NCBI GenBank assembly: GCA_019689775.1
Contig: JADGGV010000001.1
Coordinates: 1-49,545, forward strand
Source: Gemmatimonadota bacterium
Lineage (GTDB): Bacteria > Gemmatimonadota > Gemmatimonadetes > Longimicrobiales > RSA9
Length of the DNA: 49,545 bases
Direction: 5' to 3'
In this document: piece after piece, positions 1 to 49,545 of the stretch
Position numbering within the stretch: position 1 is the stretch's first letter
Layout of the letters: each line of letters opens with the position of its first letter
Notes under the pieces: generated by a model
Told to the model about the DNA's origin: nothing
Database searches by the model: none
Seen by the model: only the letters and a program-made list of their open reading frames with translations
Program-made: the position numbers and the translations under genes

Positions 1-1
1 G

Positions 2-274
2 CTGTCGGGCGGGCAGCGCCAGCGGGTGGCGATCGCGCGGGCGCTGGTCAACGACCCGGCGCTGCTGCTGGCGGACGAGCCCACGGGCAACCTCGACAGT
101 CAGACGGGCGACGAGATCATGGCGCTCTTCGACGAGCTGCACCGCTCCGGGCAGACGATCGTATTGGTGACGCACGAGCCCGACATCGCCGCCCGCGCGC
201 ACCGCGTCGTCACGTTGCGCGACGGCCGCATCGCGTCGGACGTCCTCCAGTCCACGATGGCGGTCGGCGTCTGA
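2..274 (+). CDS. ABC transporter ATP-binding protein, C-terminal fragment (MacB/LolD type); 5' end lies outside the window
   Basis: Frame 2 reads from the window edge as [32 protein letters not shown] (ABC signature plus Walker B), followed by the VTHE H-loop. The stop is at 272-274. Confidence 0.9.
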
Positions 275-284
275 GCGATCGACC

Positions 285-1526
<1,242 letters not shown>

Positions 1527-1529
1527 CCG

Positions 1530-2765
1530 ATGCGGCTCGAAAGCCTCCACGAGGGCGCGGTTCTCGCCTTCGACCAGCTCCGCGCGAACAAGACCCGCTC
1601 CGCGCTGACGATCCTCGGGATCGTCGTCGGTGTCGCCACGGTCATGGCGATGAGCGCCGTGATCGCCGGCGTGCGCTCCGGGATCCTGAGCGGGATCGAG
1701 GCCGCCGGGCCGAAGAACTTCCTCGTCGCCCGGTGGAACTTCAATGGGGTCCGCATCGTCAGCGACGGTGGTCCGCCATGGGGTCGCAACCCGCCGATCA
1801 CGCTCGAGGAGGTCGACCGGATCTCGCGGCTGCCGCTGATCGAGGCCGCGATCCCGGGCGTGGACACCAACGGGGACTTCGAGTACGGCGGCCAGCGCGT
1901 GAGCAACGTGCAGGTGGCCGGCCGGGGCGCCGGGTGGAGCGCGTTCCAGACCGGAGCCATCGTCGCGGGCCACGACTTCCTTCCGAGCGACGTCTCCGCG
2001 GCGCACGCCGTCGCGGTGATCAGCCGCAAGCTCGCCGACGACCTGTTCGGCCCGATCGACCCGATCGGCCGCGCCGTGCGCGTCAACGGCCAGAGCTTCA
2101 CCGTGGTCGGCGTCTTCGAGGCGTCGGAGAACATCTTCGCGAACGTCGTCAAGCACGTCGCGATCGTGCCCTACACGGCGGCGATCAAGTACCTGCGCGC
2201 GAGCACCGAAATGATGACCGTCTTCACGGTGACCGCGCCCGACGCGTCGCAGGACGAGGCGATGGATCAGGTGATCTCGACGCTCCGGACGATGCGTGGG
2301 CTGCGCGCGGGCGAGCCGAACGACTTCGCGCTGATCCGGCAGGAGGAGATGGTCCAGACGTTCAACAGGATCACGGGGATTTTCTTCGTCGTGATGATCG
2401 CGCTGTCTTCCGTGGGGTTGATGGTCGGCGGCGTCGGCGTCGTCGCGATCATGATGATCGCGGTGACCGAGCGGACGCGGGAGATCGGGATCCGCAAGGC
2501 GCTCGGCGCCACGCAACGTGAGATCCTCTGGCAGTTCCTCATCGAGGCGGTCACGGTCACGCTGATCGGCGCGGCGCTCGGGATGGCGCTGGGCGGCGCG
2601 GGGGCGTTCCTCGTCGCCGCATTGACGCCCGTTCCGGCGAAGGTGCCGTTCATGGCCGTGGTCGCGGCGCTCGGCATGGCCACCGTGGCCGGCGTGCTGT
2701 TCGGGCTCTGGCCGGCCTGGCGCGCCGCCCGCCTGGATCCGGTCGTCGCGCTGAGGTACGAATGA
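1530..2765 (+). CDS. ABC transporter permease, MacB/FtsX family (paralogue of the preceding gene)
   Basis: 411 aa with the same architecture and motifs (VTERTREIGIRKALGATQREI ... LDPVVALRYE). It starts 3 nt after the previous stop. Confidence 0.88.
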   Translation: MRLESLHEGAVLAFDQLRANKTRSALTILGIVVGVATVMAMSAVIAGVRSGILSGIEAAGPKNFLVARWNFNGVRIVSDGGPPWGRNPPITLEEVDRISRLPLIEAAIPGVDTNGDFEYGGQRVSNVQVAGRGAGWSAFQTGAIVAGHDFLPSDVSAAHAVAVISRKLADDLFGPIDPIGRAVRVNGQSFTVVGVFEASENIFANVVKHVAIVPYTAAIKYLRASTEMMTVFTVTAPDASQDEAMDQVISTLRTMRGLRAGEPNDFALIRQEEMVQTFNRITGIFFVVMIALSSVGLMVGGVGVVAIMMIAVTERTREIGIRKALGATQREILWQFLIEAVTVTLIGAALGMALGGAGAFLVAALTPVPAKVPFMAVVAALGMATVAGVLFGLWPAWRAARLDPVVALRYE

Positions 2766-3508
2766 TGGACCGCCAGCCGGGCGACGGCGTCACCGTCGAT
2801 CTCCTCGCCATCATGGCGCACCCGGACGACGCGGAGTTGCTCTGCGGCGGCACGTTGGCCCGGGCGGCCGATCAGGGCTACCGCGTCGGCGTGCTCGACC
2901 TCACGGGCGGCGAAGCCGGAACCTGGGGGAGTGCCGAGGAGCGGACGCGCGAGGCGGAGCGCGCCGCCGCGATCCTCGGGCTGAGCGTGCGCCGCAACGC
3001 GGGGCTGCCCGACGGCGCGCTCGTGAACTCGCCCGAGGCGCGCGCGGTCGTCGCGGCGCATCTGCGCCGCCTTCGCCCGAGAACCGTGATCCTGCACTGG
3101 AAGGAGGGCCGCCACCCGGACCATCGGGTCGCGTCCCAGCTCGGCTACGACGCCTGCTTCGTCGCCGGGCTGCGCCGCGCGCCGATCGACGGCGAGCCGC
3201 ACCGGCCGAGCAAGGTGCTCTATGCGCTGGCGTACCGGGAAGATGTCGTGAAGCCGTCGTTCGTCGTCGACATCACGGCGCAGATCGACCGGAAGCTGGA
3301 CGCGATCTTCGCCTTCGGCACGCAGTTCGAGGGGAAGACGGCGATGGGGGAGGTCTTCGGCGGGGGGGACCGCCCGCTCCGCGAGCAGCTCCTCGCGCAC
3401 GCGGCGCACTACGGCGCGCTGATCCGTCGACCGTACGGCGAGCCGTTCTGGACGCCGGAGACGCTGCGGGTCGACGACGTCGTCTCGCTGGACGTCCGTA
3501 GCATCTGA
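2762..3508 (+). CDS. PIG-L family deacetylase, BshB1-like
   Basis: The N-terminus reads DLLAIMAHPDDAELLCGGTLARAADQGYRVGVLDLTGGEAGTWGS...EAERAAAILG, the typical PIG-L/LmbE zinc-deacetylase pattern (AHPDD). Its ATG overlaps the upstream permease stop (ATGATG). Confidence 0.75.
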   Translation: MMDRQPGDGVTVDLLAIMAHPDDAELLCGGTLARAADQGYRVGVLDLTGGEAGTWGSAEERTREAERAAAILGLSVRRNAGLPDGALVNSPEARAVVAAHLRRLRPRTVILHWKEGRHPDHRVASQLGYDACFVAGLRRAPIDGEPHRPSKVLYALAYREDVVKPSFVVDITAQIDRKLDAIFAFGTQFEGKTAMGEVFGGGDRPLREQLLAHAAHYGALIRRPYGEPFWTPETLRVDDVVSLDVRSI

Positions 3509-3551
3509 GCGGCGCCGGGCGCGGCCCCGGACGCTCTCGGCGCCGGCGCAG

Positions 3552-3890
3552 CTACTGTACGCAGTCCACCTCGATCACGAGGCGTCGCCAGCTCGGCACC
3601 TCGCTGCCGCCCACCTTCACCGCGCGCGCTCGCGCCCGCCCGCCCCGGAGCATCCACGGCGCCAACCACCGCTCGATCTCGGGCGGCAGATGCCCGACCA
3701 GGTCGCCGCCGACACGGTGCACCCAGACGCCAGGGTCGTCCTCCGTCGGCAGGCCGGGGACCAGGACCAGCTCCTCCCCGACGGACAGCGCCTCGACGAC
3801 GGCCGTGCGGGCGCCGAACACCGTCCCGTGCACCGTGGCACGGAAGCTCGGCGGCTGGTGTTCCGGGAACGGCGGCGGGCTCGGCTGCAT
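3552..3890 (-). CDS. Small HIRAN-like domain protein (hypothetical)
   Basis: 112 aa. The pattern VHGTVFG...LSVGEELVLVPGLPTEDDPGVWVHRVGGDLVGHLPPEIERWLAPWM resembles the HIRAN fold consensus. The codon third positions look GC-rich. The assignment was made by eye only. Confidence 0.45.
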   Translation of the reverse strand: MQPSPPPFPEHQPPSFRATVHGTVFGARTAVVEALSVGEELVLVPGLPTEDDPGVWVHRVGGDLVGHLPPEIERWLAPWMLRGGRARARAVKVGGSEVPSWRRLVIEVDCVQ

Positions 3891-4036
3891 CGACTCCGTC
3901 GCGGGTAGGACGTTGCTGGGATCGCCACGTATCTTACCGCGGTTCGGAGGCTGGAGCCATGGTTTCGTCGCCGGGGCGCGGCTCTGCGCACGCGGCGGCG
4001 CCCGCGGGGTACGACGGGATCGACCCGGAGGTGAGG

Positions 4037-5188
4037 ATGGATGCGATCTATCTCGATCACGCCGCGACGACGCCCGTGCGCCCCGAGGTGCGTGCGGCGA
4101 TGGAACCGTACCTGGGCCCGCGCTTCGGCAACCCGTCGAGCACGCACCGGTGGGGCCGCGAGGCGCGCGCCGCGCTGGAGGACGCCCGCGAGCGCCTGGC
4201 GGCAGCGATCGGCGCGCGGCGCGGGGAGATCGTCTTCACGAGCGGCGGGACGGAGGCGGACAACCTGGCCGTGCTTGGGCGTTGGCGGGCGGTCGGCCTT
4301 GGGCGCGGCGGCGCCGTCGCCTGCTCGGCGATCGAGCACAAGGCCGTGCTCGGCGCGGCGCACGCGGCGGCCGCGGAGGGCGCCGAGGAGATCCTTCTCG
4401 CCGTCGACGGCGATGGGCGCCTCGACCTCGGCGCGCTCGACGAGGCACTGCGCGCGCGGCCGGCCGTCGTCGCCGTCATGTGGGCGAACAACGAGGTCGG
4501 CACGCTCCAGCCGGTGGCGGAGGTCGCGGCGCGCTGCCGTGAAGCCGGCGTCGTGTTCCACGCCGATGCGATCCATGCCTTCGGCAAGGTCCGCGTCCGG
4601 GTGGACGAGGTACCGTGCGACCTGCTTGCGCTGAGCGGCCACAAGATCGGCGCCCCGAAGGGGATCGGCGCACTCTACGTGCGCAGCGGCGTGGAGCTGC
4701 AGCCGCTCGTCCACGGCGGCTCGCAGGAGCGCGCGCTCCGGCCGGGCACGGAGAACGTCGCCCTGGCCGTCGGGCTCGCGGTAGCCGCGGAGCTGGCGGC
4801 GCGCGAGCAGGAAGACGAGGGGCGTCGCCTGGCCTTGCTGCGCGACCGGCTCGAGGCCCGGCTGTCGGCGGCAATCCCCGGGCTGGTCGTGAACGGCGCC
4901 GGGGCGGCGCGCGTGCCGCAGACGTCGAACGTGTCGATCCCGGGCGTCGAGCAGGACGCGCTCCTCATGGCGCTCGACCTGGAGGGGATCGCGGCCTCGG
5001 GCGGCTCGGCGTGCCAGAGCGGCACGATCGAGCCGAGCCATGTGCTCGTCGCCATGGGACGCGCATCCGCCGACGAGGCCGCCGTCCGGCTGTCGCTCGG
5101 CCGGACGACGACCGACGGCGAGATCGACGCGGCCGCCGAGCGCATTCCGCGGATCGTGGAGCGGATCCGCGCGCTGGAGGCGCGGTAG
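4037..5188 (+). CDS. iscS: Cysteine desulfurase (class V aminotransferase, IscS/NifS type)
   Basis: Motifs seen are IYLDHAATTPV, the PLP-lysine motif SGHKIGAPKGIGALYVR and the active-site Cys loop SGGSACQSG. The tracked ORF starts at 3959, but the homologous region begins at the in-frame ATG at 4037. Confidence 0.88.
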   Translation: MDAIYLDHAATTPVRPEVRAAMEPYLGPRFGNPSSTHRWGREARAALEDARERLAAAIGARRGEIVFTSGGTEADNLAVLGRWRAVGLGRGGAVACSAIEHKAVLGAAHAAAAEGAEEILLAVDGDGRLDLGALDEALRARPAVVAVMWANNEVGTLQPVAEVAARCREAGVVFHADAIHAFGKVRVRVDEVPCDLLALSGHKIGAPKGIGALYVRSGVELQPLVHGGSQERALRPGTENVALAVGLAVAAELAAREQEDEGRRLALLRDRLEARLSAAIPGLVVNGAGAARVPQTSNVSIPGVEQDALLMALDLEGIAASGGSACQSGTIEPSHVLVAMGRASADEAAVRLSLGRTTTDGEIDAAAERIPRIVERIRALEAR

Positions 5189-5192
5189 GCCA

Positions 5193-5221
5193 CCGTTCCG
5201 TCCGCGGCGCGGACGGAACGG
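5193..5221 (+). promoter_or_regulatory. Perfect 13-bp stem-loop in the iscS-mnmA intergenic spacer
   Basis: The sequence is ccgttccgtccgc-ggc-gcggacggaacgg. It starts 5 nt after the iscS stop and has no downstream T-run. Confidence 0.5.
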
Positions 5222-5246
5222 ACACCTTGGATCGAAGGACAGAACT

Positions 5247-6344
5247 GTGGTGGAGAGCGGGAAGAAGACCGTGCTCGTCGCCATGTCCGGCGGCGTCGAC
5301 TCATCCGTCGCCGCGGCGCTTCTCGTCGAGCAGGGGCATCGCGTCATCGGCGCGACGATGAAGACCTTCTGCTACTCGGCGACGCCGGCGTCGGCTAAGA
5401 CGTGCTGCGGCCTGGATGGGATCCAGGATGCCCGCCGCGTCGCCGACCGGCTCGGCATCCCGCACTACGTCTTCGACATGGAGGAGGCGTTCACGCGGGA
5501 CGTCATCGACGACTTCGTCGCCGAGTACGCGGCCGGCCGCACGCCGAACCCGTGCGTCCGGTGCAACTCGAACACGAAGATCCCGGACCTGCTGAGAAAG
5601 GGCCGCCTGCTGGGCGCGGACGCGATCGCGACCGGGCATTACGCGCGCACCATCGTCGGCGACGACGGCCGTGTCCGACTCCTGCGCGGCGTGGACGAGC
5701 GCAAGGACCAGAGCTACTTCCTCTGGGGCATCCCACGCGACGTGCTCCCCCATCTCCTGTTCCCGGTCGGGGAGCTGACGAAGCCCGAGGTCCGCGAACG
5801 GGCTCGCGCCCTCGGCCTCGCCACGGCGGAGAAGCCGGAATCGCAGGAGATCTGCTTCGTCCCGTCGGGCGACTACACGGAGTTCCTGGCGCAGCGGCTC
5901 GGCGCCGACCATCCCTCGCTGCGCCCCGGGGCGCTCGTCACGACCACCGGCGAGGTGATCGGCCAGCACGGCGGCTACGCGCGCTTCACCGTCGGCCAGC
6001 GGAAAGGCCTGGGCGGCGGATTCTCGCGGCCGCTGTACGTCCTGGGCGTCCGCCCGGCGACGAACGAGGTGGTGGTGGGGTCGGCGGCCGAGCTCGAGCA
6101 GCGCGAGATCCGCATCGGCGAGCCGAATTGGCTGGACGACGCGCCCACGGTCGGCGAGCGGGTCCTCGTGAGAATCCGGCATCGCGCCGAGCGCGCGCCG
6201 GCGACCGTGGCCGAGATCTCCGACGCCGAGTTGCGGCTCGTCCTCGACCAGCCGCAGCGCGCCGTGACGCCGGGCCAGTCCGGTGTGGTCTATCGCGGCG
6301 ACGTGCTCGTCGGCGGCGGTCGGATCCGCGGCCTCGAGGCGTGA
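5247..6344 (+). CDS. mnmA: tRNA 2-thiouridine(34) synthase MnmA
   Basis: The PP-loop VLVAMSGGVDSSVAAALL, the motif TPNPCVRCN and DQSYFLW are all present. The tracked ORF starts at 5040 inside iscS. The real start is probably the GTG at 5247 or 5250, just ahead of VESGKKTVLVAMSGG. Confidence 0.9.
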   Translation: MVESGKKTVLVAMSGGVDSSVAAALLVEQGHRVIGATMKTFCYSATPASAKTCCGLDGIQDARRVADRLGIPHYVFDMEEAFTRDVIDDFVAEYAAGRTPNPCVRCNSNTKIPDLLRKGRLLGADAIATGHYARTIVGDDGRVRLLRGVDERKDQSYFLWGIPRDVLPHLLFPVGELTKPEVRERARALGLATAEKPESQEICFVPSGDYTEFLAQRLGADHPSLRPGALVTTTGEVIGQHGGYARFTVGQRKGLGGGFSRPLYVLGVRPATNEVVVGSAAELEQREIRIGEPNWLDDAPTVGERVLVRIRHRAERAPATVAEISDAELRLVLDQPQRAVTPGQSGVVYRGDVLVGGGRIRGLEA

Positions 6345-6353
6345 GGGCGCGCC

Positions 6354-6587
6354 TCAGGAGAGCGGGCGCGCCTTCTCGAGTAGCTCCTGAAGCTCCCGCT
6401 CCGAGAGACTATTCAGCGCCCGCTCCGCCTCCGGCTCCGAGCCCGGCATCTCGACGTAGCGCGGGCGGAGCTGCCGGTCCGTGAGGCAGTTGAAGACGAC
6501 GTTCGGGCCGTCCGGGAAGCCGAACGCGCCCGTGGAGGCGAACGCCTCCCACAGATAGAAGTTCTCGTCCTGAAACGTCCGACTCAT
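6354..6587 (-). CDS. Hypothetical small protein (77 aa)
   Basis: This is the C-terminal 77 codons of the tracked ORF 6354-7286, starting at MSRTFQDENFYLWEAF. The codon third positions are strongly G/C. It is convergent with mnmA. I do not recognise a family. Confidence 0.55.
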   Translation of the reverse strand: MSRTFQDENFYLWEAFASTGAFGFPDGPNVVFNCLTDRQLRPRYVEMPGSEPEAERALNSLSERELQELLEKARPLS

Positions 6588-6659
6588 GGTTCGCGGTCGT
6601 TCGTTCGCCGTCGACCCCGGCCGCCCGCATGGCCCCGTCGCCCCGGGGCGGCGCGGCGG

Positions 6660-6697
6660 AAAAATGGGGGCTCGCGGCCGGAGCGGCCAGTCCACCC
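6660..6697 (-). terminator. Possible intrinsic terminator downstream of the PPOX-family gene
   Basis: The minus strand reads gggtgg-act-ggccg-ctc-cggcc-gcgag-ccccc-a-ttttt. A nested GC stem is followed by a T5 run. Confidence 0.4.
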
Positions 6698-6730
6698 GCC
6701 GCCGCGCGACGACGAACGGTCCCCGCCGCG

Positions 6731-7225
6731 TCAATCGTGGCCGCGCCCCGCGAGCTCCGTCACGGTGACGCGGAGCAGACGGTTCTCCCCCAACCCTGCC
6801 GCCCCGACGGAGCCGCGCGTCGGGGCGCCCGGGTACTGGCGACGGATCACGTCCAGCGCGCGGCAGATCGCGTCCTCGCCCTCGACCCACGACGCCACCC
6901 CCGTCGCCACCACGGACCGCCATCGCTTGCCGAGGTCCTTGACCTCGAGGATAGTCACACAGACCCGCGGGTTCGCCTCGATGTTGCGGACCTTCCGGCC
7001 GGGGGAGAGGACCGCGTAGAACGCGCCGTCCTCGAACCCGTAGACGAGGGGCACGGCGTAGGGCTGCCCGGCCGCCGCCGTCGAGAGGATCGCGCAGAAG
7101 TTGCGCGCCACCACCGCCGCCACCTCCGCATCGGTCAGGACGCGGGCCGCCCGTCGCCCCCCGCGCTCCGCGGGGGCGCCTCCGTCCGATGCCGCGGGCG
7201 TGCTTCGCCCGGTCGCCGTGGCCAT
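6731..7225 (-). CDS. Pyridoxamine 5'-phosphate oxidase (PPOX) family FMN/F420-binding protein
   Basis: 164 aa. The stretch AILSTAAAGQPYAVPLVYGFEDGAFYAVLSPGRKVRNIEANPRVCV is a typical PPOX split-barrel pattern. GAGGAG lies 7 nt upstream of the ATG. Confidence 0.75.
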   Translation of the reverse strand: MATATGRSTPAASDGGAPAERGGRRAARVLTDAEVAAVVARNFCAILSTAAAGQPYAVPLVYGFEDGAFYAVLSPGRKVRNIEANPRVCVTILEVKDLGKRWRSVVATGVASWVEGEDAICRALDVIRRQYPGAPTRGSVGAAGLGENRLLRVTVTELAGRGHD

Positions 7226-7302
7226 CTCGCCGCTCCTCGTTCTGCGCCGTCACGAAACACGGAGTCGCTGCTCCGCTCGCCATCACGCTAGAACGAGCGA
7301 AC

Positions 7303-7326
7303 GGCGGCGTCTGTAGGGGCGCCGCC
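7303..7326 (-). terminator. Possible terminator hairpin downstream of dnaJ
   Basis: The element is ggcggcg-N10-cgccgcc. On the minus strand it is followed by the T-rich gttcgctcgttct. It lies 58 nt after the dnaJ stop. Confidence 0.35.
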
Positions 7327-7383
7327 GATTCTTCGTCGCGCCGTGTAGGGAATCCCCCGACCGCCGCGACGCGGCGCCGCGGC

Positions 7384-8508
7384 TCAGTACTTCAGGTTGG
7401 CGGCCTTCGCGAATTCCCGCACGAGTCGCTCCTGGTCCGCGGACAGCTCGGACGGCACCGTGATCTTCACCTGCACGTACTGGTCGCCGCGCCGGCCGGA
7501 CTTCTCGATCCCCTGCGAGGGGATCCGGAACCGCGTCCCGGACTGCGTCCCGGCGGGGATCTTCAGCGCCACCTTCTTCCCGTCCACCGTGCGCACCCGG
7601 ATCCGGGAGCCCAGCATCGCCTGCGCGACGTTGATCGGCACCGTGCAGTAGACATCCAGGCCTTCGCGCCGGAAGAACGGGTCCGGCTTCACGCGGAAGT
7701 TCACGATGAGATCGCCCGGCGCCCCACCGTTCACGCCCCGCTCCCCCTGCCCCGACAGGCGCAGCTTCGAGCCCGTGTCCACGCCCGCCGGCACCGTCAA
7801 CATGATCTGCCGCTGCTCCCGGACGTGCCCGGTCCCGCCACACGTCGGACATGGCCTCGTCGGCACCGTCCCACGGCCGAGGCACACCGGGCATGGCCGG
7901 CTCACGGCGAAGCTGCCCTGGCCGAACGAGATCTGCCCGCTGCCGCCGCACTCGTGGCACGTCTGCGGTTTCGTCCCCGGCGCGTTCCCGGACCCGCCGC
8001 ACGTCGCGCACTCCTCGGTCACCGGCACGGTGATGGGCACCTTCCCGCCACGCGCGGCCATCGCGAACGGGATCTCGACCACGAACTCGACGTCCTGCCC
8101 GCGCTGCGGGCCCGTCCGCGTCCGCCCTCGCCGCCGCCCGCCGAGATCGAAGATCGAGCTGAAGATGTCCCCCAGCCCGCCCACGTCGCCGAGATCCTCG
8201 AACGAGAAGCGGACATGCTCGGCCCCCGGAGCCCCGCCAGGCCGGCGCGCGCCACCGCCGAAGCCCCCGAAGCCCGCGAACGGGTCCTTCCGCACCTGGT
8301 CGTACTGCCGGCGCTTCTCCGCGTCCGAGAGGACCGCGTACGCCTCGCCGACTTCCTTGAAGCGCTCGGCCGCCTGGGGGTTGTTCGGGTTCGCGTCCGG
8401 ATGGTACTGCTTCGCGAGACGCCGATACGCCTTCTTGATCTCGTCCGGGGTCGCGGTCTCCGCGACGCCGAGGATCTGGTAGTAGTCCTTCGTGCCGGCC
8501 GCGGGCAT
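7384..8508 (-). CDS. dnaJ: Molecular chaperone DnaJ
   Basis: The J domain reads DYYQILGV...[16 protein letters not shown]-rich linker follows, then four CxxCxGxG zinc-finger repeats ([32 protein letters not shown]). Confidence 0.95.
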
Positions 8509-8515
8509 GGTCCCC

Positions 8516-9127
8516 TCAGCCCTCGTACTTCTTCACCCGCACGCGCGCGGGCCGCACCAGCGTGTTCCCGAACCGGTACCCCTTCTGTAGCACTTCCGCC
8601 ACGACCTCGTCCTCCTCCGGGTGCTCCGCCGGAACCGTCATCAGCGCTTCCATCGTCGCCGGATTGAAGAACTCACCCTCCGCATCGATCGGCTCCAACC
8701 CCGCCGACTCGAGAACGTGGCGCAGCTTCTTTTCCACCAGCCCCACGCCGTCGATCAGCGCCTGCGCACTCGTCGCCTCGGCGTTGTAATGCGCCACCCG
8801 CTGAAGGTCGTCCAGCACGTCCAGCAGGCGCTTCACCAGCTCCGCCTGCGCCCGCGTGTGCAGCTCCATCCGCTCGCGGTCGATCCGCCGGCGATAGTTG
8901 TCGAACTCCGCCGCCAGCCGGAGGTGCCGGTCGTGCAGGGCCTGAAGCTCCGCCTGGAGGTGCTCCAGCTCGGCCGTCATGTCGTCCGGCGCGGACGCCG
9001 CCGGCGCGGCCTCGCCCGCCGCCTCCGCCGCCCCTCCCGACGCTTCCGCCGCCGCGCCGGCCGGCTCCGAGCTCTCCGCTTCCGCCATAGGCCGCTCCTC
9101 ACCCGGTAGATCCTGATCGCGCTCCAT
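8516..9127 (-). CDS. grpE: Nucleotide exchange factor GrpE
   Basis: [16 protein letters not shown] and the C-terminal [18 protein letters not shown] are present. The tracked ORF extends to 9217, but I prefer the ATG at 9127 (MERDQDLPG). Confidence 0.9.
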
Positions 9128-9148
9128 GACCCAATCCCGACATGAAAT

Positions 9149-9166
9149 GCGGGGCCATGGCCCCGC
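9149..9166. promoter_or_regulatory. Perfect 18-nt GC palindrome in the grpE leader
   Basis: The sequence gcggggccatggccccgc equals its own reverse complement. It lies about 22 nt upstream of the proposed grpE ATG. Confidence 0.4.
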
Positions 9167-9221
9167 GGTGTGAATGTTACCGGTTTGTACCCCCGTCGGT
9201 TGCAATCGGCACGCCACCCGT

Positions 9222-9240
9222 GGCTGCCGTTTCGGCAGCC
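9222..9240 (-). terminator. Stem-loop immediately after the alpha/beta-hydrolase stop
   Basis: The element is ggctgccg-aaa-cggcagcc, an 8-bp stem, with no T-run. It could be a terminator or attenuator between the hydrolase gene and grpE. Confidence 0.3.
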
Positions 9241-9241
9241 G

Positions 9242-10093
9242 TCAGCGCAGGTGCTTCGCGAGCCAATCCCGGAGCTCGACGCGGACCGCGTGGCGGTCCA
9301 CCTCGTTCAGCACCTCGTGGTACCGGCCCGGGTAGACGCGCACCGTGACCGCGTGCGCGGCCAGGGACCGAGCGAACGCGAGCGAGCGCCCGGTGTCGAC
9401 GACCCGGTCGTCGCCGGCGAGCAGGAAGAGCAGCGGCACGCGGAGGCGCTCCGCCCGCTGGACGACGAGGTCCATCGCGTTCGACACCTCGGTGAAGAGG
9501 CGCGGTGTGATGGTATCGTGGACGAGCGGGTCGGAGTCGTAGGCGTCGACGATGACCTGGTCGTGGCTCAGGTCCCGCCCGCGCAGCCGCGTCGAGAACG
9601 GGAGCGCCGGAAGGAACCGGCTGGCGACCGCCGCGACGGCGGTCTTCCAGCGCGGCACCGGCATCGCCGTGCCAAGCCACGGGGAGATGATGACGGCGGC
9701 GCGGAACGGCGCGTCGTACTCCTCGAGGTAGCGGAGCGCCACGAGGCCGCCCAGGGAGTGCCCCACCAGGACGAGCGGGCAGCCGGGGTCGACGAGCCCC
9801 TGCACCTCGCGGCGGAACCGGTCGAGTTCCTGGAGCAGGATCTCGAAGCGGGGCACGTGGCCGCGGCGCCCCTCGGAGGAGCCGTGGCCGCGGAGGTCGA
9901 GCGCGTACGACGAGAACCCGTATGCGGCCATGGCGGCGGCGAACTCGTCGTAGCGCCCGCTGTGCTCGCCGAGGCCGTGCACGATGATGATGGCCGCCCG
10001 AGGGTTTGGCACCTCCCAGGTGCGGTAGTGGAGGCGGAGTCCGCCAACCCCCTGGACGTAGCCGTGGCCCTGCTCGAGGAATCCGGGGCTCAC
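9242..10093 (-). CDS. Alpha/beta hydrolase (lysophospholipase or monoacylglycerol-lipase like)
   Basis: The features are IIIVHGLGEHSGRY, the nucleophile elbow GHSLGG and the C-terminal YPGRYHEVLNE. Its GTG start overlaps the cinA stop (GTGA). Confidence 0.85.
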   Translation of the reverse strand: MSPGFLEQGHGYVQGVGGLRLHYRTWEVPNPRAAIIIVHGLGEHSGRYDEFAAAMAAYGFSSYALDLRGHGSSEGRRGHVPRFEILLQELDRFRREVQGLVDPGCPLVLVGHSLGGLVALRYLEEYDAPFRAAVIISPWLGTAMPVPRWKTAVAAVASRFLPALPFSTRLRGRDLSHDQVIVDAYDSDPLVHDTITPRLFTEVSNAMDLVVQRAERLRVPLLFLLAGDDRVVDTGRSLAFARSLAAHAVTVRVYPGRYHEVLNEVDRHAVRVELRDWLAKHLR

Positions 10094-11358
10094 GACCCCT
10101 CGGCCCGTGGCAGATGCTCCAGGAGAAGGGCGAGCGCGGCCTGCGCGGCGCGCTCCCGCACCTCCGCCCGGTCGCCCGGGAAGCGGAAATGGCGGACATC
10201 CATCGCGCCGTCGACGGCGACGGCGATCCAGACCGTCCCGACGGGCTTGGCCTCGCTACCGCCGTCCGGCCCCGCGATCCCGGTGACCGCGATGGCCGCC
10301 CGAGCGCCCGTGCGCGCGCGCACGCCGTCGGCCATCTCGCGCGCCGTTTCCACGCTCACGGCGCCGTGGTCCCGGAGGGTCTCGGGGCGGACCCCGAGGA
10401 GGGCGACCTTCGCCTCGTTCGAGTAGGAGACGATGCCGGCGGTCAGGAACCCGGAGGCGCCCGGCCGGTCCGTCAGTCGCTTGGCGATGAGCCCGCCCGT
10501 GCAGCTCTCGGCGAGCGACAGCGAGAGGCCGGCTGCGACGAGGCGCTCGGAGACCACGTCCACGAGGTCCTGCGCGTCCCGGCCGTAGAGATGACCGCCC
10601 AGCCGCGCGGTGAGCGCCAGATCGGCGGCCTCCAGCCGGCGCCGGGCCTCCGCCGCCGGAAGACCGCCCCAACTCGTGAGGCGAATGTCCACGCCCACGG
10701 CGCTCGGGAGAAACGCGACGGTGAGCGGCTCCAGCGGCGGGAGCAGATCGGCGACGCGCTCGGCGAGCGTGGATTCCGGAATGCCCGTCGTCCGCAACGT
10801 CCGATGCAGGATCGGCCCGGGGCGCGCCGGCCAGCGACGGACGAGGTAGTCGATGACCGAACCGTCCACAATCGCGCGCATCTCGGCCGGCACGCCGGGA
10901 AGGAGGATGGCGAAGCGCCCACGCTCGTCCTCGAGCAGGAGGCCGGGCGCCGTGCCGCGCGGGTTCGGGAAAATGGTCGCCCCGGCCGGCACCTCCGCCT
11001 GCGTCCGGTTGTTCGGCGCCATCCGGATGCCGCGCGCCTCGAAGCGACGACGGAGCGCCTCCAGCAGCGCGGCGTCGAGGACCAGCTCGCGGCGGAAGAT
11101 CGCCGCGACGACGGGTTTGGTCAGGTCGTCGGGCGTCGGCCCGAGCCCGCCGGTGCAGATGACCGCCCCCGTCCGCTCCAGCGCCTCCGTGACGGCATCC
11201 CGGATGTCCGCGGCCGTGTCACCGACGGTGGCGCGCCGCGCGACCCGCACCCCAACAGCCGCCAGCCGCCGCCCGAGCCATGCGGCGTTGGTGTCGACCG
11301 TCTCCCCGAGGAGCAGCTCGTTGCCGACCGCGACGATTTCGACGGCCGCCTCCGCCAT
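10090..11358 (-). CDS. cinA: CinA family protein (MoCF-binding domain plus nicotinamide-nucleotide amidohydrolase PncC domain)
   Basis: The motifs are AVGNELLLGETVDTNAAWL, TGGLGPTPDDLT and the C-terminal ESCTGGL...VTGIAGPDGG. I prefer the start at 11358 (MAEAAVEIV), where that ATG shares one nucleotide with the pgsA stop (TGATG). Confidence 0.88.
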   Translation of the reverse strand: MAEAAVEIVAVGNELLLGETVDTNAAWLGRRLAAVGVRVARRATVGDTAADIRDAVTEALERTGAVICTGGLGPTPDDLTKPVVAAIFRRELVLDAALLEALRRRFEARGIRMAPNNRTQAEVPAGATIFPNPRGTAPGLLLEDERGRFAILLPGVPAEMRAIVDGSVIDYLVRRWPARPGPILHRTLRTTGIPESTLAERVADLLPPLEPLTVAFLPSAVGVDIRLTSWGGLPAAEARRRLEAADLALTARLGGHLYGRDAQDLVDVVSERLVAAGLSLSLAESCTGGLIAKRLTDRPGASGFLTAGIVSYSNEAKVALLGVRPETLRDHGAVSVETAREMADGVRARTGARAAIAVTGIAGPDGGSEAKPVGTVWIAVAVDGAMDVRHFRFPGDRAEVRERAAQAALALLLEHLPRAEGS

Positions 11359-12002
11359 CACGCCACCTGCTTGACCAGGCTCCGCCACCCCCAGAGGTAC
11401 ACGCCGAGCGAATAGACGGTCAGCGCGACCGCCGCGAGGAGCGTGACGGCGAGAACGGTCCCGTGGAAGACCTGCCACGCCTGCCACAGGCGCCCGGTCC
11501 AGCTCCCTTCCCGCGCGGCGCTCTCGAGCGCGTACCAGAGGATCGTCGTACCAATGAAGATGTTCTGCGTCAGCGCCTTGTACTTGCCGGCCCGCCCGGC
11601 CGGGATGACGACGCCGCGCCGCGCGGCGAGCGCGCGCAGCAGCGTGATCAGCAGCTCGCGCCCGAACACGACCAGTAGCACCCAGAGCGGGAGCGTGCGC
11701 CAGAGCGGCAACGGCTGTGCATCGGCGCGGTGCGAGAGCAGATAGAACGGGACGAAGGTGACGACGAGGAGCAGCTTGTCGGCGATGGGGTCGACGAGCT
11801 TCCCGAAGTCACTGATCCAGCCGTGCTTCCGGGCGAGGTAGCCGTCCCAGAGATCCGAGGCCGCCGCCACCAGGAACAGGCCGAACGACAGCAGCCGCGT
11901 GCCGGCGTCCTCATCGAGGAGGAGGAGCAGGATCGCCGGCGCCAGGACGATGCGGCCGACCGTGATCGCGTTCGGCAGCGTGCTGCGGCGGAACAACGAC
12001 AT
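11358..12002 (-). CDS. pgsA: CDP-diacylglycerol--glycerol-3-phosphate 3-phosphatidyltransferase
   Basis: The CDP-alcohol phosphotransferase motif is present (SDLWDGYLARKHGWISDFGKLVDPIADKLL), and the protein has multiple TM helices. Confidence 0.88.
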   Translation of the reverse strand: MSLFRRSTLPNAITVGRIVLAPAILLLLLDEDAGTRLLSFGLFLVAAASDLWDGYLARKHGWISDFGKLVDPIADKLLLVVTFVPFYLLSHRADAQPLPLWRTLPLWVLLVVFGRELLITLLRALAARRGVVIPAGRAGKYKALTQNIFIGTTILWYALESAAREGSWTGRLWQAWQVFHGTVLAVTLLAAVALTVYSLGVYLWGWRSLVKQVA

Positions 12003-12008
12003 AGGGGC

Positions 12009-12587
12009 TCAGCCGAGGCTCTTGAGGACGAGCTTGCTGACCGCCTTGAGGGTATCGAACACGCCTTCGCCTTCGACGGCGGTGGCCTCGAATTCGGGCA
12101 GGTGGTCCGGGTTGATCTGCTCGCGGAGCTCGGCGATGGGCAACGCGTTCGGAAGGTCCCGCTTGTTGTACTGGAGCACGATCGGCAGCGTCCGCGGATC
12201 GTAGCCGTACTCGGCCAGGTTCTCGTAGAGGTTGTGCATGGAGGCGATGTTCGCATCCATGCGCTCCGGCTGCGAGTCGGCGACGAACACGATCCCGTCG
12301 ACACCCTTGAGGATCAGGCGCCGGCTCGCGTTGTAATAGACCTGACCCGGGACCGTGTACAGGTGAAAGCGGGTCTTGAAGCCGCGGATCTCGCCCAGAT
12401 CCACCGGGAGGAAGTCGAAGAACAGCGTCCGCTCTTGCTCGGTGGCGAGCGAGATCAGCTTCCCCCGGGTCTCCGGGTTGACCCGCTCATAGATGTACTC
12501 CAGGTTCGTCGTCTTGCCGCCGAGCCCCGGGCCGTAGTAGACCAACTTGCAGTTGATCTCCCGGCTGGCGTAGTTGATCATCGACAT
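12009..12587 (-). CDS. mglA: Ras-like small GTPase MglA
   Basis: The N-terminus [26 protein letters not shown], the motif [31 protein letters not shown] and the NKRD G4 motif together form the characteristic MglA signature. Confidence 0.92.
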
Positions 12588-12597
12588 CGGCCGTCAC

Positions 12598-13089
12598 CTA
12601 CCCGTTGAAGAGGCGGTCGATCTCGTCGGCGGCGGCCGCCAGCCACGCCGGGTCCAACGGCCCGCCGGGCGCGGGCGCACGGTCGCCCATCTCCGCGAAG
12701 ACCGCGGCGACCTGCGGCAGCAGGGCCCGCATCTGGAGGCGCACGAGCCCGAGCGTCGAGCGGTCGTCGAAGATCGCCGCCAGGATCGCCTGCCCACCGA
12801 CATCGGCCAACAGCATGGATTGCCGCTCGCCCGCATGGTAGAGGGAGCTGAAGTCCGCTTCGCCGAGGAGCTGCGCGAGCTGGTCGCTCGCCGCGAAGTC
12901 CGCGGCCGCCAGGCTGGCGAACGTGGTCGGGTCCAGCTCGCCCGTCTCACCGGCGGCCGTCAGGAACCGCCCGGTTCGGTCGAGCAGGAGCGCGCAGCGC
13001 AGCCGCGCCTCCGAAAGGAACGACGCGAGCAGCGCATCCAGCCGCGCGAGATCCTCGGCGGCGATCGCCCACTGGCCGTCGGCCATCAT
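12598..13089 (-). CDS. mglB: Roadblock/LC7 domain protein MglB (the GAP of MglA)
   Basis: This is the C-terminal 163 codons of tracked ORF 12598-13449, starting at MMADGQW. The Roadblock-like pattern is ALLLDRTGRFLTAAG...MLLADVGGQAILAAIFD. It lies directly upstream of mglA. Confidence 0.8.
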   Translation of the reverse strand: MMADGQWAIAAEDLARLDALLASFLSEARLRCALLLDRTGRFLTAAGETGELDPTTFASLAAADFAASDQLAQLLGEADFSSLYHAGERQSMLLADVGGQAILAAIFDDRSTLGLVRLQMRALLPQVAAVFAEMGDRAPAPGGPLDPAWLAAAADEIDRLFNG

Positions 13090-13415
13090 CCGGCCACTCC
13101 ACCCTGAGCCGACGCCGTCTCCTGGAGCCGCCGTTCCATCCGCGCCAGGATCAGGGCCGCGCGGCGGCGGAGCAGCGGGCGGGGCTCCCATGCCAGGAAG
13201 TCCCGGAGCAAGCGTACCGTCTCGACGGACGGATCCAGCCCGCCCAGGTAGCCGAGCGCCGCCAGGCGCCGCAGCGGGTGGGAGCTGAAGAGCTCGCGCC
13301 GATGGCGCTCGATCTGATCCCGCATCACCAGGGCGCCCAACGCCGCGGCCGCGCCGATGGCCAGGAGCACCCACCCCGTCGTCCGAAGGATCCGCCGCCG
13401 TTCCATAGACGTCAT
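13086..13415 (-). CDS. Hypothetical single-TM protein with a HEAT-repeat-like tail (109 aa)
   Basis: It starts at MTSMERRRILRTTGWVLLAIGAAAALGALV (a TM helix), followed by LRRLAALGYLGGLDPSVETVRLLRDFL, which is HEAT/PBS-lyase like. Its ATG shares one nucleotide with the recR stop (TGATG), and its stop overlaps the mglB ATG (ATGA). The codon third positions are GC-rich. Confidence 0.6.
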   Translation of the reverse strand: MTSMERRRILRTTGWVLLAIGAAAALGALVMRDQIERHRRELFSSHPLRRLAALGYLGGLDPSVETVRLLRDFLAWEPRPLLRRRAALILARMERRLQETASAQGGVAG

Positions 13416-14041
13416 CAAAGCTCTCGCCGCCCCGCCAGCGCCTCTGCAATCGTGACGCCGTCGGCGTACTCCAGGTCGCCGCCCACCGGAAGGCCCCGGG
13501 CGAGGCGCGTCACGCGCACCCCCAGTGGACCGATCAGCTTCTGCAGGTAGAGGGCCGTCGCCTCCCCTTCGACGCTCGGGTTGGTCGCCACGATCACCTC
13601 GCGCACCACCGAGCCGTTTCCCAAACGCCGCAGCAGGGCCGCGATGTTCAGGTCCTCCGGATTGATCCCCTCGAGCGGGGAGAGCCGTCCACCGAGAACG
13701 TGGTAGCGGCCGTGGTACTGGCCGGTCCGCTCGATCGCGCCGATGTCCGCCGCCTCCTCCACCACACAGATCGCGCTCGGGTCCCGGCGCGGGTTCGCGC
13801 AGAAGGCGCACGGATCGTGCTCCGACAGGTTGCCGCATTCCGAGCAGGGTCGCACCTGCTCGGCCACGGCCTCCAGCACGCGGGCCAGGCGTTGGATCTC
13901 CTCGGGAGGGCGCTTCAGCAGGTAATAGGTCAGCCGCAACGCCGTCTTGCGGCCGATCCCCGGGAGGCGGGAGAGCTCGCCGGTGAGATCATCGATTACC
14001 GCCACGACTGCCCCTCTCGATCCCCCCGGCCATGCCGGCAC
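13415..14041 (-). CDS. recR: Recombination protein RecR
   Basis: The motifs are LPGIGRKTALRL (HhH), the zinc finger CSECGNLSEHDPCAFC and a Toprim region. An alternative GTG start at 14005 is preceded by GAGAGGGG. Confidence 0.92.
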   Translation of the reverse strand: MPAWPGGSRGAVVAVIDDLTGELSRLPGIGRKTALRLTYYLLKRPPEEIQRLARVLEAVAEQVRPCSECGNLSEHDPCAFCANPRRDPSAICVVEEAADIGAIERTGQYHGRYHVLGGRLSPLEGINPEDLNIAALLRRLGNGSVVREVIVATNPSVEGEATALYLQKLIGPLGVRVTRLARGLPVGGDLEYADGVTIAEALAGRREL

Positions 14042-14120
14042 GGGCCGTGCCCCCGCCCGCGCCGGCTCCGCCGTGGGGCCCTCCCCGGCCGCTCCGCCGG
14101 GACCTCGCTACCACGGTCGT

Positions 14121-14444
14121 TCACAGGAAGTTCGGCAACTGGAAGGGGAGCGGAAATCCGCCCGCGACCTTCGTCAGCTCCTCTTCGTAGAGTTGCTGGG
14201 CGCGCTGCTGGGCTTCGCCGACCGCGGCCAGGACCAGATCCTCGAGCATCTCGACGTCGTCGCGGTCCACGACGGCCGGGTCGATCTTCACCTCGCGGAT
14301 CTTGCCCCGGCCGTCCGCCGTCACGGTCACCATGCCACCACCGCTGGATACCGTAACGGTCCGGTTCCCAAGCTCCGTCTGGAGTTGGTTCATTCGGGCC
14401 TGGACCTGCTGGCCCATCTGCAAGATCTGCTGGAAATTCGTCAT
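14121..14444 (-). CDS. ybaB: YbaB/EbfC family nucleoid-associated protein
   Basis: The sequence MTNFQQILQMGQQVQARMNQLQTEL...VTVSSGGGMVTVTADGRGKIREVKIDP is typical of the family. I prefer the ATG at 14444. GGAGG lies upstream. Confidence 0.9.
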   Translation of the reverse strand: MTNFQQILQMGQQVQARMNQLQTELGNRTVTVSSGGGMVTVTADGRGKIREVKIDPAVVDRDDVEMLEDLVLAAVGEAQQRAQQLYEEELTKVAGGFPLPFQLPNFL

Positions 14445-14480
14445 GGTCGGCGGGGCCTCCGAACACCGTCCTCTCGGTCG

Positions 14481-14510
14481 ATAATAGGCGCGGCGACCTC
14501 GGCTCCGCAA
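14481..14510 (-). promoter_or_regulatory. Candidate sigma70-type promoter for the ybaB-recR operon
   Basis: The minus strand reads TTGCGG-N18-TATTAT, about 35 nt upstream of the ybaB ATG. Confidence 0.35.
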
Positions 14511-14573
14511 GGAGACCGGGCCGCCGCCACGGCGCGCGGACCGAGCCCGCGCCCCTGGAATCGCCTCGACGTA

Positions 14574-15005
14574 TTAGTACCGAAAGCCGCCTCCGGGGGT
14601 TCCGCCATCCGCCCGCCAGGCGTCCTCGACGTGCACCAGCTCCTGCGGTCGCCCGGCGCGTGCGACGACCGCCACGGCGTCGAAGCGGTAGACGTCGCCA
14701 GGGCGGCCATGCCGCGCCACCCACGCCCGGGCGACGCGCTCGATCTCGCGGCGCTTCGACCGGGTGATGGCGTCGAGCGGGTGGCCGAAGCCGGGGCCGG
14801 ACCTCGACTTTACCTCGATGAAGGCGACGACGCGGCCGCGGCGGGCCACGAGGTCGACCTCGTTGCGGCCCAGGCGGAAGTTGCGGGCGAGGATGGTCCA
14901 GCCCCGCGCCTCCAGGTGCGCTGCGGCAAGGGCCTCGCCCAGGCGGCCGAAGTCGTGTGGCCCACCCATGACGGCAGAGTCCGACGCCCGGCGGGGCGCC
15001 GCCAT
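14574..15005 (-). CDS. yraN: YraN family (UPF0102) endonuclease-like protein
   Basis: The sequence GEALAAAHLEARGWTILARNFRLGRNEVDLVARRGRVVAFIEVKSR is typical of the family. The start is uncertain, with an alternative ATG at 14969. Confidence 0.82.
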   Translation of the reverse strand: MAAPRRASDSAVMGGPHDFGRLGEALAAAHLEARGWTILARNFRLGRNEVDLVARRGRVVAFIEVKSRSGPGFGHPLDAITRSKRREIERVARAWVARHGRPGDVYRFDAVAVVARAGRPQELVHVEDAWRADGGTPGGGFRY

Positions 15006-15027
15006 GGCGTGGCGGGCGCGGGCGCGC

Positions 15028-16869
15028 TCAGTCGAGGAGCTCGAGCTCCCACGCCTCGACGGCGCGACCGAGGACCGGCTCCTCGCGGGAGAGGCGCGCG
15101 AGCCGGTCGGCCTTGACCTGCTCGGGCGTGAAGCGCGCCGGAGCCTCGGCGCCGCCGCCCGTGCCGAGCGCCCGCACGCGCAGCGTGACGGGCCGGCCGA
15201 GGCGGCCGGAGAACACCTCCTCCAATGCGCGGAGCGTCGCCGGCTCGGACGTGAGCCGCTCGAGCGCCGGGCCCGGCGGCACCTCCAGCACCACCTCGCC
15301 GTCCGTCTCGCCGCCGATGCGCGCGGCCTTCAGGAAGATCCCCAGCCCGGGCGGGATGCCTTCGCTCTTCGCGAGCAAGGCCCGCAGCGCGGCCTCGGCG
15401 GTATCCGCCCTTCCCCTCCCTCCGCGCCGGGGACTCGCGGCGGGCGCGGGGATGTCCTCGTCGCGCAGGTCACCCCATTCGGTCGGCGGGGGCGCATCGG
15501 CTGCCCAGACCTCGCGCGCCTCCGACCGGGTCGCGGCGCCGGCGGCCGGGGCGACGGCGCGGGGAGCACCGCCCCGCGCGGCCGCAGGGCCGGCAGCGGC
15601 CGCGCCGTCGAGATCGGCGAGCGGCGGGCGAGGCGGCCCGCCACCCCGCGGCGGCGCGGGCGGACGTCGCATCGAGGCTGCGCCCTCGCCCGACGGCGCG
15701 GCGTCCGCCGCCGGCACGCCCCCGGCCGCCCGAATCAGCTCCTCCAGCTCGATCGTGCGATCGAGGTGCGCGAAGCGGAGCAGGAGCGCCTCGAGCAGGA
15801 TGCGAGGGCTCGTGCTCTTGCGGAAGCGGCCTTCGGCGTCGATCTCAGCCACCTGGGCCAACATACGGAGGACGTCGCCGGTGCCGAAGCGGTCCGCGGC
15901 CTGCGCGAACGCGGGCCGCAGGTCGGGCCGGACGTCCAGCGCGTCGGCGCCCTCCAGCCGAGCCAGGAGGAGCGAGCGGAGCGCGCCGGCGAGGCCGCGG
16001 TTGAACTCCGCCAGGTCGTGCCCCTCGTCCACGAGCCGCTGCACGAAGTGGAACACGCCGGCATGGTCGCGCGCGGCCAGGATGTCGAACAGCTCGAGGA
16101 ACAGCTCCTCGCCGGTGAGGCCGAGCACGCGGCGCACGTCCTCCGCGGTGACGCGCCGGTCGGTGAAGGAGAGCACCTGGTCGAGCAGCGACAGCGCATC
16201 GCGCATCCCGCCCTCGGCCCGTCGGGCGATCGGGAGGAGCGCGTCGTCGTCCGCCTCGACGCCTTCCTGGGCGAGCACGGCCCGCAGGCGGTCGACGATC
16301 GCGGTCACGCTCAGCCGCCGGAAATCGAACCGCTGGCAGCGCGAGAGGATGGGCGGCGCCGCCTGCTGGATCTTCTGCGGCTCGGTCGTCGCGAACACGA
16401 AGATCACGCGCGGCGGCGGCTCCTCCAGGATCTTGAGGAGCGCGTTCCATGCCTCGCGCGTGAGCATGTGGGCTTCGTCGATTATGTAGACCTTGTAGCG
16501 CCGCTCGTCCGTCGGCGCGTACATGGCCCGCTCGCGCAGCTCCCGGGCGTCGTCGACGCCGCGGTTCGAGGCGGCGTCGATCTCGACCACGTCGAGCGAC
16601 GTGCGACCCGACCAGATCCGGCTGCACGACTCGCACGCCCCGCAGGGTTCGCCGTCCTCGGCCCGGTTCGGGCAGTTCAGCGCCATGGCGAGGACGCGCG
16701 CGGCCGTCGTCTTCCCCACCCCGCGCGGGCCAGCGAACAGATACGCATGAGCGACGCGCCCCCGCGCGACGGCGGCGCGTAGCGTCGCGGAGACGTGCTC
16801 CTGCGTCGCCATCTCCGCGAAACGGCGGGGGCGGTAGACGCGGGCGAGGGCGGTCCTCGTGGTCGACAT
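15028..16869 (-). CDS. dnaX: DNA polymerase III subunit gamma/tau
   Basis: The motifs are HAYLFAGPRGVGKTT, the zinc module CGACESC, VYIIDEAHML and TTEPQKI. The C-terminal half is Ala/Pro/Gly-rich and tau-like. Confidence 0.95.
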   Translation of the reverse strand: MSTTRTALARVYRPRRFAEMATQEHVSATLRAAVARGRVAHAYLFAGPRGVGKTTAARVLAMALNCPNRAEDGEPCGACESCSRIWSGRTSLDVVEIDAASNRGVDDARELRERAMYAPTDERRYKVYIIDEAHMLTREAWNALLKILEEPPPRVIFVFATTEPQKIQQAAPPILSRCQRFDFRRLSVTAIVDRLRAVLAQEGVEADDDALLPIARRAEGGMRDALSLLDQVLSFTDRRVTAEDVRRVLGLTGEELFLELFDILAARDHAGVFHFVQRLVDEGHDLAEFNRGLAGALRSLLLARLEGADALDVRPDLRPAFAQAADRFGTGDVLRMLAQVAEIDAEGRFRKSTSPRILLEALLLRFAHLDRTIELEELIRAAGGVPAADAAPSGEGAASMRRPPAPPRGGGPPRPPLADLDGAAAAGPAAARGGAPRAVAPAAGAATRSEAREVWAADAPPPTEWGDLRDEDIPAPAASPRRGGRGRADTAEAALRALLAKSEGIPPGLGIFLKAARIGGETDGEVVLEVPPGPALERLTSEPATLRALEEVFSGRLGRPVTLRVRALGTGGGAEAPARFTPEQVKADRLARLSREEPVLGRAVEAWELELLD

Positions 16870-17012
16870 CGCGTGTTCCTACGTGGCCAGCGGGTGGGCG
16901 GTGTCGTCGGTCAGCTTACGGGTCGGGGTGTACCGCGGCAAGGCGTCGTCCGGAGCGGCGCGGCGCCCGGCCACGCCGCGGCGCCCGGCGCCGGCGGGCC
17001 GGGACCGGGCAC

Positions 17013-17121
17013 AAAAAAAGCGCCCCAGGATTTCCCTAGCGACGTCCGCTGCGCTTAGCGCTGCTACCTGCGGGGTCCTGACGCGATTCGCGAGCTCGCG
17101 TCCTAGGGTCCTGGGGCACGT
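17013..17121 (-). ncRNA. ffs: Signal recognition particle RNA (small bacterial 4.5S type)
   Basis: The minus strand forms a long hairpin. The terminal stem pairs 5' GCCCCAGGA with UCCUGGGGC 3', and the next stem pairs CCCUAG with CUAGGG. The conserved helix-8 elements GUCAGG ... GGUAGCAGC are present. A U7 run follows the closing stem (plus-strand A-run at 17013-17019). The RNA sits upstream of dnaX, a common ffs position. Confidence 0.85.
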
Positions 17122-17128
17122 GCAACCA

Positions 17129-17157
17129 AATGTAACGGCGGCCAGGGTGGGGGTCAA
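17129..17157 (-). promoter_or_regulatory. Promoter of ffs
   Basis: The minus strand reads TTGACC-N17-TACATT, which places a transcription start about 7 nt downstream, at the base of the SRP RNA hairpin. Confidence 0.65.
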
Positions 17158-17205
17158 CCCGCGCCCCGCCGCAGCGTCCGCGGCAGAGCGTGCAGGGAGA
17201 ACGGC

Positions 17206-17646
17206 ATGGACGAGTGGCGCGCGAACCTGATCGAGGACCGGGAGGGCGCCGCGCGGGTGCTCCGCGGGAGCCGACGCATCGCCGTGCTCGGCATCAAGCC
17301 CGAGAGCCGGAGCGACCGGCCGGCGTTCTTCGTGCCGGAGTACCTCCAGCGCGCCGGCTACGAGATCGTGCCGGTGCCGGTCTACTACCCGGAGGTGACG
17401 ACGATCCTCGGGCAACGCGTCTACCGGCGGCTCGCCGACATCCCGGGCGCGGTGGACCTGGTCGTCGTCTTCCGCCGGCCCCACGACATCCCACCGCACC
17501 TGCCGGACATCCTCGCGAAGGCGCCGGCGGCCGCCTGGTTCCAGGCCGGGATCCGGAACGACGCCGCCGCAGCGGAGCTCGCGCGCGCCGGGATCCGGGT
17601 CGTGCAGGACCGGTGCACGATGGTGGAGCTGGAACGGATGCGCTGA
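17206..17646 (+). CDS. CoA-binding protein (YccU/YneT family)
   Basis: The motifs are RIAVLGIKPESRSDRPAFFVPEYLQRAGYEIVPV, VDLVVVFRRP and AWFQAGI. AGGGAGA lies upstream of the ATG. Confidence 0.85.
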   Translation: MDEWRANLIEDREGAARVLRGSRRIAVLGIKPESRSDRPAFFVPEYLQRAGYEIVPVPVYYPEVTTILGQRVYRRLADIPGAVDLVVVFRRPHDIPPHLPDILAKAPAAAWFQAGIRNDAAAAELARAGIRVVQDRCTMVELERMR

Positions 17647-17656
17647 GGCCGGGCGC

Positions 17657-18700
17657 TCAGGCCGGGACGCCGGCGAGCGGCGGCGCGAGCCGGCGACCGA
17701 TCGCGGCGGCGATCCCCGCCACCTGCTCCACCAGCTCCTCGAACTGCTCGGGCCAGAGCGATTGCGCGCCGTCGGAGCGCGCATGGTCCGGGTCCGGATG
17801 CACCTCGACGATGAGGCCGTCGGCGCCGGCGGCCACCGCGGCGCGGGCCATCGGGATGACCTTCGAGCGAATCCCGGTGCCGTGCGACGGATCGGCGATG
17901 ATCGGGAGGTGCGAGAGGGCGTGCACCACGGGGATCGCCGTCAGGTCGAGCACGTTGCGGGTGTGGTCGTCGAAGCCGCGGATGCCCCGCTCGCACAGGA
18001 TGACGCTGCCGTTGCCCTCCGCCAGGATGTACTCCGCGCTGAGGAGCAGCTCCTTGATCGTGGCGGCAAGCCCGCGTTTGAGCAGCACGGGCTTGCCGGT
18101 GCGGCCGGCGCGCCGCAGCAGCGGATAGTTCTGCATGTTGCGCGCGCCGATCTGGATGATGTCGGCGTACTCCGCCACGACGTCGACCGTCTCCGGCTCG
18201 AGCGCCTCGGTCACGATGGCCAGCCCGGTCTCCTCGCGGGCCTTGGCCAGGAGCTGTAACCCCTCGACGCCGAGGCCCTGGAAGGAGTAGGGCGAGGTGC
18301 GGGGCTTGAAGGCGCCGCCGCGCAGGATGGTCGCGCCGGCGGCCCGGAGGCGGTGCGCGATTGTCAGGATCTGGGCCTCGGACTCGACCGAGCACGGCCC
18401 GGCCATGAGGACGACGTCGGTGCCGCCGATCCGCGTGCCGTTCTCGAGATCGATCACCGTCGGCTCCGGCCGCCACTCGCGCGAAACCTGCTTGTACGGC
18501 TGTGTGACGTGGATCACCTGGAGCACGCCCGGCAAGCTCTCGAGCTGGCTGCTGTCGACCTTGCCGTCGTTGCCGACGAGGCCGACGGCGGTCCGCTGCT
18601 TCCCGGGCATCGGCCGGGCCTCGTACCCCATCTCCTCTATGACCTTCACGACGCGCCGGATATCGGCCTCGGTCGCGTCATGGCCCATGACGACCAGCAT
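17657..18700 (-). CDS. 3-deoxy-7-phosphoheptulonate (DAHP) synthase, type I-beta with an N-terminal ACT/ferredoxin-like regulatory domain
   Basis: The N-terminal small domain is [26 protein letters not shown]. The catalytic core shows [38 protein letters not shown] and LCERGIR. I prefer the ATG at 18700. Confidence 0.9.
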
Positions 18701-18797
18701 CGGAGTATCCCTGGAAACGGTGCTTCGAGCGGAGTGTCGATCGGGGCAATGTAAGCCGCGCCCGGCCAAGCGTCTAGGCGGGCACGGGACGAGAGGA

Positions 18798-19559
18798 TCA
18801 CAGCACGAGCCGCATTCCGTCCATGGCGACGAGGGTTTCGCCGCCCCAGCCGCCGTCGCGGATCCGCTCCGGCAGCGTCTCGCGCTCGAGCTGCGGGTAG
18901 ACGTGCGTCAGCACGAGGCGGCGCGGCCGCGCACGTCGCGCGAGCGCCGCGACGCGCGCCGGCGTCAGGTGCGCGTCCATCGCCAGCTCGTCGGGCAGCG
19001 AGCACTCGGCGATGAGCGTGTCCACGCCCTCGAACCAGGCGGCTAGCTCCTCGTCGTAGCCCGTGTCGCCGGTGTAGCCGAGCGAGGCCTGGCCGACGTC
19101 GAGGCGGTAGGCCAGCGATTCCGGTGTGTGCCGCGTCTTGGCGGCGCGCAACCAGACGCGGCCCGGCAGCTCGAGCGCCTCGCCGGGCGCGATCTCGCGG
19201 ATGGTCACCGGGAAGCCCGGGTCGCGCAGATAATTCCCGAACGCGTCCGCCAGCCGCTCGAACCGCTCGGCCGTGCCGGCGGGGCCCAGGACGGTGAGCG
19301 CCTCGGAGCGCGGCGTCGACAGGCCGTACCGGAGCGCGAAGAAGAGGATCGGGACCCCGCCGAGGTGGTCCGTATGGAAGTGGCTAAGCACCAGGTGGCT
19401 CAAGGTATCCCACGGCAAGCCGAACCGCGCCAGGTGGTGCAGGGAGCCCGGGCCGCAGTCCAGCAGCATGCGCAGCGCCCCTTCCTCCACGAAGTAGCTC
19501 GCGCAGACGCGGTCTCCCTCGGGCACCACGGTGCCCGAACCGACGATGGTCACGTCCAT
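18798..19559 (-). CDS. MBL-fold metallo-hydrolase (RNase Z/ElaC-like)
   Basis: The sequence runs [13 protein letters not shown]...LLDCGPG...[11 protein letters not shown] and includes the HxHxDH motif. I prefer the ATG at 19559. Confidence 0.82.
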
Positions 19560-19566
19560 ACGCGCC

Positions 19567-22017
19567 TCATGAGCCGTCCCCGGCGTACACGATATGTCGC
19601 GTCTGCGCGGTGCCGCCGACGCGGAGCCGCAGGACGTAGACGCCCCGGGGGACACGCCGGCCGCTGTCGTCCGTGCCGTCCCAGGTGGTGAGGACGCAGT
19701 CGCTGACGTTGCCGGTGCGCCCGTACACGCCGGGATCGAGCGTCACCGTGCCGCAGGAGCCGTGCGCCGGCGCGAGGCGGCGCACAACGCGGCCGTGGAG
19801 GTCGTAGATCGTCAGCTCGACGGGTCCGCGCTCGCCGACGTCGAACCAGATGTGGGCCTCGGTGCCGCCGACGTCACTCCGCGGGAACGGATTCGGGAAC
19901 GTCGGATAGAGCATCGTCGTCACGGCCTGGTCGGAGCCGCGGACGACGAACGGCGTGGCCGAGGTGACCGTGTCCGCGGCCGTGCTGTCCGCCGCCCAGG
20001 CGATGACGCGCCAGCGGTACGGCGTATTGAAGGCGAGCGGCGGGTCGAGCTGCACGTGCGTGTCCGTGAGCCGGTTCAGCGTGCGAAGCGGCGTGCCGGA
20101 CGGCGAGAGAATCTGCACGTCGTACGTCATCGGCCGGAGGCTGCCCGTGGACAGCGGCGTCCACCGCAGCACGACGCGCGGGCTCTGCGCATAGGTGGTA
20201 TCGGGGCCGTTCAACGTATCGAGCCGGACCCAGTGCGGCACGGTGAACGGGCCGGCCGCCACGGTGGTGCGACTGACGCCGCCGAAGCGCGCGACGACGC
20301 GCCAGTAGAGCCCCGTCCGCGGCCGTAGCGGGCGCCGGATCGGGAGCTGGAGCGCATCGGAGATCGTGTCCGTCGCGACGAGCGTCCGGAACGTGGTGTC
20401 CGTGGCGATCTGCACCGTGTAGACGATCGGGCTCCGGCGAAGCACGAGCGGCGCCGTCCAGGCGAACGTCGGCGCGATGCTGCGGACGTTGCCGAGCGCA
20501 TCCGCCTCGGCGATCTGCGCCGGCGCCAGGCCGCCGGGGAAGAGGATCGCCGACGCGACGTCCGGGATCCCGTAGCCGTAGTCGTTGTTCGGGACGCGCC
20601 GCGAGCCGGCGAGCCTGAGCGCGTCCCGGATCGACATCGGACTGAGCTGGGCCTGCCCCCTCCAGACCTGCTTGATGAGCGCCGCCGCACCGGCGATCAG
20701 CGGCGCGGCGACGCTCGTGCCCGACGCGACACGGTACCCGGCGACCGTGCTCCCGTCCGCGCCCGTCACGTTGACGCCCCGCGCGACGACGTCCGGCTTG
20801 ACGCGGTTGTCGGCGGTCGGGCCCCGCCCGGAGAAGCTGGCGATGCTGTCGGTCGCCGTGACCGCGCCGACCGCGACGATGGTGTCCGCGTCGGCCGGCG
20901 CGGAGAGCGAGCCCGGCGCCGGCCCGCGGTTCCCGGTCGAATTGACGACGAGCACCCCCTTCCGCGCCGCGACGTTCGCGGCCCTCGTGGTCGGCGTGGT
21001 GGCGCCGTTCATCATCGCGAACGGGTAATCGCCGTCGGGGAAGTCGTAGCGGTAGCCCAGCGACGAGCTGATGATCTGGACGCCGAGCGAGTCGACCGCC
21101 CACTCGGCCGCCGCGACCCAGCGGTCCTCGTCCGCGTGGCTATCGGAGCCGGGGGTGTCCTCCTCGGTCTTCGCCAGCACGAATTCCGCCTCGTACGCCG
21201 GCCCGACGAGCCGCCCCACCGCCTTCCCGCCCAGGATGGACCAGGTGAGCGTGCCGTGCGCCTGCTGCCCGGCGCGATCGCCCGGCTGATCGCGGACGAT
21301 CGTGTCCCCCTGGATGAAGTCCCGCTTCGCGACGACCTTCAGCCCCGCGAGCGCCTCGTGCTCCGGGTTGAAGCCGGTGTCGAAGATCGCGATGCGCACG
21401 TCCTTCCCCGTCGCGCCGAACGTCGAGTTCGCGAGCGGAATCTTCAACTCCTGGAGCGCGTCGAAGTTCGCGCCCCAGAAGCTGTCGGCGGCCGCGGTCG
21501 CGGCCATCGCCGCGGCCCCGGCCGGCGGGTCGACCGCGGCGCGCCGGAACACGCCGACGGGCTCGATCCGCTGGACCTCCGGCAAACGCGCCAATCGCGC
21601 GGCCGCGGCCGAGTCCACCTCCGCGCTCACGCCCCGCAGCCAGCGGCTGACGACGCGAATCCGACCGCCGGCGCGCTCGACGCGCCGAACCAGGCGGGCC
21701 GGTACCGGATAGTCGGCATCGCTCAGCGGCGCGCCGGACCGCGTCCGCTCGCGCAGGACGTCCGCACTCAGGGCGGGCGGCCCCGACGGCCGCGCGGCGC
21801 GCGGATCGAAGAGGACCCACACGGCGACCCGGCGCGCGGGCTCCTGCGCCAGGCGCCGGCGCAGCTCCGGCGCGCGGGGGTCCGACCGCTGGCCCGCGAG
21901 CGGCGTGGCCAGCGGCGCGGCGAGCCCGAGCGCCACGAGGAGCGCGAGCGAACGGCCGTACGGCCGCCCCCTCGTGCCTGTGGCGCCTCGATCGCGGCCG
22001 ACGCGGGTGAATCGCAT
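19567..22017 (-). CDS. Secreted S8 (subtilisin) family serine peptidase with Ig-like repeats and a FlgD-Ig-like C-terminal domain
   Basis: A signal peptide (LALLVALGLAAPLATPLAGQ) is followed by the catalytic triad contexts IAIFDTGF, HGTLTWSI and SGTSVAAPLIAGAAAL. The C-terminus reads FPNPFP...VELTIYDLHGRVVRRL...WDGTDDSGRRVPRGVYVLRL. The tracked ORF runs on to 22761 inside smc, so I take the ATG at 22017 as the start. Confidence 0.85.
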   Translation of the reverse strand: MRFTRVGRDRGATGTRGRPYGRSLALLVALGLAAPLATPLAGQRSDPRAPELRRRLAQEPARRVAVWVLFDPRAARPSGPPALSADVLRERTRSGAPLSDADYPVPARLVRRVERAGGRIRVVSRWLRGVSAEVDSAAAARLARLPEVQRIEPVGVFRRAAVDPPAGAAAMAATAAADSFWGANFDALQELKIPLANSTFGATGKDVRIAIFDTGFNPEHEALAGLKVVAKRDFIQGDTIVRDQPGDRAGQQAHGTLTWSILGGKAVGRLVGPAYEAEFVLAKTEEDTPGSDSHADEDRWVAAAEWAVDSLGVQIISSSLGYRYDFPDGDYPFAMMNGATTPTTRAANVAARKGVLVVNSTGNRGPAPGSLSAPADADTIVAVGAVTATDSIASFSGRGPTADNRVKPDVVARGVNVTGADGSTVAGYRVASGTSVAAPLIAGAAALIKQVWRGQAQLSPMSIRDALRLAGSRRVPNNDYGYGIPDVASAILFPGGLAPAQIAEADALGNVRSIAPTFAWTAPLVLRRSPIVYTVQIATDTTFRTLVATDTISDALQLPIRRPLRPRTGLYWRVVARFGGVSRTTVAAGPFTVPHWVRLDTLNGPDTTYAQSPRVVLRWTPLSTGSLRPMTYDVQILSPSGTPLRTLNRLTDTHVQLDPPLAFNTPYRWRVIAWAADSTAADTVTSATPFVVRGSDQAVTTMLYPTFPNPFPRSDVGGTEAHIWFDVGERGPVELTIYDLHGRVVRRLAPAHGSCGTVTLDPGVYGRTGNVSDCVLTTWDGTDDSGRRVPRGVYVLRLRVGGTAQTRHIVYAGDGS

Positions 22018-22025
22018 GAACACCT

Positions 22026-25000
22026 CTAGTTCTTCGCGGCGAGACGGGAGTCGCGCAGGGCGTCGTCGAGCTGGACGCCGACGATCGTGCTGATCCCGGG
22101 CTCCTCCATGGTGACGCCGTACATCCAATCGGCGGCCTCCATGGTGCGCGGATTGTGGGTGATGACGATAAACTGGGTGCCGGCCTTGAACCGCTCCAGC
22201 ATGGCGATGAACCGGCCGATGTTCGCCTCGTCCAGCGGCGCATCCACCTCGTCGAGCACGCAGAACGGACTCGGCTTGACGAGGTAGATCGCGAACAGCA
22301 GCGCGAGCGCCGTGAGCGCCCGCTCCCCGCCGGAGAGGAGGTGGATCCGCTGCGTCCGCTTCCCGCGCGGCGAGGCCGCGATCTCGATGTCGCACTCCAG
22401 CGGATCCTCGGGATCCGCGAGCCAGATGTCGCACTCGCCACCCTCGAACAGCGCGCCGAACGTCTCGTGGAAGTTGCGGCGGATCTGCTCGAACGTCTCC
22501 ATGAAGAGCTGCCGCGCCGTCCGGTTGATCTGGCGGATCGCCGTCCTCAGGTCGTCGCGCGCCTGGACCAGGTCGTCCCGCTGGGCGGTCAGGAACTCGA
22601 GGCGCCGGCGCTCCTCCTCGTGTTCCTCGATCGCCAACATGTTGACCGGGCCGAGGCGCTCGATCTCGACGGCGAGGGCCTTCAGCTCGGCGCGAAGCGC
22701 GTCCGGATCGAGATCCACCGGAGCGGCCTGAGCGCGGAGCTGCGCGAACGGGCGCCCCCACTCCGCCTCGAGCCGCTCGACGACCCGACGCTCCGCGGCC
22801 TCGGCCTCGGCGCGCTGTAGCTCGAGGCGGTGCCGATCCTCACCTCGCTCCTCGACGCGTCGGCGCAGCGCACGGGCCTCGGCTTCCAGCGCCTCGGCCT
22901 GCGCGGCCAGCGCCTCGATGCGCTCGTCCAGCGCCCGCAGCTCTGCACCGGCGGCGTCCCGCGCGGCGAACAACCCCTCCAGCTCGGCGCCGGCGTCGGT
23001 CGCGAGCCGCGCGAGCTGCTCGAGCATGCGCCGGTTCTCGGCCTCCTCACGGTCGAGCGTGGCGGCGCGGCGGCGCGCCTCCTCCAGCGTGTCCGCCGCC
23101 GTGACGATGCGGCGGTCGAGCGACGCGAGCTCGCTCTCGGAGCGGGCGTGGGCGACGCGCGCTTCCGCCTCCTCGTCGCGTGCACGCTCCCATGACGCCT
23201 CGACCGCGGCCAGCGCCTCCGCGTTCGCGGCCACGTCCGGGCCGGCGCCCGCCTCCGCGGCGTCCAGCTCCTCCCGCTGGGTCCGGGCACGCCGCGCCCG
23301 CTCGCGCCCTGCCTCGATGGCGGCGGACAGCTCCGCGCGGCGCCGCTCGAGCTCCGCCCGCGTGCGCTCGGCCCGCGAGCGCTGCCCCGAATGCGTCTGC
23401 CCCTCCGCCTCGGTGCGCCGCAACTGTAAGTCGAGCTCGTGGAGGCGCGAGCGCGCATCCTGGAGCCGCGCCTCGCCATCGGCGAGCTGCTCGGCGAGCG
23501 CCGCCCGGGCGGCGGCACGGGCGTCCCGCTCGGCCGCGGCCGCGGCGGCCTCCCGGCGCAAGGCCTCGAGGCGCTCGCGGCGGCCGAGCAGGACCGGTTC
23601 CGCGGGCGGCGTGCCCACGAACCGGAACGCCTCGAGCAACGCCTCGACCCGCGACAGCTCGGCCGCGGGGAGCAGCGCCAGGAGACCGCGATCGGGCCGG
23701 CCCGCGAGCCAGGCCTCGATCCCGGCGGCGGCGGCGTCGCCTTCCACCACGAGCACCTGGAGGAGTGAGGCGAGCGCCCCTTCGACCGCGGCTGCGCGCT
23801 CGGGCGGAAGCTGGAGCCGTTCCGCGAGCGGCCCGTCGAGGCCGCGCAGCTCATCTCTCGCCGCCAGCGCGGCGGCCACCGCCGGCGCGAAGCCGTGGTG
23901 CTCACGCTCGAGCGCTTCCAGCGCCGCCACGCGCGCCGCGAGCTTCCCTGCCCTCTCCTCCGCCTCGGCCAGCTCGCGGCGCGCGGCTTGCTCCGCGGCG
24001 CGCAGCGCTTCCAGCTCTTCCGCCCGGCGGTCGACCTCCGCGAGGGCGGCCTCCTTCCGGGCGACGAGGTCCCGTGTCTGCTCCTCGAACAGATCCCCTT
24101 GCTCGTCGAGCCGGGCGAACTCCGCCGCGAGGGCCTCGTCCTCCACGGCGAGGTGGGCCAGCCGAGCTTCCGCGTCGCGCACCACCGCCTCGGCCGCGAC
24201 GGCCTCCGCCTCGAGCTCGGTGCGCCGCCGCGAGCGATCCGCCTCGCGCTGACGCGCCGCCTCCTCCTCGCGGCGCAAGCGCGCCAGCTCGAGCCGGATC
24301 TCGGCCTGCCGGGCCTGGATCGCGGCCACGTGCTCCGCGCCCGCGCGCACCTCGTCGCGGCAGCGCGCCCGCGCCTCGTCGAGCCCCAGAAGCTCGGCCT
24401 CGAGCGCGCCGATCCGGCCCAGGAGCTCGTCACGCTCGAGCGCGATCTGCTCGATGCGCCGTCGCGCCCCGGCGCGCCGCTCCTCCGCCACCGCCAGCTC
24501 GCGCTCGCGTTCCGCGATGCGACGCGTGGCGCCGGCATGACGCCCCGCCGCCTCCCCCCGCGCACGCCCGGCCTCGGCCGCCTCCAGCCGGACCCGCTCG
24601 AGCTCGGCCTCCACCGCCGCCAGCGCCGATCGTTCGGCTGGCTCGTCCCGCGCCAGCCGCTCGAGCCGCTCCGTGGACTCGGACAGGAGACGCCGCGCCT
24701 CCTCCAGCTCCCCGGCGGCCAACGCTACCTCGAGATCCAATCGGCGTGCGCGCAGCTCCTGATAGCGCTGCGCGCGTCGGCTCTGGCGCGCCAGCGAGCG
24801 CACCTTCGAGTCAACCTCCGCGACCAGATCCTCGAGCCGCGCCAGGTCGGCCTCCGCCCCCTCGAGCCGCCGCTGCGCCGCCTTCCGGCGGTCCTTGTAC
24901 CGTCCGATCCCGGCGGCCTCCTCGAACATCTGGCGCCGCTCCTCGGCGCGGTCCGAGAGGATCGAGTCGACCATCCCCTGCTCGATCACGGCGTAGGCGT

Positions 25001-25406
25001 TCGTCCCCAGCCCCGTGTCGCGGAAGAGGTCGTAGATGTCGCGGAGACGGCACGGCGAGCGGTTCAGCGCGTACTCGCTCCCGCCCTCGCGGAAGATCGT
25101 GCGCCGGATCTCGATCTCGTCGTGCGGCAACGCGAGGCGCCGCTCGTCGTTGGAGAAGACGAGCGAGACCTCGGCACGGCTGAGCGCCCGCCGGTGCGTC
25201 GTCCCCTGGAAGATCGCCTCTTCCATCTTCGAGCCACGGATCGCCGAGGCCCGCTGCTCGCCGAGCACCCAACGGATCGCGTCGCTGATGTTGGACTTCC
25301 CGCAGCCGTTCGGTCCGACGATCGCCGTCACCCCGTCGTGGAACTCCAGCTCGGTGCGGTCGGCGAAGGACTTGAAGCCGTGCAGATGGAGGCGTCGGAG
25401 CTTCAT
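22026..25406 (-). CDS. smc: Chromosome segregation protein SMC
   Basis: 1126 aa. The N-terminal Walker A is GPNGCGKSNISDAIRWVLGEQ. Long coiled coils and a hinge follow. The C-terminus carries LSGGERALTALALLFAI and FCVLDEVDAPLD. Confidence 0.96.
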   Translation of the reverse strand: MKLRRLHLHGFKSFADRTELEFHDGVTAIVGPNGCGKSNISDAIRWVLGEQRASAIRGSKMEEAIFQGTTHRRALSRAEVSLVFSNDERRLALPHDEIEIRRTIFREGGSEYALNRSPCRLRDIYDLFRDTGLGTNAYAVIEQGMVDSILSDRAEERRQMFEEAAGIGRYKDRRKAAQRRLEGAEADLARLEDLVAEVDSKVRSLARQSRRAQRYQELRARRLDLEVALAAGELEEARRLLSESTERLERLARDEPAERSALAAVEAELERVRLEAAEAGRARGEAAGRHAGATRRIAERERELAVAEERRAGARRRIEQIALERDELLGRIGALEAELLGLDEARARCRDEVRAGAEHVAAIQARQAEIRLELARLRREEEAARQREADRSRRRTELEAEAVAAEAVVRDAEARLAHLAVEDEALAAEFARLDEQGDLFEEQTRDLVARKEAALAEVDRRAEELEALRAAEQAARRELAEAEERAGKLAARVAALEALEREHHGFAPAVAAALAARDELRGLDGPLAERLQLPPERAAAVEGALASLLQVLVVEGDAAAAGIEAWLAGRPDRGLLALLPAAELSRVEALLEAFRFVGTPPAEPVLLGRRERLEALRREAAAAAAERDARAAARAALAEQLADGEARLQDARSRLHELDLQLRRTEAEGQTHSGQRSRAERTRAELERRRAELSAAIEAGRERARRARTQREELDAAEAGAGPDVAANAEALAAVEASWERARDEEAEARVAHARSESELASLDRRIVTAADTLEEARRRAATLDREEAENRRMLEQLARLATDAGAELEGLFAARDAAGAELRALDERIEALAAQAEALEAEARALRRRVEERGEDRHRLELQRAEAEAAERRVVERLEAEWGRPFAQLRAQAAPVDLDPDALRAELKALAVEIERLGPVNMLAIEEHEEERRRLEFLTAQRDDLVQARDDLRTAIRQINRTARQLFMETFEQIRRNFHETFGALFEGGECDIWLADPEDPLECDIEIAASPRGKRTQRIHLLSGGERALTALALLFAIYLVKPSPFCVLDEVDAPLDEANIGRFIAMLERFKAGTQFIVITHNPRTMEAADWMYGVTMEEPGISTIVGVQLDDALRDSRLAAKN

Positions 25407-27421
25407 TGCGTGCTGCGGCCCACCCGGAGCACCAGGGAGTCCGGCACGCCGGCGCCACGGAGCAGAGGCCGCATCACGTCGGCCTCCGCGGCGCCCGCGA
25501 AGGCGCCGGCGTACACGCGGTAATGGGGCGGGCCCGAGGTGTACGGCACTTCCACGACGTAGGTTGGAATTTTCTTCGTCGCGAGCTGCCGGGATCGAGC
25601 GAGCGCGTCCTCCCGAGCCTCGAACTCGCCCAGAGCGAACGCGAGGCGCGTGGAGCGGATATCGAACGCCGAGGCGCCCGTCTTGATGCCCGCATCGAGG
25701 AGCCGGCGCATCAGGATCGCGGCGCCGGCGCTGTCTGCGACCGGTCCTGCCAGCACCTGGTAGCGGAGCGTTCCAGCCACCAGCACAGGCGAGATGAAGA
25801 ACGTCATGTCCGGCTGCTCCGCCGCCAGCTCCGCCGTCCGCTGCGCGGCCCGGACGTATTCCGGGTACGCCGCGATGGCGACCGAGTACGGGAGCGAGTC
25901 GGTCCGCGGCTCCGGCGGCGGCAACGGCGTCACGGCCGGCGGCGCCGGTGCGGCCGCCGGTTCCGGGCGCGAGACGTACCAGCGTACCGCGAACAGGATC
26001 CCGACGATGGCGGCGGTGCCGACCAGCAGGGCCGCGGTCAGGCGGGCACGGCGGCGCGCCGGGGGGCGCTGGTGGAGCGCAAGGCGCGGCTTCAAGAGCG
26101 GAGGCGCCCCGGTCGCAGCCGGGTCCGGAACCCGGTCGCCCGCGGGCGGCGACGAGGGCTCGGCGCCCGGCGTCGCATCGGGGTGAGCGACGACGGCGTC
26201 CGCGGCCTCCCCGCGAGCCGCCTCCGCAGCCGCCTCGCCTGCGGCGCGGACCGCCGGCTCCAGGGCGACCGCCTCCACCACCCCACCGGCGCCCGACGGC
26301 TCGCCGCCGACGGCGGGTTCGCCGGCGCTTCCCCTAACCGGCGACGGCTCCACACCGACGGCCGCCCGCGCCTCGACCCTCTCCTCGGACTCGATCGCCG
26401 GTTCGGCTTCGGCGACACTCGCGGCCTCGGTCGCCTCCTCGGCCCCGGCCGCATTCTCGGCGTCGGTCGCGGCCTCGGCCTCGGTCGGCGCCTCCACGTC
26501 GATCACATCCGCCGCGCCAGTCGCGTCCGCCACACCGGCCGCGGCCGCGGCGTCGAACGCCTGCTCGGCGGCGAGCGCCTCGATCGGGCGGCGAGATTCT
26601 GCGCCCCGGTCGGCATCCTCCGCGCCGATCTCCTCGTCGACGCGTGTCGCCGCCGCCGTCACGCCCACGTCCTCCGTCCGAGCAGCGTCACCCGCGACGG
26701 CGACCCCGTCCTGCGCCGTCGCGCGCTCGGCCTCCTCCGCCGACGAGGCCAGCTCGGCGCCGGCGGCGGCCAGCGGCTCCGCTGCCGCCGTATCGGCCGT
26801 GTCGCCCTCCGCAACGGCGGACTTCGGCGCGAGCACCGCGAGGATGGCGGCATCCTCCGGCAGCACGGCGTCCACTGCGTCCGTATCCCCCGGCGGCGCC
26901 AGGACGATCGTGCTCGCGATCCGCCCGGCCAGCCCGGTCAGCCCGGGCACCGACGCCGGGGTGTAGACCAGCAGGCTGGTCCCGGTGCGAAACGCATCGG
27001 CGATCAGCTGCCGCCACCGCGGATGGCCGAGCACCTCCGTCGCGGCGGCCGGCGCCACCCCCGCCGGCAGATACTCGAAGGCATGGCCGTCGGGGCGGCG
27101 CAGGAGGTGCGTCAACGAGGCGCCGAACAGAAAGAGGTCGACGGCCCCCTCGTCGCCGACGATCGAGAGAACCGAATCCAGCTCGGCGTCGCCGATCGAC
27201 AGGTCGGCGAGCACGACCCGTCGGCCGCCTTGCGCCCAATCGTCCGCCAGCGCCACCGCCGCGCGCGCGGCCCAACCGGTGGCGCGCGCCGCCGGCCCCG
27301 CGACGAGGAGCACGACCGGCGTCACCGCGCCCACCTGCGACAGCAGGGCGCGCAGCTCCGACGGTCGCTCCGCGGAGTCGGGCTCCAGCGCCATCGCGGT
27401 CGGCCAAACGCGCAGGCTCAT
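25403..27421 (-). CDS. SPOR-domain membrane protein with a degenerate MinD/ParA/BY-kinase-like N-terminal domain and an acidic low-complexity linker
   Basis: 672 aa. The N-terminus (VVLLVAGPAARATGW...RRVVLADLSIGDAELD...LPAGV...SLLVYTPAS) has a P-loop NTPase layout but no GKS/T. It is followed by a roughly 200-aa A/E/D/T-rich stretch, one TM helix (LTAALLVGTAAIVGILFAV) and two SPOR-like repeats (YSVAIAAY...YQVLAGP and YVVEV...YRVYAGAF). Its stop overlaps the smc ATG (ATGA). Confidence 0.7.
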   Translation of the reverse strand: MSLRVWPTAMALEPDSAERPSELRALLSQVGAVTPVVLLVAGPAARATGWAARAAVALADDWAQGGRRVVLADLSIGDAELDSVLSIVGDEGAVDLFLFGASLTHLLRRPDGHAFEYLPAGVAPAAATEVLGHPRWRQLIADAFRTGTSLLVYTPASVPGLTGLAGRIASTIVLAPPGDTDAVDAVLPEDAAILAVLAPKSAVAEGDTADTAAAEPLAAAGAELASSAEEAERATAQDGVAVAGDAARTEDVGVTAAATRVDEEIGAEDADRGAESRRPIEALAAEQAFDAAAAAGVADATGAADVIDVEAPTEAEAATDAENAAGAEEATEAASVAEAEPAIESEERVEARAAVGVEPSPVRGSAGEPAVGGEPSGAGGVVEAVALEPAVRAAGEAAAEAARGEAADAVVAHPDATPGAEPSSPPAGDRVPDPAATGAPPLLKPRLALHQRPPARRRARLTAALLVGTAAIVGILFAVRWYVSRPEPAAAPAPPAVTPLPPPEPRTDSLPYSVAIAAYPEYVRAAQRTAELAAEQPDMTFFISPVLVAGTLRYQVLAGPVADSAGAAILMRRLLDAGIKTGASAFDIRSTRLAFALGEFEAREDALARSRQLATKKIPTYVVEVPYTSGPPHYRVYAGAFAGAAEADVMRPLLRGAGVPDSLVLRVGRSTQ

Positions 27422-27499
27422 TCGGGGGCATCCAGGTTCACGGCCCAGCGAGTCCCATCACCGGGCTGGTCTGCGTACGCTCGGGGATCGTCGAATGAT

Positions 27500-27560
27500 A
27501 AACCGGGCGCCCGGGCAAAGCAAAAACCCCATGGGGCGCGGGGGCTCCCCCGGGTTGCCG
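27500..27560 (-). terminator. Possible terminator region downstream of the Omp85-fusion gene
   Basis: The minus strand reads cgggggagcccccg ... gccccatggggTTTTTgc ... cccgggcgcccggTTTatc. These are short GC hairpins, each followed by a T-run. Confidence 0.4.
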
Positions 27561-27572
27561 GCCCCGTCGCGC

Positions 27573-30500
27573 TCAGAACGACGGGCCGAAGGAGATGGAG
27601 AATACGCCGCGGCGGCCGGGTCGGTTCATCGGGATCGCGTAGTCCAGCCGAAGCACCGTGTAGAAGACGTTCATTCGCAGCCCGATCCCGTAACTGAAGA
27701 GCGGCTGCCGGTACAGCAGCGGATCCTGTCCGGGTTCGCGTCGCCAGACCACGTGGACCGGCAAGCGGTTCTCCGGCGCGCACCGCAGTTGGGTGAAGTC
27801 GCCGTCGACGCAGACGTTGCGGCTCCACGCGAGTCCGCCGTCGAAGAACGCCACGGCGTCCACGGGCGGGAACGCGCCGAGGAACCCGAGCTGGAGCTCG
27901 GTGATGACCGGGAAGCGCAGCTCGAGGTTCATGAAGGCGGCACTCGAACCGATGAGCTGATCCCGCGCGGGGCACCCCGAGGCGGACGGCGCGCCGTCGG
28001 CGCTCGAACCGGCCCGGCACTCGGCGCCGTCCGGGTCGTACGACCCGCCGTCGTAGCCCCGGATCAGATACGGCCCGCCCCAGTAGAGCGAGAAGCGGTC
28101 GGCGTCGCCGCCGGGGTGCAGCAGCCCGAAGAACTGTGAGGCGAACACGAGCTTCCGCTTGTAGTTGGCGTAGTTGCGGACGTCGATCAGCGCCTCGTTG
28201 AAGTGGAAGTCACCGAGGGTGCGCGAGGCCTGCAAGCGGTAGCGCCGGCCGTAGATCGGCCCGGTCCAGCCGAAGAGCGTGTTGTCGAAGACGAGCGCGG
28301 CGAACGGCTGCACGTAGGCGAACTGCTGGAGCCGCACCGTCCGGTTCACCGGCTCGTTGTCGCTGACGTACAGCCCGCGGTAGAGGATGTCGGTCCTGTA
28401 GTACGTGGCCGTGCCGCCGACCTCCAGGCGACGGAACGGATTGAACGGGTAGCTGATCGTGGCCGCCCCCATGCGCATCACGTCGCGCACGAAGACGTTC
28501 GCGTAGGCCTCCCGCGCGCCGTCGCCGAGGTCCAGGTCGAGGTAGCCGCCGCCGTAGTAGCGGTAGAGCGGGACCTGCTCCACAGCCACCGTCAGGTTGG
28601 CGCGCCGCTTCAGGAAGCTGTAGGCACCCAGGAACTGGGCATCGGAGAGGGACCCGTTGACGTTCCCCGCCAGCAGGATGTTGTGGTTCCCCAGCATGTC
28701 GCTGAGGGCGATGTAGCTCCCGCCGTACACTCCGTTGCCGTAGAAGCCGCCGACCTGCGCGCCGAGCGTCGGCCGCCCCACCATGTCCGGCGTGAACTTC
28801 ACGTGGTAGTCGCTGAGCTGGAAGCTGCCGGTGTCCGGGAGCGCCACAGCGGCGCTGTCCAGGAGCGCGACGATCGACACCGGCCCCGAGAGCGCGGCGC
28901 CCGACGGCGTCGGGCTCAGCGCGCTCGGCCGGAATTCGGCGCCGGCGCGGTAGTACGATGCCGACAGCCGGCGGGGCATCGCCGCCGCCGCGGTGTCGGC
29001 CTCTGCGGAATCCGCCGCTCCCGGCATGCCGGAGGCGTCGTCGCCGCGGCCGGTGCCGGGCGCCCGCGGTGGATCCGCAGCGGGCGAGTGCGCGACACTC
29101 GCCGGCCGCCGATCCGCCGCCGCCAGGACCGCCGGCCTGGGCGCCGCGACGGGGATCCGCGCCAGCTTCCGCGGATCCGCCACCGTGTAGATGTTGTAGC
29201 CCGCCTGCTCGAAGTAGACGAACGCGAGCCGCCCATCCCGGGCCCACGAGAGCACGGGGCTGAGCGGCCCGATCGCGATGATGCCCGAGAGCACGCTGCT
29301 CAGCCGGGACAGCTCGCGCGTCGCCAGATCGTAGAGGTACAGGTCGTTGTTCCCGGTGCGGTCGCTGACCCACAAGAGCTGGCGGCCGTCCGGCGACCAG
29401 ACCGGATTGTGGTTCTTCCCGGTCTCCTGATGCGGCAGCAGCTCGATCCGCCCATCCGACAGGTGGAGCAGCGCGACTCGGTAGTTCCCGTACCGGAGCG
29501 CGTCGAAATCCGTGGCCTCGCCGCGGTCCGTCGTGAAGGCGATCGTCTCGCCGTCCGGCGACCACGCCGGCGTCATGTCCGTGTAGCGATCCGCCGTCAG
29601 GCGGCGAGCGCGGCCATCCAGGTCCGTCACGAACAGATCGGTGATGCCGCCGTCGTTCCCGCTGAAGACGATCCGCGACCCATCCGGCGACCAGCTCGGG
29701 CTCGTCACACCGTTCAGCTTGAAACGCAGCTTCCGTACGATCCGGCGGCGGCGGACATCATAGATGTAGAGGTCGTCCGAGCCGCCCGTCTGCGCGCTGA
29801 ACGCGATGTACCGGCCGTCGGGCGAGAACGACGCCGACGAGTTCATGAACCGAAGCGACTCGAGGTCGCCGCTGCGCTCCGCTGCGATCAGGCGCCGACG
29901 GATCTTCCCCGTCTCCGCATCCGCCAACCACAGGTCGAAGGAGAAGCCCCCCTGCTGCGACAGGAAGACCAGGTTCTTCCCGTCGGGCGAGAGCGCCGGC
30001 GCGAGATACCACGGATCGGTCAGCTTGTCGTGCCGCGTCAGCTTCGCCGCGAAGCGGTCCGGCCGCTGGAAGTCCGCGACCTGCGGCAGGTACGTCGTCC
30101 GGACCTGCGCCAGCCACTCGCGGCTCAGCTCCTCCAACGTCAGGCCGAGCGTCGTGCGGAACGCCCGCTCGAGGCCCATGCGCGGCGTCTTCTGGAGCAG
30201 GATGCCGACCACCTCGTCGCCCCACTTCGCGCCGATGTACTGCCAGAGCGACTGGCCGAAGCGGTAGGACAGATAGTCGTCCCGCTGCGACATCTCGGCG
30301 ATGTCGCGCATGTACCCCGACAGCACGGCGTCCCGCAGCCACGAGACCGTCAGCGGGTCGATCCGGCCGATCGAGAGGTACTCGGCCATGCCCTCCATGA
30401 ACCACAGCGGGAGGCGCTCGCCGAACGGCGAGGCGTCGGGCATCATGCCGCGCCGGAAGAGGATGTCGAACTGGAAGGCATGCACCAGCTCGTGCGTGAG

Positions 30501-30905
30501 CACGTGCTCGAAGTCCGCGTACGAGCCGGTGAAGGGGATGATCATCCGGTTCTTGATCGGCTCGGTCACGCCGCCCGTGCTCTCGTCGAGAAACCCCGCC
30601 AACGCGTTGGTCTGCTGGAAATCGGCGTGCGAGGCGTAGACGATCAGCGGCTTCCGCTCGCGGAACTCGTGCTGAAGAAGGCGAGAGAGCCGGGCGTAGG
30701 ACCGCTCCACCATCCGCGCGGCGTCCAGCGCCGCCACCCGCTCCTGCGGGTAGTAGTAGACGTCGAAGTGCTCCGTCTTGATGATCTTGAAGTCGAACGT
30801 GCGGTACTGGACCTTGTTGCGCCCGAAGTACTGCGCCCGTGCGGGCGTGGCGGAGACCGCGGCGAGAACGCCGACCAACGCGGAAATGGCGAGCCGGCGG
30901 TGCAT
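27573..30905 (-). CDS. Outer-membrane fusion protein: MA-clan HExxH metallopeptidase-like domain, TolB-like beta-propeller and Omp85/surface-antigen beta-barrel
   Basis: 1110 aa with a signal peptide (ALVGVLAAVSATPARAQ). The peptidase-like part shows THELVHAF followed by WFMEGMAEYL. At least five repeats of the SPDG...-type propeller motif follow (SPDGKNLVFLS, SPDGRYIAFSA, SPDGSRIVFSG, SPDGETIAFTT, SPDGRQLLWVS). The long C-terminal beta-strand-rich region ends in ...VFSISFGPSF, with the terminal Phe typical of OMP barrels. Confidence 0.75.
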   Translation of the reverse strand: MHRRLAISALVGVLAAVSATPARAQYFGRNKVQYRTFDFKIIKTEHFDVYYYPQERVAALDAARMVERSYARLSRLLQHEFRERKPLIVYASHADFQQTNALAGFLDESTGGVTEPIKNRMIIPFTGSYADFEHVLTHELVHAFQFDILFRRGMMPDASPFGERLPLWFMEGMAEYLSIGRIDPLTVSWLRDAVLSGYMRDIAEMSQRDDYLSYRFGQSLWQYIGAKWGDEVVGILLQKTPRMGLERAFRTTLGLTLEELSREWLAQVRTTYLPQVADFQRPDRFAAKLTRHDKLTDPWYLAPALSPDGKNLVFLSQQGGFSFDLWLADAETGKIRRRLIAAERSGDLESLRFMNSSASFSPDGRYIAFSAQTGGSDDLYIYDVRRRRIVRKLRFKLNGVTSPSWSPDGSRIVFSGNDGGITDLFVTDLDGRARRLTADRYTDMTPAWSPDGETIAFTTDRGEATDFDALRYGNYRVALLHLSDGRIELLPHQETGKNHNPVWSPDGRQLLWVSDRTGNNDLYLYDLATRELSRLSSVLSGIIAIGPLSPVLSWARDGRLAFVYFEQAGYNIYTVADPRKLARIPVAAPRPAVLAAADRRPASVAHSPAADPPRAPGTGRGDDASGMPGAADSAEADTAAAAMPRRLSASYYRAGAEFRPSALSPTPSGAALSGPVSIVALLDSAAVALPDTGSFQLSDYHVKFTPDMVGRPTLGAQVGGFYGNGVYGGSYIALSDMLGNHNILLAGNVNGSLSDAQFLGAYSFLKRRANLTVAVEQVPLYRYYGGGYLDLDLGDGAREAYANVFVRDVMRMGAATISYPFNPFRRLEVGGTATYYRTDILYRGLYVSDNEPVNRTVRLQQFAYVQPFAALVFDNTLFGWTGPIYGRRYRLQASRTLGDFHFNEALIDVRNYANYKRKLVFASQFFGLLHPGGDADRFSLYWGGPYLIRGYDGGSYDPDGAECRAGSSADGAPSASGCPARDQLIGSSAAFMNLELRFPVITELQLGFLGAFPPVDAVAFFDGGLAWSRNVCVDGDFTQLRCAPENRLPVHVVWRREPGQDPLLYRQPLFSYGIGLRMNVFYTVLRLDYAIPMNRPGRRGVFSISFGPSF

Positions 30906-30911
30906 GCGGGG

Positions 30912-31337
30912 CTACCCGGCGACCGGGTAGGCAGGAGCATCACCCCAGAGCTGCTCCAACCGATAGAACTCGCGGGCGCTGGGGTGGAAGATGTGGATGA
31001 CGAAGTCGATGAAGTCGAGCAGGACCCAGTAGCCCCCCCGCAGCCCCTCGACGTGGTCCGCGCGGACGCCGGCGCCGTCGAGCTCCTCCATGATGTGCTC
31101 CGCGATGGCGCGCACGTGGATGTCCGACGTCCCCGTCACGATCAGGAAGAAGTCGGTGGCGTCGGAGACCGGGCGCAGATCCAGCAGCACCAGATCGCGC
31201 CCCTTCCGCTCGAGGGCCAGCTCGATGGCCTCCGCCAGCTCGGCAGGGATGTCGGGCAGCTCCGCCAAAAGCTCAGGGAAGCGCATGGCGGGCGCCGCCA
31301 CGGGGGACTCGGGTGACGGGCGGTCGGTTGTCGGCAT
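30912..31337 (-). CDS. rsfS: Ribosome silencing factor RsfS
   Basis: The sequence KGRDLVLLDLRPVSDATDFFLIVTGTSDIHVRAIAEHI...WVLLDFIDFVIHIFHPSAREFYRLEQLW is typical of the family. The start is uncertain, with an alternative ATG at 31286. Confidence 0.88.
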   Translation of the reverse strand: MPTTDRPSPESPVAAPAMRFPELLAELPDIPAELAEAIELALERKGRDLVLLDLRPVSDATDFFLIVTGTSDIHVRAIAEHIMEELDGAGVRADHVEGLRGGYWVLLDFIDFVIHIFHPSAREFYRLEQLWGDAPAYPVAG

Positions 31338-31478
31338 TCGGTACAGTTCCAGATCGAGAAGAACGGTTCCCCACGGGCCTCGCGCCGCCGCGCCGGGGCT
31401 CGTTACCGTCGGCGCGGGTGCAGCATTCAGGCCAGGATGGGTCGGGGAGTCGGTGTCGGATTCGTCTACTATAACGCC

Positions 31479-31523
31479 CCACCCCCCGCACGCACGACAT
31501 TATCGCCGCGCGACGGGGGGTGG
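31479..31523. other. 10-bp GC stem with a 25-nt loop in the rplI-rsfS spacer
   Basis: The element is ccaccccccg-N25-cggggggtgg. It is the most prominent structure in the 219-nt non-coding gap. Confidence 0.4.
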
Positions 31524-31556
31524 ACGATTTCGACCTCGAGGCCAGGGTCCGTGGGA

Positions 31557-32024
31557 CTATTCGCCCTTGATCACCCAGACCTTGATCTCGGGCTTCACAT
31601 CCGCGTGGAGCCGCACCGGGACCGAGTACACCCCCAGCGCCTTGATCGGCTCCTCCAGCTCGACCTGGCGCCGGTCCACCTCGAAGTCCAGCGTCCCCAA
31701 CCCGTTCAGCCGGTCGGTGATGTCCGCCGACGTGATCGAGCCGAAGAGCTTCCCTTCCTCGCCGGCGCGCGCATTGAACGTCAGCGACACGCCCTCGAGC
31801 TGCGAGGCCCGGCGCCGCGCCTCCAGGTAGTCGCGCTTCGCCCGCGCCTCCGCGCGCCGGCGCTCCTCCTCCAACTGCCGCATGTTCGCCGCCGTCGCCT
31901 CGAACGCCAGCGACTTCGGGAGCAGGTAGTTGCGCGCGTACCCGGGCTTCACGGCCACCACCTCCCCCTCTTTCCCGAGCGCGGGCACGTCCTGACGCAG
32001 GATGACCCTCACGTTCTTCGACAT
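31557..32024 (-). CDS. rplI: 50S ribosomal protein L9
   Basis: The N-terminus VILRQDVPALGKEGEVVAVKPGYARNYLLPKSLA is typical of L9. Confidence 0.95.
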   Translation of the reverse strand: MSKNVRVILRQDVPALGKEGEVVAVKPGYARNYLLPKSLAFEATAANMRQLEEERRRAEARAKRDYLEARRRASQLEGVSLTFNARAGEEGKLFGSITSADITDRLNGLGTLDFEVDRRQVELEEPIKALGVYSVPVRLHADVKPEIKVWVIKGE

Positions 32025-32036
32025 GGTCTCACTCCC

Positions 32037-32954
32037 TCAAGCATTCGGACCCAGCGACGCACGCCGCGCCCGCAGGTCCAGCCAGGTATCCGTCAACCCC
32101 ACCAGAACGGTGGCCACCATCACCAGCGGCGGAATCAGCAACGTCGCCAGCGCCGCCAGGAACACGCCGCCCACGCCCGGCGTGCCCAGCACCGCCAGCA
32201 GCACTGCCACGCCCCGCAGCGCGTACAGCGCGCCCATGAACGCCATCAGGTTCGCCCCGGCCCGCACCAGCGCCGGACTCGACAACGGCAGCACCATCAG
32301 GACGATGCCGGCGATCAGCAGCCAGACCAGCTCGTCCCGGAACCGGAACTCCCGCAGCGGCCGCAGCCCGTCCGCCCCACGCCGCGCCAGCGACCACGCG
32401 ATCGCCAGCCCCGACACCGAGGCCAGGCCCAGCAGGGCCGGATGCAGAAGCGCCTGGAGCTCCGCGGCCCGCGAGAAGTCCGCCGCCAGCTCCGTGACGG
32501 CCTCGAGGCCCGCGCCCCGCCAGACGGACACCACGGCCGCGACGGCATCGTAGAACTGCCGCCCTACGGTCCAGTCCGCCGCGGCCCACCCGCCCCGCCG
32601 GAGCGACAGCAGGAGCGCCGCCGAGACGAACGCACCGGCCACCGCCCCGAGCGCCCGGGAGAGGAACGGCGACCGCGGCAAGAGCAGCACGAGCAGCACG
32701 AACCAGGCGCCCACGAGGAGCGCCCAGCCGCGAATCAGCAACGGGAAGGCCCCCTGCCCGGCGCCCACGAGCGCCAGGGCCAGGACCGCGACGCCCGCCA
32801 CGGCGCGCCCGACCCGGAACGGCGGAAGCGCCAGCAACAACAGGCCGAGCGGCGCCAGGATCAGCAGAACCGGCTCGCCGGGCGCCCAGAGCGTCAGGGT
32901 CGCCGCCGTCAGGGCCAGGATCGCGCCGAGTCCGTCGCGGCCCGTCCGCGTCAC
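32037..32954 (-). CDS. Polytopic membrane protein (DUF2232/YybS-like by position and topology)
   Basis: 305 aa with about 8 hydrophobic helices. It lies between rpsR and rplI, as yybS does in other phyla, and ends in LTDTWLDLRAR. The family assignment is tentative. Confidence 0.55.
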   Translation of the reverse strand: MTRTGRDGLGAILALTAATLTLWAPGEPVLLILAPLGLLLLALPPFRVGRAVAGVAVLALALVGAGQGAFPLLIRGWALLVGAWFVLLVLLLPRSPFLSRALGAVAGAFVSAALLLSLRRGGWAAADWTVGRQFYDAVAAVVSVWRGAGLEAVTELAADFSRAAELQALLHPALLGLASVSGLAIAWSLARRGADGLRPLREFRFRDELVWLLIAGIVLMVLPLSSPALVRAGANLMAFMGALYALRGVAVLLAVLGTPGVGGVFLAALATLLIPPLVMVATVLVGLTDTWLDLRARRASLGPNA

Positions 32955-32958
32955 GCGA

Positions 32959-33180
32959 TCAGTCCGCGTACCGCCTCACGTACGGCAGGAGCGCCAGGTA
33001 ACGGGCCCGCTTGACCGCGGTCCCGAGCTGACGCTGATGCCGCGCACACATCCCCGTCATCCGCCGGGCGAGGATCTTCCCCTGCTCGGTCACGAAACGG
33101 CCGAGCGTCTTCTCGTCCTTGTAGTTGATCAGCCGGATGCCGTTCTCGCACATCGGGCAGTTCTTCGCGGCGCGACGCAT
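32959..33180 (-). CDS. rpsR: 30S ribosomal protein S18
   Basis: The sequence [51 protein letters not shown] is typical of S18. Confidence 0.95.
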
Positions 33181-33181
33181 C

Positions 33182-33544
33182 TCACTCCTCCTCTTCGTCC
33201 TCGTCGTCCTCGCTCCGCGGCTCGCGCGTCGCGATCGACATCGGCGCCGTCGGCTCCCCCTCGTGCAGCACCACGAGGTAGCGCAACAACTCCTCGTCCA
33301 GCTTCAGCACCCGCTCGAACTCCGGCAGCGCCTCCGTCTCGGCGCGCGCCTGCACGACGACGTAGTAGCCGTTCGTCTTCTTGGCGATCGGATACGCGAG
33401 CTGCCGGCGCCCCCACTGGTCGACGGCCGTCACCTCGCCGCCGCCGCTCGTCAGCAGGCCGTTGTAACGCTCGAGCTTCTCGTTGATGCGCTCCTCGGGG
33501 AGCGCGGAATCGAAGATGTAGACGACCTCGTAGTCTCGGACCAA
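33182..33544 (-). CDS. rpsF: 30S ribosomal protein S6
   Basis: The motifs are [11 protein letters not shown] and [19 protein letters not shown], and the tail is acidic. The probable start is the TTG at 33544, preceded by GGAGGG. The tracked ORF extends to 33601. Confidence 0.9.
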
Positions 33545-33604
33545 TGCACCCTCCTCTGGTCTGATGGCCGGGGCCGGACGGCCGCGGCAGGAGTAAAGCA
33601 AGGT

Positions 33605-33633
33605 AGTATAGCGGGAATCCCGTCAGCGGTCCA
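33605..33633 (-). promoter_or_regulatory. Candidate promoter of the rpsF-rpsR-(membrane protein)-rplI operon
   Basis: The minus strand reads TGGACC-N17-TATACT, about 55 nt upstream of the rpsF start. Confidence 0.5.
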
Positions 33634-33673
33634 GGCCCCGGGCGGGACGGACGGCCGCGCGCGGCGCCGCCGC

Positions 33674-33898
33674 CTACGGGCGCGGACGGACGGGGCGACC
33701 GGGTGGCAGCTTGAGGAAGCTGCGGAGCCGGCGCAGGTAGACGGCGAGCAGGAGTGCAACCACCGCGGAGGCGGCCGCGGCGACGAGGGAGGCCGCCGCG
33801 CGGTCGGCGAGGAAGGCCCGGACCTCCCACACCGCAAACGCGAGGAAAAAGGCGATCGCGCTGGCGATGAGCACGCGATGGAACGGCACGAGGGACAT
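33674..33898 (-). CDS. Hypothetical small membrane protein (74 aa, two TM helices)
   Basis: The sequence is MSLVPFHRVLIASAIAFFLAFAVW ... SLVAAAASAVVALLLAVYL. It is the last gene of the respiratory locus. The codon third positions are GC-rich. Confidence 0.5.
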   Translation of the reverse strand: MSLVPFHRVLIASAIAFFLAFAVWEVRAFLADRAAASLVAAAASAVVALLLAVYLRRLRSFLKLPPGRPVRPRP

Positions 33899-33925
33899 GG
33901 GCCGATTCGCTCCGTGGTGGGGCCG

Positions 33926-34897
33926 TCAGACCGGCCGCTCGATCTCGAAGCCCTCCTCCCGGAGCGCCCGACGGAGGTCCGGGTGCTCGCGCCAGAGATA
34001 ACCGCCGATGACGAGCGTCGCCAGGAGGTTTGCGACGGCGATCATGCTCCAGCTCAGCGCATCGAGCAGCCAGTTGGCGGCGATGGCGAGCAGGCCGATG
34101 AACAGCGCCTCGAAGGTCACGAAGAGCAGCGCGAACGCCAGGACGAGCGGGGGCTCGCGCTCCGCCTCGGTGGCGAGCGTGGCGGCGAGGAGGCCCGCGA
34201 TCGCGAAGGCCACGAAGTGGAGCGCGGTGTAGCCGAGGACCGTGATCAGGGTCATGCGCACTTCGCCGACGCCGCGCGCGCCGTAGAAGAGCGCGGAGCC
34301 GAGCGCGGCGGGGGTGAAGAGCACCCGCCCGCGGATGGTGTCGACGATGAGGAACCAGAGGGCGACGGCGATGGCGGCGGCGACGCCGGCGACGAGGCCC
34401 TCGCGCACGATCCGGTGGTGGGCGAGCAGCTCGTGGAGGCCGATCGGCTCGGCGCCGCTCTCCCACCGGAGCGTCACCATGAGCACGAGCCCGGCGAGGG
34501 TGTTGCCGACGAGCACCTCGGGCCAGCCGAGCGCGCGCACGACGTCGACGCCGGTCAGAACGACGCCGCCGTAGAAGAGCAGATCGAAGAGCAGGAAGCC
34601 GAGGAGCGCGCCGAGCAGCACGGTGGGGATCCGGTGCGCCCCGCGGACGGCGAGCGCGACGCCGACGCCGAGCCCGGCGAAGGCGACGTAGTGGACGACC
34701 GTGTAGAGCGCGACGGCCGGGCCGCTGTCGAGGTTCGTGGCGTGTCCGAGGACCACGCTGGCGAGGAACGCCGGGGTATGGAACGGCCGCCCCTCGACGG
34801 AGTCGACCACGAGGAACCAGAGGGCGAGCGCCGTGGCCGCGAGGATGCCGGCGAATCCGCCCCGCAGGGCCCAGGATCGTGGACTCTTCATGACCAC
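33926..34897 (-). CDS. Hypothetical 8-TM membrane protein with a 2x4-TM internal duplication
   Basis: 323 aa. The two halves align by eye: GFAGILAATALALWFLVVDSVEGRPFHTPAFLASVVLG with GLVAGVAAAIAVALWFLIVDTIRGRVLFTPAALGSALFYG, and YTVVHYVAFAGLG with YTALHFVAFAIAG. Each half carries a conserved His. Confidence 0.65.
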   Translation of the reverse strand: MVMKSPRSWALRGGFAGILAATALALWFLVVDSVEGRPFHTPAFLASVVLGHATNLDSGPAVALYTVVHYVAFAGLGVGVALAVRGAHRIPTVLLGALLGFLLFDLLFYGGVVLTGVDVVRALGWPEVLVGNTLAGLVLMVTLRWESGAEPIGLHELLAHHRIVREGLVAGVAAAIAVALWFLIVDTIRGRVLFTPAALGSALFYGARGVGEVRMTLITVLGYTALHFVAFAIAGLLAATLATEAEREPPLVLAFALLFVTFEALFIGLLAIAANWLLDALSWSMIAVANLLATLVIGGYLWREHPDLRRALREEGFEIERPV

Positions 34898-34934
34898 CTC
34901 CAGCCGGAGTAGCGGAGGGCGAGGAACGGGGGGC

Positions 34935-35084
34935 TCACTCGCCGGCGCGGTGCGGCGGCTCGAGCCGTCGGCTGGCGCGGTAGCGCTGGAGGGCGTACGC
35001 GGCGATGCCGAGGCCGAGCAGCACGGGGGGAGCCATCAGGATCAGGCCGCCCCAGAACATCCCCATCATCAACCGATCGTTCAT
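34935..35084 (-). CDS. Hypothetical single-TM peptide (49 aa)
   Basis: The sequence is MNDRLMMGMFWGGLILMAPPVLLGLGIAAYALQRY.... GGGAG lies about 10 nt upstream. The codon third positions are GC-rich. It lies 29 nt downstream of ctaB. Confidence 0.4.
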   Translation of the reverse strand: MNDRLMMGMFWGGLILMAPPVLLGLGIAAYALQRYRASRRLEPPHRAGE

Positions 35085-35113
35085 CAGACCGCGCTCCCAT
35101 CCAACGGGGCCGA

Positions 35114-36031
35114 TCAGTGGATCGCCTTGTCCAGCACCATCAGCGCGAGGAGCGCCGGCAGGTAGAGGATCGACGCGAAGAAGACGCGCCGAGCCGCCCG
35201 GGCACCGGGGTCGCGCAGCACGGCGACGCTGACGGCGGCGAAGTACGCGCCGAGCGCCAGCGCCCCGCCGAGATACGGCACGCCGCTGATCCGGAGCCCT
35301 GCCGGCGCCGCGCTCAACGCGACGAGAGCGATCGCCCAGCCGGCGATGTGGCGGGCGGTGCGTCGCCCGTCCACGTCCAGCACCGGGAGCATGCGCAGGC
35401 CGCCCCGGCGGTAGTCGTCCCGGTAGATCCACGCCAGCGAAAAGAAGTGCGGGAGCTGCCAGGCGAACAGGATCGCGAAGAGCGCGGCGACCTCGAGGCC
35501 GAGCCGGCCGCCGGCGGCGGTCCAGCCTGCCGCGATCGGCAGCGCGCCGGGGACGGCGCCGACCAGCGTCGCCAGCCAGGTCCGGCGCTTGAGCGGGGTG
35601 TAGACGAAGACGTAGCTCGTGAGGCTGAGCGCCACGAGGCCGGCGGTCACAGGATCGACGGTGAGCAGGAGGTAGCCGATCCCGATCACCGAGCACGCCA
35701 GGGCGAAGGCCAGCGCCTGCCCGCGCGACACGCGGCCGGAGGGAATCGGCCGGCCGCGCGTCCGCCGCATGCGGCCGTCGACCTCGCTCTCCCAGACCTC
35801 GTTGAGCGCGTTCGTGCCGCCCGCGGCGAGCCCCGTGCCGATCAGCGTGTGGAGCAACGGCACGGGCGCCGGCCAGCCGGGGGATGCCATGGCGAACGCT
35901 GCCGCCGTGGTGACGAGCACCAGGCGGGTGATGCCCGGCTTGGTCAGCTCGAGCAGCGCACCGGCATGACCGGCCGGGCCGGCCGCGCCGGCATCCGCCG
36001 AGCCCGCGCCCACGGGCGCCGCCGTCATCAT
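35114..36031 (-). CDS. ctaB: Protoheme IX farnesyltransferase (haem O synthase)
   Basis: The UbiA-family motifs are NALNEVWESEVDGRMRRTRGRPIPSG and YRDDYRRGG, and the protein has multiple TM helices. Confidence 0.92.
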   Translation of the reverse strand: MMTAAPVGAGSADAGAAGPAGHAGALLELTKPGITRLVLVTTAAAFAMASPGWPAPVPLLHTLIGTGLAAGGTNALNEVWESEVDGRMRRTRGRPIPSGRVSRGQALAFALACSVIGIGYLLLTVDPVTAGLVALSLTSYVFVYTPLKRRTWLATLVGAVPGALPIAAGWTAAGGRLGLEVAALFAILFAWQLPHFFSLAWIYRDDYRRGGLRMLPVLDVDGRRTARHIAGWAIALVALSAAPAGLRISGVPYLGGALALGAYFAAVSVAVLRDPGARAARRVFFASILYLPALLALMVLDKAIH

Positions 36032-36038
36032 CCGCGCC

Positions 36039-36311
36039 TCACCATCCCTCGGCGAGCACGACGAGGAGAAAGATGAGGACGAGCGGGATCGGCGTGGCGG
36101 CCAGGAGCCACATCCGTCGCGGCTCGAAGCGCAGGTGCATGTAGTACAGGGCGACGAGCAGCGCCTTCCACACCGCGAGCGCGAGCAGGATCGTGATCAA
36201 TACCGCCGCGTGCAGCCCGGAGAGGAACGCGACGCCCAGCTCCGCGATCGTGAGCACGAAGAGAATGAGCCAGATCGCGTAGTAGTTCGGCTGCTTGTGC
36301 GCGGTCTCCAT
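36039..36311 (-). CDS. Cytochrome c oxidase subunit IV family protein (90 aa)
   Basis: The sequence METAHKQPNYYAIWLILFVLTIAELGVAFL...ALLVALYYMHLRFE has three TM helices and matches the bacterial subunit IV pattern. The tracked ORF extends to 36464, but I prefer the ATG at 36311. Confidence 0.8.
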   Translation of the reverse strand: METAHKQPNYYAIWLILFVLTIAELGVAFLSGLHAAVLITILLALAVWKALLVALYYMHLRFEPRRMWLLAATPIPLVLIFLLVVLAEGW

Positions 36312-36322
36312 CTTCGCCCCAG

Positions 36323-36976
36323 TCAGATGAGGTAGACAATGGTGAACAGGATGATCCAGACGAGATCCACGAAGTGCCAGTAGAGGCCCATGATCTCGAT
36401 CCCGCCGTGGTTCTCCTGCGTGTAGCGGCCGCGGAATGCCCGGATACTGGTGAAGATGAGGCACAGCACGCCGATCGTGACGTGCGCGCCGTGGAAGCCC
36501 GTCAACGTGTAGAACGTGGCGCCGTAGAGCGGGCCGCCGAGAACCGCCGTGCCGCCGTGCCGGCCGACCGCGTGGTACAGCGAGGCCATCGGGAGCATCC
36601 CCTCGCTCGCCAGCTTCGTGTATTCCACTCCCTGGATCGACAGGAACAGGATGCCCAGCGCCGTGGTGGCGAGCAGGAAGGTGCGAAGCCCCTTCTGGTC
36701 GCCGGCCTCGATCGCCGCGAACGCCTTCACCATCGAGACGCTGCTACAGATCAGGACGAACGTGTTGAACGCCGTGAGCGGCACGTTCAGCACCGTCCCC
36801 GGAGGCGGGTACGCCGTCGGGTGCGCGAAGCGCAGAATCACGTAGGAGCCGATGAGCCCCGAAAAGAACATGACCTCGGAGAGCAGGAACACCCACATCC
36901 CGAGCTTCATGTTGTAGACGCCCATGCCCGGCATTGGCCGGCGGTCGGGGTAGGTCAGCGCGGCAGCCTGGCTCAT
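36323..36976 (-). CDS. ctaE: Cytochrome c oxidase subunit III
   Basis: The motifs are GMWVFLLSEVMFFSGL, FYTLTGFHGAHVTIG and GLYWHFVDLVWI. Confidence 0.93.
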   Translation of the reverse strand: MSQAAALTYPDRRPMPGMGVYNMKLGMWVFLLSEVMFFSGLIGSYVILRFAHPTAYPPPGTVLNVPLTAFNTFVLICSSVSMVKAFAAIEAGDQKGLRTFLLATTALGILFLSIQGVEYTKLASEGMLPMASLYHAVGRHGGTAVLGGPLYGATFYTLTGFHGAHVTIGVLCLIFTSIRAFRGRYTQENHGGIEIMGLYWHFVDLVWIILFTIVYLI

Positions 36977-37005
36977 GGCCGGCCTCCTCTCTCACCGGTT
37001 GAGGT

Positions 37006-38781
37006 TCAATTGCCGGCGGGCGCCAGGGTCGGCGCCGGCGACGGCCGCTCCAACGGGGGGCGGTCCTGCGGGAGATAATCCACCGGCGAGTCGGGCGAGC
37101 TGTACTCGTACGGCCCGCGGTAGACGATCGGCGTGACCTCGAAGTTCCCATGCGGCGGCGGCGAGGGCGCGGCCCACTCGAGCGTGTTGGCGTGCCACGG
37201 GTTCGTCTCCGCCTTCCGGCCCTTGAAGAGGCTCCACAGGAAGTTGAACACGAAGATGAGCTGGGTCGCGCCAAGGAGGAACGCGTTCACCGAGACGAAC
37301 TCGTTCATCGGCTGCACCGGCTGGAGGTGCGGGTACTGCGTCGGGTCATAGAGCCGGCGCATCATCCCGGCGATGCCGAGCAGGTGCATCGGGAAGAACG
37401 TGAGGTTGAAGAAGATGAACGTCAGGAAGAAGTGAATCTTGCCTAGCGTCTCATTCATCATGCGCCCGAACATCTTCGGGAACCAGTATGTAATTGCCGC
37501 GAAGATGCCGAACAGGGATCCGCCGAAGAGCACGTAATGGATGTGCGCGACCACGAAGTAGGTGTCGTGGAGCGGGATGTCCACGGGTGTGGCGGCTACG
37601 AACATGCCGGACAGTCCGCCGATCACGAACATCGAGACGAAGGCGAGCGCGTTCAGCATCGGTACGTGGAAGCGGATGCTGCCGCCCCAGAGCGTGCCGA
37701 GCCAGTTGAAGGTCTTGATGGCGGAGGGCACCGCGATCACGAGCGTCGAGACCATGAAGTAGCCGCCCAGCACGGGGTTCATGCCGCTCATGAACATGTG
37801 GTGGCCCCAGACGATCCAGCCGAGGAACGCGATGGCGATCATCGCGCCGACCATGGCGGGGTACCCGAAGATCGGCTTGCGGGCGCCGTTGGCGAGGATC
37901 TCGGAGACGAAGCCCATGGCCGGGAGGATCAGGATGTAGACCTCCGGGTGGCCGAAGAACCAGAACATGTGCTGCCAGAGGAGCGGCTGGCCGCCGTTGG
38001 CCGGCAGGAAGAAGGTCGTCCCGATCGTCTGATCGAAGTAGAGCAGGATCAGCGCGCCGGTCAGGATCGGGATGGCAAGCAGGATGAGGATCGCGGTGAT
38101 GAAGAGCGCCCAGACGGGGAGCGGCAGGCGGAACCAGGTCATCCCGGGCGCGCGCATGTTGATGACGGTAGTGATGTAGTTCACCGCGCCCATGAGCGAG
38201 GAGAAGCCGAGGATGATGAGGCTGAGGCACCAGAGCTGCTGGCCGGTGTGCACGCCGCTGTACTCCGGCACGGCGCTGAGCGGCGCATAGGAGGTCCAGC
38301 CGGCGCCGGCGGAGCCGCCGGCGACGAGGAAGCTCGCGAGCATCATCAGCCCGGCCGGCACCGCGGTCCAGAAGGACGCCATGTTGAGGCGCGGGAAGGC
38401 CATGTCGGGCGCGCCGATCTGGAGCGGGATGAGGTAGTTCGCGAAGACGCCCACGAGCAGCGGCATGATGGCGAAGAAGATCATGAACGTGCCGTGCATC
38501 GTGACGAGGGCGTTGTAGAACTCGGGGAGCATGACGCCGCCCGGCGCCTTGGCGTCACCGAGGATGGCGCCGCCGGGGATCGGGCGTCCCGGCCAGCCGA
38601 GCTGCCAGCGCATCGTCATGGCGAGAAGGCCACCGACGAGCAGGAAGAACAGGCTCATGAAGAGGAACTGGATCCCGATGATCTTGTGATCGGTCGAGAA
38701 GATGTATTTCCGGACGAAGCTGCGGTCGTCGTGGTGCAGCGCGTGCGCCTGAGCTTCGTGCGGCAGGGCGATCGTGCTCAT
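37006..38781 (-). CDS. ctaD: Cytochrome c oxidase subunit I (A-type haem-copper oxidase)
   Basis: The motifs are TDHKIIGIQFLF, WFFGHPEVYILILP, WGHHMF and VVAHIHYVLFGG. Confidence 0.96.
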   Translation of the reverse strand: MSTIALPHEAQAHALHHDDRSFVRKYIFSTDHKIIGIQFLFMSLFFLLVGGLLAMTMRWQLGWPGRPIPGGAILGDAKAPGGVMLPEFYNALVTMHGTFMIFFAIMPLLVGVFANYLIPLQIGAPDMAFPRLNMASFWTAVPAGLMMLASFLVAGGSAGAGWTSYAPLSAVPEYSGVHTGQQLWCLSLIILGFSSLMGAVNYITTVINMRAPGMTWFRLPLPVWALFITAILILLAIPILTGALILLYFDQTIGTTFFLPANGGQPLLWQHMFWFFGHPEVYILILPAMGFVSEILANGARKPIFGYPAMVGAMIAIAFLGWIVWGHHMFMSGMNPVLGGYFMVSTLVIAVPSAIKTFNWLGTLWGGSIRFHVPMLNALAFVSMFVIGGLSGMFVAATPVDIPLHDTYFVVAHIHYVLFGGSLFGIFAAITYWFPKMFGRMMNETLGKIHFFLTFIFFNLTFFPMHLLGIAGMMRRLYDPTQYPHLQPVQPMNEFVSVNAFLLGATQLIFVFNFLWSLFKGRKAETNPWHANTLEWAAPSPPPHGNFEVTPIVYRGPYEYSSPDSPVDYLPQDRPPLERPSPAPTLAPAGN

Positions 38782-38824
38782 GTCCCTTCCTCTGTGCTCG
38801 GGAAGCGCGGCGTCGCCGCGGTGG

Positions 38825-39517
38825 TCACCGGGCCGCGTCGGCGGTCCGCACCTGCGTCTGCTGCTGGACCCAGCGCTGGAAATCCTCCTGCGACTGCACG
38901 ATCACGCGCCCCCGCATGCGGTAGTGACCGAGGCCGCAGAGCTCGGCGCAGCCGAGGACGAACTCTCCGGTCTTCGTCGCCTGGAACCAGGCGGGGATCT
39001 CCATGCCGGGGACGGCGTCCTGCTTCAGCCGGAACTGCGGGAGGAAGAACGAGTGGATGACGTCCTCGGCGCGGAGCGTGATGTGGACGGGGACGCCGAC
39101 GGGGATGTCGAGCTCGTTACGCTTCTCGAAGTCGTCGGCGGTGCCGAAGCGGCCGTCGAGCCCCGGGTAGGTGACGTGCCACTCGAACTGCTTCGCCGTG
39201 ACGTTGAGCTCGAGGCCGCCGCGCGGGAAGCGGGCCGGCTCCTTGACGGCGTACCAGAGCGGCTGGCTCGCGAGGCCGAGGAAGAAGACGATCGCGAACG
39301 TGGCCGTCGTCCAGATGATCTCGAGCCGCGTGTTGCCGTGGCTGAAGATGGCCCGGCGACCCTCACGGGCCCGGTACTTCACGATGTAGTAGACCAGCAG
39401 GACCTCGACGAGCACGAAGACGATGCCCGTGATCCAGAGGATCGTGAAGAAGAGCGAGTCGATGCGCGGGCCGAACGTCGAGACGTCCTCCGGGAGCGGC
39501 ATCCACCAGCGTTCCAT
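38825..39517 (-). CDS. ctaC: Cytochrome c oxidase subunit II (CuA site present, no fused cytochrome c domain)
   Basis: Two N-terminal TM helices are followed by DVIHSFFLPQF and the CuA motif CAELCGLGHYRM. The 230-aa protein contains no CxxCH. Confidence 0.92.
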   Translation of the reverse strand: MERWWMPLPEDVSTFGPRIDSLFFTILWITGIVFVLVEVLLVYYIVKYRAREGRRAIFSHGNTRLEIIWTTATFAIVFFLGLASQPLWYAVKEPARFPRGGLELNVTAKQFEWHVTYPGLDGRFGTADDFEKRNELDIPVGVPVHITLRAEDVIHSFFLPQFRLKQDAVPGMEIPAWFQATKTGEFVLGCAELCGLGHYRMRGRVIVQSQEDFQRWVQQQTQVRTADAAR

Positions 39518-39552
39518 GGGCCGACCTCCTCCGCGGGTTGTGGCCCGGCGCC

Positions 39553-40425
39553 TCAGCGGGCCGCGCCGTGGCTGGTGCCGGGGTGGGCGTGGGCGGCCAC
39601 GCGCGGGGCGCCGGGCGCCGGCGCGCGAGCGGTCGCGTTACCGTCGTAGGTGAAGTCCAGCGTCTTCGTCTCGTTGGGGCCCAGCGTCACCTGCTGCGTC
39701 TTGGTGCCGTACTTCTCGTGCCACGCGGTGATCGTGTAGGTGCCCGGCGGCAGGTTGCCGATCGTGTACTTGCCGCCGTTGGCGCTGGCCGCGAAGTACG
39801 GATGGTCGAAGACGGCGATGGTGGCGTGCATCCAGTTGTGGACGTTGCACTCCACGGGGATGTCCGGCTCGGCCACGTCGAACGTCCGCGCGGTCTCCAT
39901 CGTCGTCGGCTGGCTGATGTTGAACGGCCGGTTCTTCGTCGGCTTCGTCTTGATGTTGTGGAGGATGCCGTCGGCGTTCTTGATGGTGAGCTTCTGGCCG
40001 ACCTGCATGACCACGACGTGCGGCTTGTAGATGCAGCCGTCCTGGTCGATCTCGGCGGGTTGCGCCGGCGGCGCGTAGGTCTGGGCCGGCAGCCCCTCGC
40101 TCACGTAGACGACGACGTTCTCGAGCCCGCCGTCGTCGACGACGACCTCGTCCGTCGTCACGCCGCCCGGGTGCTTCTGCGCGCACACCGGCTCGCTCGA
40201 CATGTCGATGGGCGTGCCCGCCGGCGGCGTCCCGGTGAACCGGATCGTCCCGGTGAGGGTGGCCGCGTCGGCGACCGGCGCCGCCGGGGCGGCCTTCTGC
40301 TCGCCCGCCGGGGCGGCGCCGGAAGCGGCCTGCTCGCCGTCGGGTCTCGAGCCGCCGCACGCGGCCAGCGCCGCGGCCGCCACGATCACGAAAAGCTTCT
40401 CGACGCGCGCCATACGGTTCGACAT
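39553..40425 (-). CDS. Lipoprotein with a cupredoxin-like domain (putative type-1 Cu site) and a CarboxypepD_reg-like C-terminal domain
   Basis: A lipobox is present (VAAAALAAC). Candidate Cu ligands are ILHNIK and ECNVHNWM (C-x2-H-x2-M). The C-terminus reads KYTIGNLPPGTYTITAWHEKYGTKTQQVTL. GGAGG lies upstream of the ATG at 40425. The tracked ORF extends to 41115. Confidence 0.7.
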   Translation of the reverse strand: MSNRMARVEKLFVIVAAAALAACGGSRPDGEQAASGAAPAGEQKAAPAAPVADAATLTGTIRFTGTPPAGTPIDMSSEPVCAQKHPGGVTTDEVVVDDGGLENVVVYVSEGLPAQTYAPPAQPAEIDQDGCIYKPHVVVMQVGQKLTIKNADGILHNIKTKPTKNRPFNISQPTTMETARTFDVAEPDIPVECNVHNWMHATIAVFDHPYFAASANGGKYTIGNLPPGTYTITAWHEKYGTKTQQVTLGPNETKTLDFTYDGNATARAPAPGAPRVAAHAHPGTSHGAAR

Positions 40426-40451
40426 GGTTCCTCCCTCGCGAGGTGAACGCA

Positions 40452-42095
40452 TCAGTCGCCCTTGCTGCCGCCCTGCTTCTCCCTCCGTTGCGCCCGGGCC
40501 ACCACCAGGATGCCGAACCCGGCGGTGAGCGCGGCGGTGGCGATCGGTGTGGTATAGACCGTCTTCGGCGTCGGCTCGTCGAGGTAGACGTGGTACCAGG
40601 CGCTGACCGCGCCCTTCGTCCCCGACTCGCCGTTCGAGCCGTCCCAGGCGAAGAACGCGATCGGGATCGCCTCGCCCTGCACCAGGGTGAGCCGGTCGCC
40701 GCCGCCCGGTGCCGCGAGCGGGCGGGTGAGCACGAGGCGCCACTGGCCGCGGTCGAAGACCGCCTGTGACCGGAGCGTGGACGGACCCGGGATCGGCGTG
40801 ATGTTCGCCAGGCCGCGCGCCGTGGCCTCGACGGCGGCGGGCGCATCGCTGCGCCAGTACCAGAGATAGACGGGGTTGCGGGCGTCGCCCATGAGGAAGT
40901 ACGGGCGCTCCATCCCCTGCGGGATCTCGCGCGGGAACTGGACGGCGAAGGCGTCGCCGAGCGCCGGCACGGCCGGGGTTGCGCCGGCGGGTGACGCGCG
41001 ATCCGCCGGCGCGGGCGGGGCGGCGTCGGAGCCGCTCGTCCCGCTCGTGGCCGCGGCCGGCGCGGCGGCGGAGTCCTCCTTCGGCCCCATGACCTCCGTC
41101 ACCCTCCGCTGCCACTCCGACCAGCGAGGGTCGGGACTCCTCGAGCGATCGTCCCAGACCAGCCGGATCGCGAGGTCACGGCCGTTGTGGAGCGCCTGGA
41201 CCCAAACGGCGTCGACGGCCGGCGAGAACCAGCGCGGCTTGATGATCACCTGCCCGACGAGCGGGATGTAGGCGCGCTCCGCGACGTTCCAGGCGGAATC
41301 GTCCGGGCTGGTCGGCAGCCGCCCCTCCACGAGGCGCGCACGGATCACCTCGGGCGGCTCCGGCGGCTCCTTCGGCGAGAGGCTCCGGACGTACTGCGCC
41401 ACGTGCCAGAGCTGCTCGTCCGTGACCACCTTCGCCGCGAGCATGTCGTTGAACGACGGCATGGGCGTGCCGTCGAGCCCGGTGCGGAGGCGACGATAGA
41501 TGTCCTCGACCGAGCCGCCCCCGCGGAACCGCCAGTTCTCCTCGAGGTTGGCCGGGCGGATCGGGAAGTGGGAATCGTCCTCCTGCGTGCTCGCCGAGGG
41601 GCCGTCGCCCCGGGCGGCGCGGCCGTGGCACTTGAAGCACTCCAGCTTCTCGTACGTCCGGCGGCCGTCTTCGATGGCGGCGGCATTCTCGGGCGGCGCC
41701 TTCGAGAAGGCGACGACGTCCGGCTTCTGCTGGAACGCGGTGGAGAACGTCTTGATGTACTGCACGAGCGCATCACGGTCGCTCTCGGAGAGCACGTCCG
41801 TCCACCCCGGCATCGCCGAGCCGGGCATGCCGTCGTCGATCACGTGACGCAGGTCGGCGTCCGTCGGCACGGAGCCGCTGCTCGTCGTGCGGACCTTGAA
41901 GAGCGCGCGGGTGAAGTCCCGCGGCCGTGGGAGCATGGTGCTCGCCGCCGGCCCGTCGCCCTTGCCGTCGGAGCCGTGGCAGCCGGCGCACCACTTCTCG
42001 TAGATCGCCTTTCCGGCCGGCGCCTGCTGCCCGGCGGCCGGCGCGGCCGCGAGCGCCACGAGCAGCGCGGCCGTCCCCGCGAGGCGCGCGCTCAC
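40452..42095 (-). CDS. Di-haem c-type cytochrome fused to an EB_dh (ethylbenzene-dehydrogenase-like, haem-b-binding) domain, with a C-terminal TM anchor
   Basis: A signal peptide is followed by the haem-c motifs CAGCH and CFKCH. The C-terminal half (AFAVQFPREIPQGMERPYFLMGDARNPVYLWYWR) resembles the EB_dh/DOMON-like family. The terminal helix is PIATAALTAGFGILVVA. The GTG start at 42095 overlaps the upstream stop (GTGA). Confidence 0.75.
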   Translation of the reverse strand: MSARLAGTAALLVALAAAPAAGQQAPAGKAIYEKWCAGCHGSDGKGDGPAASTMLPRPRDFTRALFKVRTTSSGSVPTDADLRHVIDDGMPGSAMPGWTDVLSESDRDALVQYIKTFSTAFQQKPDVVAFSKAPPENAAAIEDGRRTYEKLECFKCHGRAARGDGPSASTQEDDSHFPIRPANLEENWRFRGGGSVEDIYRRLRTGLDGTPMPSFNDMLAAKVVTDEQLWHVAQYVRSLSPKEPPEPPEVIRARLVEGRLPTSPDDSAWNVAERAYIPLVGQVIIKPRWFSPAVDAVWVQALHNGRDLAIRLVWDDRSRSPDPRWSEWQRRVTEVMGPKEDSAAAPAAATSGTSGSDAAPPAPADRASPAGATPAVPALGDAFAVQFPREIPQGMERPYFLMGDARNPVYLWYWRSDAPAAVEATARGLANITPIPGPSTLRSQAVFDRGQWRLVLTRPLAAPGGGDRLTLVQGEAIPIAFFAWDGSNGESGTKGAVSAWYHVYLDEPTPKTVYTTPIATAALTAGFGILVVARAQRREKQGGSKGD

Positions 42096-42898
42096 CGCGC
42101 ACCTCCTTCCGCGGTGTCCCACGTCCGCGGCGTCCACCCGGTCTGGTCGTAGAGGAAGATGATGACGGCCCAGATCTCCCGCTCGGTGAGGAAGTCCTCC
42201 CAGGCGGGCATCGCGGAGTTCCATGGCGTGCCCTCCTTCGGCAGGCCCCGTCCGCCCTTGGCGATCCGCCAGAAGACGAAGCTCTCCGTGAGCTGGGGAA
42301 TCGTACCGTTGTCCGTGAAGTCGGCCGGCGGCGGGTTGAACCCGTGGGCGAAGTGCCCCTTGCCGTTGAGCTGGTCGCCGTGGCAGGCGACGCAGTTCTG
42401 GTAGTAGACGCGGCGGCCTTCCTCGACGTGGTCGCGCAGGTTCCCTTCCTTGCGCAGCGGGTTCTCGAGCCCCGCCAGCGTCATGGTCTTGCCGCGGAAC
42501 GTGATGGTGGACGGCGGCGCCGGGTGGATCGAGCGCAGGTTCGGCGGCGCCTCGACGGAGGGCCGGACCTGCCGGTAGGTGATGAACCCGGCGAGGAGCG
42601 GGACGGTCACGAGGAGCGCCAGTCGATAGAGGCGCTGGCTCGGGTCGACCAGCACACGCTGGATCGGCGCCTTGAACGCCCGCCAGCGATCCTCCGTCGC
42701 GCTGACGTAGAGCAGGACGCCGACGGCGACGGTCAGCATGTACTGGAGCAGCACCGTATGTGGGACGGGCGCGCTCTTCACGCCGAGCAGCGGCGGGATG
42801 TAGGCGATGCCGAAGCGGAACAGCAGGTACGCGACGGCCAGGATCAGCAGCGCCTGCACGAACGGATGGGAGAGTCGGCTCTTCACGACGTCCCTCAC
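42092..42898 (-). CDS. Membrane-anchored mono-haem c-type cytochrome (three N-terminal TM helices)
   Basis: The haem-c motif is CVACHGDQ, and AMPAW supplies a candidate distal Met. The probable GTG start at 42898 overlaps the upstream stop (GTGA). An alternative GTG lies at 42886. Confidence 0.75.
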   Translation of the reverse strand: MRDVVKSRLSHPFVQALLILAVAYLLFRFGIAYIPPLLGVKSAPVPHTVLLQYMLTVAVGVLLYVSATEDRWRAFKAPIQRVLVDPSQRLYRLALLVTVPLLAGFITYRQVRPSVEAPPNLRSIHPAPPSTITFRGKTMTLAGLENPLRKEGNLRDHVEEGRRVYYQNCVACHGDQLNGKGHFAHGFNPPPADFTDNGTIPQLTESFVFWRIAKGGRGLPKEGTPWNSAMPAWEDFLTEREIWAVIIFLYDQTGWTPRTWDTAEGGAR

Positions 42899-43683
42899 TT
42901 TCGGGAGGCGAGATAGCGGACGAGCGCCTCGAGCTGCGCGGCGCTGAGCCGCTCCCCGAAGTCCTTCGGCATGATCCCGGCGACCTTCTCGTAGCCCTTC
43001 GCGGTGTCGGCGTTCGGGTCGAGGATCGACCGGCGGATGTAGTCGGCGGTCCTCGTGGCGCCGATGTGGTCGAGCGGCGGCGCGATCGTCGTCCCCTCGC
43101 TGCCGAGGTGGTGGCAGGTGAGGCAGGTGTTCTCGCGGAGGAGCGCGACCGGGTCGGTCGTCGCGCTGCGGGCCGGCGCGGCCGGGGCCACGCCCTGCGC
43201 CGGCGCCGGCGCGGCGGCCTTCACGTCCGCGGCCGAGACCGTGACCTCCCCGCCCTGGCTCTCGAGGAAGGCGACGAGGGCCCAAATCTGCGCCGGCGAG
43301 AGCGTGCGGCTCATGTCGGGCATGATCGGCTGATAGCCCGGGACGACGTACGCGGTCGGCTTGACCAGCGACTCGTGCAAGTAGTCCTTGCACGTCATCC
43401 CCGGCTTCCGCGTGCCGCAGCGGGCGCCGATCGTGCCCTGGCCGTGCTCATCGGTGAGGAGGTTCGGCGCGCGCGTGCCCAGCCCGTGGCACGCGGTGCA
43501 GCCGCCCGCGCCGTTGAACAGCTCCTCGCCGGCGGAGACGAGCTGCTCCGGGGTGACGTCGCCCGAGAGGTTCATCTCCCGGGGGACCTCGGACTCCACC
43601 TGGGGGATGGCGTTGCAGACGACGGTGTAGAGCCCGATCGTGCCGAGCACGACGGCGGCGATCCGGAGATTCGTCGCCCCCAT
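42895..43683 (-). CDS. Membrane-anchored di-haem c-type cytochrome
   Basis: The N-terminal TM helix is LRIAAVVLGTIGLYTVV. The haem-c motifs are CTACHGLG and CLTCHHLG, each followed by a Met-containing segment (PIMPDM and AGIMPKDF). Confidence 0.8.
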   Translation of the reverse strand: MGATNLRIAAVVLGTIGLYTVVCNAIPQVESEVPREMNLSGDVTPEQLVSAGEELFNGAGGCTACHGLGTRAPNLLTDEHGQGTIGARCGTRKPGMTCKDYLHESLVKPTAYVVPGYQPIMPDMSRTLSPAQIWALVAFLESQGGEVTVSAADVKAAAPAPAQGVAPAAPARSATTDPVALLRENTCLTCHHLGSEGTTIAPPLDHIGATRTADYIRRSILDPNADTAKGYEKVAGIMPKDFGERLSAAQLEALVRYLASRK

Positions 43684-43731
43684 ACGGATGCGTCCCCTCC
43701 CTCCGGGGCGAGGCCCCGGACCGTAGGAGCG

Positions 43732-45540
43732 TCAGTCTGCGCCGCCGGCGATGGCGAGCTCCCGCTCCGGCGCCCGCTCGGCGCCCGCCGCCGCGGGCGG
43801 GGCGTACGTGGACTTCTCGACGAGCCCGCCGAGCCAGAAGACGATGGCGATGAGCGCCAGGAAGATGAGCACGCAGACGCTGATCATCTTCGATGCGTAG
43901 CCGAGGGCCGGCGTGGCGGCCCACGGACTCGTGTCGCGCATGACGTTCCAGACGTGCCAGTGCTGGCGGATGCCGCTGCGGGCGAAGCCCATGAGGCCCA
44001 TGAGCCAGGTGAACGTGACGGCCAGCACGAGGAGGGCGTACTGCGAGCGCGCGGGCATCTGGCCCCAGCGGATCGCGCCGCGCGATTCGGCGCCGCGGAG
44101 CATCAGCACGTCCAGGACGAGGACCGTGACGATCGTCACGATCACGGAGAGCACCTGGTAAACGCTGAAGCCGATGCGGACGATCGCGGTGACGAAGTAG
44201 CCGTAGACGCCGAAGAAGATCACGATGGCGGCGGAGATGGCGAACAACGCCGCCTGGACGCGGGTAGCGGCGCGCGCCCAGGAGACGCTCGGCCGCTTGT
44301 TCGCCCGCCGATAGAGCAGGTACGACAGGAAGGTGCTGAGGATCATGAGGTTGACGGCCGTGTTCTTGGCGCTCATGACCCCGAGGAACCCGAGGAGCGG
44401 ATGGTGGGAGCCGCCCATGGCGGCCTGCTCGGCGCGCGAGGCGATCATGGTGTGCGGCGTCGACCAGACGAGCACGCCGAGGACGAGGACGCCGAGGATC
44501 CAGCGCGTGTAGGGGGTGAAGCGCTCGGCGCCGGGGATCCGCGCCATGCCGACCCAGAGATAGTAGTTGCCCGCAAGGAACAGCACGCCGATGAGGAAGG
44601 CCTGGATGATCCAGAGCCAGCTCATGAAGCCGCCCATCATCGTGATGCCCATCCCCTGGTCGTACTGATAGATCTCCCGCCCGAGCCAGTAGCCGGCGAA
44701 GGGGAGGATGAGCAGGCTGCTGATCGCGATGAAGTTCCCGACGTACCCCATCCAGTCGTAGTGGGCGCGCTCCTCGTCGGTCCGCGCCGCCAGGAAGCGG
44801 TAGGCGGCGTACGCGCCGACGATCGAGCCGCCGAACACGACGTTGGCGATCAGGCGGTGAATGTTGATCGGCATCCAGGTCGCGTTGGCCATCGCGCTCC
44901 AGAGGCGGATCGTCTCCGGCGCGGTGTCGGTCGAGACCTGGGGCGGCGGGCTCATCATGTAGCTGAGCCAACTGTCGGCGATGAACATGACGGCGGTGCC
45001 CCAGAGGTTCAGGAGCACGCCGAGCCCGAGGTGGATCTTCTTGCGGATGCCGTCCTTCAGGGATTCCCAGCCGTAGTAGTACAGGTAGAGCGTGAACGAC
45101 TCGAAGAAGAACAACCCTACGTAGACCCACATGGAGACGTGGAATATCGTGCTCATGTAGGTCCAGAACTTCGGGTAGAGCGTACTCAGGAAGAAGACGA
45201 GTATCGCCCCCCAGATGGCCGTGGCGCTGTAGGCGATGAGGAGGAGTCGGGTAAACTCCTTCGCCAGCTTGTCGTAGCGCTTGTCGGTGCCGAAGATGCC
45301 GATCGCCTCGACGGTGACCGCGAAGAGGGGGACGCCGAGCACGAAGGCGGCGAACATCAGGTGCACCTCGGCCGCGATCCAGATCGCGCCGCGCCCGCCG
45401 ACGAGCGGGAAGTTGCCGTAGTCGCGCGCGGCGGCCGCCTGTTGGGCGAACGCCGGGACCGCCACCGCACCCAGCATCAGGAGGACGAGGCCGCCGAAAC
45501 CGGCCAGCCGAGGGAACGAGACCCGCGACTCAGGCGTCAT
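43732..45540 (-). CDS. Cytochrome bd ubiquinol oxidase subunit I (CydA)-like membrane protein, divergent, with no partner CydB
   Basis: 602 aa and polytopic. By-eye matches to CydA blocks are AAEVHLMFAAFVLG (TM1 His), GLFFFESFTLYLYYYGW, KKIHLGLG...FIADSWLSYMMSPP and NIHRLIANVVFGGSIVGAYAAYRFL. There is no long Q-loop. Extra C-terminal helices are present. Confidence 0.7.
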   Translation of the reverse strand: MTPESRVSFPRLAGFGGLVLLMLGAVAVPAFAQQAAAARDYGNFPLVGGRGAIWIAAEVHLMFAAFVLGVPLFAVTVEAIGIFGTDKRYDKLAKEFTRLLLIAYSATAIWGAILVFFLSTLYPKFWTYMSTIFHVSMWVYVGLFFFESFTLYLYYYGWESLKDGIRKKIHLGLGVLLNLWGTAVMFIADSWLSYMMSPPPQVSTDTAPETIRLWSAMANATWMPINIHRLIANVVFGGSIVGAYAAYRFLAARTDEERAHYDWMGYVGNFIAISSLLILPFAGYWLGREIYQYDQGMGITMMGGFMSWLWIIQAFLIGVLFLAGNYYLWVGMARIPGAERFTPYTRWILGVLVLGVLVWSTPHTMIASRAEQAAMGGSHHPLLGFLGVMSAKNTAVNLMILSTFLSYLLYRRANKRPSVSWARAATRVQAALFAISAAIVIFFGVYGYFVTAIVRIGFSVYQVLSVIVTIVTVLVLDVLMLRGAESRGAIRWGQMPARSQYALLVLAVTFTWLMGLMGFARSGIRQHWHVWNVMRDTSPWAATPALGYASKMISVCVLIFLALIAIVFWLGGLVEKSTYAPPAAAGAERAPERELAIAGGAD

Positions 45541-46849
45541 GGCGGAGGAAGAAGGGGGTGCGTTTCGAGAAGTCGACGGGGAGCGCCCGCCGCACCTCGT
45601 CGAGGAGCTCGGGCGTGACCTCGGCGCGGCCGTGCTCGCGGGCGAAGCGCTCGACGCGAGCGACGACGACGGCGCGAACGAAGCTCGGGATCCGGTCGAT
45701 GCGCCGGCGCGCCTCGCGGGTCCAGGCGAGCTCGTGGCGGGCGGCGGCGCCGTAGGTCACGGGACGGCGCGGCTCGATCGGCGGCAGCATGCCGGAGGGC
45801 TCGTAGGCGCAGGCGCCGTCGGCGGCGAGCACGTCGCCGGTTTCGGCGTACGCACGGGCGCGGCAGCCGCCGCAGACGTGCCGGTACTCGCACGCGCCGC
45901 AGCGCCCGCCGAGGCGGCCGGCCCGCAGCTCGGCGAGGAGGGGCGAGGCGCGCCAGACAGTGGCGAAGTCGTCTTGCCGGAGATCCCCGGCCACGAGTGG
46001 CAGGTACGGGCAGGGCGTGAGCTTCCCCTCCGGGGTGATCCGGCAGTACTGCACGCCGCAGGGGCAGCGCGTCGCGTAGTTGAGGAGCGGCGAGTCAGGG
46101 TCGTCCTCGAGCGCGATGCGCATGATCTGCGGGTGGCACTTCGAGCGGACCATCATGCGTCCGCGGTACTCGCGCTCGAGCCGGACGAGCCGCCGGAGGA
46201 CGGCCTCGTTCTCGGCGGGCTCGAGGCCGCGCATGGCACCGCCTCGTCCGGTGGCGACGAGGAAGTAGACGTTGAAGGCGACGGCGCCGCGGGCGGCCGC
46301 CCACTCCGCGAGGGCTTCAAGCTCGTCGCAGTTCCCGCGGGTCAGGGTGGTCTGGACGATGAAGTCGAGGTCGGCGGTGCGGAGGCGCTCAACCGCCGCC
46401 AGGGTGTCCGCCAGCGCGCCCGCGCCATGGCGGAACCGGTCGTGGTAGCGCGGCCGGAGCGAGTCGATGCTTACGGCGACGCCCTGGACGCCGGCGCCCT
46501 GGAGCGAACGGATCCGCTCGGCGCTGAGCAGCGTGCCGTTCGTGCCGACGACCACGGTCGCGCCCCGGGCGGCGGCGTGGGCGGCGATCTCCTCGAGGTC
46601 CGCACGGAGCAGCGGCTCGCCGCCGCTCAGGATGAACAGAGGCGCCGGATTCACCCCGAGGATCTCGTCCGTGATGCGCCGGCACTCGGCCGTCGTGAGG
46701 TCGGACCCGGTCGCGTGCCAGGCGCCCGCGGCGATGTAGCAGTGCGAGCACGCCAGGTTGCACCGCCGGGTCAGGTTCCAGGCGACGACGTGTGGGACGG
46801 CGGCGTCCGCACGCGCGTCCATAGGGGGCGCCTCGAGCGAGCCCGCCAT
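45530..46849 (-). CDS. Radical SAM/SPASM protein of the AhbC/AhbD/NirJ type, fused to a C-terminal PCP_red-like domain
   Basis: The N-terminal cluster motif is VVAWNLTRRCNLACSHCY (CxxxCxxC). The SPASM-like Cys cluster is CPCGVQYCRITPEGKLTPCPY...CGACEYRHVCGGCRARAY. The C-terminus reads LAWTREARRRIDRIPSFVRAVVVARVERFAREHG. The start could be 46849, 46822 or 46888. Its 3' end overlaps the CydA-like ATG by 11 nt. Confidence 0.78.
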   Translation of the reverse strand: MAGSLEAPPMDARADAAVPHVVAWNLTRRCNLACSHCYIAAGAWHATGSDLTTAECRRITDEILGVNPAPLFILSGGEPLLRADLEEIAAHAAARGATVVVGTNGTLLSAERIRSLQGAGVQGVAVSIDSLRPRYHDRFRHGAGALADTLAAVERLRTADLDFIVQTTLTRGNCDELEALAEWAAARGAVAFNVYFLVATGRGGAMRGLEPAENEAVLRRLVRLEREYRGRMMVRSKCHPQIMRIALEDDPDSPLLNYATRCPCGVQYCRITPEGKLTPCPYLPLVAGDLRQDDFATVWRASPLLAELRAGRLGGRCGACEYRHVCGGCRARAYAETGDVLAADGACAYEPSGMLPPIEPRRPVTYGAAARHELAWTREARRRIDRIPSFVRAVVVARVERFAREHGRAEVTPELLDEVRRALPVDFSKRTPFFLRHDA

Positions 46850-46892
46850 GACCACATCCCGCCGGCTTCCGCCCGGGACGCCGCGCATCGCC

Positions 46893-48920
46893 TCAGGCCC
46901 CGCGAGAGTCGGCCAGGGACTCGATCGCGCGCTTCGCCTCCTGCGGCGTCACCCCCTTGAAGTCGACCGGACACTTCTCCATCGACGCCTCGATGTCGCG
47001 GATCGGGCAGCGCGTGACGCCGGACGAGCGGGCCTCGTCGATGAACCGGCGCATCTCGGGAGAGAGCGCCTCGACGCCCTCCGCCTCCGCCTTGAGTTGC
47101 TTGGCCTGAAGCTCCTTGAACATCACGAGCATGGTGTCGAGGTCGAACTCGTCGGCCTCGATCATCGCCTGGCGGTTTTCGTCCATGACCCGGGTGGTCA
47201 CGCGCCAGATCCCGTGCTCGCGGGCGAAGCGCTCGACGGTGTTGCGGGCGAGCGGCCGGGCGATCAGCGGGACGAGCGAGAGGCGCTCGAACGCCTCGGC
47301 CGTCCACACGACGGGGTCCCGGGCGGTCCGCGGCCGCAGCGAGACGTGCCCGGTGTACGGGCAGCGTGCCTCCACCATCGGCACGTCCGGCTCCGGGTCG
47401 GCGTCGTGCCCCTCGACGACGGTCCGGCGCATCGCCTCCTCGGCCTTCAGCTCTGCCAGCGCCAGCTCCTCGGCGGTGCCGATCCCCATGATGAGCTGCA
47501 TGTGCGTGGGGAGGAGCTTCCGGATCGCCTCGTCGAGGCGCTCGTTGGTGACAATCGGCAGCACCGGATCGCGGCCGTCCGGCGATGGTCCGCCGGCGCC
47601 GCCGTCGGCGGGAGCGCCGTAATGCTCGAGGACGAACTCCTCGACGGCCTTCCGGGCGATCCCGAGCGCGAACGGCGGGACGCGGAGGATGCGCACCTCC
47701 GCCTCCGGCGCCCACTCCAGCCCGGTCTGCCCGTCCTCCTCGATCCAGGGGATATCCTCCGGGTGCACCGCCTCCGTCCCGACCAGGAGCACGCTGGACG
47801 GCGCCAGGCGGACCAGGTTCTCGGCCTGCGAGCCGAGGTCGGTCCCCGCGATCCGGTGCGAGCCGTGGCGCGCGATGACGAGGAGCGACGGGCGAATCTC
47901 CTGCGCCCATTGGAGGATCACCTGGAACGGCTTGCCGATCAGGATCTGCGTGTGCAGCTCGACGTCCGGGAACTCCGACGCCATCACCTGCGCCCGCTTG
48001 ATGTTCGCCTGCGTCAGCTTGAGGAGTCCCTTGTCGATGATGTTGTTGTGAAGCTCCTCCTGCTCCTCGAACTTGAAGACCTTCGAGGCCTGGACCGACA
48101 GCACGTCCTTGATGTTGTGGAAGACGGCGTGGTGGTACTCGACGTCGAACGCGCTGCACACGTAGAGCACGGCCTCGAACTCCCGAGCCAGCTCCAGCGC
48201 GACGCGCAGCGCCTTGTACGCGTACGCGGAGCCGTCCACGCAGACCATGAACCGGCCGCCCCGCAGCGGGGTGGCGTCGCGCACGATCAGGACGTCCTTC
48301 TCCACGCCGCGGACCACCCGCGCGACCACGCCGCCGAGCTGGCTGTAGGCCTGCCGCCCGATCCCGTGCGCCCCGATGGCGACGAGGTCGTAGCGCCGGC
48401 CCGTCGAGCCGGCCAGCTTGTCCTCCGCCGCCTCGTCCTCCGCCTCGATGCGCCCGTTCGCGCCCAGGCGAACGTCGCCGCGGACGCGCGCGCCACCGTC
48501 GTACTTGAACGCGATGTTCGGATCGAAGCCGATCAGGCTCGGGAGCCGCCCCTCCCCGCGGTTCGCCTCCCGGATGATCTCCTCGTAGTTGATCCCCTCG
48601 AGGAGCTGGCGGGTCAGCGGGACTCCCGCCTCCCGACAACGCACGTCGACCTGGTCCAGGAAGCTGTCCGAGATGAGCTGGAGCCCCTTCTCGATCAGCT
48701 TGTCGTGGACCTTGCGTTGCCGCTTGATCTCCTCAGGGGTCTGGAACCGTGCGGGGAGGCCGGTCTCGAGCTGGCGGAAGCGGATGTCGTGCAGGCGGGC
48801 GGCGTAGACGTGGGTGCCTGTGATGCGCCCCCGTGAGCGGCGTGCCAGCTCGATGGCGCGATCCACGGCCCAGTCCGAGCACGCCGAGTTGTCAACGGGG
48901 ACCAGGATTTCCCGATACAT
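46893..48920 (-). CDS. Tandem universal stress protein (USP) domains fused to two PCP_red-like domains
   Basis: USP domain 1 is MYREILVPVDNSACSDWAVDRAIELA...DLVAIGAHG...VLIV. USP domain 2 is FMVCVDGSAYAYKALRVALELA...LLVIARHGSH...VLLV. The two PCP_red-like blocks are LEWAPEAEVRILRVPPFALGIARKAVEEFVLEHYG and VVWTAEAFERLSLVPLIARPLARNTVERFAREHG. GAGG lies upstream of the ATG at 48920. The tracked ORF extends to 49184 through an Arg-rich, non-protein-like stretch. Confidence 0.75.
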   Translation of the reverse strand: MYREILVPVDNSACSDWAVDRAIELARRSRGRITGTHVYAARLHDIRFRQLETGLPARFQTPEEIKRQRKVHDKLIEKGLQLISDSFLDQVDVRCREAGVPLTRQLLEGINYEEIIREANRGEGRLPSLIGFDPNIAFKYDGGARVRGDVRLGANGRIEAEDEAAEDKLAGSTGRRYDLVAIGAHGIGRQAYSQLGGVVARVVRGVEKDVLIVRDATPLRGGRFMVCVDGSAYAYKALRVALELAREFEAVLYVCSAFDVEYHHAVFHNIKDVLSVQASKVFKFEEQEELHNNIIDKGLLKLTQANIKRAQVMASEFPDVELHTQILIGKPFQVILQWAQEIRPSLLVIARHGSHRIAGTDLGSQAENLVRLAPSSVLLVGTEAVHPEDIPWIEEDGQTGLEWAPEAEVRILRVPPFALGIARKAVEEFVLEHYGAPADGGAGGPSPDGRDPVLPIVTNERLDEAIRKLLPTHMQLIMGIGTAEELALAELKAEEAMRRTVVEGHDADPEPDVPMVEARCPYTGHVSLRPRTARDPVVWTAEAFERLSLVPLIARPLARNTVERFAREHGIWRVTTRVMDENRQAMIEADEFDLDTMLVMFKELQAKQLKAEAEGVEALSPEMRRFIDEARSSGVTRCPIRDIEASMEKCPVDFKGVTPQEAKRAIESLADSRGA

Positions 48921-49297
48921 TCTCGCCTCGATCCAGCGCAGGGAATCCGCGGAAGCACGGTCATTTCCGGGCCCGGCGCGAGATCGGACGGGTGCGCGGC
49001 ACGAAGAGGTCCCAGGCAAGACACCGAGGGGGTCCCGCTTCCGCCAGTGGCGCCCGAAGCGAACCTTCGGACGCGGCTGCACAGTCACCGTCTCGCGAAG
49101 ACCGCAGCGGAAAGACGCGTCGCTTCTGCCGCAAAACAGCGGGTCGGCCGGGCGCGAGCGCCCGAGCCGGCCTGTCATCGGCACCGGTCGAGGTCTTGCT
49201 GTGCGACGCCGCCAGGTCCCGGAGGGCGGGGCGGCAAAGAGATGGCAGCGAGCGAGCTCGCCTGCGGTCGAAGCGGTCTTTGGTTGCGGATGAGGCG

Positions 49298-49326
49298 ATA
49301 ATAAGGAGCGGCGCGAGGGCTGTCAA
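49298..49326 (-). promoter_or_regulatory. Near-consensus sigma70-type promoter upstream of the respiratory locus
   Basis: The minus strand reads TTGACA-N17-TATTAT. Such a match is very improbable by chance in roughly 70% GC DNA. It lies about 370 nt upstream of the USP-gene ATG. Confidence 0.6.
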
Positions 49327-49351
49327 CAGCGGCGGCGCGGCGCCGGGCGCG

Positions 49352-49545
49352 CTAGGCGGCGGCGGGTGTGGTGAGATGGCGCAGGAGGCGGGGCGACGCG
49401 GCGAGTGAAACCGCGAGAAGTGCCGCGGTAACCGTCACCTCGGCGCCGCCGCCGGCGAGCGGGGGTACAGCCGCGCGGGCCGCGGCGGCCAGGGCGGCGT
49501 GGAGGCCGTGGAACGGGCTGGCCGCGGCGAGGAGCGCCCACGGGC
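49352..49545 (-). CDS. 3' end of an unidentified gene whose start lies beyond the window (last 63 codons)
   Basis: The minus-strand frame that is open to the window edge has strongly G/C third positions (...PWALLAAASPFHGLHAALAAAARAAVPPLAGGGAEVTVTAALLAVSLAASPRLLRHLTTPAAA*). Its stop is the TAG at 49354-49352. It is hydrophobic and not identifiable. Confidence 0.35.
   Translation of the reverse strand, partial: PWALLAAASPFHGLHAALAAAARAAVPPLAGGGAEVTVTAALLAVSLAASPRLLRHLTTPAAA

Follow-up and report, generated by a model that had tools for sequence, protein, structure and literature searches.

A respiratory module built around a CydA-related protein of the OR-N2 or "bd-like" type has been described in Nitrospira, Nitrospina, anammox bacteria and Manganitrophus, where, as in the locus presented here, the 14-TM bd-like protein is accompanied by a dihaem c, a monohaem c, an NxrC-like EB_dh protein and a cupredoxin. 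As a family the module is therefore not new; it is known, yet has never been characterised. The idea that it constitutes a third kind of complex III is not novel either, having been published for the nitrite oxidisers (Lücker et al.). In the view of Murali et al. and Yu et al., members of the family reduce O2 with electrons from cytochrome c, which Murali et al. name as the likely donor for OR-N2, and the Manganitrophus cluster TO_1, of the same composition and at the 98th expression percentile, has been taken as a terminal oxidase. The cluster is linked to nxr genes in Nitrospira, Nitrospina and Kuenenia, where a role as an anchor for NXR has been considered, and reverse electron transport to quinone has been suggested for the orthologous cluster of Nitrospina and Nitrospira. 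It is also reportedly conserved in the strictly anaerobic anammox bacteria, where a link to quinone was proposed. Finally, a survey of 326 Gemmatimonadota genomes recorded coxA in 82%, petB in 23% and alternative complex III (ACIII) in <10%, and its authors suspected novel complex III modules.

The window that we analysed, a 49,545-nt stretch of a Gemmatimonadota genome, carries such a module in what we read as a single respiratory operon, combining the OR-N2-type bd-like module with an A1-type aa3 oxidase and a haem O synthase; we give a probability of about 40% to the reading in which the module acts as an alternative complex III. What the analysis shows is gene content, conserved ligands, homology to the nitrite-oxidiser clusters and conserved synteny, from which complex formation, the direction of electron flow and quinol oxidation are inferred. 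GC3 frame analysis and ORF tracing bear out the 15 consecutive minus-strand genes (33674-48920) and the junctions of -11 to +48 nt listed in the first-pass annotation, and both of its GTGA start/stop overlaps are real; the same-strand run goes on past these genes into rpsF and rplI. The promoter that it had placed at 49298-49326 is a near-consensus, sigma-70-like site on the minus strand (TTGACA-17-TATTAT, 11/12 matches), a call that denotes a consensus match only. Two sites of this quality occur in 16.5 kb versus 0.9 expected; they flank the 15 genes, and none lies between genes. The leader separating the promoter-like site from the first gene is 377 nt long and matched no Rfam family. Five CxxCH motifs occur across the locus, and Pfam recovered the domains assigned by the first reading with the exception of the copper lipoprotein discussed below. 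As also claimed earlier, no Rieske/cytochrome b or ActABCDEF-type genes were found in the window, where the large ORFs scanned outside the locus are housekeeping genes.

The CydA-like membrane haem-b protein (43732-45540, minus strand; 602 aa) comprises a signal/anchor helix and 13 TM helices and, aligned at full length with the bd-like protein of the Nitrospira cluster, shows 47% identity. Its match to Pfam Cyt_bd_oxida_I covers only profile positions 8-241 of 418 and that to CydA in the PDB (5e-10) residues 51-201, and Foldseek ranks 1-10 for its AF2 model (pLDDT 84.7) are all CydA. What it has in common with CydA is the active-site four-helix bundle; two TM helices and a loop stand where canonical CydA has its Q-loop. 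Its invariant residues are H60, E78, E147, H170, H228, H363, H380, M389, K392, R521, R525 and H529; the invariance of H60, E147 and H170 spans Gemmatimonadota and Nitrospirota, and these three are the counterparts of His19, Glu107 and His126, which in true bd oxidases provide a ligand to the active-site haem and belong to the cytoplasmic proton channel. The table of Murali et al. gives OR-N2 a Ser/Ala at the haem b595 ligand Glu445 and a Tyr at Glu99, the latter confirmed here as Y140. No quinol site was identified in the Pfam match, the Q-loop region or the published alignments, according to which the quinol-binding residues are absent from bd-like proteins. In the homologues P0121, P0125 and P0129, CxxCH domains are fused to the C-terminus of the bd-like protein.

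The genes that follow encode the putative carriers. The N-terminally anchored dihaem c (42895-43683, minus strand; 262 aa), with two CxxCH motifs and conserved M121 and M238, has a homologue in Kuenenia Kustd1711 (PDB 7ZS0, E 1e-24), a protein with haem potentials of ~ +350 mV. Its stop is overlapped by the GTG start (GTGA) of a monohaem c with ~3 TM helices (42092-42898, minus strand; 268 aa; one CxxCH with conserved M230 and H125), which is 41% identical to the homologue in the Nitrospira cluster. This gene shares the other GTGA overlap with one encoding a dihaem c with an EB_dh domain and a C-terminal TM helix (40452-42095, minus strand; 547 aa; two Pfam Cytochrome_CBB3 domains, EB_dh 1e-16), and the two are fused in NC10 loci. 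Judged from its matches to NCBIfam DMSO_red_II_gam (1e-32) and, in the PDB, to 6H5L_B (2e-57), EbdC (5e-10) and Kuenenia NxrC (2e-4), the EB_dh domain is predicted to be of the NxrC/EbdC-like, haem-b type; the ligand positions Met402/Lys494 are present here, with the Lys replaced by Arg in 42 of 63 homologues. The last carrier is a lipoprotein (39553-40425, minus strand; 290 aa; lipobox LAAC) that had been labelled a T1Cu protein. The copper site survives scrutiny but a Pfam cupredoxin domain does not: only CarboxypepD_reg, C-terminal to the site, is matched, and the similarity to plastocyanin is weak (E 0.22). We retain the copper-site call because His156/Cys193/His196/Met199 are conserved in 55/55 sequences (the window protein and 54 homologues). 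The lipoprotein gene comes after the module in all 32 Gemmatimonadota loci. With a distal Met conserved for all five c haems, the potentials known for Kustd1711 and the invariant T1Cu ligands, the sequences support a role of these proteins as predicted donors to the aa3 oxidase, as the first reading had held for the genes upstream of cta.

The oxidase itself is complete and, like the rest of the locus, encoded on the minus strand. CtaC, subunit II (38825-39517; 230 aa; Pfam COX2, COX2_TM), has a full CuA site (motif H...CAELCGLGHYRM) and no CxxCH, in keeping with the earlier statement that it lacks a fused cytochrome c. It is followed by CtaD, the A1-type haem-copper oxidase subunit I (37006-38781; 591 aa; Pfam COX1 4e-153; motifs GHPEVY and WGHHMF), CtaE, subunit III (36323-36976; 217 aa; COX3 8e-26), the prokaryotic subunit IV (36039-36311; 90 aa; COX4_pro 6e-14) and the haem O synthase CtaB (35114-36031; 305 aa; UbiA 1e-59). 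The three remaining genes belong only loosely to the unit, because their homologues are rare or variable in orientation and position. The 49-aa hydrophobic ORF with one TM segment (34935-35084) is uncertain as a real gene; it matches no family, and tblastn recovers a homologue in just 1 of 80 related loci. The ~8-TM protein (33926-34891; 321 aa) consists of two homologous 4-TM halves (36% identical, E 4e-16), and has no match in Pfam or the PDB even at E 10; in 13 relatives its gene lies close to the cox genes, without a fixed orientation. The 74-aa membrane protein (33674-33898), with no family above threshold, has homologues in 18 loci, again in varying orientation; both genes also shift position among relatives.

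At the 5' end of the operon lie two genes that precede the module in all 37 Gemmatimonadota loci. One encodes tandem USP domains and two PCP_red domains (46893-48920, minus strand; 675 aa; Pfam Usp 6e-34, PCP_red 2e-14), its start MYREILVPVDN being conserved in a related locus (L001); the product is likely a cytoplasmic regulator or accessory factor, and its linkage to the module extends to NC10, Myxococcota, Rhodothermales and Acidobacteriota. The other encodes a radical SAM/SPASM protein with a C-terminal PCP_red domain (45530-46888, minus strand; 452 aa; Pfam Radical_SAM, SPASM, PCP_red), apparently of the tetrapyrrole-modifying NirJ2/AhbD type, scoring 290 bits against NirJ2 and 278 bits against the haem b synthase AhbD in NCBIfam, both below the 500-bit cut-off. 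Across loci, the module is indeed accompanied by a NirJ/AhbD-like radical SAM protein and several PCP_red proteins. ParA/Mrp-like, small PCP_red and ferredoxin genes precede the USP gene in most relatives but are missing ahead of it here. Both upstream proteins would be accessory, probably serving haem supply or tailoring and expression control.

The co-occurrence and synteny check proposed in the first-pass annotation gave a consistent picture. The cox genes lie 3' of the module in 32/32 Gemmatimonadota loci and, in a different cox order, in 10 of 11 Methylomirabilota/Rokubacteria loci. A Rhodothermales locus (L080) has the order lipoprotein-ctaD-ctaE-x-x-ctaC-CydA-like, with ctaC overlapping the start of the CydA-like gene by 4 nt, a case of translational coupling seen in this one locus. 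In each of the 57 loci that offer 4.5 kb or more of downstream sequence, drawn from at least six phyla, the order of the four core genes is unchanged, as it is in a Nitrospira locus (L084). These observations support the module and the aa3 oxidase as one conserved unit. Since gene order is constant wherever the sequence suffices and fusions occur, a single complex of the four module proteins is probable. In four of four Acidobacteriota loci (L073, L081, L085, L086), the module directly follows ActA-ActB-ActE, and NrfD-type ActC/ActF were not detected within 10 kb of it (two of these loci being Pfam-annotated); therefore, the bd-like subunit stands at the position expected for the quinol-binding membrane subunits of ACIII.

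These data bear differently on the competing interpretations. If the module were a terminal reductase, accepting electrons from cytochrome c (or cupredoxin) to reduce O2 or possibly NO, the operon would encode two terminal oxidases drawing on a shared c/copper carrier pool and fed by a complex III encoded elsewhere. We consider this possible, if rather unlikely. Within the superfamily only O2 reduction is known as an activity, it is the active-site bundle that this protein has in common with CydA, and the invariant H60, E147 and H170 fit substrate reduction better than quinol oxidation; the partner haems are all of high potential, as an oxidase donor should be, the adjacent radical SAM enzyme could make a special active-site haem, and the published donor assignment and very high expression of TO_1 point the same way. 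However, the replacements at Glu445 and Glu99 and the conservation of the cluster in anaerobic anammox bacteria sit poorly with this, linkage to a complete aa3 oxidase in 32/32 loci, which we read as obligatory co-transcription, would be odd for an independent second oxidase, the Acidobacteriota operons would have no quinol entry point, and most Gemmatimonadota lack a recognisable complex III to feed the module.

The association with nxr suggests a different role, in which the module would have no part in quinone binding or O2 reduction. It would be a haem/copper wire anchored in the membrane and a docking platform, where electrons delivered by periplasmic dehydrogenases enter via the NxrC-like EB_dh domain and move on to the aa3 oxidase, an arrangement put forward for nitrite oxidoreductase in nitrite oxidisers. 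In periplasmic enzymes of the type II DMSO reductase family, electrons leave through the EB_dh subunit, and the core genes are the same at the Nitrospira locus. Yet no gene for a molybdoenzyme or other periplasmic dehydrogenase is present in the window or the Gemmatimonadota flanks, the EbdC Lys ligand position is mostly Arg among the homologues, and an anchor would hardly need 13 TM helices, six or more invariant His and an invariant Glu/His channel, so that we hold this role to be improbable. Far less credible still is operation in reverse, with the proton-motive force driving electrons from high-potential periplasmic carriers up into the quinone pool: it has been suggested for the orthologous clusters, and protons for the quinone could arrive by the conserved cytoplasm-facing path (E147, H170), but the window contains housekeeping genes, no nxr and nothing pointing to lithotrophy on a high-potential donor, and a terminal oxidase in the same transcript points to electrons running downhill to O2.

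The alternative complex III reading has its own difficulties, namely the replaced Q-loop with its missing quinol-binding residues, the active-site invariants, the O2-reductase interpretation in the literature and the distribution of petB, which in partial published genome lists is present in 3 of 16 cydA+ cydB- genomes versus 23% overall, without anticorrelation. In its favour count the module-oxidase unit, the probable single complex and the donor chemistry, the place of the bd-like subunit in Acidobacteriota, the scarcity of recognisable petB or ACIII in most Gemmatimonadota, and the reported conservation in anammox bacteria, which would untie the module from O2 respiration. The earlier proposal of a quinol:cytochrome c/cupredoxin oxidoreductase thus gains from the synteny with aa3, the carriers and the ActABE position, and loses at the quinol site. 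It is strengthened, if tentative and unproven, because the module lies 5' of the aa3 genes, follows ActABE in Acidobacteriota and keeps its radical SAM/PCP_red companions, the new points of the present analysis. Under it, the bd-like subunit would oxidise menaquinol at a non-canonical site near the periplasm-facing haems, around the His228/Met389 haem, and release the protons outside, and CuA of the aa3 oxidase would receive the electrons by way of the His/Met-ligated c haems (at ~ +350 mV, judging by homology) and the T1Cu protein.

The respiratory locus of the window is formed by fifteen consecutive minus-strand genes (33674-48920), as the first-pass annotation had described it. Because the G+C content of the window is ~72%, raw ORF lists are rich in spurious frames, and genes in the locus were called by third-position GC analysis combined with frame tracing. 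The junctions between them are indeed tight, ranging from an 11-nt overlap of the radical SAM and CydA-like genes to a 48-nt gap, and include GTGA start-stop overlaps at the dihaem/monohaem and the monohaem/EB_dh boundaries. Pfam recovers the domains that had been named (USP+PCP_red, Radical_SAM+SPASM+PCP_red, Cyt_bd_oxida_I, EB_dh, COX2, COX1, COX3, COX4_pro, and UbiA); the three cytochromes c carry 2+1+2 CxxCH motifs, with the EB_dh domain on the last of the three; CtaC has a full CuA motif and no haem-c motif, which agrees with the claim that it lacks a cytochrome c domain; and neither Rieske/cytochrome b nor Act genes are present among the window ORFs scanned. The earlier description of the locus is accurate, with four caveats. 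CarboxypepD_reg is the sole Pfam match of the supposed T1Cu lipoprotein; the 49-aa ORF is weakly supported; linkage of the last three genes to the rest is loose in relatives; and most relatives have three more genes ahead of the USP gene.

Just two promoter-like sites were found in the 16.5-kb region, namely TTGACA-17-TATTAT at 49326-49298 and one before rpsF. The former is a predicted, near-perfect sigma-70 promoter in DNA of 72% G+C and, with the 377-nt untranslated leader that separates it from the first gene, occupies 48921-49326; no Rfam family matched anywhere in the window, this leader included. Immediately downstream of the respiratory genes and on the same strand lies the rpsF/rplI region, with the second promoter-like site (33633-33605) in between. 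Within it (31557-33601), a 305-aa hydrophobic protein without a family match (32037-32954) is encoded between rpsF and rplI. The remaining large ORFs scanned have housekeeping roles (macB/ftsX-like, mnmA, dnaJ, grpE, dnaX, DAHP synthase, smc, SPOR, an Omp85/PD40 protein, rplI, and rpsF).

The CydA-like protein (43732-45540) matches the CydA profile PF01654 at 1e-21 over positions 8-241 of 418 only, and comparisons with solved CydA structures align its residues 51-201 or 54-292 (PDB 5DOQ_A, 5e-10). An AlphaFold model based on 42 sequences (pLDDT 84.7, pTM 0.85) has a signal/anchor helix followed by 13 TM helices. All of the Foldseek matches ranked 1-10 in the PDB are CydA chains (E 1e-8 to 1e-6), with target-normalised TM-scores of 0.5-0.68 for the CydA matches; the search returned CydA only, the extra helices giving no second fold. 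The closest proteins, at 73-93% identity, all come from Gemmatimonadota metagenome-assembled genomes. Residues H60, E78, E147, H170, H228, H363, H380, M389, K392, R521, R525, and H529 are invariant across Gemmatimonadota and Nitrospirota, and H60, E147, H170, and H228 correspond to His19, Glu107, His126, and His186 of the Escherichia coli protein. H60, the His19-equivalent haem ligand that marks the cytochrome bd superfamily, is invariant in all 42 sequences. Equivalents of the haem b558 ligands His186 and Met393 are likewise present as the invariant H228 and M389, the latter assigned by position only, and both lie at periplasmic helix starts in the model. Judging from the order of the model helices, the invariant residues other than E147 and H170 would lie near the periplasmic face.

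Despite the shared N-terminal haem-binding helices and overall CydA fold, we rejected a canonical CydAB oxidase, since the ORFs scanned offer no CydB and the CydA-like protein has no Q-loop. No CydB-like protein was detected among the Pfam-scanned ORFs of the locus or the rest of the window; the HMM match stops before the Q-loop, with no equivalents of the quinol-binding Lys252 and Glu257 of the qOR Q-loop; and the place of the loop is taken in the model by two TM helices and a loop bearing H363 and H380. Loss of the quinol site has likewise been reported in the literature for the bd-like family. The window protein further differs from CydA in its four to five extra helices, in three additional invariant histidines (H363, H380, and H529), and in having cytochromes c as its partners.

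A family without a quinol site, OR-N, was defined by Murali, Gennis & Hemp (2021), and the signature of its OR-N2 subfamily (Tyr in place of Glu99, a Glu equivalent to Glu107, and further Tyr residues at +7 and +9) is found in the window protein, where Y140, E147, Y154, and Y156 match Y183, E190, Y197, and Y199 of OR-N2. The signal/anchor plus 13 helices agree with the ~14 TM helices typical of this subfamily, and several cytochromes c and an EbdC/NxrC-like EB_dh subunit are encoded alongside. On sequence grounds, the window module is an OR-N2, or bd-like_3, cluster. With the known OR-N2 clusters it shares the ~14 TM helices, of which the first four to five alone are alignable to CydA, the Tyr/Glu pair (Y140/E147), the two further tyrosines, the His19/His126/His186 equivalents, and a neighborhood of dihaem c, monohaem c, c2-EB_dh, cupredoxin/CarboxypepD_reg, and even a small PCP_red protein. 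A common set of bd-like protein, mono- and dihaem cytochromes c, cupredoxin, and alternative NxrC has been reported for Nitrospina, Nitrospira, and Kuenenia, and in Nitrospina and Kuenenia the bd-like cluster lies in nxr regions; the bd-like_3/alt_NxrC_2/two cytochromes c cluster is among the 40 most transcribed genes of Nitrospira moscoviensis; and in Manganitrophus the same cluster is known as TO_1. We located a further example in Nitrospira sp. Kam-Ns4a (locus L084) through its Nitrospirota relative P0379: its bd-like gene product is 47% identical to the window protein over the full length, and the genes after it, ordered as in the window, encode homologues of the dihaem (24%), monohaem (41%), and c2-EB_dh (32%) proteins, with three cupredoxin/CarboxypepD_reg genes and a small PCP_red gene in the vicinity. 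Two other Nitrospirota relatives (P0394 and P0311) proved to be stand-alone paralogues and were dropped as module loci. Unlike the known members, the window module belongs to an apparent heterotroph without nxr genes, is co-operonic with a complete aa3 oxidase and ctaB, and has genes for USP-PCP_red and a NirJ/AhbD-like radical SAM protein ahead of it. It also differs from the OR-N1 and OR-N5 subfamilies, in which petABD genes accompany the bd-like protein, in having no such companions.

The partner proteins have the hallmarks of high-potential carriers. A distal Met is conserved at all five c-haem sites across 63-71 aligned sequences (the window protein and its homologues), and the dihaem cytochrome is homologous to Kuenenia Kustd1711 (PDB 7ZS0, E 1e-24), the haems of which have potentials of about +350 mV. 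The EB_dh protein (40452-42095) matches 6H5L_B, EbdC, and Kuenenia NxrC and has the features of type II DMSO-reductase gamma subunits (EB_dh 1e-16, TIGR03477 1e-32, and the residues M402 and K494). The latter is the haem-b-ligating Lys of EbdC; since it is replaced by Arg in 42 of 63 homologues, haem-b binding may not be universal in this family. The claim of a type 1 copper lipoprotein fared less evenly: the Pfam match is to CarboxypepD_reg alone, with no cupredoxin match and only a weak one to plastocyanin (E 0.22), but His156, Cys193, His196, and Met199 are kept in 55 of 55 sequences, so that a type 1 copper site is probable despite the Pfam result, in a putative cupredoxin domain. In NC10 genomes the monohaem c and c2/EB_dh genes are joined (L055, 12512-14695; L063, 8623-10902), and in three distant representatives (P0121, P0125, and P0129) the bd-like protein carries one or two C-terminal CxxCH motifs. 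Such gene fusions support the association of the module proteins in a physical complex.

The oxidase that follows has the features of an A-type haem-copper oxidase, with CuA in subunit II, the CuB/haem histidines and the GHPEV Glu in subunit I, and subunits III and IV; the motifs GHPEVY and WGHHMF assign CtaD to the A1 type. Downstream of ctaB, the 8-TM protein (33926-34891) is a duplicated 4-TM unit whose halves are 36% identical (E 4e-16) and bear one conserved His-containing motif each. Searches of Pfam and the PDB drew no match for it up to E 10, and its single-sequence AF2 model is unusable (pLDDT 47.7). As the operon has no recognisable ctaA, a haem-A-related role, as a candidate for the missing haem A synthase, is conceivable for this protein.

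A single scan of species-representative genomes yielded 80 loci, which were mapped by tblastn with the window proteins and include two on complete Gemmatimonadota chromosomes (L012 and L047). The four-gene core appears in the same order in all 57 loci with at least 4.5 kb downstream, spanning Gemmatimonadota, Methylomirabilota/Rokubacteria, Myxococcota, Acidobacteriota, Fibrobacterota, and Rhodothermales. The aa3 genes lie downstream of the module in 32/32 loci of Gemmatimonadota and in 10 of the 11 from Methylomirabilota/Rokubacteria, where the cox order is ctaC-D-B-E-E; in Rhodothermales locus L080 the cox genes come before the module, ctaC sharing 4 nt with the start of the bd-like gene. 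The cupredoxin gene follows the module in each of 32 Gemmatimonadota loci, and USP-PCP_red and radical SAM-PCP_red are upstream of it in 37 of 37. Linkage of this pair to the module extends to NC10, Myxococcota, Rhodothermales, and Acidobacteriota, and that of the radical SAM gene to Fibrobacterota; the pair is often joined by a ParA/Mrp-like ATPase, a small PCP_red protein, and a ferredoxin. One myxococcal locus (L062, 3403-15510) has two divergently oriented copies of the whole module, comprising the bd-like protein, cytochromes c, and cupredoxin, with no cox genes nearby.

A different arrangement prevails in Acidobacteriota, where genes for ActA, ActB, and an ActE-like cytochrome c stand directly ahead of the bd-like gene in all four loci examined (L073, 5261-11644; L081, 5579-11701; L085, 5636-21339; L086, 5855-21271). 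These encode a c7-type pentahaem ActA, an FeS protein with a TAT signal (ActB), and a monohaem lipoprotein (ActE-like); tblastn with ActA, ActB, and ActE gave matches in L073 and L081 only. The bd-like gene is followed by two cytochromes c and c2/EB_dh, then, in the loci whose sequence extends far enough (L081, L085, and L086), by USP/PCP_red; beyond it, L085 and L086 also carry GNAT, a ParA-like ATPase, a small PCP_red protein, and the radical SAM, with a cox operon at the far end. Ferrochelatase, a HemY-like oxidase, SCO1, and DoxX are encoded divergently upstream of the Acidobacteriota clusters. In none of these loci was an NrfD-type ActC or ActF detected within 10 kb, the basis being the complete Pfam gene tables of L085 and L086 and, for L073 and L081, the ORFs scanned. 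The hybrid resembles an ACIII in which the bd-like module has taken the place of the membrane arm. Since quinol binding in ACIII falls to the membrane subunit ActC, the grafting of ActABE onto a bd-like protein offers the strongest comparative hint that the latter provides the quinol side.

The window module itself resembles ACIII, which is often encoded upstream of caa3/aa3 genes, in its position directly ahead of the oxidase, in its multihaem c carriers ending at the oxidase, and in the ActA, ActB, and ActE genes that precede its Acidobacteriota relatives. However, it has no ActB-type FeS protein, pentahaem ActA, or NrfD-type ActC/ActF; Fer4_11, Molydop, and NrfD gave no match among the window proteins scanned; and its membrane core has the CydA fold, the Foldseek match to ActC being insignificant (E 0.012, TM 0.25-0.30). 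With bc1/b6f it would have in common solely the proposed transfer from quinol to a high-potential carrier, there being no Rieske protein or cytochrome b among the window ORFs scanned. A disguised ACIII or bc1 was rejected because neither Act nor Pet genes were found among the window ORFs scanned.

The radical SAM protein combines the core domain with SPASM. The best of its 69 matching families are NirJ2 (290 bits) and the haem b synthase AhbD (278 bits), both below the 500-bit cut-offs. Ferrochelatase adjoins the Acidobacteriota cluster in L081 (2274-3317), and a HemY-like gene accompanies it in L085 (3054-5452) and L086 (1817-4332). In light of these neighbors, the radical SAM protein could supply the haem-rich machinery as an O2-independent coproheme decarboxylase, or else tailor a special haem; together, the three could constitute the O2-independent end of the coproporphyrin-dependent haem pathway. 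The same neighbors make plain haem b supply through coproheme decarboxylation equally plausible, and for this reason the enzyme was downgraded as proof of a special active-site haem. PCP_red, the C-terminal domain of the protochlorophyllide reductase BchB, appears on four different module-linked proteins, i.e., fused to USP, fused to radical SAM, as a stand-alone protein of ~150 aa, and in a ~305-aa protein (window, 45530-46888 and 46893-48920; L001, 5978-6427; L062, 15543-16454; L069, 10023-10958; L084, 8443-8904). Tetrapyrrole binding and docking are candidate roles for this domain.

The first-pass annotation had proposed that the module is a non-canonical quinol:cytochrome c/cupredoxin oxidoreductase feeding the aa3 oxidase, and this is the reading that we favor, at a probability of roughly 0.4. 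On this view, the bd-like subunit would oxidise menaquinol at a non-canonical site on its periplasmic side, from where electrons would pass through the high-potential c haems and the cupredoxin to the CuA of an oxidase without a cytochrome c domain of its own. The reading is supported by the fixed operonic coupling to aa3 in three phyla, by the existence of the ActABE hybrid operons, and by the report of the cluster in strictly anaerobic anammox bacteria. Further support comes from published Gemmatimonadota genomes: across 326 of them, petB occurs in only 23%, ACIII in <10%, and coxA in 82%. In the portion of the genome lists in Data Set S4 of Zheng et al. (2022) that was covered, petB is present in 3 of the 16 genomes that have cydA without cydB (19% vs 23% overall), which weighs neither for nor against the reading.

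The main rival, already published, takes the module for a cytochrome c-dependent O2 reductase and draws on the conservation of the His19, Glu107, and His126 equivalents, on the lack of any known quinol motif in the bd-like protein, and on expression data from organisms with few other oxidases; it appears to us less likely than quinol oxidation. That the module serves as an electron wire or docking platform for periplasmic dehydrogenases is improbable, and that the window module runs in reverse would be quite surprising. 

More broadly, and at odds only slightly longer than those of the quinol:cytochrome c reading itself, the OR-N2 module may form a third class of quinol:cytochrome c/cupredoxin oxidoreductase, unrelated in structure to the others. 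As such, it would act as the principal complex III in many Gemmatimonadota, Methylomirabilota/Rokubacteria, and Acidobacteriota, would in the last of these stand in for the ActC/D/F membrane arm of ACIII, would operate in reverse in nitrite oxidisers and anammox bacteria, and may depend on haem delivered or tailored by the NirJ/AhbD-like radical SAM enzyme.

The bd-like family and its gene cluster were already known, and the idea of an alternative complex III was printed for this cluster in 2013, in the reverse direction. We found no paper in the searchable literature that mentions both "bd-like" and Gemmatimonad*, nor any description there of an oxidase-coupled module operon from apparent heterotrophs, of how nearly universally it is kept in Gemmatimonadota and Rokubacteria, of the radical SAM/USP/PCP_red set linked to it, or of the ActABE-bd-like hybrids. 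Genes for bd-like proteins rank with the most strongly expressed respiratory genes in nitrite and manganese oxidisers, and the proteins abound in metagenomes: of 8,000 candidates scored, more than 7,500 passed the E-value threshold as relatives of the window protein, and matches extended to 1,124 clusters at 50% identity. The findings bear on a recognised gap, in that a recognisable complex III is missing from most Gemmatimonadota genomes even though these encode cytochrome c oxidases, and they sharpen the old question of what bd-like proteins do. Because three phyla keep the module next to aa3 and a fourth has it grafted onto ActABE, this role can be tested concretely in heterotrophs, whose cultivation is less demanding than that of nitrite oxidisers or anammox bacteria.

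Follow-up and report, generated by a model that had tools for sequence, protein, structure and literature searches.

The window, which is the whole stretch of 49,545 nucleotides analyzed here, carries on its minus strand a string of genes for a cytochrome bd-like subunit, three cytochromes c, a copper lipoprotein and an aa3 oxidase. Upstream of this string lies a sigma-70-like promoter (49298..49326, TTGACA-17-TATTAT, 11/12), a consensus match only, which is the sole promoter-like site in the region 34.5-49.5 kb. The first gene (46893..49184) encodes a protein with two Usp domains and a PCP_red domain (Pfam Usp 1.9e-33, PCP_red 3e-14); its true start is probably located further downstream, the homologue at locus L001 having 682 aa. 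It is followed by a radical SAM/SPASM protein of the haem-modifying AhbD/NirJ type (45530..46888), which matched Radical_SAM (4e-26), SPASM and, at its C-terminus, PCP_red in Pfam; with the NCBIfam models it scored 290 bits for NirJ2 and 278 bits for AhbD haem b synthase, in neither case reaching the cut-off. The stop of this gene overlaps by 11 nt the start of the gene for a CydA-like membrane subunit of 602 aa (43732..45540), and three cytochrome c genes then follow: c1 (42895..43683), c2 (42092..42886) and c3 (40452..42095). For these genes, the coordinates, strand and gene content given by the sequence-only reading were right, including the 602-aa reading frame.

Further downstream, a lipoprotein (39553..40425) combines a type-1-copper cupredoxin domain with a CarboxypepD_reg beta-sandwich. 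Its copper ligands H156, C193, H196 and M199 (full-length numbering) reached at least 90% conservation across 59 loci and did not vary among 56 homologues. The best Foldseek matches of its AF2 model (pLDDT 85) were amicyanin, plastocyanin, pseudoazurin and the cupredoxin domain of NirK. The next genes encode CoxB, the CuA subunit II, with no fused cytochrome c (38825..39517; Pfam COX2/COX2_TM; NCBIfam CoxB 2.4e-48, above cut-off), CoxA, the haem-copper oxidase subunit I (37006..38781; Pfam COX1 3.9e-153), CoxC, subunit III (36323..36976; Pfam COX3 8e-26), CoxD, subunit IV (36039..36311; Pfam COX4_pro 2e-13), of about 90 aa judging from the length of the L001 homologue, and the haem o synthase CtaB/CyoE (35114..36031; NCBIfam cyoE_ctaB 4.5e-81, above cut-off). 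Intergenic gaps from the CydA-like gene to the cox genes did not exceed 48 nt, and no terminator-like site was found on the minus strand in 34.5-49.5 kb, these gaps included. The bd-like module, the cupredoxin lipoprotein and the aa3 oxidase apparently constitute one operon. The sequence-only reading did not mention this shared setting with a cupredoxin and an aa3 oxidase.

Membership of the 602-aa protein in the bd superfamily, proposed earlier from its resemblance to CydA, was upheld by Pfam, by sequence search of the PDB and by Foldseek. The protein matched Cyt_bd_oxida_I (PF01654) with E=1.2e-21 (77 bits, cut-off 26), the match being confined to the N-terminal half and covering only profile positions 8-241 of 418. 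With phmmer, solved CydA chains were recovered at 5e-10 (5doq_A) and 2e-6 (9r2g_A), and with a profile six solved CydA sequences were matched at 2.5e-13 to 5e-7. The AF2 model (pTM 0.83) comprised an N-terminal helix (residues 10-31) and 13 long helices; the best ten PDB matches of this model were CydA with probability 1.0, CydB coming next. Helix 10-31 may be a signal peptide with cleavage at AFA-QQ. The protein contains no CxxCH, and tblastn of the window returned no second CydA-like sequence, the gene itself being the only match.

The blocks cited in the sequence-only reading aligned as it had noted: H60 with H19 of E. coli, FFFES/YYYGW with the E107 block, H170 with H126 and H228 with H186. 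The equivalents of H19, H186 and M393 (H60, H228 and M389) were all invariant in the family alignment. H60, the TM1 His that serves as axial ligand of the high-spin active-site haem, was invariant in 102 sequences; with Y140, E147 and H170, likewise invariant, it sits at active-site or proton-path positions of canonical bd. The low-spin haem keeps its His/Met pair (H228, M389), and the cytoplasmic proton path is kept in part (E147, H170). The position of E99 is occupied by a Tyr. Among the haem ligands, the third one, E445, is alone replaced, by the invariant Ser522 of the family, so that the canonical di-haem active site is probably not intact. Other key residues are E78, Y154/Y156/W158, E371, N393 and R521, together with H363, H380 and H529, three conserved residues with a predicted position on the periplasmic side.

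The absence of the Q-loop was confirmed by the early end of the Pfam match and by the AF2 model, in which a two-helix insertion is followed at the Q-loop site by a loop of 28 residues (360-387). The GRQPW block, previously reported as not found, appears to be degenerate rather than absent: the stretch R525-Q-H-W528-H529-V-W corresponds to RQPWTVW of 9r2g_A, and R525, W528 and H529 were invariant in 102 family members. The stretch alone is not significant, and we consider that a degenerate block is probably present. As for the missing partner, Cyt_bd_oxida_II (PF02322) gave no match in the 43 stop-to-stop frames of at least 100 aa in 38.7-49.5 kb, and the coding space around the CydA-like gene is fully assigned to other genes. 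The earlier statement that no CydB lies nearby thus stands; reading frames of CydX size are beyond a profile search, but there is no room for CydX because the gap behind the gene is only 48 nt.

All five CxxCH sites and the EB_dh domain announced for the three cytochromes were found. Subunit c1 (262 aa) is a dihaem cytochrome c (CTACH, CLTCH) with an N-terminal TM anchor, and c2 (264 aa) is a monohaem cytochrome c (CVACH) with three N-terminal TM helices. Subunit c3 (547 aa) consists of a signal peptide, a dihaem cytochrome c domain (CAGCH, CFKCH), an EB_dh domain (Pfam E=1.6e-16) and a C-terminal TM anchor. The dihaem, EB_dh and C-terminal anchor parts of c3 had been described correctly; the correction concerns its N-terminus, a signal peptide, which leaves the C-terminal helix as sole anchor. 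Each of the five CxxCH was conserved in at least 95% of the sequences across 68-81 homologous loci, and so were the Met-Pro distal motifs. In addition, c3 matched NCBIfam DMSO_red_II_gam (1.3e-32) and, in the PDB, 6h5l_B (1.8e-57) and EbdC (2ivf_C, 4.7e-10). We take 6h5l_B to belong to an anammox hydroxylamine-oxidoreductase-like complex. The EB_dh domain is described here as EbdC/NxrC-like, with a putative haem b. Concerning the coupling of the genes, the 48-nt gap and the GTGA overlap of c2 and c3 (start 42095) held, and the second GTGA overlap, between c1 and c2, did not: here a GTG start at 42886, which leaves 8 nt between the two genes, is more likely, and the resulting 264-aa product is an exact match to NCBI MBX6362264.1.

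The association of the CydA-like gene with c1, c2 and c3, which the sequence-only reading had left to comparison, was collinear in 80/80 genome loci from Gemmatimonadota, Methylomirabilota/Rokubacteria and Myxococcota. The longer order CydA-like-c1-c2-c3-cupredoxin-CoxB-CoxA, with CoxBACD, was likewise collinear in some 70 loci of Gemmatimonadota and in 9 of Rokubacteria/Methylomirabilota. In Gemmatimonadota, the AhbD/NirJ-like radical SAM gene was directly upstream of the module, itself directly preceded by the Usp/PCP_red gene in essentially all loci. Modules without cox genes occurred in Myxococcota and NC10 loci, and the cupredoxin lipoprotein also stands beside such modules (locus L076). 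A c1-like domain is fused to the CydA-like subunit in two natural proteins (P0121, P0129). Only one of the 80 loci had a second CydA-like copy within 10 kb on either side. In Nitrospira tepida, the homologue was alone in its genome neighbourhood.

This architecture has already been described. The OR-N2 subfamily (Murali, Gennis & Hemp, 2021) is characterized by 14 helices, no quinol site and an operon in which an EbdC homologue accompanies several cytochromes c, and OR-N was already tabulated for Gemmatimonadota (Murali et al., 2021). The published OR-N2 signature consists of H, Y, E, Y, Y, H, H, M/N, S/A and W (Murali et al., 2021, Supplementary Table 6). We made the assignment by signature residues and sequence identity. 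In 103 Nitrospira-type homologues, at least 13 of 15 signature positions were found at one constant offset, and none of these sequences matched the OR-N1 signature. In the window protein, the functional signature residues were identical (11/11) and were invariant in 101 relatives, the remaining four, hydrophobic positions showing conservative substitutions. Identity to a Nitrospira OR-N2 protein reached 48% over 564 aa. On these sequence grounds, the window protein is a member of OR-N2 from Gemmatimonadota. The core of the sequence-only reading, a bd-superfamily protein that lacks CydB and the Q-loop and acts with c-type cytochromes and an EB_dh haem-b domain, is supported. Since the architecture is published, the locus is biochemically uncharacterized and not, as proposed earlier, an undescribed respiratory enzyme. 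The accompanying statement that CydA-only bd-like proteins are known from sequence surveys alone, without biochemistry, agrees with papers from 2024-2026, which still call OR-N enzymes uncharacterized.

With OR-N2, the window locus shares the 14 helices, the lack of a quinol site, the cytochromes c and EbdC-like haem b subunit in the operon, the absence of a second CydA paralogue from it, and the residues equivalent to H19, E107, H126 and H186, the Y-x-Y motif, M/N at M393, Tyr for E99, Ser for E445 and the W. It differs from Nitrospira OR-N2 in forming a Gemmatimonadota clade at 44-48% identity, and the cupredoxin, CoxBACD-CtaB and radical SAM genes of its string are not mentioned in the main text of Murali et al. 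(2021). The family itself is thus not new; as new points, the collinearity with cupredoxin and CoxBACD, the upstream radical SAM gene, the fusions of CydA-like and cytochrome c domains and the degenerate GRQPW block are reported here. Compared with canonical CydAB(X) (qOR1-3; 6rx4, 5doq, 7nkz, 9r2g), the fold of the first nine-helix core, the H19/H186/M393 equivalents, the E107 and H126 proton-path residues and a degenerate RQxW are shared, whereas CydB and the Q-loop are missing, E99 is Tyr, E445 is Ser, two two-helix insertions and an N-terminal helix are added, and the presumed donor is a set of cytochrome c subunits instead of quinol. The OR-C family has likewise lost the quinol site, with haem c as presumed electron entry; however, its CxxCH lies within an 8-helix CydA paired with a CydA paralogue, whereas here the haems c are on separate subunits. 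The CydAA' type has a second CydA-like gene, unlike the window locus and 79/80 loci.

We favour, at a probability of about 0.55, the view that the OR-N2 module is an O2 reductase fed by cytochrome c and cupredoxin. The locus would produce a four-subunit membrane-bound bd-like oxidoreductase whose catalytic subunit is a single CydA-like protein, without CydB or CydA' partner. We infer that electrons do not enter from quinol at the Q-loop site; they would come from the periplasmic side through the five haems c and the one putative EB_dh haem b of the three membrane-anchored subunits, the co-encoded blue-copper lipoprotein probably acting as electron carrier. From there they would reach first the H228/M389 haem and next the H60 haem, the latter reducing O2 to water with protons taken from the cytoplasm. 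Physical association of the subunits is supported by the 80-locus collinearity and the CydA-like::c1 fusions, and the cupredoxin as a partner by the conservation of its copper ligands, its fold and its presence beside cox-less modules. O2 reduction is suggested by homology and by Nitrospira physiology, OR-N having been proposed in the literature as the terminal oxidase of Nitrospirales species without any other oxidase. With the module and the aa3 oxidase on one transcript, both oxidases would share a cytochrome c/cupredoxin pool. Some observations count against this reading: the third haem ligand E445 is a Ser, two cytochrome c oxidases co-transcribed without a cytochrome c reductase would be odd, and the OR-N1 paralogue, thought to pair with OR-N2 in Nitrospira/Nitrospina in the manner of CydAA', is absent from the window and from 79/80 loci.

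The main alternative, which we consider unlikely, is a quinol:cytochrome c/cupredoxin oxidoreductase, in which a bd scaffold would perform the function of complex III. In that case, the conserved periplasmic loop 360-387 (H363, E371, H380) would form a new site for menaquinol oxidation close to the H228/M389 haem, and the c haems and cupredoxin would hand the electrons on to the aa3 oxidase, whose genes follow directly downstream. The collinearity from the CydA-like gene to CoxA in the Gemmatimonadota and Rokubacteria/Methylomirabilota loci, the short gaps without terminator-like site and a CoxB without its own cytochrome c domain all agree with this, the layout being typical of operons combining complex III and an oxidase, for example ACIII followed by an oxygen reductase. 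Like ACIII or bc complexes beside haem-copper oxidases, the module is a multi-haem cytochrome c membrane unit directly upstream of cox; unlike them, it has no ActB/ActC, Rieske protein or cytochrome b, and no known motif predicts quinol oxidation. Pfam families for Rieske/cytochrome b and ActB/ActC were absent from the operon genes, the frames of 38.7-49.5 kb and the large ORFs of 16.9-35 kb. In a published survey, complex III was not recognizable in most Gemmatimonadota genomes: among 326 genomes, petB was present in 23%, ACIII in less than 10% and caa3 in 74%, cydA was called in 53% and cydB in only 29%, and its authors raised the possibility of novel complex III modules. However, among the supplementary-list entries that were cross-tabulated, petB was found in 3 of 16 cydA-only genomes, which is no depletion relative to the overall 23%. 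The Q-loop and quinol-binding residues are absent, and the invariant active-site His and cytoplasmic proton path have no obvious role in transfer from quinol to cytochrome c. Moreover, Nitrospira, with bc complexes but no haem-copper oxidases, possesses close homologues that carry these invariant residues too, and the module exists without cox genes in Myxococcota and NC10. That the OR-N2/cytochrome c/cupredoxin module serves Gemmatimonadota and Rokubacteria as their "missing complex III", transferring electrons from menaquinol to cytochrome c (cupredoxin) and produced as one unit with the aa3 oxidase it feeds, appears no more likely; if true, the complex III problem would have been solved a third time, in a way unrelated to bc1/b6f and ACIII.

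Cytochrome c could still be the donor if the H60 haem reduced another small oxidant, such as NO, nitrite, H2O2 or oxychlorine species, or served mainly in detoxification, to which we give a rather small chance. Canonical bd contributes to the tolerance of NO and peroxide, a role that has been raised as a question for OR-N as well. The remodelled active site (Tyr for E99, Ser for E445, extra periplasmic H363, H380 and H529) and the homology of the c3 dihaem domain to 6h5l_B, a cytochrome of solved structure, would be compatible with such a substrate. On the other hand, among the window ORFs scanned there were neither reductase genes, for nitrogen oxides or otherwise, nor such transport genes, and the module is linked to genes of aerobic respiration and haem o synthase. 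Very improbable is a non-catalytic module, a membrane electron wire or an assembly scaffold tethering cytochromes c and cupredoxin to aa3: co-transcription with cox genes and the loss of the third haem ligand fit this idea, but the haem ligands and the residues of the proton path do not vary between phyla whose proteins are 45-60% identical overall, and the module also exists without cox genes. An ordinary quinol-oxidizing cytochrome bd subunit I, as implied by the database name of MBX6362266.1 ("cytochrome ubiquinol oxidase subunit I") and the Pfam family match, is refuted by the lack of CydB, Q-loop and E445 equivalent, by 14 helices instead of 9 and by the cytochromes c in the operon. With regard to the active-site haem, a haem-copper-like site on a bd scaffold, with Cu next to this haem, was proposed for Nide0901.

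CydA-like, the 602-aa protein encoded at 43732-45540 on the minus strand, belongs to the bd superfamily, as the sequence-only reading had proposed. It matched the Pfam profile Cyt_bd_oxida_I with an E-value of 1.2e-21, over profile positions 8-241 of 418 only, and its sequence also matched solved CydA chains in a PDB sequence search. A profile of its family retrieved six CydA sequences from the PDB (2.5e-13 to 5e-7), with no significant alignment for the C-terminal half of the protein. An AF2 model built from 102 sequences (pLDDT 82, pTM 0.83) was matched in the PDB first by CydA chains, which took the ten best places, and next by CydB chains. The earlier claim that no CydB is encoded nearby was borne out: Cyt_bd_oxida_II found no match in the 43 open frames of at least 100 aa from 38.7 to 49.5 kb, and on this basis we rejected a cydB concealed there or disrupted by a frameshift. 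No second CydA-like sequence was found in the whole window, which led us to reject a CydAA' pairing; membership of the OR-C group was rejected because the CydA-like protein contains no CxxCH.

Murali, Gennis and Hemp (bioRxiv 10.1101/2021.01.16.426971; later ISME J) split the bd superfamily into qOR (the quinol oxidases), OR-C and OR-N, and described OR-N2 as CydA homologues of 14 helices that have no quinol site, often lack a second CydA paralogue, and share operons with several cytochromes c and an EbdC homologue. The OR-N2 residue signature is tabulated in their Supplementary Table 6, and their phylum table records OR-N for Gemmatimonadota, Methylomirabilota and Myxococcota. Our second homologue search led to Nitrospira-type proteins, 103 of which fit at least 13 of the 15 OR-N2 signature positions at one constant offset; none of the 103 matched the OR-N1 signature. 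With a Nitrospira tepida member of this set, CydA-like shares 48% identity over 564 residues, and the gene of this homologue is an orphan, having no operon partners there. In the 102-sequence alignment, CydA-like matches all 11 functionally labelled OR-N2 positions (H60, Y140, E147, Y154, Y156, H170, H228, M389, N393, S522 and W528), which are invariant or nearly so in the Gemmatimonadota and Nitrospira-like sets alike. As this architecture has been in print under its own name since 2021, and OR-N was already tabulated for Gemmatimonadota, the locus is a further member of the named, biochemically uncharacterised OR-N2 family and not a new kind. The earlier interpretation was essentially right, and the word "undescribed" has to be withdrawn. 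Later genomic papers identify OR-N2 with the "bd-like" putative terminal oxidase of the Nide0901 type from Nitrospira and describe its subunit composition and function as still unconfirmed; they also credit a copper-site proposal for Nide0901 to Lücker et al. (2010). In a 2026 paper on the structure of E. coli bd, OR-N is cited as a phylogenetic class only. The family is large, with at least 7,560 proteins at E-values below 1e-5 among the candidates examined, and 1,124 clusters at 50% identity with E-values below 1e-3.

The helices were mapped on the canonical nine-helix CydA using conserved residues, the AF2 model and the alignment. The model shows an N-terminal helix (10-31), which may be cleaved off as a signal peptide (end AFA-QQ), and then 13 long helices. 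The first six of these would be the equivalents of TM1-6, with H60 placed in TM1, Y140 and E147 in TM3, H170 in TM4 and H228 in TM5. A two-helix hairpin (295-359) appears to be inserted after them, and a 28-residue periplasmic loop (360-387), predicted with low model confidence, would stand where the Q-loop would be, in agreement with the earlier report that the Q-loop was missing. In this loop, H363 is near-invariant, and E371, G376-G377 and H380-P381 are invariant. M389 opens its helix, like M393 in E. coli CydA (E. coli numbering), and this helix would be followed by a further two-helix hairpin (422-480), by the helix carrying RQxWH (498-533) and by the last helix. Judged from the aligned residues, the protein retains the His/Met ligands of the low-spin haem, the axial His of the active-site haem (H60) and part of the cytoplasmic proton path. 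The position of the third-haem Glu ligand is occupied by an invariant Ser (S522) and that of E99 by an invariant Tyr (Y140). Also, the GRQPW block, which could not be found at that time, is probably present in a degenerate form: HMMER set R525-Q-H-W528-H529-V-W against RQPWTVW of 9r2g_A, and R525, W528 and H529 are invariant in the family. This equivalence is drawn from position and family invariance, the local alignment of the R525-W block by itself not being significant.

CydA-like lies in a string of 12 minus-strand genes that runs from about 49.3 to 35.1 kb, with gaps of at most 48 nt or overlaps. Based on Pfam and NCBIfam profile searches, this string comprises, in order, a Usp and PCP_red domain protein (46893-49184), a radical SAM/SPASM protein with a C-terminal PCP_red domain (rSAM, 45530-46888; nearest to NirJ2/AhbD, under both cut-offs), CydA-like, the TM-anchored dihaem cytochrome c1 (42895-43683), the 3-TM monohaem cytochrome c2 (42092-42886), the dihaem cytochrome c3 (40452-42095), a lipoprotein with cupredoxin and CarboxypepD_reg domains (39553-40425), the aa3-type oxidase CoxB, CoxA, CoxC and CoxD (36039-39517), and the haem o synthase CtaB (35114-36031). 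Proteins of the window, a 49,545-nt contig from a Gemmatimonadetes MAG, are present in NCBI as MBX6362263-66. A near-consensus sigma-70-like promoter (TTGACA-17-TATTAT) is located at 49298-49326 on the minus strand and is the sole such site within 15 kb, and no terminator-like hairpin was found on this strand down to 34.5 kb. The lone promoter-like site and the lack of a terminator suggest a single transcript of ~14 kb spanning the 12 genes. Two large ORFs lie 3' of ctaB, at 33926-34897(-) (323 aa) and 31437-33014(+) (525 aa), neither with a match in Pfam or NCBIfam; a counterpart of the former, a 321-aa gene without Pfam match, adjoins ctaB in the homologous locus L001.

The genome scan covered one genome per species and used an alignment of 8 close sequences, as 20 distant representatives proved too diverse. 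It gave 597 confirmed loci, and synteny was analyzed by tblastn of the twelve window proteins against the best 80 of these. Among them, the order Usp-PCP_red, rSAM, CydA-like, c1, c2, c3, cupredoxin, CoxB, CoxA, CoxC, CoxD was collinear in essentially every Gemmatimonadota locus with enough flank, and CtaB often joined the set. Nine Rokubacteria/Methylomirabilota loci (57-61% identity) kept the four-gene core, that is CydA-like, c1, c2 and c3, to the contig limits; seven of them had cupredoxin, CoxB and CoxA downstream, and in the other two (L071 and L075) the contig stops before this region. Radical SAM genes were present in none of the nine. One NC10 and one Myxococcota locus contained the four-gene core and had no cox genes. 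The association with cytochrome c genes is conserved in each of the 80 loci, which span three phyla. The Myxococcota locus (L076, MAG JASMLK010000138.1) showed two adjoining, divergently oriented bd-like modules (4284-9697 and 10001-16454), cox genes being absent within 10 kb. One is made of a cupredoxin-like lipoprotein, a 657-aa CydA-like protein and a dihaem-c/EB_dh protein, and the other of the four-gene core, a lipoprotein and a PCP_red protein.

The five CxxCH sites assigned earlier to the three cytochromes c were all recovered and, together with the Met-Pro motifs, are conserved in 68-81 homologous loci. Two details of that description had to be revised. The c2 start is most likely the GTG at 42886, leaving an 8-nt gap to c1 in place of the GTGA overlap, in agreement with the NCBI model and homologue lengths; and c3, with its dihaem c, EB_dh and C-terminal anchor as described, also carries an N-terminal signal peptide. 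M402 and K494, candidates on the EB_dh domain for the EbdC Met/Lys haem-b ligands, were less than 95% conserved in tblastn-derived columns. The role of c1 as a physical subunit is backed by natural fusions: the homologue P0121 (889 aa) joins a CydA-like protein to an entire c1-like dihaem cytochrome c including its anchor, and P0129 joins one to the first half of c1, with one C-terminal CxxCH domain. These fusions agree with the predicted cytoplasmic C-terminus of CydA-like. Two further homologues carry a CxxCH domain, C-terminal and single in P0125 and N-terminal in P0160.

The product of 39553-40425(-), annotated as a "carboxypeptidase regulatory-like domain-containing protein", is actually a lipoprotein with a type-1 copper cupredoxin domain followed by a beta-sandwich. 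Its His-Cys-His-Met copper ligand set is invariant among homologues, and the best Foldseek PDB matches of its AF2 model (pLDDT 85) were amicyanin, plastocyanin, pseudoazurin and the cupredoxin domains of NirK; it is a genuine cupredoxin. The gene separates coxB from the bd-like module and is also found beside bd-like modules without cox genes. As the Myxococcota module with the 657-aa CydA-like protein has its own cupredoxin-type lipoprotein, the copper protein belongs to the bd-like module and not to aa3 alone.

CydA-like has lost the Q-loop, the CydB partner and the third haem ligand, and genetically the module is obligately tied to five c haems, a type-1 copper protein and an EB_dh domain. 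Electrons would enter from the periplasm via the c haems, the EB_dh haem and the cupredoxin, and would pass through the H228/M389 haem to the H60 haem, where O2 would be reduced with cytoplasmic protons. We favour, with a probability of about 0.55, the module being an O2 reductase, on the basis of the conservation of active-site and proton-path residues and of the published inference on Nitrospirales, some aerobic members of which are without any other oxidase. The main rival, a quinol:cytochrome c/cupredoxin oxidoreductase, is suggested by the cox-linked operon, as a module constantly linked, in apparent co-transcription, to an aa3 oxidase that lacks a cytochrome c domain on its CoxB recalls complex III + oxidase operons, and by a survey of 326 Gemmatimonadota genomes which itself raised a novel complex III and found petB in 23%, ACIII in less than 10%, caa3 in 74%, and cydA in 53% vs cydB in 29% (PMC9426454). 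Among the cydA-only Gemmatimonadota genomes listed in its Data Set S4, petB occurred in 3 of 16, vs 23% overall, a count on lists of 25 entries that speaks for neither reading. If true, the rival reading would explain how aa3 is supplied in most Gemmatimonadota without bc1 or ACIII. However, known quinol-site motifs are absent, this reading would give no reason for the proton-path and active-site residues, identical invariant residues are found in Nitrospira, and the module also occurs without cox genes; we thus regard it as rather unlikely. The other readings score lower: use of another oxidant is improbable, a non-catalytic scaffold still more so, and a canonical quinol oxidase is hardly credible.

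Our data extend the OR-N papers in four respects: in two phyla, the module forms a tight operon together with an aa3 oxidase and a cupredoxin lipoprotein; a radical SAM/PCP_red gene set of haem type lies upstream; CydA-like proteins fused to cytochrome c occur naturally; and helix insertions can be read in the anatomy of the protein. The main text of Murali et al. contains none of these terms, and we found no paper on bd-like enzymes of Gemmatimonadota. The globally important nitrite oxidisers Nitrospira and Nitrospina are presumed to use OR-N enzymes as terminal oxidases. Such enzymes abound in soil Gemmatimonadota and Rokubacteria too, and none has been purified. The Gemmatimonadota gene set is compact and strongly conserved, and all likely partners can be named from it: three cytochromes c, a blue-copper carrier and a radical SAM enzyme of the haem-maturation type. 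Expression and cryo-EM would therefore have a well-defined target. Also, the public annotation "quinol oxidase subunit" raises "cytochrome bd" counts in genome surveys. Of the 326 genomes, 173 had a cydA call and only 95 a cydB call (PMC9426454, Data Set S4); as KEGG-based surveys score the OR-N2 gene as cydA, the 53% prevalence of "cytochrome bd oxidase" in Gemmatimonadota is probably inflated.

A PCP_red-domain gene set accompanies the bd-like module in the window, in L001 (920-9209), in the upstream flanks of L003-L070, in L069 (4676-9700) and in L076 (15543-16454), and may constitute a dedicated haem or cofactor maturation system. In the window, the rSAM stop overlaps the CydA-like start by 11 nt, and the Usp-Usp-PCP_red gene lies just upstream of rSAM. 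The set is partly present beside the module in one NC10 and one Myxococcota locus. In Gemmatimonadota loci, a ParA/Mrp-like ATPase, a small PCP_red protein, a ferredoxin and sometimes an ABC transporter are encoded 5' of Usp-PCP_red/rSAM, and a Chlor_dismutase (ChdC-like) gene flanks some of these loci.

Follow-up and report, generated by a model that had tools for sequence, protein, structure and literature searches.

The O2-independent haem synthase AhbD is found in bacteria of the coproporphyrin-dependent (CPD) pathway that lack the other AHB enzymes, where it constitutes an alternative to ChdC (PMC13564367). AhbD carries a full SPASM motif (CX20-33CX17CX36-37CX2CX5CX2CX17-35C), and its auxiliary cluster donates an electron to an acceptor outside the enzyme (PMC10452713). 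With 36% identity and one extra domain, the AhbD homologue Gms (GMGT synthase) acts on lipids (PMC11214058). CydA-only, cytochrome bd-like proteins of the OR-N type are encoded in Nitrospirota and other phyla (Murali et al., bioRxiv 10.1101/2021.01.16.426971). In a 49,545-nucleotide stretch of the genome of a soil Gemmatimonadota bacterium (the window), genes for a radical SAM protein (rSAM_PCP) and a universal stress protein (USP_PCP), both fused to PCP_red domains, lead an operon that codes for respiratory oxidases. The former protein is an uncharacterised relative of AhbD that forms its own clade.

Organisation of the locus

The rSAM_PCP and USP_PCP genes lie on the minus strand and are tightly coupled in one operon with a CydA-like gene (Table 1). 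The stop of rSAM_PCP (45530) and the start of the CydA-like gene (45540) share the 11-nt overlap described in an earlier, sequence-only reading of this DNA. The promoter-like site precedes the USP start by ~370 nt; from the public gene calls of locus L082 it falls just behind the stop codon of the preceding ABC-2 gene. The CydA-like protein resembles cytochrome bd subunit I in its N-terminal half only, with its His and FFFE Glu ligand positions aligning with those of Geobacillus CydA (5doq), and no CydB is encoded alongside it. One of the c-type cytochrome genes (40452..42095) codes for a fusion with an EB_dh haem-b domain. The gene order further downstream (35114..40425) is syntenic in 20+ loci, while no recognisable CtaA is encoded beside CtaB within the window. 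The CydA-like protein, the three c-type cytochromes with EB_dh, the aa3 oxidase, CtaB and a ChdC/HemQ-like gene together bear out a haem-related context.

Table 1. Positions of the genes, domains and motifs in and around the operon headed by USP_PCP and rSAM_PCP
Feature	Position	Strand	Basis
Promoter-like site TTGACA-17-TATTAT	49298..49326	-	11/12 consensus matches; 1 site vs 0.2 expected
USP_PCP gene, 675 aa: tandem USP, two PCP_red, C-terminal region	46893..48920	-	Pfam; public protein
Tandem USP domains, residues ~1-215 and ~221-381	47778..48920	-	Pfam Usp stretches, alignment
PCP_red copy a of USP_PCP, residues ~399-470	47511..47726	-	Pfam; motif LEWAPEAEVRILRVPPFALGIARKAVEEFVLEHYG; aligned with other copies
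First (R/K)-Cys-Pro motif RCPYTGH (Cys520)	47346..47366	-	C520-P521 invariant in 29 Gemmatimonadota sequences
PCP_red copy b of USP_PCP, residues 535-590	47151..47318	-	Pfam; motif VVWTAEAFERLSLVPLIARPLARNTVERFAREHG
Cys-Pro motifs RCPIRD (Cys638) and KCPVDF (Cys650)	46959..47012	-	C638-P639, C650-P651 invariant
rSAM_PCP gene, AhbD/NirJ2-like radical SAM-SPASM with C-terminal PCP_red	45530..46888	-	Pfam, NCBIfam, tree, AF2
Radical SAM cluster motif C43-x3-C47-x2-C50	46739..46762	-	Invariant in homologue alignment
Full SPASM region, eight Cys, two auxiliary 4Fe-4S sites	45809..46138	-	All Cys invariant in homologue alignment
PCP_red domain of rSAM_PCP, residues 389-433	45590..45724	-	Pfam, PDB sequence matches, AF2
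Conserved C-terminal tail LPVDFSKRTPFF of rSAM_PCP	45551..45586	-	Homologue alignment
CydA-like membrane protein	43732..45540	-	Pfam Cyt_bd_oxida_I 77 bits, profile positions 8-241 of 418
Three c-type cytochrome genes	42895..43683, 42092..42886, 40452..42095	-	Pfam, NCBIfam, gene calls L082/L083
CarboxypepD_reg protein	39553..40425	-	Pfam
COX2	38825..39517	-	Pfam
COX1	37006..38781	-	Pfam
COX3	36323..36976	-	Pfam
Haem O synthase CtaB	35114..36031	-	TIGR01473 272.7 bits, cut-off 210

Domain architecture and family placement of rSAM_PCP

The Radical_SAM, SPASM, PCP_red and tandem Usp domains proposed from the sequence alone all score above their Pfam gathering scores. In rSAM_PCP these comprise Radical_SAM (92.5 bits, residues 38-197), SPASM (28.1 bits, residues 275-333) and PCP_red (48.2 bits, gathering score 32.5), and the previously quoted motifs WNLTRRCNLACSHCY and LAWTREARRRIDRIPSFVRAVVVARVERFAREHG occur at residues 37-51 and 387-420, respectively. 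The open reading frame codes for 452 aa, while the public gene call of 439 aa begins at Met14 (position 46849), which is probably the true start. The eight cysteines of the SPASM region are spaced C251-x23-C275-x17-C293-x36-C330-x2-C333-x5-C339-x2-C342-x17-C360, which fits the full motif of AhbD (PMC10452713). An AF2 model (pLDDT 82.4, pTM 0.84) places the PCP_red domain confidently (pLDDT ~90-96). The homologues number more than 7000, of which the best 120 all combine the radical SAM, SPASM and PCP_red domains, so that this architecture is no one-off.

The best NCBIfam matches of rSAM_PCP are NirJ2 (290 bits) and AhbD (278 bits), well ahead of NirJ (184), AhbC (157), mycofactocin maturase (125) and PqqE (108), in agreement with the AhbD/NirJ-type affiliation suggested previously, although the former two scores do not come near the 500 bits set as equivalog cut-off for these haem b synthase models (TIGR04545 and TIGR04055). 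Among the proteins of the examined loci, true AhbD and NirJ2 exceed the cut-offs of their own models and reach ~360 bits on each other's, while the PCP_red-bearing proteins, at 264-329 bits, are only slightly more distant. In a neighbour-joining tree the latter proteins are monophyletic (94% bootstrap) and fall inside the AhbD/NirJ2-like assemblage, separate from the AhbC/NirJ1 paralogues, and rSAM_PCP shares 36-44% identity with archaeal, deltaproteobacterial and Firmicute AhbD/NirJ2 members. The columns invariant in AhbD/NirJ2 are retained to 83% in the rSAM_PCP clade, as compared to 72% in the AhbC paralogues. At other such sites the clade shows fixed changes (His206->Asn, Phe208->Tyr, Asn179->Gln and Thr250->Lys), while Gln177 is variable, and these substitutions would be compatible with another substrate or binding mode.

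A substrate other than a tetrapyrrole, be it a membrane lipid or, as for the anSME-type enzymes, a protein or peptide residue, appears improbable. The lipid-modifying Gms provides a precedent (PMC11214058), rSAM_PCP is followed immediately by, or lies close to, FGE-sulfatase-domain genes in loci of Nitrospiraceae, Nitrospinota and Vicinamibacteraceae, and, there being no AhbD structure, the Foldseek neighbours are peptide or protein maturases (PqqE, SkfB, SuiB and anSME). However, only ~30 residues precede the cluster motif and there is no N-terminal lipid domain of the COG4001 type, the AhbD/NirJ2 scores are two- to three-fold those of the RiPP maturase and PqqE models, and anSME is not among the PDB sequence matches. 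Furthermore, neither a conserved precursor-peptide gene nor a sulfatase was seen, and the neighbouring genes are consistently haem-related. The FGE-sulfatase domain is the aerobic counterpart of anSME.

USP_PCP and the PCP_red domains

USP_PCP is 100% identical to a public protein (P0121) titled only 'universal stress protein'. The N-terminus MYREILVPVDNS is common to all homologues and fixes the start at 48920, and 120 of 120 homologues among the matches listed carry both Usp and PCP_red. Pfam identifies two Usp domains (116 bits), the first of which is split by a Gemmatimonadota-specific insert of ~50 aa and contains G183-x2-G186-x9-G196-G197, near the ATP-binding motif G-2x-G-9x-G(S/T); USP_PCP probably binds nucleotides. 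PCP_red matches in two stretches (53.2 bits), and both motifs quoted in the sequence-only reading are present (residues 401-435 and 537-570). Copy a is broken by a variable Gly/Pro-rich insert, while the best Pfam stretch of copy b spans residues 627-670 of a 763-aa open reading frame, equivalent to residues 539-582 of the 675-aa protein. The Cys520 site is elsewhere occupied by a four-Cys rubredoxin-like knuckle, in Poribacteria and Vicinamibacteraceae, and the homologues of the latter family keep RCPF. RCPIRD and KCPVDF resemble the Hap1-type haem-regulatory motif (K/R-C-P-V/I-D-H) and are putative haem-binding sites. A PVDF core is common to KCPVDFKGVTP of this protein and the tail LPVDFSKRTPFF of rSAM_PCP.

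The repeated motif exceeds the gathering score of PCP_red (PF08369), whose three copies in the window, one in rSAM_PCP and two in USP_PCP, were correctly recognised from the sequence. The rSAM_PCP copy matches the C-termini of ChlB/BchB (2xdq_B and 8vqi_B) and the stand-alone PCP_red NMR structures 2l09 and 2kru. When the copies are aligned, no Cys or His is conserved, and the conserved positions are restricted to Trp, Pro and Ala/Arg.

A conserved module extends beyond the window

rSAM_PCP belongs to a conserved cytoplasmic module whose other members, the USP protein, a Fe-S carrier ATPase (Mrp/NBP35), a PCP_red protein with a Cys-knuckle and a small ferredoxin, are more widely conserved partners of it than the CydA-like protein. 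The genes for Mrp/NBP35, the Cys-knuckle-PCP_red protein and the ferredoxin are located just past the end of the window, beside the ChdC/HemQ-like gene, and had for this reason been absent from the earlier reading. USP and Mrp genes are present in 22 of 22 and 17 of 17 assessable Gemmatimonadota loci, and in 11 of 15 and 11 of 14 Poribacteria loci, respectively, and USP, Mrp and Cys-knuckle-PCP_red are also kept in Vicinamibacteraceae and Multivorans. In Poribacteria-type contigs COX3/COX4/SCO1 adjoin USP_PCP. The ChdC/HemQ-like gene, of the Chlor_dismutase family, occurs a few kb upstream in the same cluster, matches only HemQ and haem-binding protein in NCBIfam (134, below the cut-off of 235) and shows translational coupling with the ferredoxin gene both here and in a 90%-identical relative; it is also found in locus L017. 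A HmuY-like gene (54 bits) is a further recurrent haem-related neighbour. The literature contains no paper on this USP/Mrp/PCP_red/rSAM module, which is conserved, unstudied and probably supplies or handles haem.

PCP_red is otherwise familiar from a chlorophyll enzyme, the dark-operative protochlorophyllide reductase (DPOR), in which it lies over the pigment pocket, not at the docking face of BchL. The domain is here found on every soluble module member except Mrp and the ferredoxin, including fusions with CxxC...CxxC knuckles or rubredoxin-like motifs. PCP_red may here be a generic three-helix docking module and not a tetrapyrrole-handling domain, with the accessory set providing Fe-S clusters and electrons to keep an O2-sensitive radical SAM enzyme active in aerobes and the ATPases controlling when clusters are loaded or low-potential electrons passed on, in a loose parallel to BchL and BchNB. 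This distribution, the missing Cys and His, the CxxC bridging-cluster motif of Mrp, whose gene always adjoins that of the Cys-knuckle-PCP_red protein and often overlaps it by 4 nt, and the external electron acceptor required by AhbD (PMC10452713) speak for such a role, which is nevertheless somewhat doubtful given the placement of the domain in DPOR and a literature without any experimental datum on non-DPOR PCP_red proteins, the NMR structures 2L09 and 2KRU aside. It concerns the accessory proteins and would fit either substrate hypothesis.

Association with the CydA-like gene

Synteny of rSAM_PCP and the CydA-like gene is observed in every assessable Gemmatimonadota locus and in one Thermodesulfobacteriota locus, where the proteins are only 42% and 41% identical. 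A CydA-like neighbour is found in none of the 14 assessable Poribacteria loci, nor in those of Acidobacteriota, Nitrospiraceae, Nitrospinota and Vicinamibacteraceae, and in the Acidobacteriota-type loci clade members with 62-70% identity occur without a CydA-like or oxidase gene within reach. The association of the two genes holds in the first two groups and fails in the other five, so that the enzyme is not dedicated to the bd-like protein.

The radical SAM enzyme BciD provides a precedent for methyl-to-formyl chemistry on a tetrapyrrole. It is conceivable, but rather unlikely, that rSAM_PCP is a neofunctionalised AhbD relative which converts haem to a special cofactor of the adjacent aa3 oxidase or CydA-like protein, through side-chain oxidation, hydroxylation, formylation or another decarboxylation, with the PCP_red proteins passing on the tetrapyrrole. 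The overlap of rSAM_PCP with the closely packed CydA-like gene, their synteny even in the divergent Thermodesulfobacteriota locus, the clade-specific changes such as His206->Asn, an extra domain homologous to that of a tetrapyrrole enzyme and the missing CtaA point in this direction, and the ChdC-like gene may render a second haem b enzyme needless. Against it stand the groups without a CydA-like neighbour, the retention of most AhbD-invariant residues and the whole cluster motif, and the absence of any sequence feature indicating a particular alternative reaction. The dedicated, modified haem proposed earlier finds no sign in its favour over haem b, the product of the closest characterised enzymes.

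Predicted function of rSAM_PCP

With domain content, clade membership, AhbD cluster motifs and synteny established, rSAM_PCP is tentatively proposed, at a little less than an even chance, to be an O2- and peroxide-independent coprohaem decarboxylase (AhbD-type haem b synthase) that is paired with ChdC and serves the adjacent oxidases. The family scores, the well-supported clade, the eight-Cys spacing, the retained columns, the ChdC-like gene, the module, the haem-related neighbours, the confidently modelled PCP_red domain and the occurrence of AhbD in CPD bacteria (PMC13564367) are consistent with this. The sub-cut-off family scores, the fixed substitutions, the Gms precedent and the presence of an O2-independent enzyme in mostly aerobic phyla argue against it. 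The CPD pathway is deduced solely from the ChdC-like gene, itself below its cut-off, and no other haem-pathway genes (cpfC, cgoX and hemE) were seen in the individual loci examined.

As a coprohaem decarboxylase, rSAM_PCP would act on coprohaem under anaerobic or micro-oxic conditions, complementing the aerobic ChdC/HemQ-like enzyme, and its haem b product would be supplied to the CydA-like protein, the b- and c-type cytochromes, the aa3 oxidase and CtaB encoded downstream. PCP_red may form a tetrapyrrole lid, as the homologous BchB C-terminus does in DPOR, and/or a common docking module bringing ferredoxin and rubredoxin-like partners to rSAM_PCP; AhbD requires electrons from a donor to cleave SAM and, through its auxiliary clusters, an external acceptor. 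In these mostly aerobic lineages, Mrp/NBP35 may load or repair the three 4Fe-4S clusters, while USP_PCP, with its probable nucleotide binding and three invariant Cys-Pro motifs, may gate or chaperone the process in response to the energy or haem state.

Comparison with known systems

The CydA-like protein is a candidate relative of the OR-N type, with which it shares the presence of only the N-terminal haem-binding and O2-site CydA helices, the lack of CydB and the c-type cytochromes alongside; radical SAM, USP and PCP_red neighbours are not mentioned in the OR-N paper (10.1101/2021.01.16.426971). The three PCP_red copies belong to the same Pfam family as the C-terminal domain of BchB/ChlB, but are fused to radical SAM, USP or Cys-knuckle modules, and the window genes include neither a nitrogenase-like BchN/BchB body nor BchL or a chlorophyll pathway. 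The pairing of ChdC with AhbD has been described for Gram-positive bacteria with a plain AhbD, whereas in this Gemmatimonadota bacterium the ChdC-like and AhbD-like genes coexist in one cluster, the latter is fused to PCP_red and joined by accessory proteins, and both fall below the equivalog cut-offs. The CX3CX2C motif and eight-Cys SPASM spacing are the same as in the AhbD/NirJ2 haem b synthases, which include the M. barkeri and D. vulgaris enzymes, while rSAM_PCP differs in its C-terminal PCP_red domain and conserved tail, its fixed substitutions and separate clade, and in having, in largely aerobic phyla, an Mrp/USP/PCP_red accessory set instead of AhbA/B/C neighbours. As in Gms, a single domain, presumably the determinant of the substrate, has been added to an AhbD-like core. 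In Gms this domain is N-terminal (COG4001) and forms a hydrophobic lipid tunnel, whereas that of rSAM_PCP is C-terminal and of a tetrapyrrole-enzyme type, in a genomic context of haem and respiration.

Gene content of the minus-strand string

Two genes coding for PCP_red-containing proteins head a minus-strand gene string at the 3' end of the window, which has a G+C content of 72%: USP_PCP, a tandem-USP protein with two PCP_red copies, and rSAM_PCP, an AhbD/NirJ2-like radical SAM-SPASM enzyme with a C-terminal PCP_red domain. The genes that follow, beginning with that for a bd-subunit-I-like (CydA-like) membrane protein, are listed in the table. All of the domains which the sequence-only reading had named in the two proteins are confirmed by Pfam, including the assignment of the repeated motif to PCP_red; the motifs it quoted are found where they had been placed, and the 11-nt overlap between rSAM_PCP and the start of the CydA-like gene is real. 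In the public gene calls rSAM_PCP starts at Met14 (position 46849), and an identical copy of USP_PCP, from a public MAG, carries the bare annotation 'universal stress protein'. A near-consensus sigma-70-like promoter (TTGACA-17-TATTAT) and a leader of ~370 nt precede the USP start. Rfam gives no family hit above gathering score in the window; in the leader the sole weak match, on the wrong strand, is ftsZ-DE, which scores 23 bits where 72 are required, and the fold energy of the leader is not unusual (z = -1.26), so that there is no evidence for a riboswitch.

Coordinates of features in the window and in related loci (L numbers)
Feature	Position	Strand	Pfam matches
Window: promoter and leader	48921-49326	-	
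Window: USP_PCP, 675 aa	46893..48920	-	Usp (PF00582) 116 bits; PCP_red 53.2 bits in two stretches (gathering 32.5)
Window: USP_PCP tail motif	46959-46976	-	
Window: rSAM_PCP, 452-aa ORF	45530..46888	-	Radical_SAM 92.5, SPASM 28.1, PCP_red 48.2 bits (gathering 32.5)
Window: rSAM_PCP residue 206	~46271-46273		
Window: rSAM_PCP tail motif	45551-45586	-	
Window: CydA-like membrane protein	43732..45540	-	
Window: three c-type cytochrome genes, last one fused to EB_dh haem-b domain	40452..43683	-	
Window, further along: CarboxypepD_reg protein; COX2, COX1, COX3; haem O synthase CtaB		-	
Window: 323-aa membrane protein	33926-34897	-	
L082 (longer contig of the same organism): upstream string	1-4402		
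L088 (90%-identical relative): upstream string	5125-9581		
L002: HmuY-family gene	4820-5506		
L045 (Thermodesulfobacteriota): locus	6012-20483		
L032: FGE-sulfatase-domain gene	7713-8747		
L043: FGE-sulfatase-domain gene	11779-13058		
L044: FGE-sulfatase-domain gene	11599-12255		

Placement of rSAM_PCP among haem-modifying enzymes

The radical SAM CX3CX2C motif of rSAM_PCP (C43-x3-C47-x2-C50) is invariant among 24 sequences, and its full SPASM reads C251-x23-C275-x17-C293-x36-C330-x2-C333-x5-C339-x2-C342-x17-C360. This agrees exactly with the eight-Cys spacing reported for the full SPASM of AhbD, CX20-33CX17CX36-37CX2CX5CX2CX17-35C, which has two auxiliary clusters (Fix et al., PMC10452713). 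The top NCBIfam matches are the haem b synthase models NirJ2 (TIGR04055, 290 bits) and AhbD (TIGR04545, 278 bits), both below the equivalog cut-off of 500 bits; TIGR04053, NirJ, AhbC and peptide maturases rank lower, and all stay under their equivalog cut-offs. Reference proteins that lack the PCP_red tail, from loci L079, L080 and L075, reach 554, 560 and 618 bits, pass the AhbD or NirJ2 cut-off and cross-score at ~360 bits on the sister model; PCP_red-bearing proteins score 264-329 bits on both. A role as NirJ in haem d1 synthesis was rejected on score (184 bits against the TIGR04051 equivalog cut-off of 515) and on context, nirS, nirF and nirDLGH being absent from the annotated part of the window (27573-49545) and from the related loci examined.

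More than 7000 rSAM and about 2000 USP homologues were detected. For comparison, relatives were gathered from a scan of one genome per species. Relatives with the PCP_red tail are 60-77% identical in Gemmatimonadota, Thermoanaerobaculia and Acidobacteriota, and 42-46% identical in Poribacteria, Nitrospiraceae, Nitrospinota, Vicinamibacteraceae, 'Multivorans' and one Thermodesulfobacteriota MAG, while those without it (36-44%) occur in methanogens, Bathyarchaeia, sulfate reducers, Dehalococcoidia and Firmicutes. In a bootstrapped NJ tree, with AhbC/NirJ1 paralogues from the same loci as outgroup, all PCP_red-bearing enzymes form one clade (94% bootstrap) within the AhbD/NirJ2-like assemblage and apart from AhbC/NirJ1, the deeper nodes having 25-51% support. 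The PCP_red clade retains 83%, and the AhbC paralogues 72%, of the 74 columns that are >=90% conserved among AhbD/NirJ2-like sequences. Similarity to RiPP maturases and anSME is weaker. The call of the enzyme as AhbD/NirJ-like was thus right as judged by scores and tree, a designation that stops short of strict AhbD membership. The Acidobacteriota and Thermoanaerobaculia enzymes of L001 and L013 nest within the Gemmatimonadota clade at 67-70% identity, suggesting that the enzyme has moved laterally without its neighbours.

The PCP_red domain and the USP protein

Across the PCP_red copies, conservation is limited to Trp, Pro and a small number of Ala/Arg positions, with no Cys or His; the domain is thus predicted to be a helical module that binds or acts as a lid, rather than a metal site. 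In the dark-operative protochlorophyllide reductase (DPOR), the BchB C-terminus lids the tetrapyrrole. A PCP_red profile search yielded no new architectures, returning only proteins of <100 aa; the three checked for context lie beside or overlap truncated USP_PCP or Mrp gene calls and are probably gene fragments. An AlphaFold2 model of rSAM_PCP from a 24-sequence alignment gives a confident single body (pLDDT 82.4, pTM 0.84), with the PCP_red helices at ~90+. Foldseek with this model retrieves generic SPASM enzymes only, there being no AhbD structure in the PDB. The model of USP_PCP is poor (pLDDT 63.8).

Set against the ATP-binding UspFG-type nucleotide motif, G-2x-G-9x-G(S/T), the first USP domain carries G183-x2-G186-x9-G196-G197, and the second carries G353-x9-G363-S364, the first Gly being missing. 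In the non-Gemmatimonadota phyla a rubredoxin-like four-Cys knuckle lies between the PCP_red copies of the USP protein. In Gemmatimonadota this site is cut down to one Cys-Pro, which together with two at the C-terminus makes three invariant (R/K)-C-P motifs (C520, C638 and C650). With their basic-Cys-Pro-hydrophobic pattern, these peptides resemble haem-regulatory motifs and are putative haem-binding sites. The C-terminal tails of rSAM_PCP (...LPVDFSKRTPFF) and USP_PCP (...KCPVDFKGVTP) are related and both contain PVDF, suggesting that the two proteins have a binding partner or site in common; the rSAM enzymes of Poribacteria and Nitrospiraceae end in RFDKTGIPSFRP instead.

Conserved partner genes

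The module is cut off by the 3' end of the window, beyond which its upstream string is carried by L082 and L088 in the order Chlor_dismutase-family gene, ferredoxin, Mrp/NBP35 ATPase, 147-aa protein, ABC-2 transporter pair and USP gene. The Chlor_dismutase-family (ChdC/HemQ-like) gene overlaps the small ferredoxin gene, and the 147-aa protein combines an N-terminal CxxC...CxxC knuckle with a C-terminal PCP_red domain (57.5 bits, gathering 32.5). Genes for Mrp and the Cys-knuckle-PCP_red protein, mostly with ferredoxin, stand beside both window genes in all 17 assessable Gemmatimonadota loci and recur in 11 of the 14 Poribacteria loci, as well as in Vicinamibacteraceae and 'Multivorans'. Beside Mrp, Gemmatimonadota also have recurrent genes for an HmuY-family protein and for a His-containing membrane protein of 123 aa that matches no family, and in Poribacteria the gene for a CopD-like 152-aa membrane protein is located immediately upstream of the rSAM gene. 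Loci with such neighbours are L002, L003, L009, L017, L020 and L047.

Association with the CydA-like gene and terminal oxidases

The order USP_PCP, rSAM_PCP, CydA-like, cytochrome c, cytochrome c, (EB_dh), COX2/1/3 is kept in all Gemmatimonadota loci with enough flank, and in HR33 the genes from Mrp through the cytochromes abut or overlap. The Thermodesulfobacteriota locus L045 retains the string from USP to the second cytochrome c. One flank of L045 contains a FixO-type cytochrome, COX1 (haem-copper oxidase) and a DUF364/DUF4213 'metal chelation' protein, the other, of NXR/NAR type, a NarJ-like chaperone, a TAT molybdopterin oxidoreductase, an Fe-S subunit and an EB_dh subunit. The tie to the CydA-like gene seen by the sequence-only reading holds in Gemmatimonadota and in L045 and fails elsewhere: an Acidobacteriota locus encodes a 70%-identical rSAM_PCP alone among unrelated genes, and a CydA-like neighbour is found in none of the 14 assessable Poribacteria loci nor in the Nitrospiraceae, Nitrospinota, Vicinamibacteraceae and 'Multivorans' loci. 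Hence rSAM_PCP cannot be regarded as specific for the CydA-like protein, and the idea of a dedicated enzyme is not borne out.

Canonical cytochrome bd oxidase comprises a full-length CydA with Q-loop and CydB, whereas the window protein matches positions 8-241 of 418 of the Pfam profile only, and no CydB gene is present with it. In the O2-site helices of bd, the window protein retains the positions of the His and of the FFFE Glu; the C-terminal half of CydA is missing. The gene is co-transcribed with three c-type cytochromes and the EB_dh haem-b domain directly upstream of the aa3 oxidase, and the set could equally be an electron-entry module for that oxidase, rather than an oxidase itself.

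Haem context and proposed function

In NCBIfam, the Chlor_dismutase-family protein hits no models other than those for the haem synthase HemQ/ChdC and one for a haem-binding protein, at 134-138 bits (cut-off 235), and its gene recurs in L017 and L088. In several loci the module is preceded by an HmuY-family gene (haem-binding, hemophore-like, 54 bits), and in Poribacteria-type contigs the USP_PCP gene comes after COX3, COX4 and SCO1. The CtaB of the window is a bona fide haem O synthase, and no haem A synthase (CtaA) is recognisable in the cluster. Two genes downstream of CtaB, the window encodes a 323-aa protein for which ~8 TM helices are predicted. It contains an internal VVHYVAFAG / ALHFVAFAI repeat, has no Pfam or NCBIfam match and might, given the lack of a CtaA, be a divergent CtaA, or else an unrelated membrane protein.

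The most economical reading, quite possibly correct and adopted here tentatively, is that rSAM_PCP decarboxylates coprohaem without O2, in the manner of AhbD, that it has accessory proteins of its own, and that it is encoded beside haem-consuming complexes. AhbD is present in bacteria with the coproporphyrin-dependent (CPD) pathway that lack the rest of the sirohaem-dependent (AHB) pathway, as an O2-independent alternative to ChdC (PMC13564367), and its auxiliary clusters require an external electron acceptor (PMC10452713). Mrp would be the Fe-S cluster carrier of the enzyme, and the ferredoxin and knuckle proteins would be its redox partners. The USP protein would sense nucleotide, possibly also haem, and PCP_red would either lid the tetrapyrrole, as in BchB, or dock partners.

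Four switches are fixed in the PCP_red clade: His206 to Asn, Phe208 to Tyr, Asn179 to Gln and Thr250 to Lys. Residue 206 is His in 95% of AhbD/NirJ2-like sequences and Asn in all PCP_red-bearing enzymes (HxF to NxY). An electron-donating ligand close to the substrate metal has been proposed for AhbD (PMC11306076), for which residue 206 is at most a candidate. Such active-site changes, the ChdC-like gene already there and the tight coupling in Gemmatimonadota favour the synthesis of a dedicated modified haem by rSAM_PCP, which we consider rather unlikely. Beyond coprohaem decarboxylation and modified haem lies a non-tetrapyrrole role, for which Gms offers a precedent, an AhbD homologue in which one extra domain changes the substrate class altogether (PMC11214058). 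The GMGT synthase Gms has an N-terminal COG4001 lipid-binding domain of ~100 aa, whereas rSAM_PCP has merely ~30 poorly conserved residues before the rSAM motif; with no lipid-tunnel domain, no precursor peptide and the weaker similarity to anSME and RiPP maturases, this role appears improbable. FGE-sulfatase-domain genes lie just downstream of rSAM_PCP in Nitrospiraceae, Nitrospinota and Vicinamibacteraceae loci (L032, L043 and L044). FGE and the radical SAM anSME are an aerobic/anaerobic pair, and an anSME-like role, considered for these recurrent neighbours, was rejected on sequence grounds.

On a broader and more speculative view, which we think unlikely to be right, the Mrp/NBP35 ATPase, ferredoxin, rubredoxin-like Cys-knuckle-PCP_red proteins, USP-PCP_red with its Cys-Pro motifs and the AhbD-derived rSAM-PCP_red may constitute a hitherto unrecognised ATP-gated, O2-independent machine that makes haem and delivers it to terminal oxidases. 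The PCP_red domains would be portable carriers of, or lids for, tetrapyrroles and pass coprohaem or haem between partners, and the rSAM with altered active-site residues might yield a non-standard haem for CydA-only (OR-N-like) and/or haem-copper oxidases. The literature searched contained nothing linking bd-like oxidases, AhbD-like enzymes, USP and PCP_red, nor anything on PF08369 outside DPOR, and a preprint on the bd superfamily does not mention radical SAM, USP or PCP_red neighbours (bioRxiv 10.1101/2021.01.16.426971).

The AhbD-derived clade is large and strongly conserved, with thousands of sequences and ~70% identity across phyla (Gemmatimonadota, Acidobacteriota, Poribacteria, Nitrospirota and Nitrospinota). 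Its enzymes invariably carry the chlorophyll-enzyme domain as a fusion and typically have an Fe-S carrier, redox partners and a USP protein of their own encoded alongside. Haem b synthesis is regarded as essentially solved; the known distribution of AhbD covers archaea, sulfate reducers and certain Gram-positive bacteria. If rSAM_PCP is a coprohaem decarboxylase, the anaerobic branch of the CPD pathway extends to abundant soil and sponge phyla and PCP_red gains its first function outside DPOR. Otherwise, the enzyme would represent a new chemistry, of tetrapyrrole tailoring or another kind, that is linked to the poorly understood oxidases of bd-like type. In both cases existing AhbD assays offer a direct test. 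The loci differ from AHB pathway operons in that no PCP_red-type locus contains the second, AhbC-like rSAM gene present in 12 archaeal, deltaproteobacterial and Firmicute loci, and rSAM_PCP, with the conserved module of accessory genes around it, is an uncharacterised form of AhbD-like enzyme rather than a category of its own.
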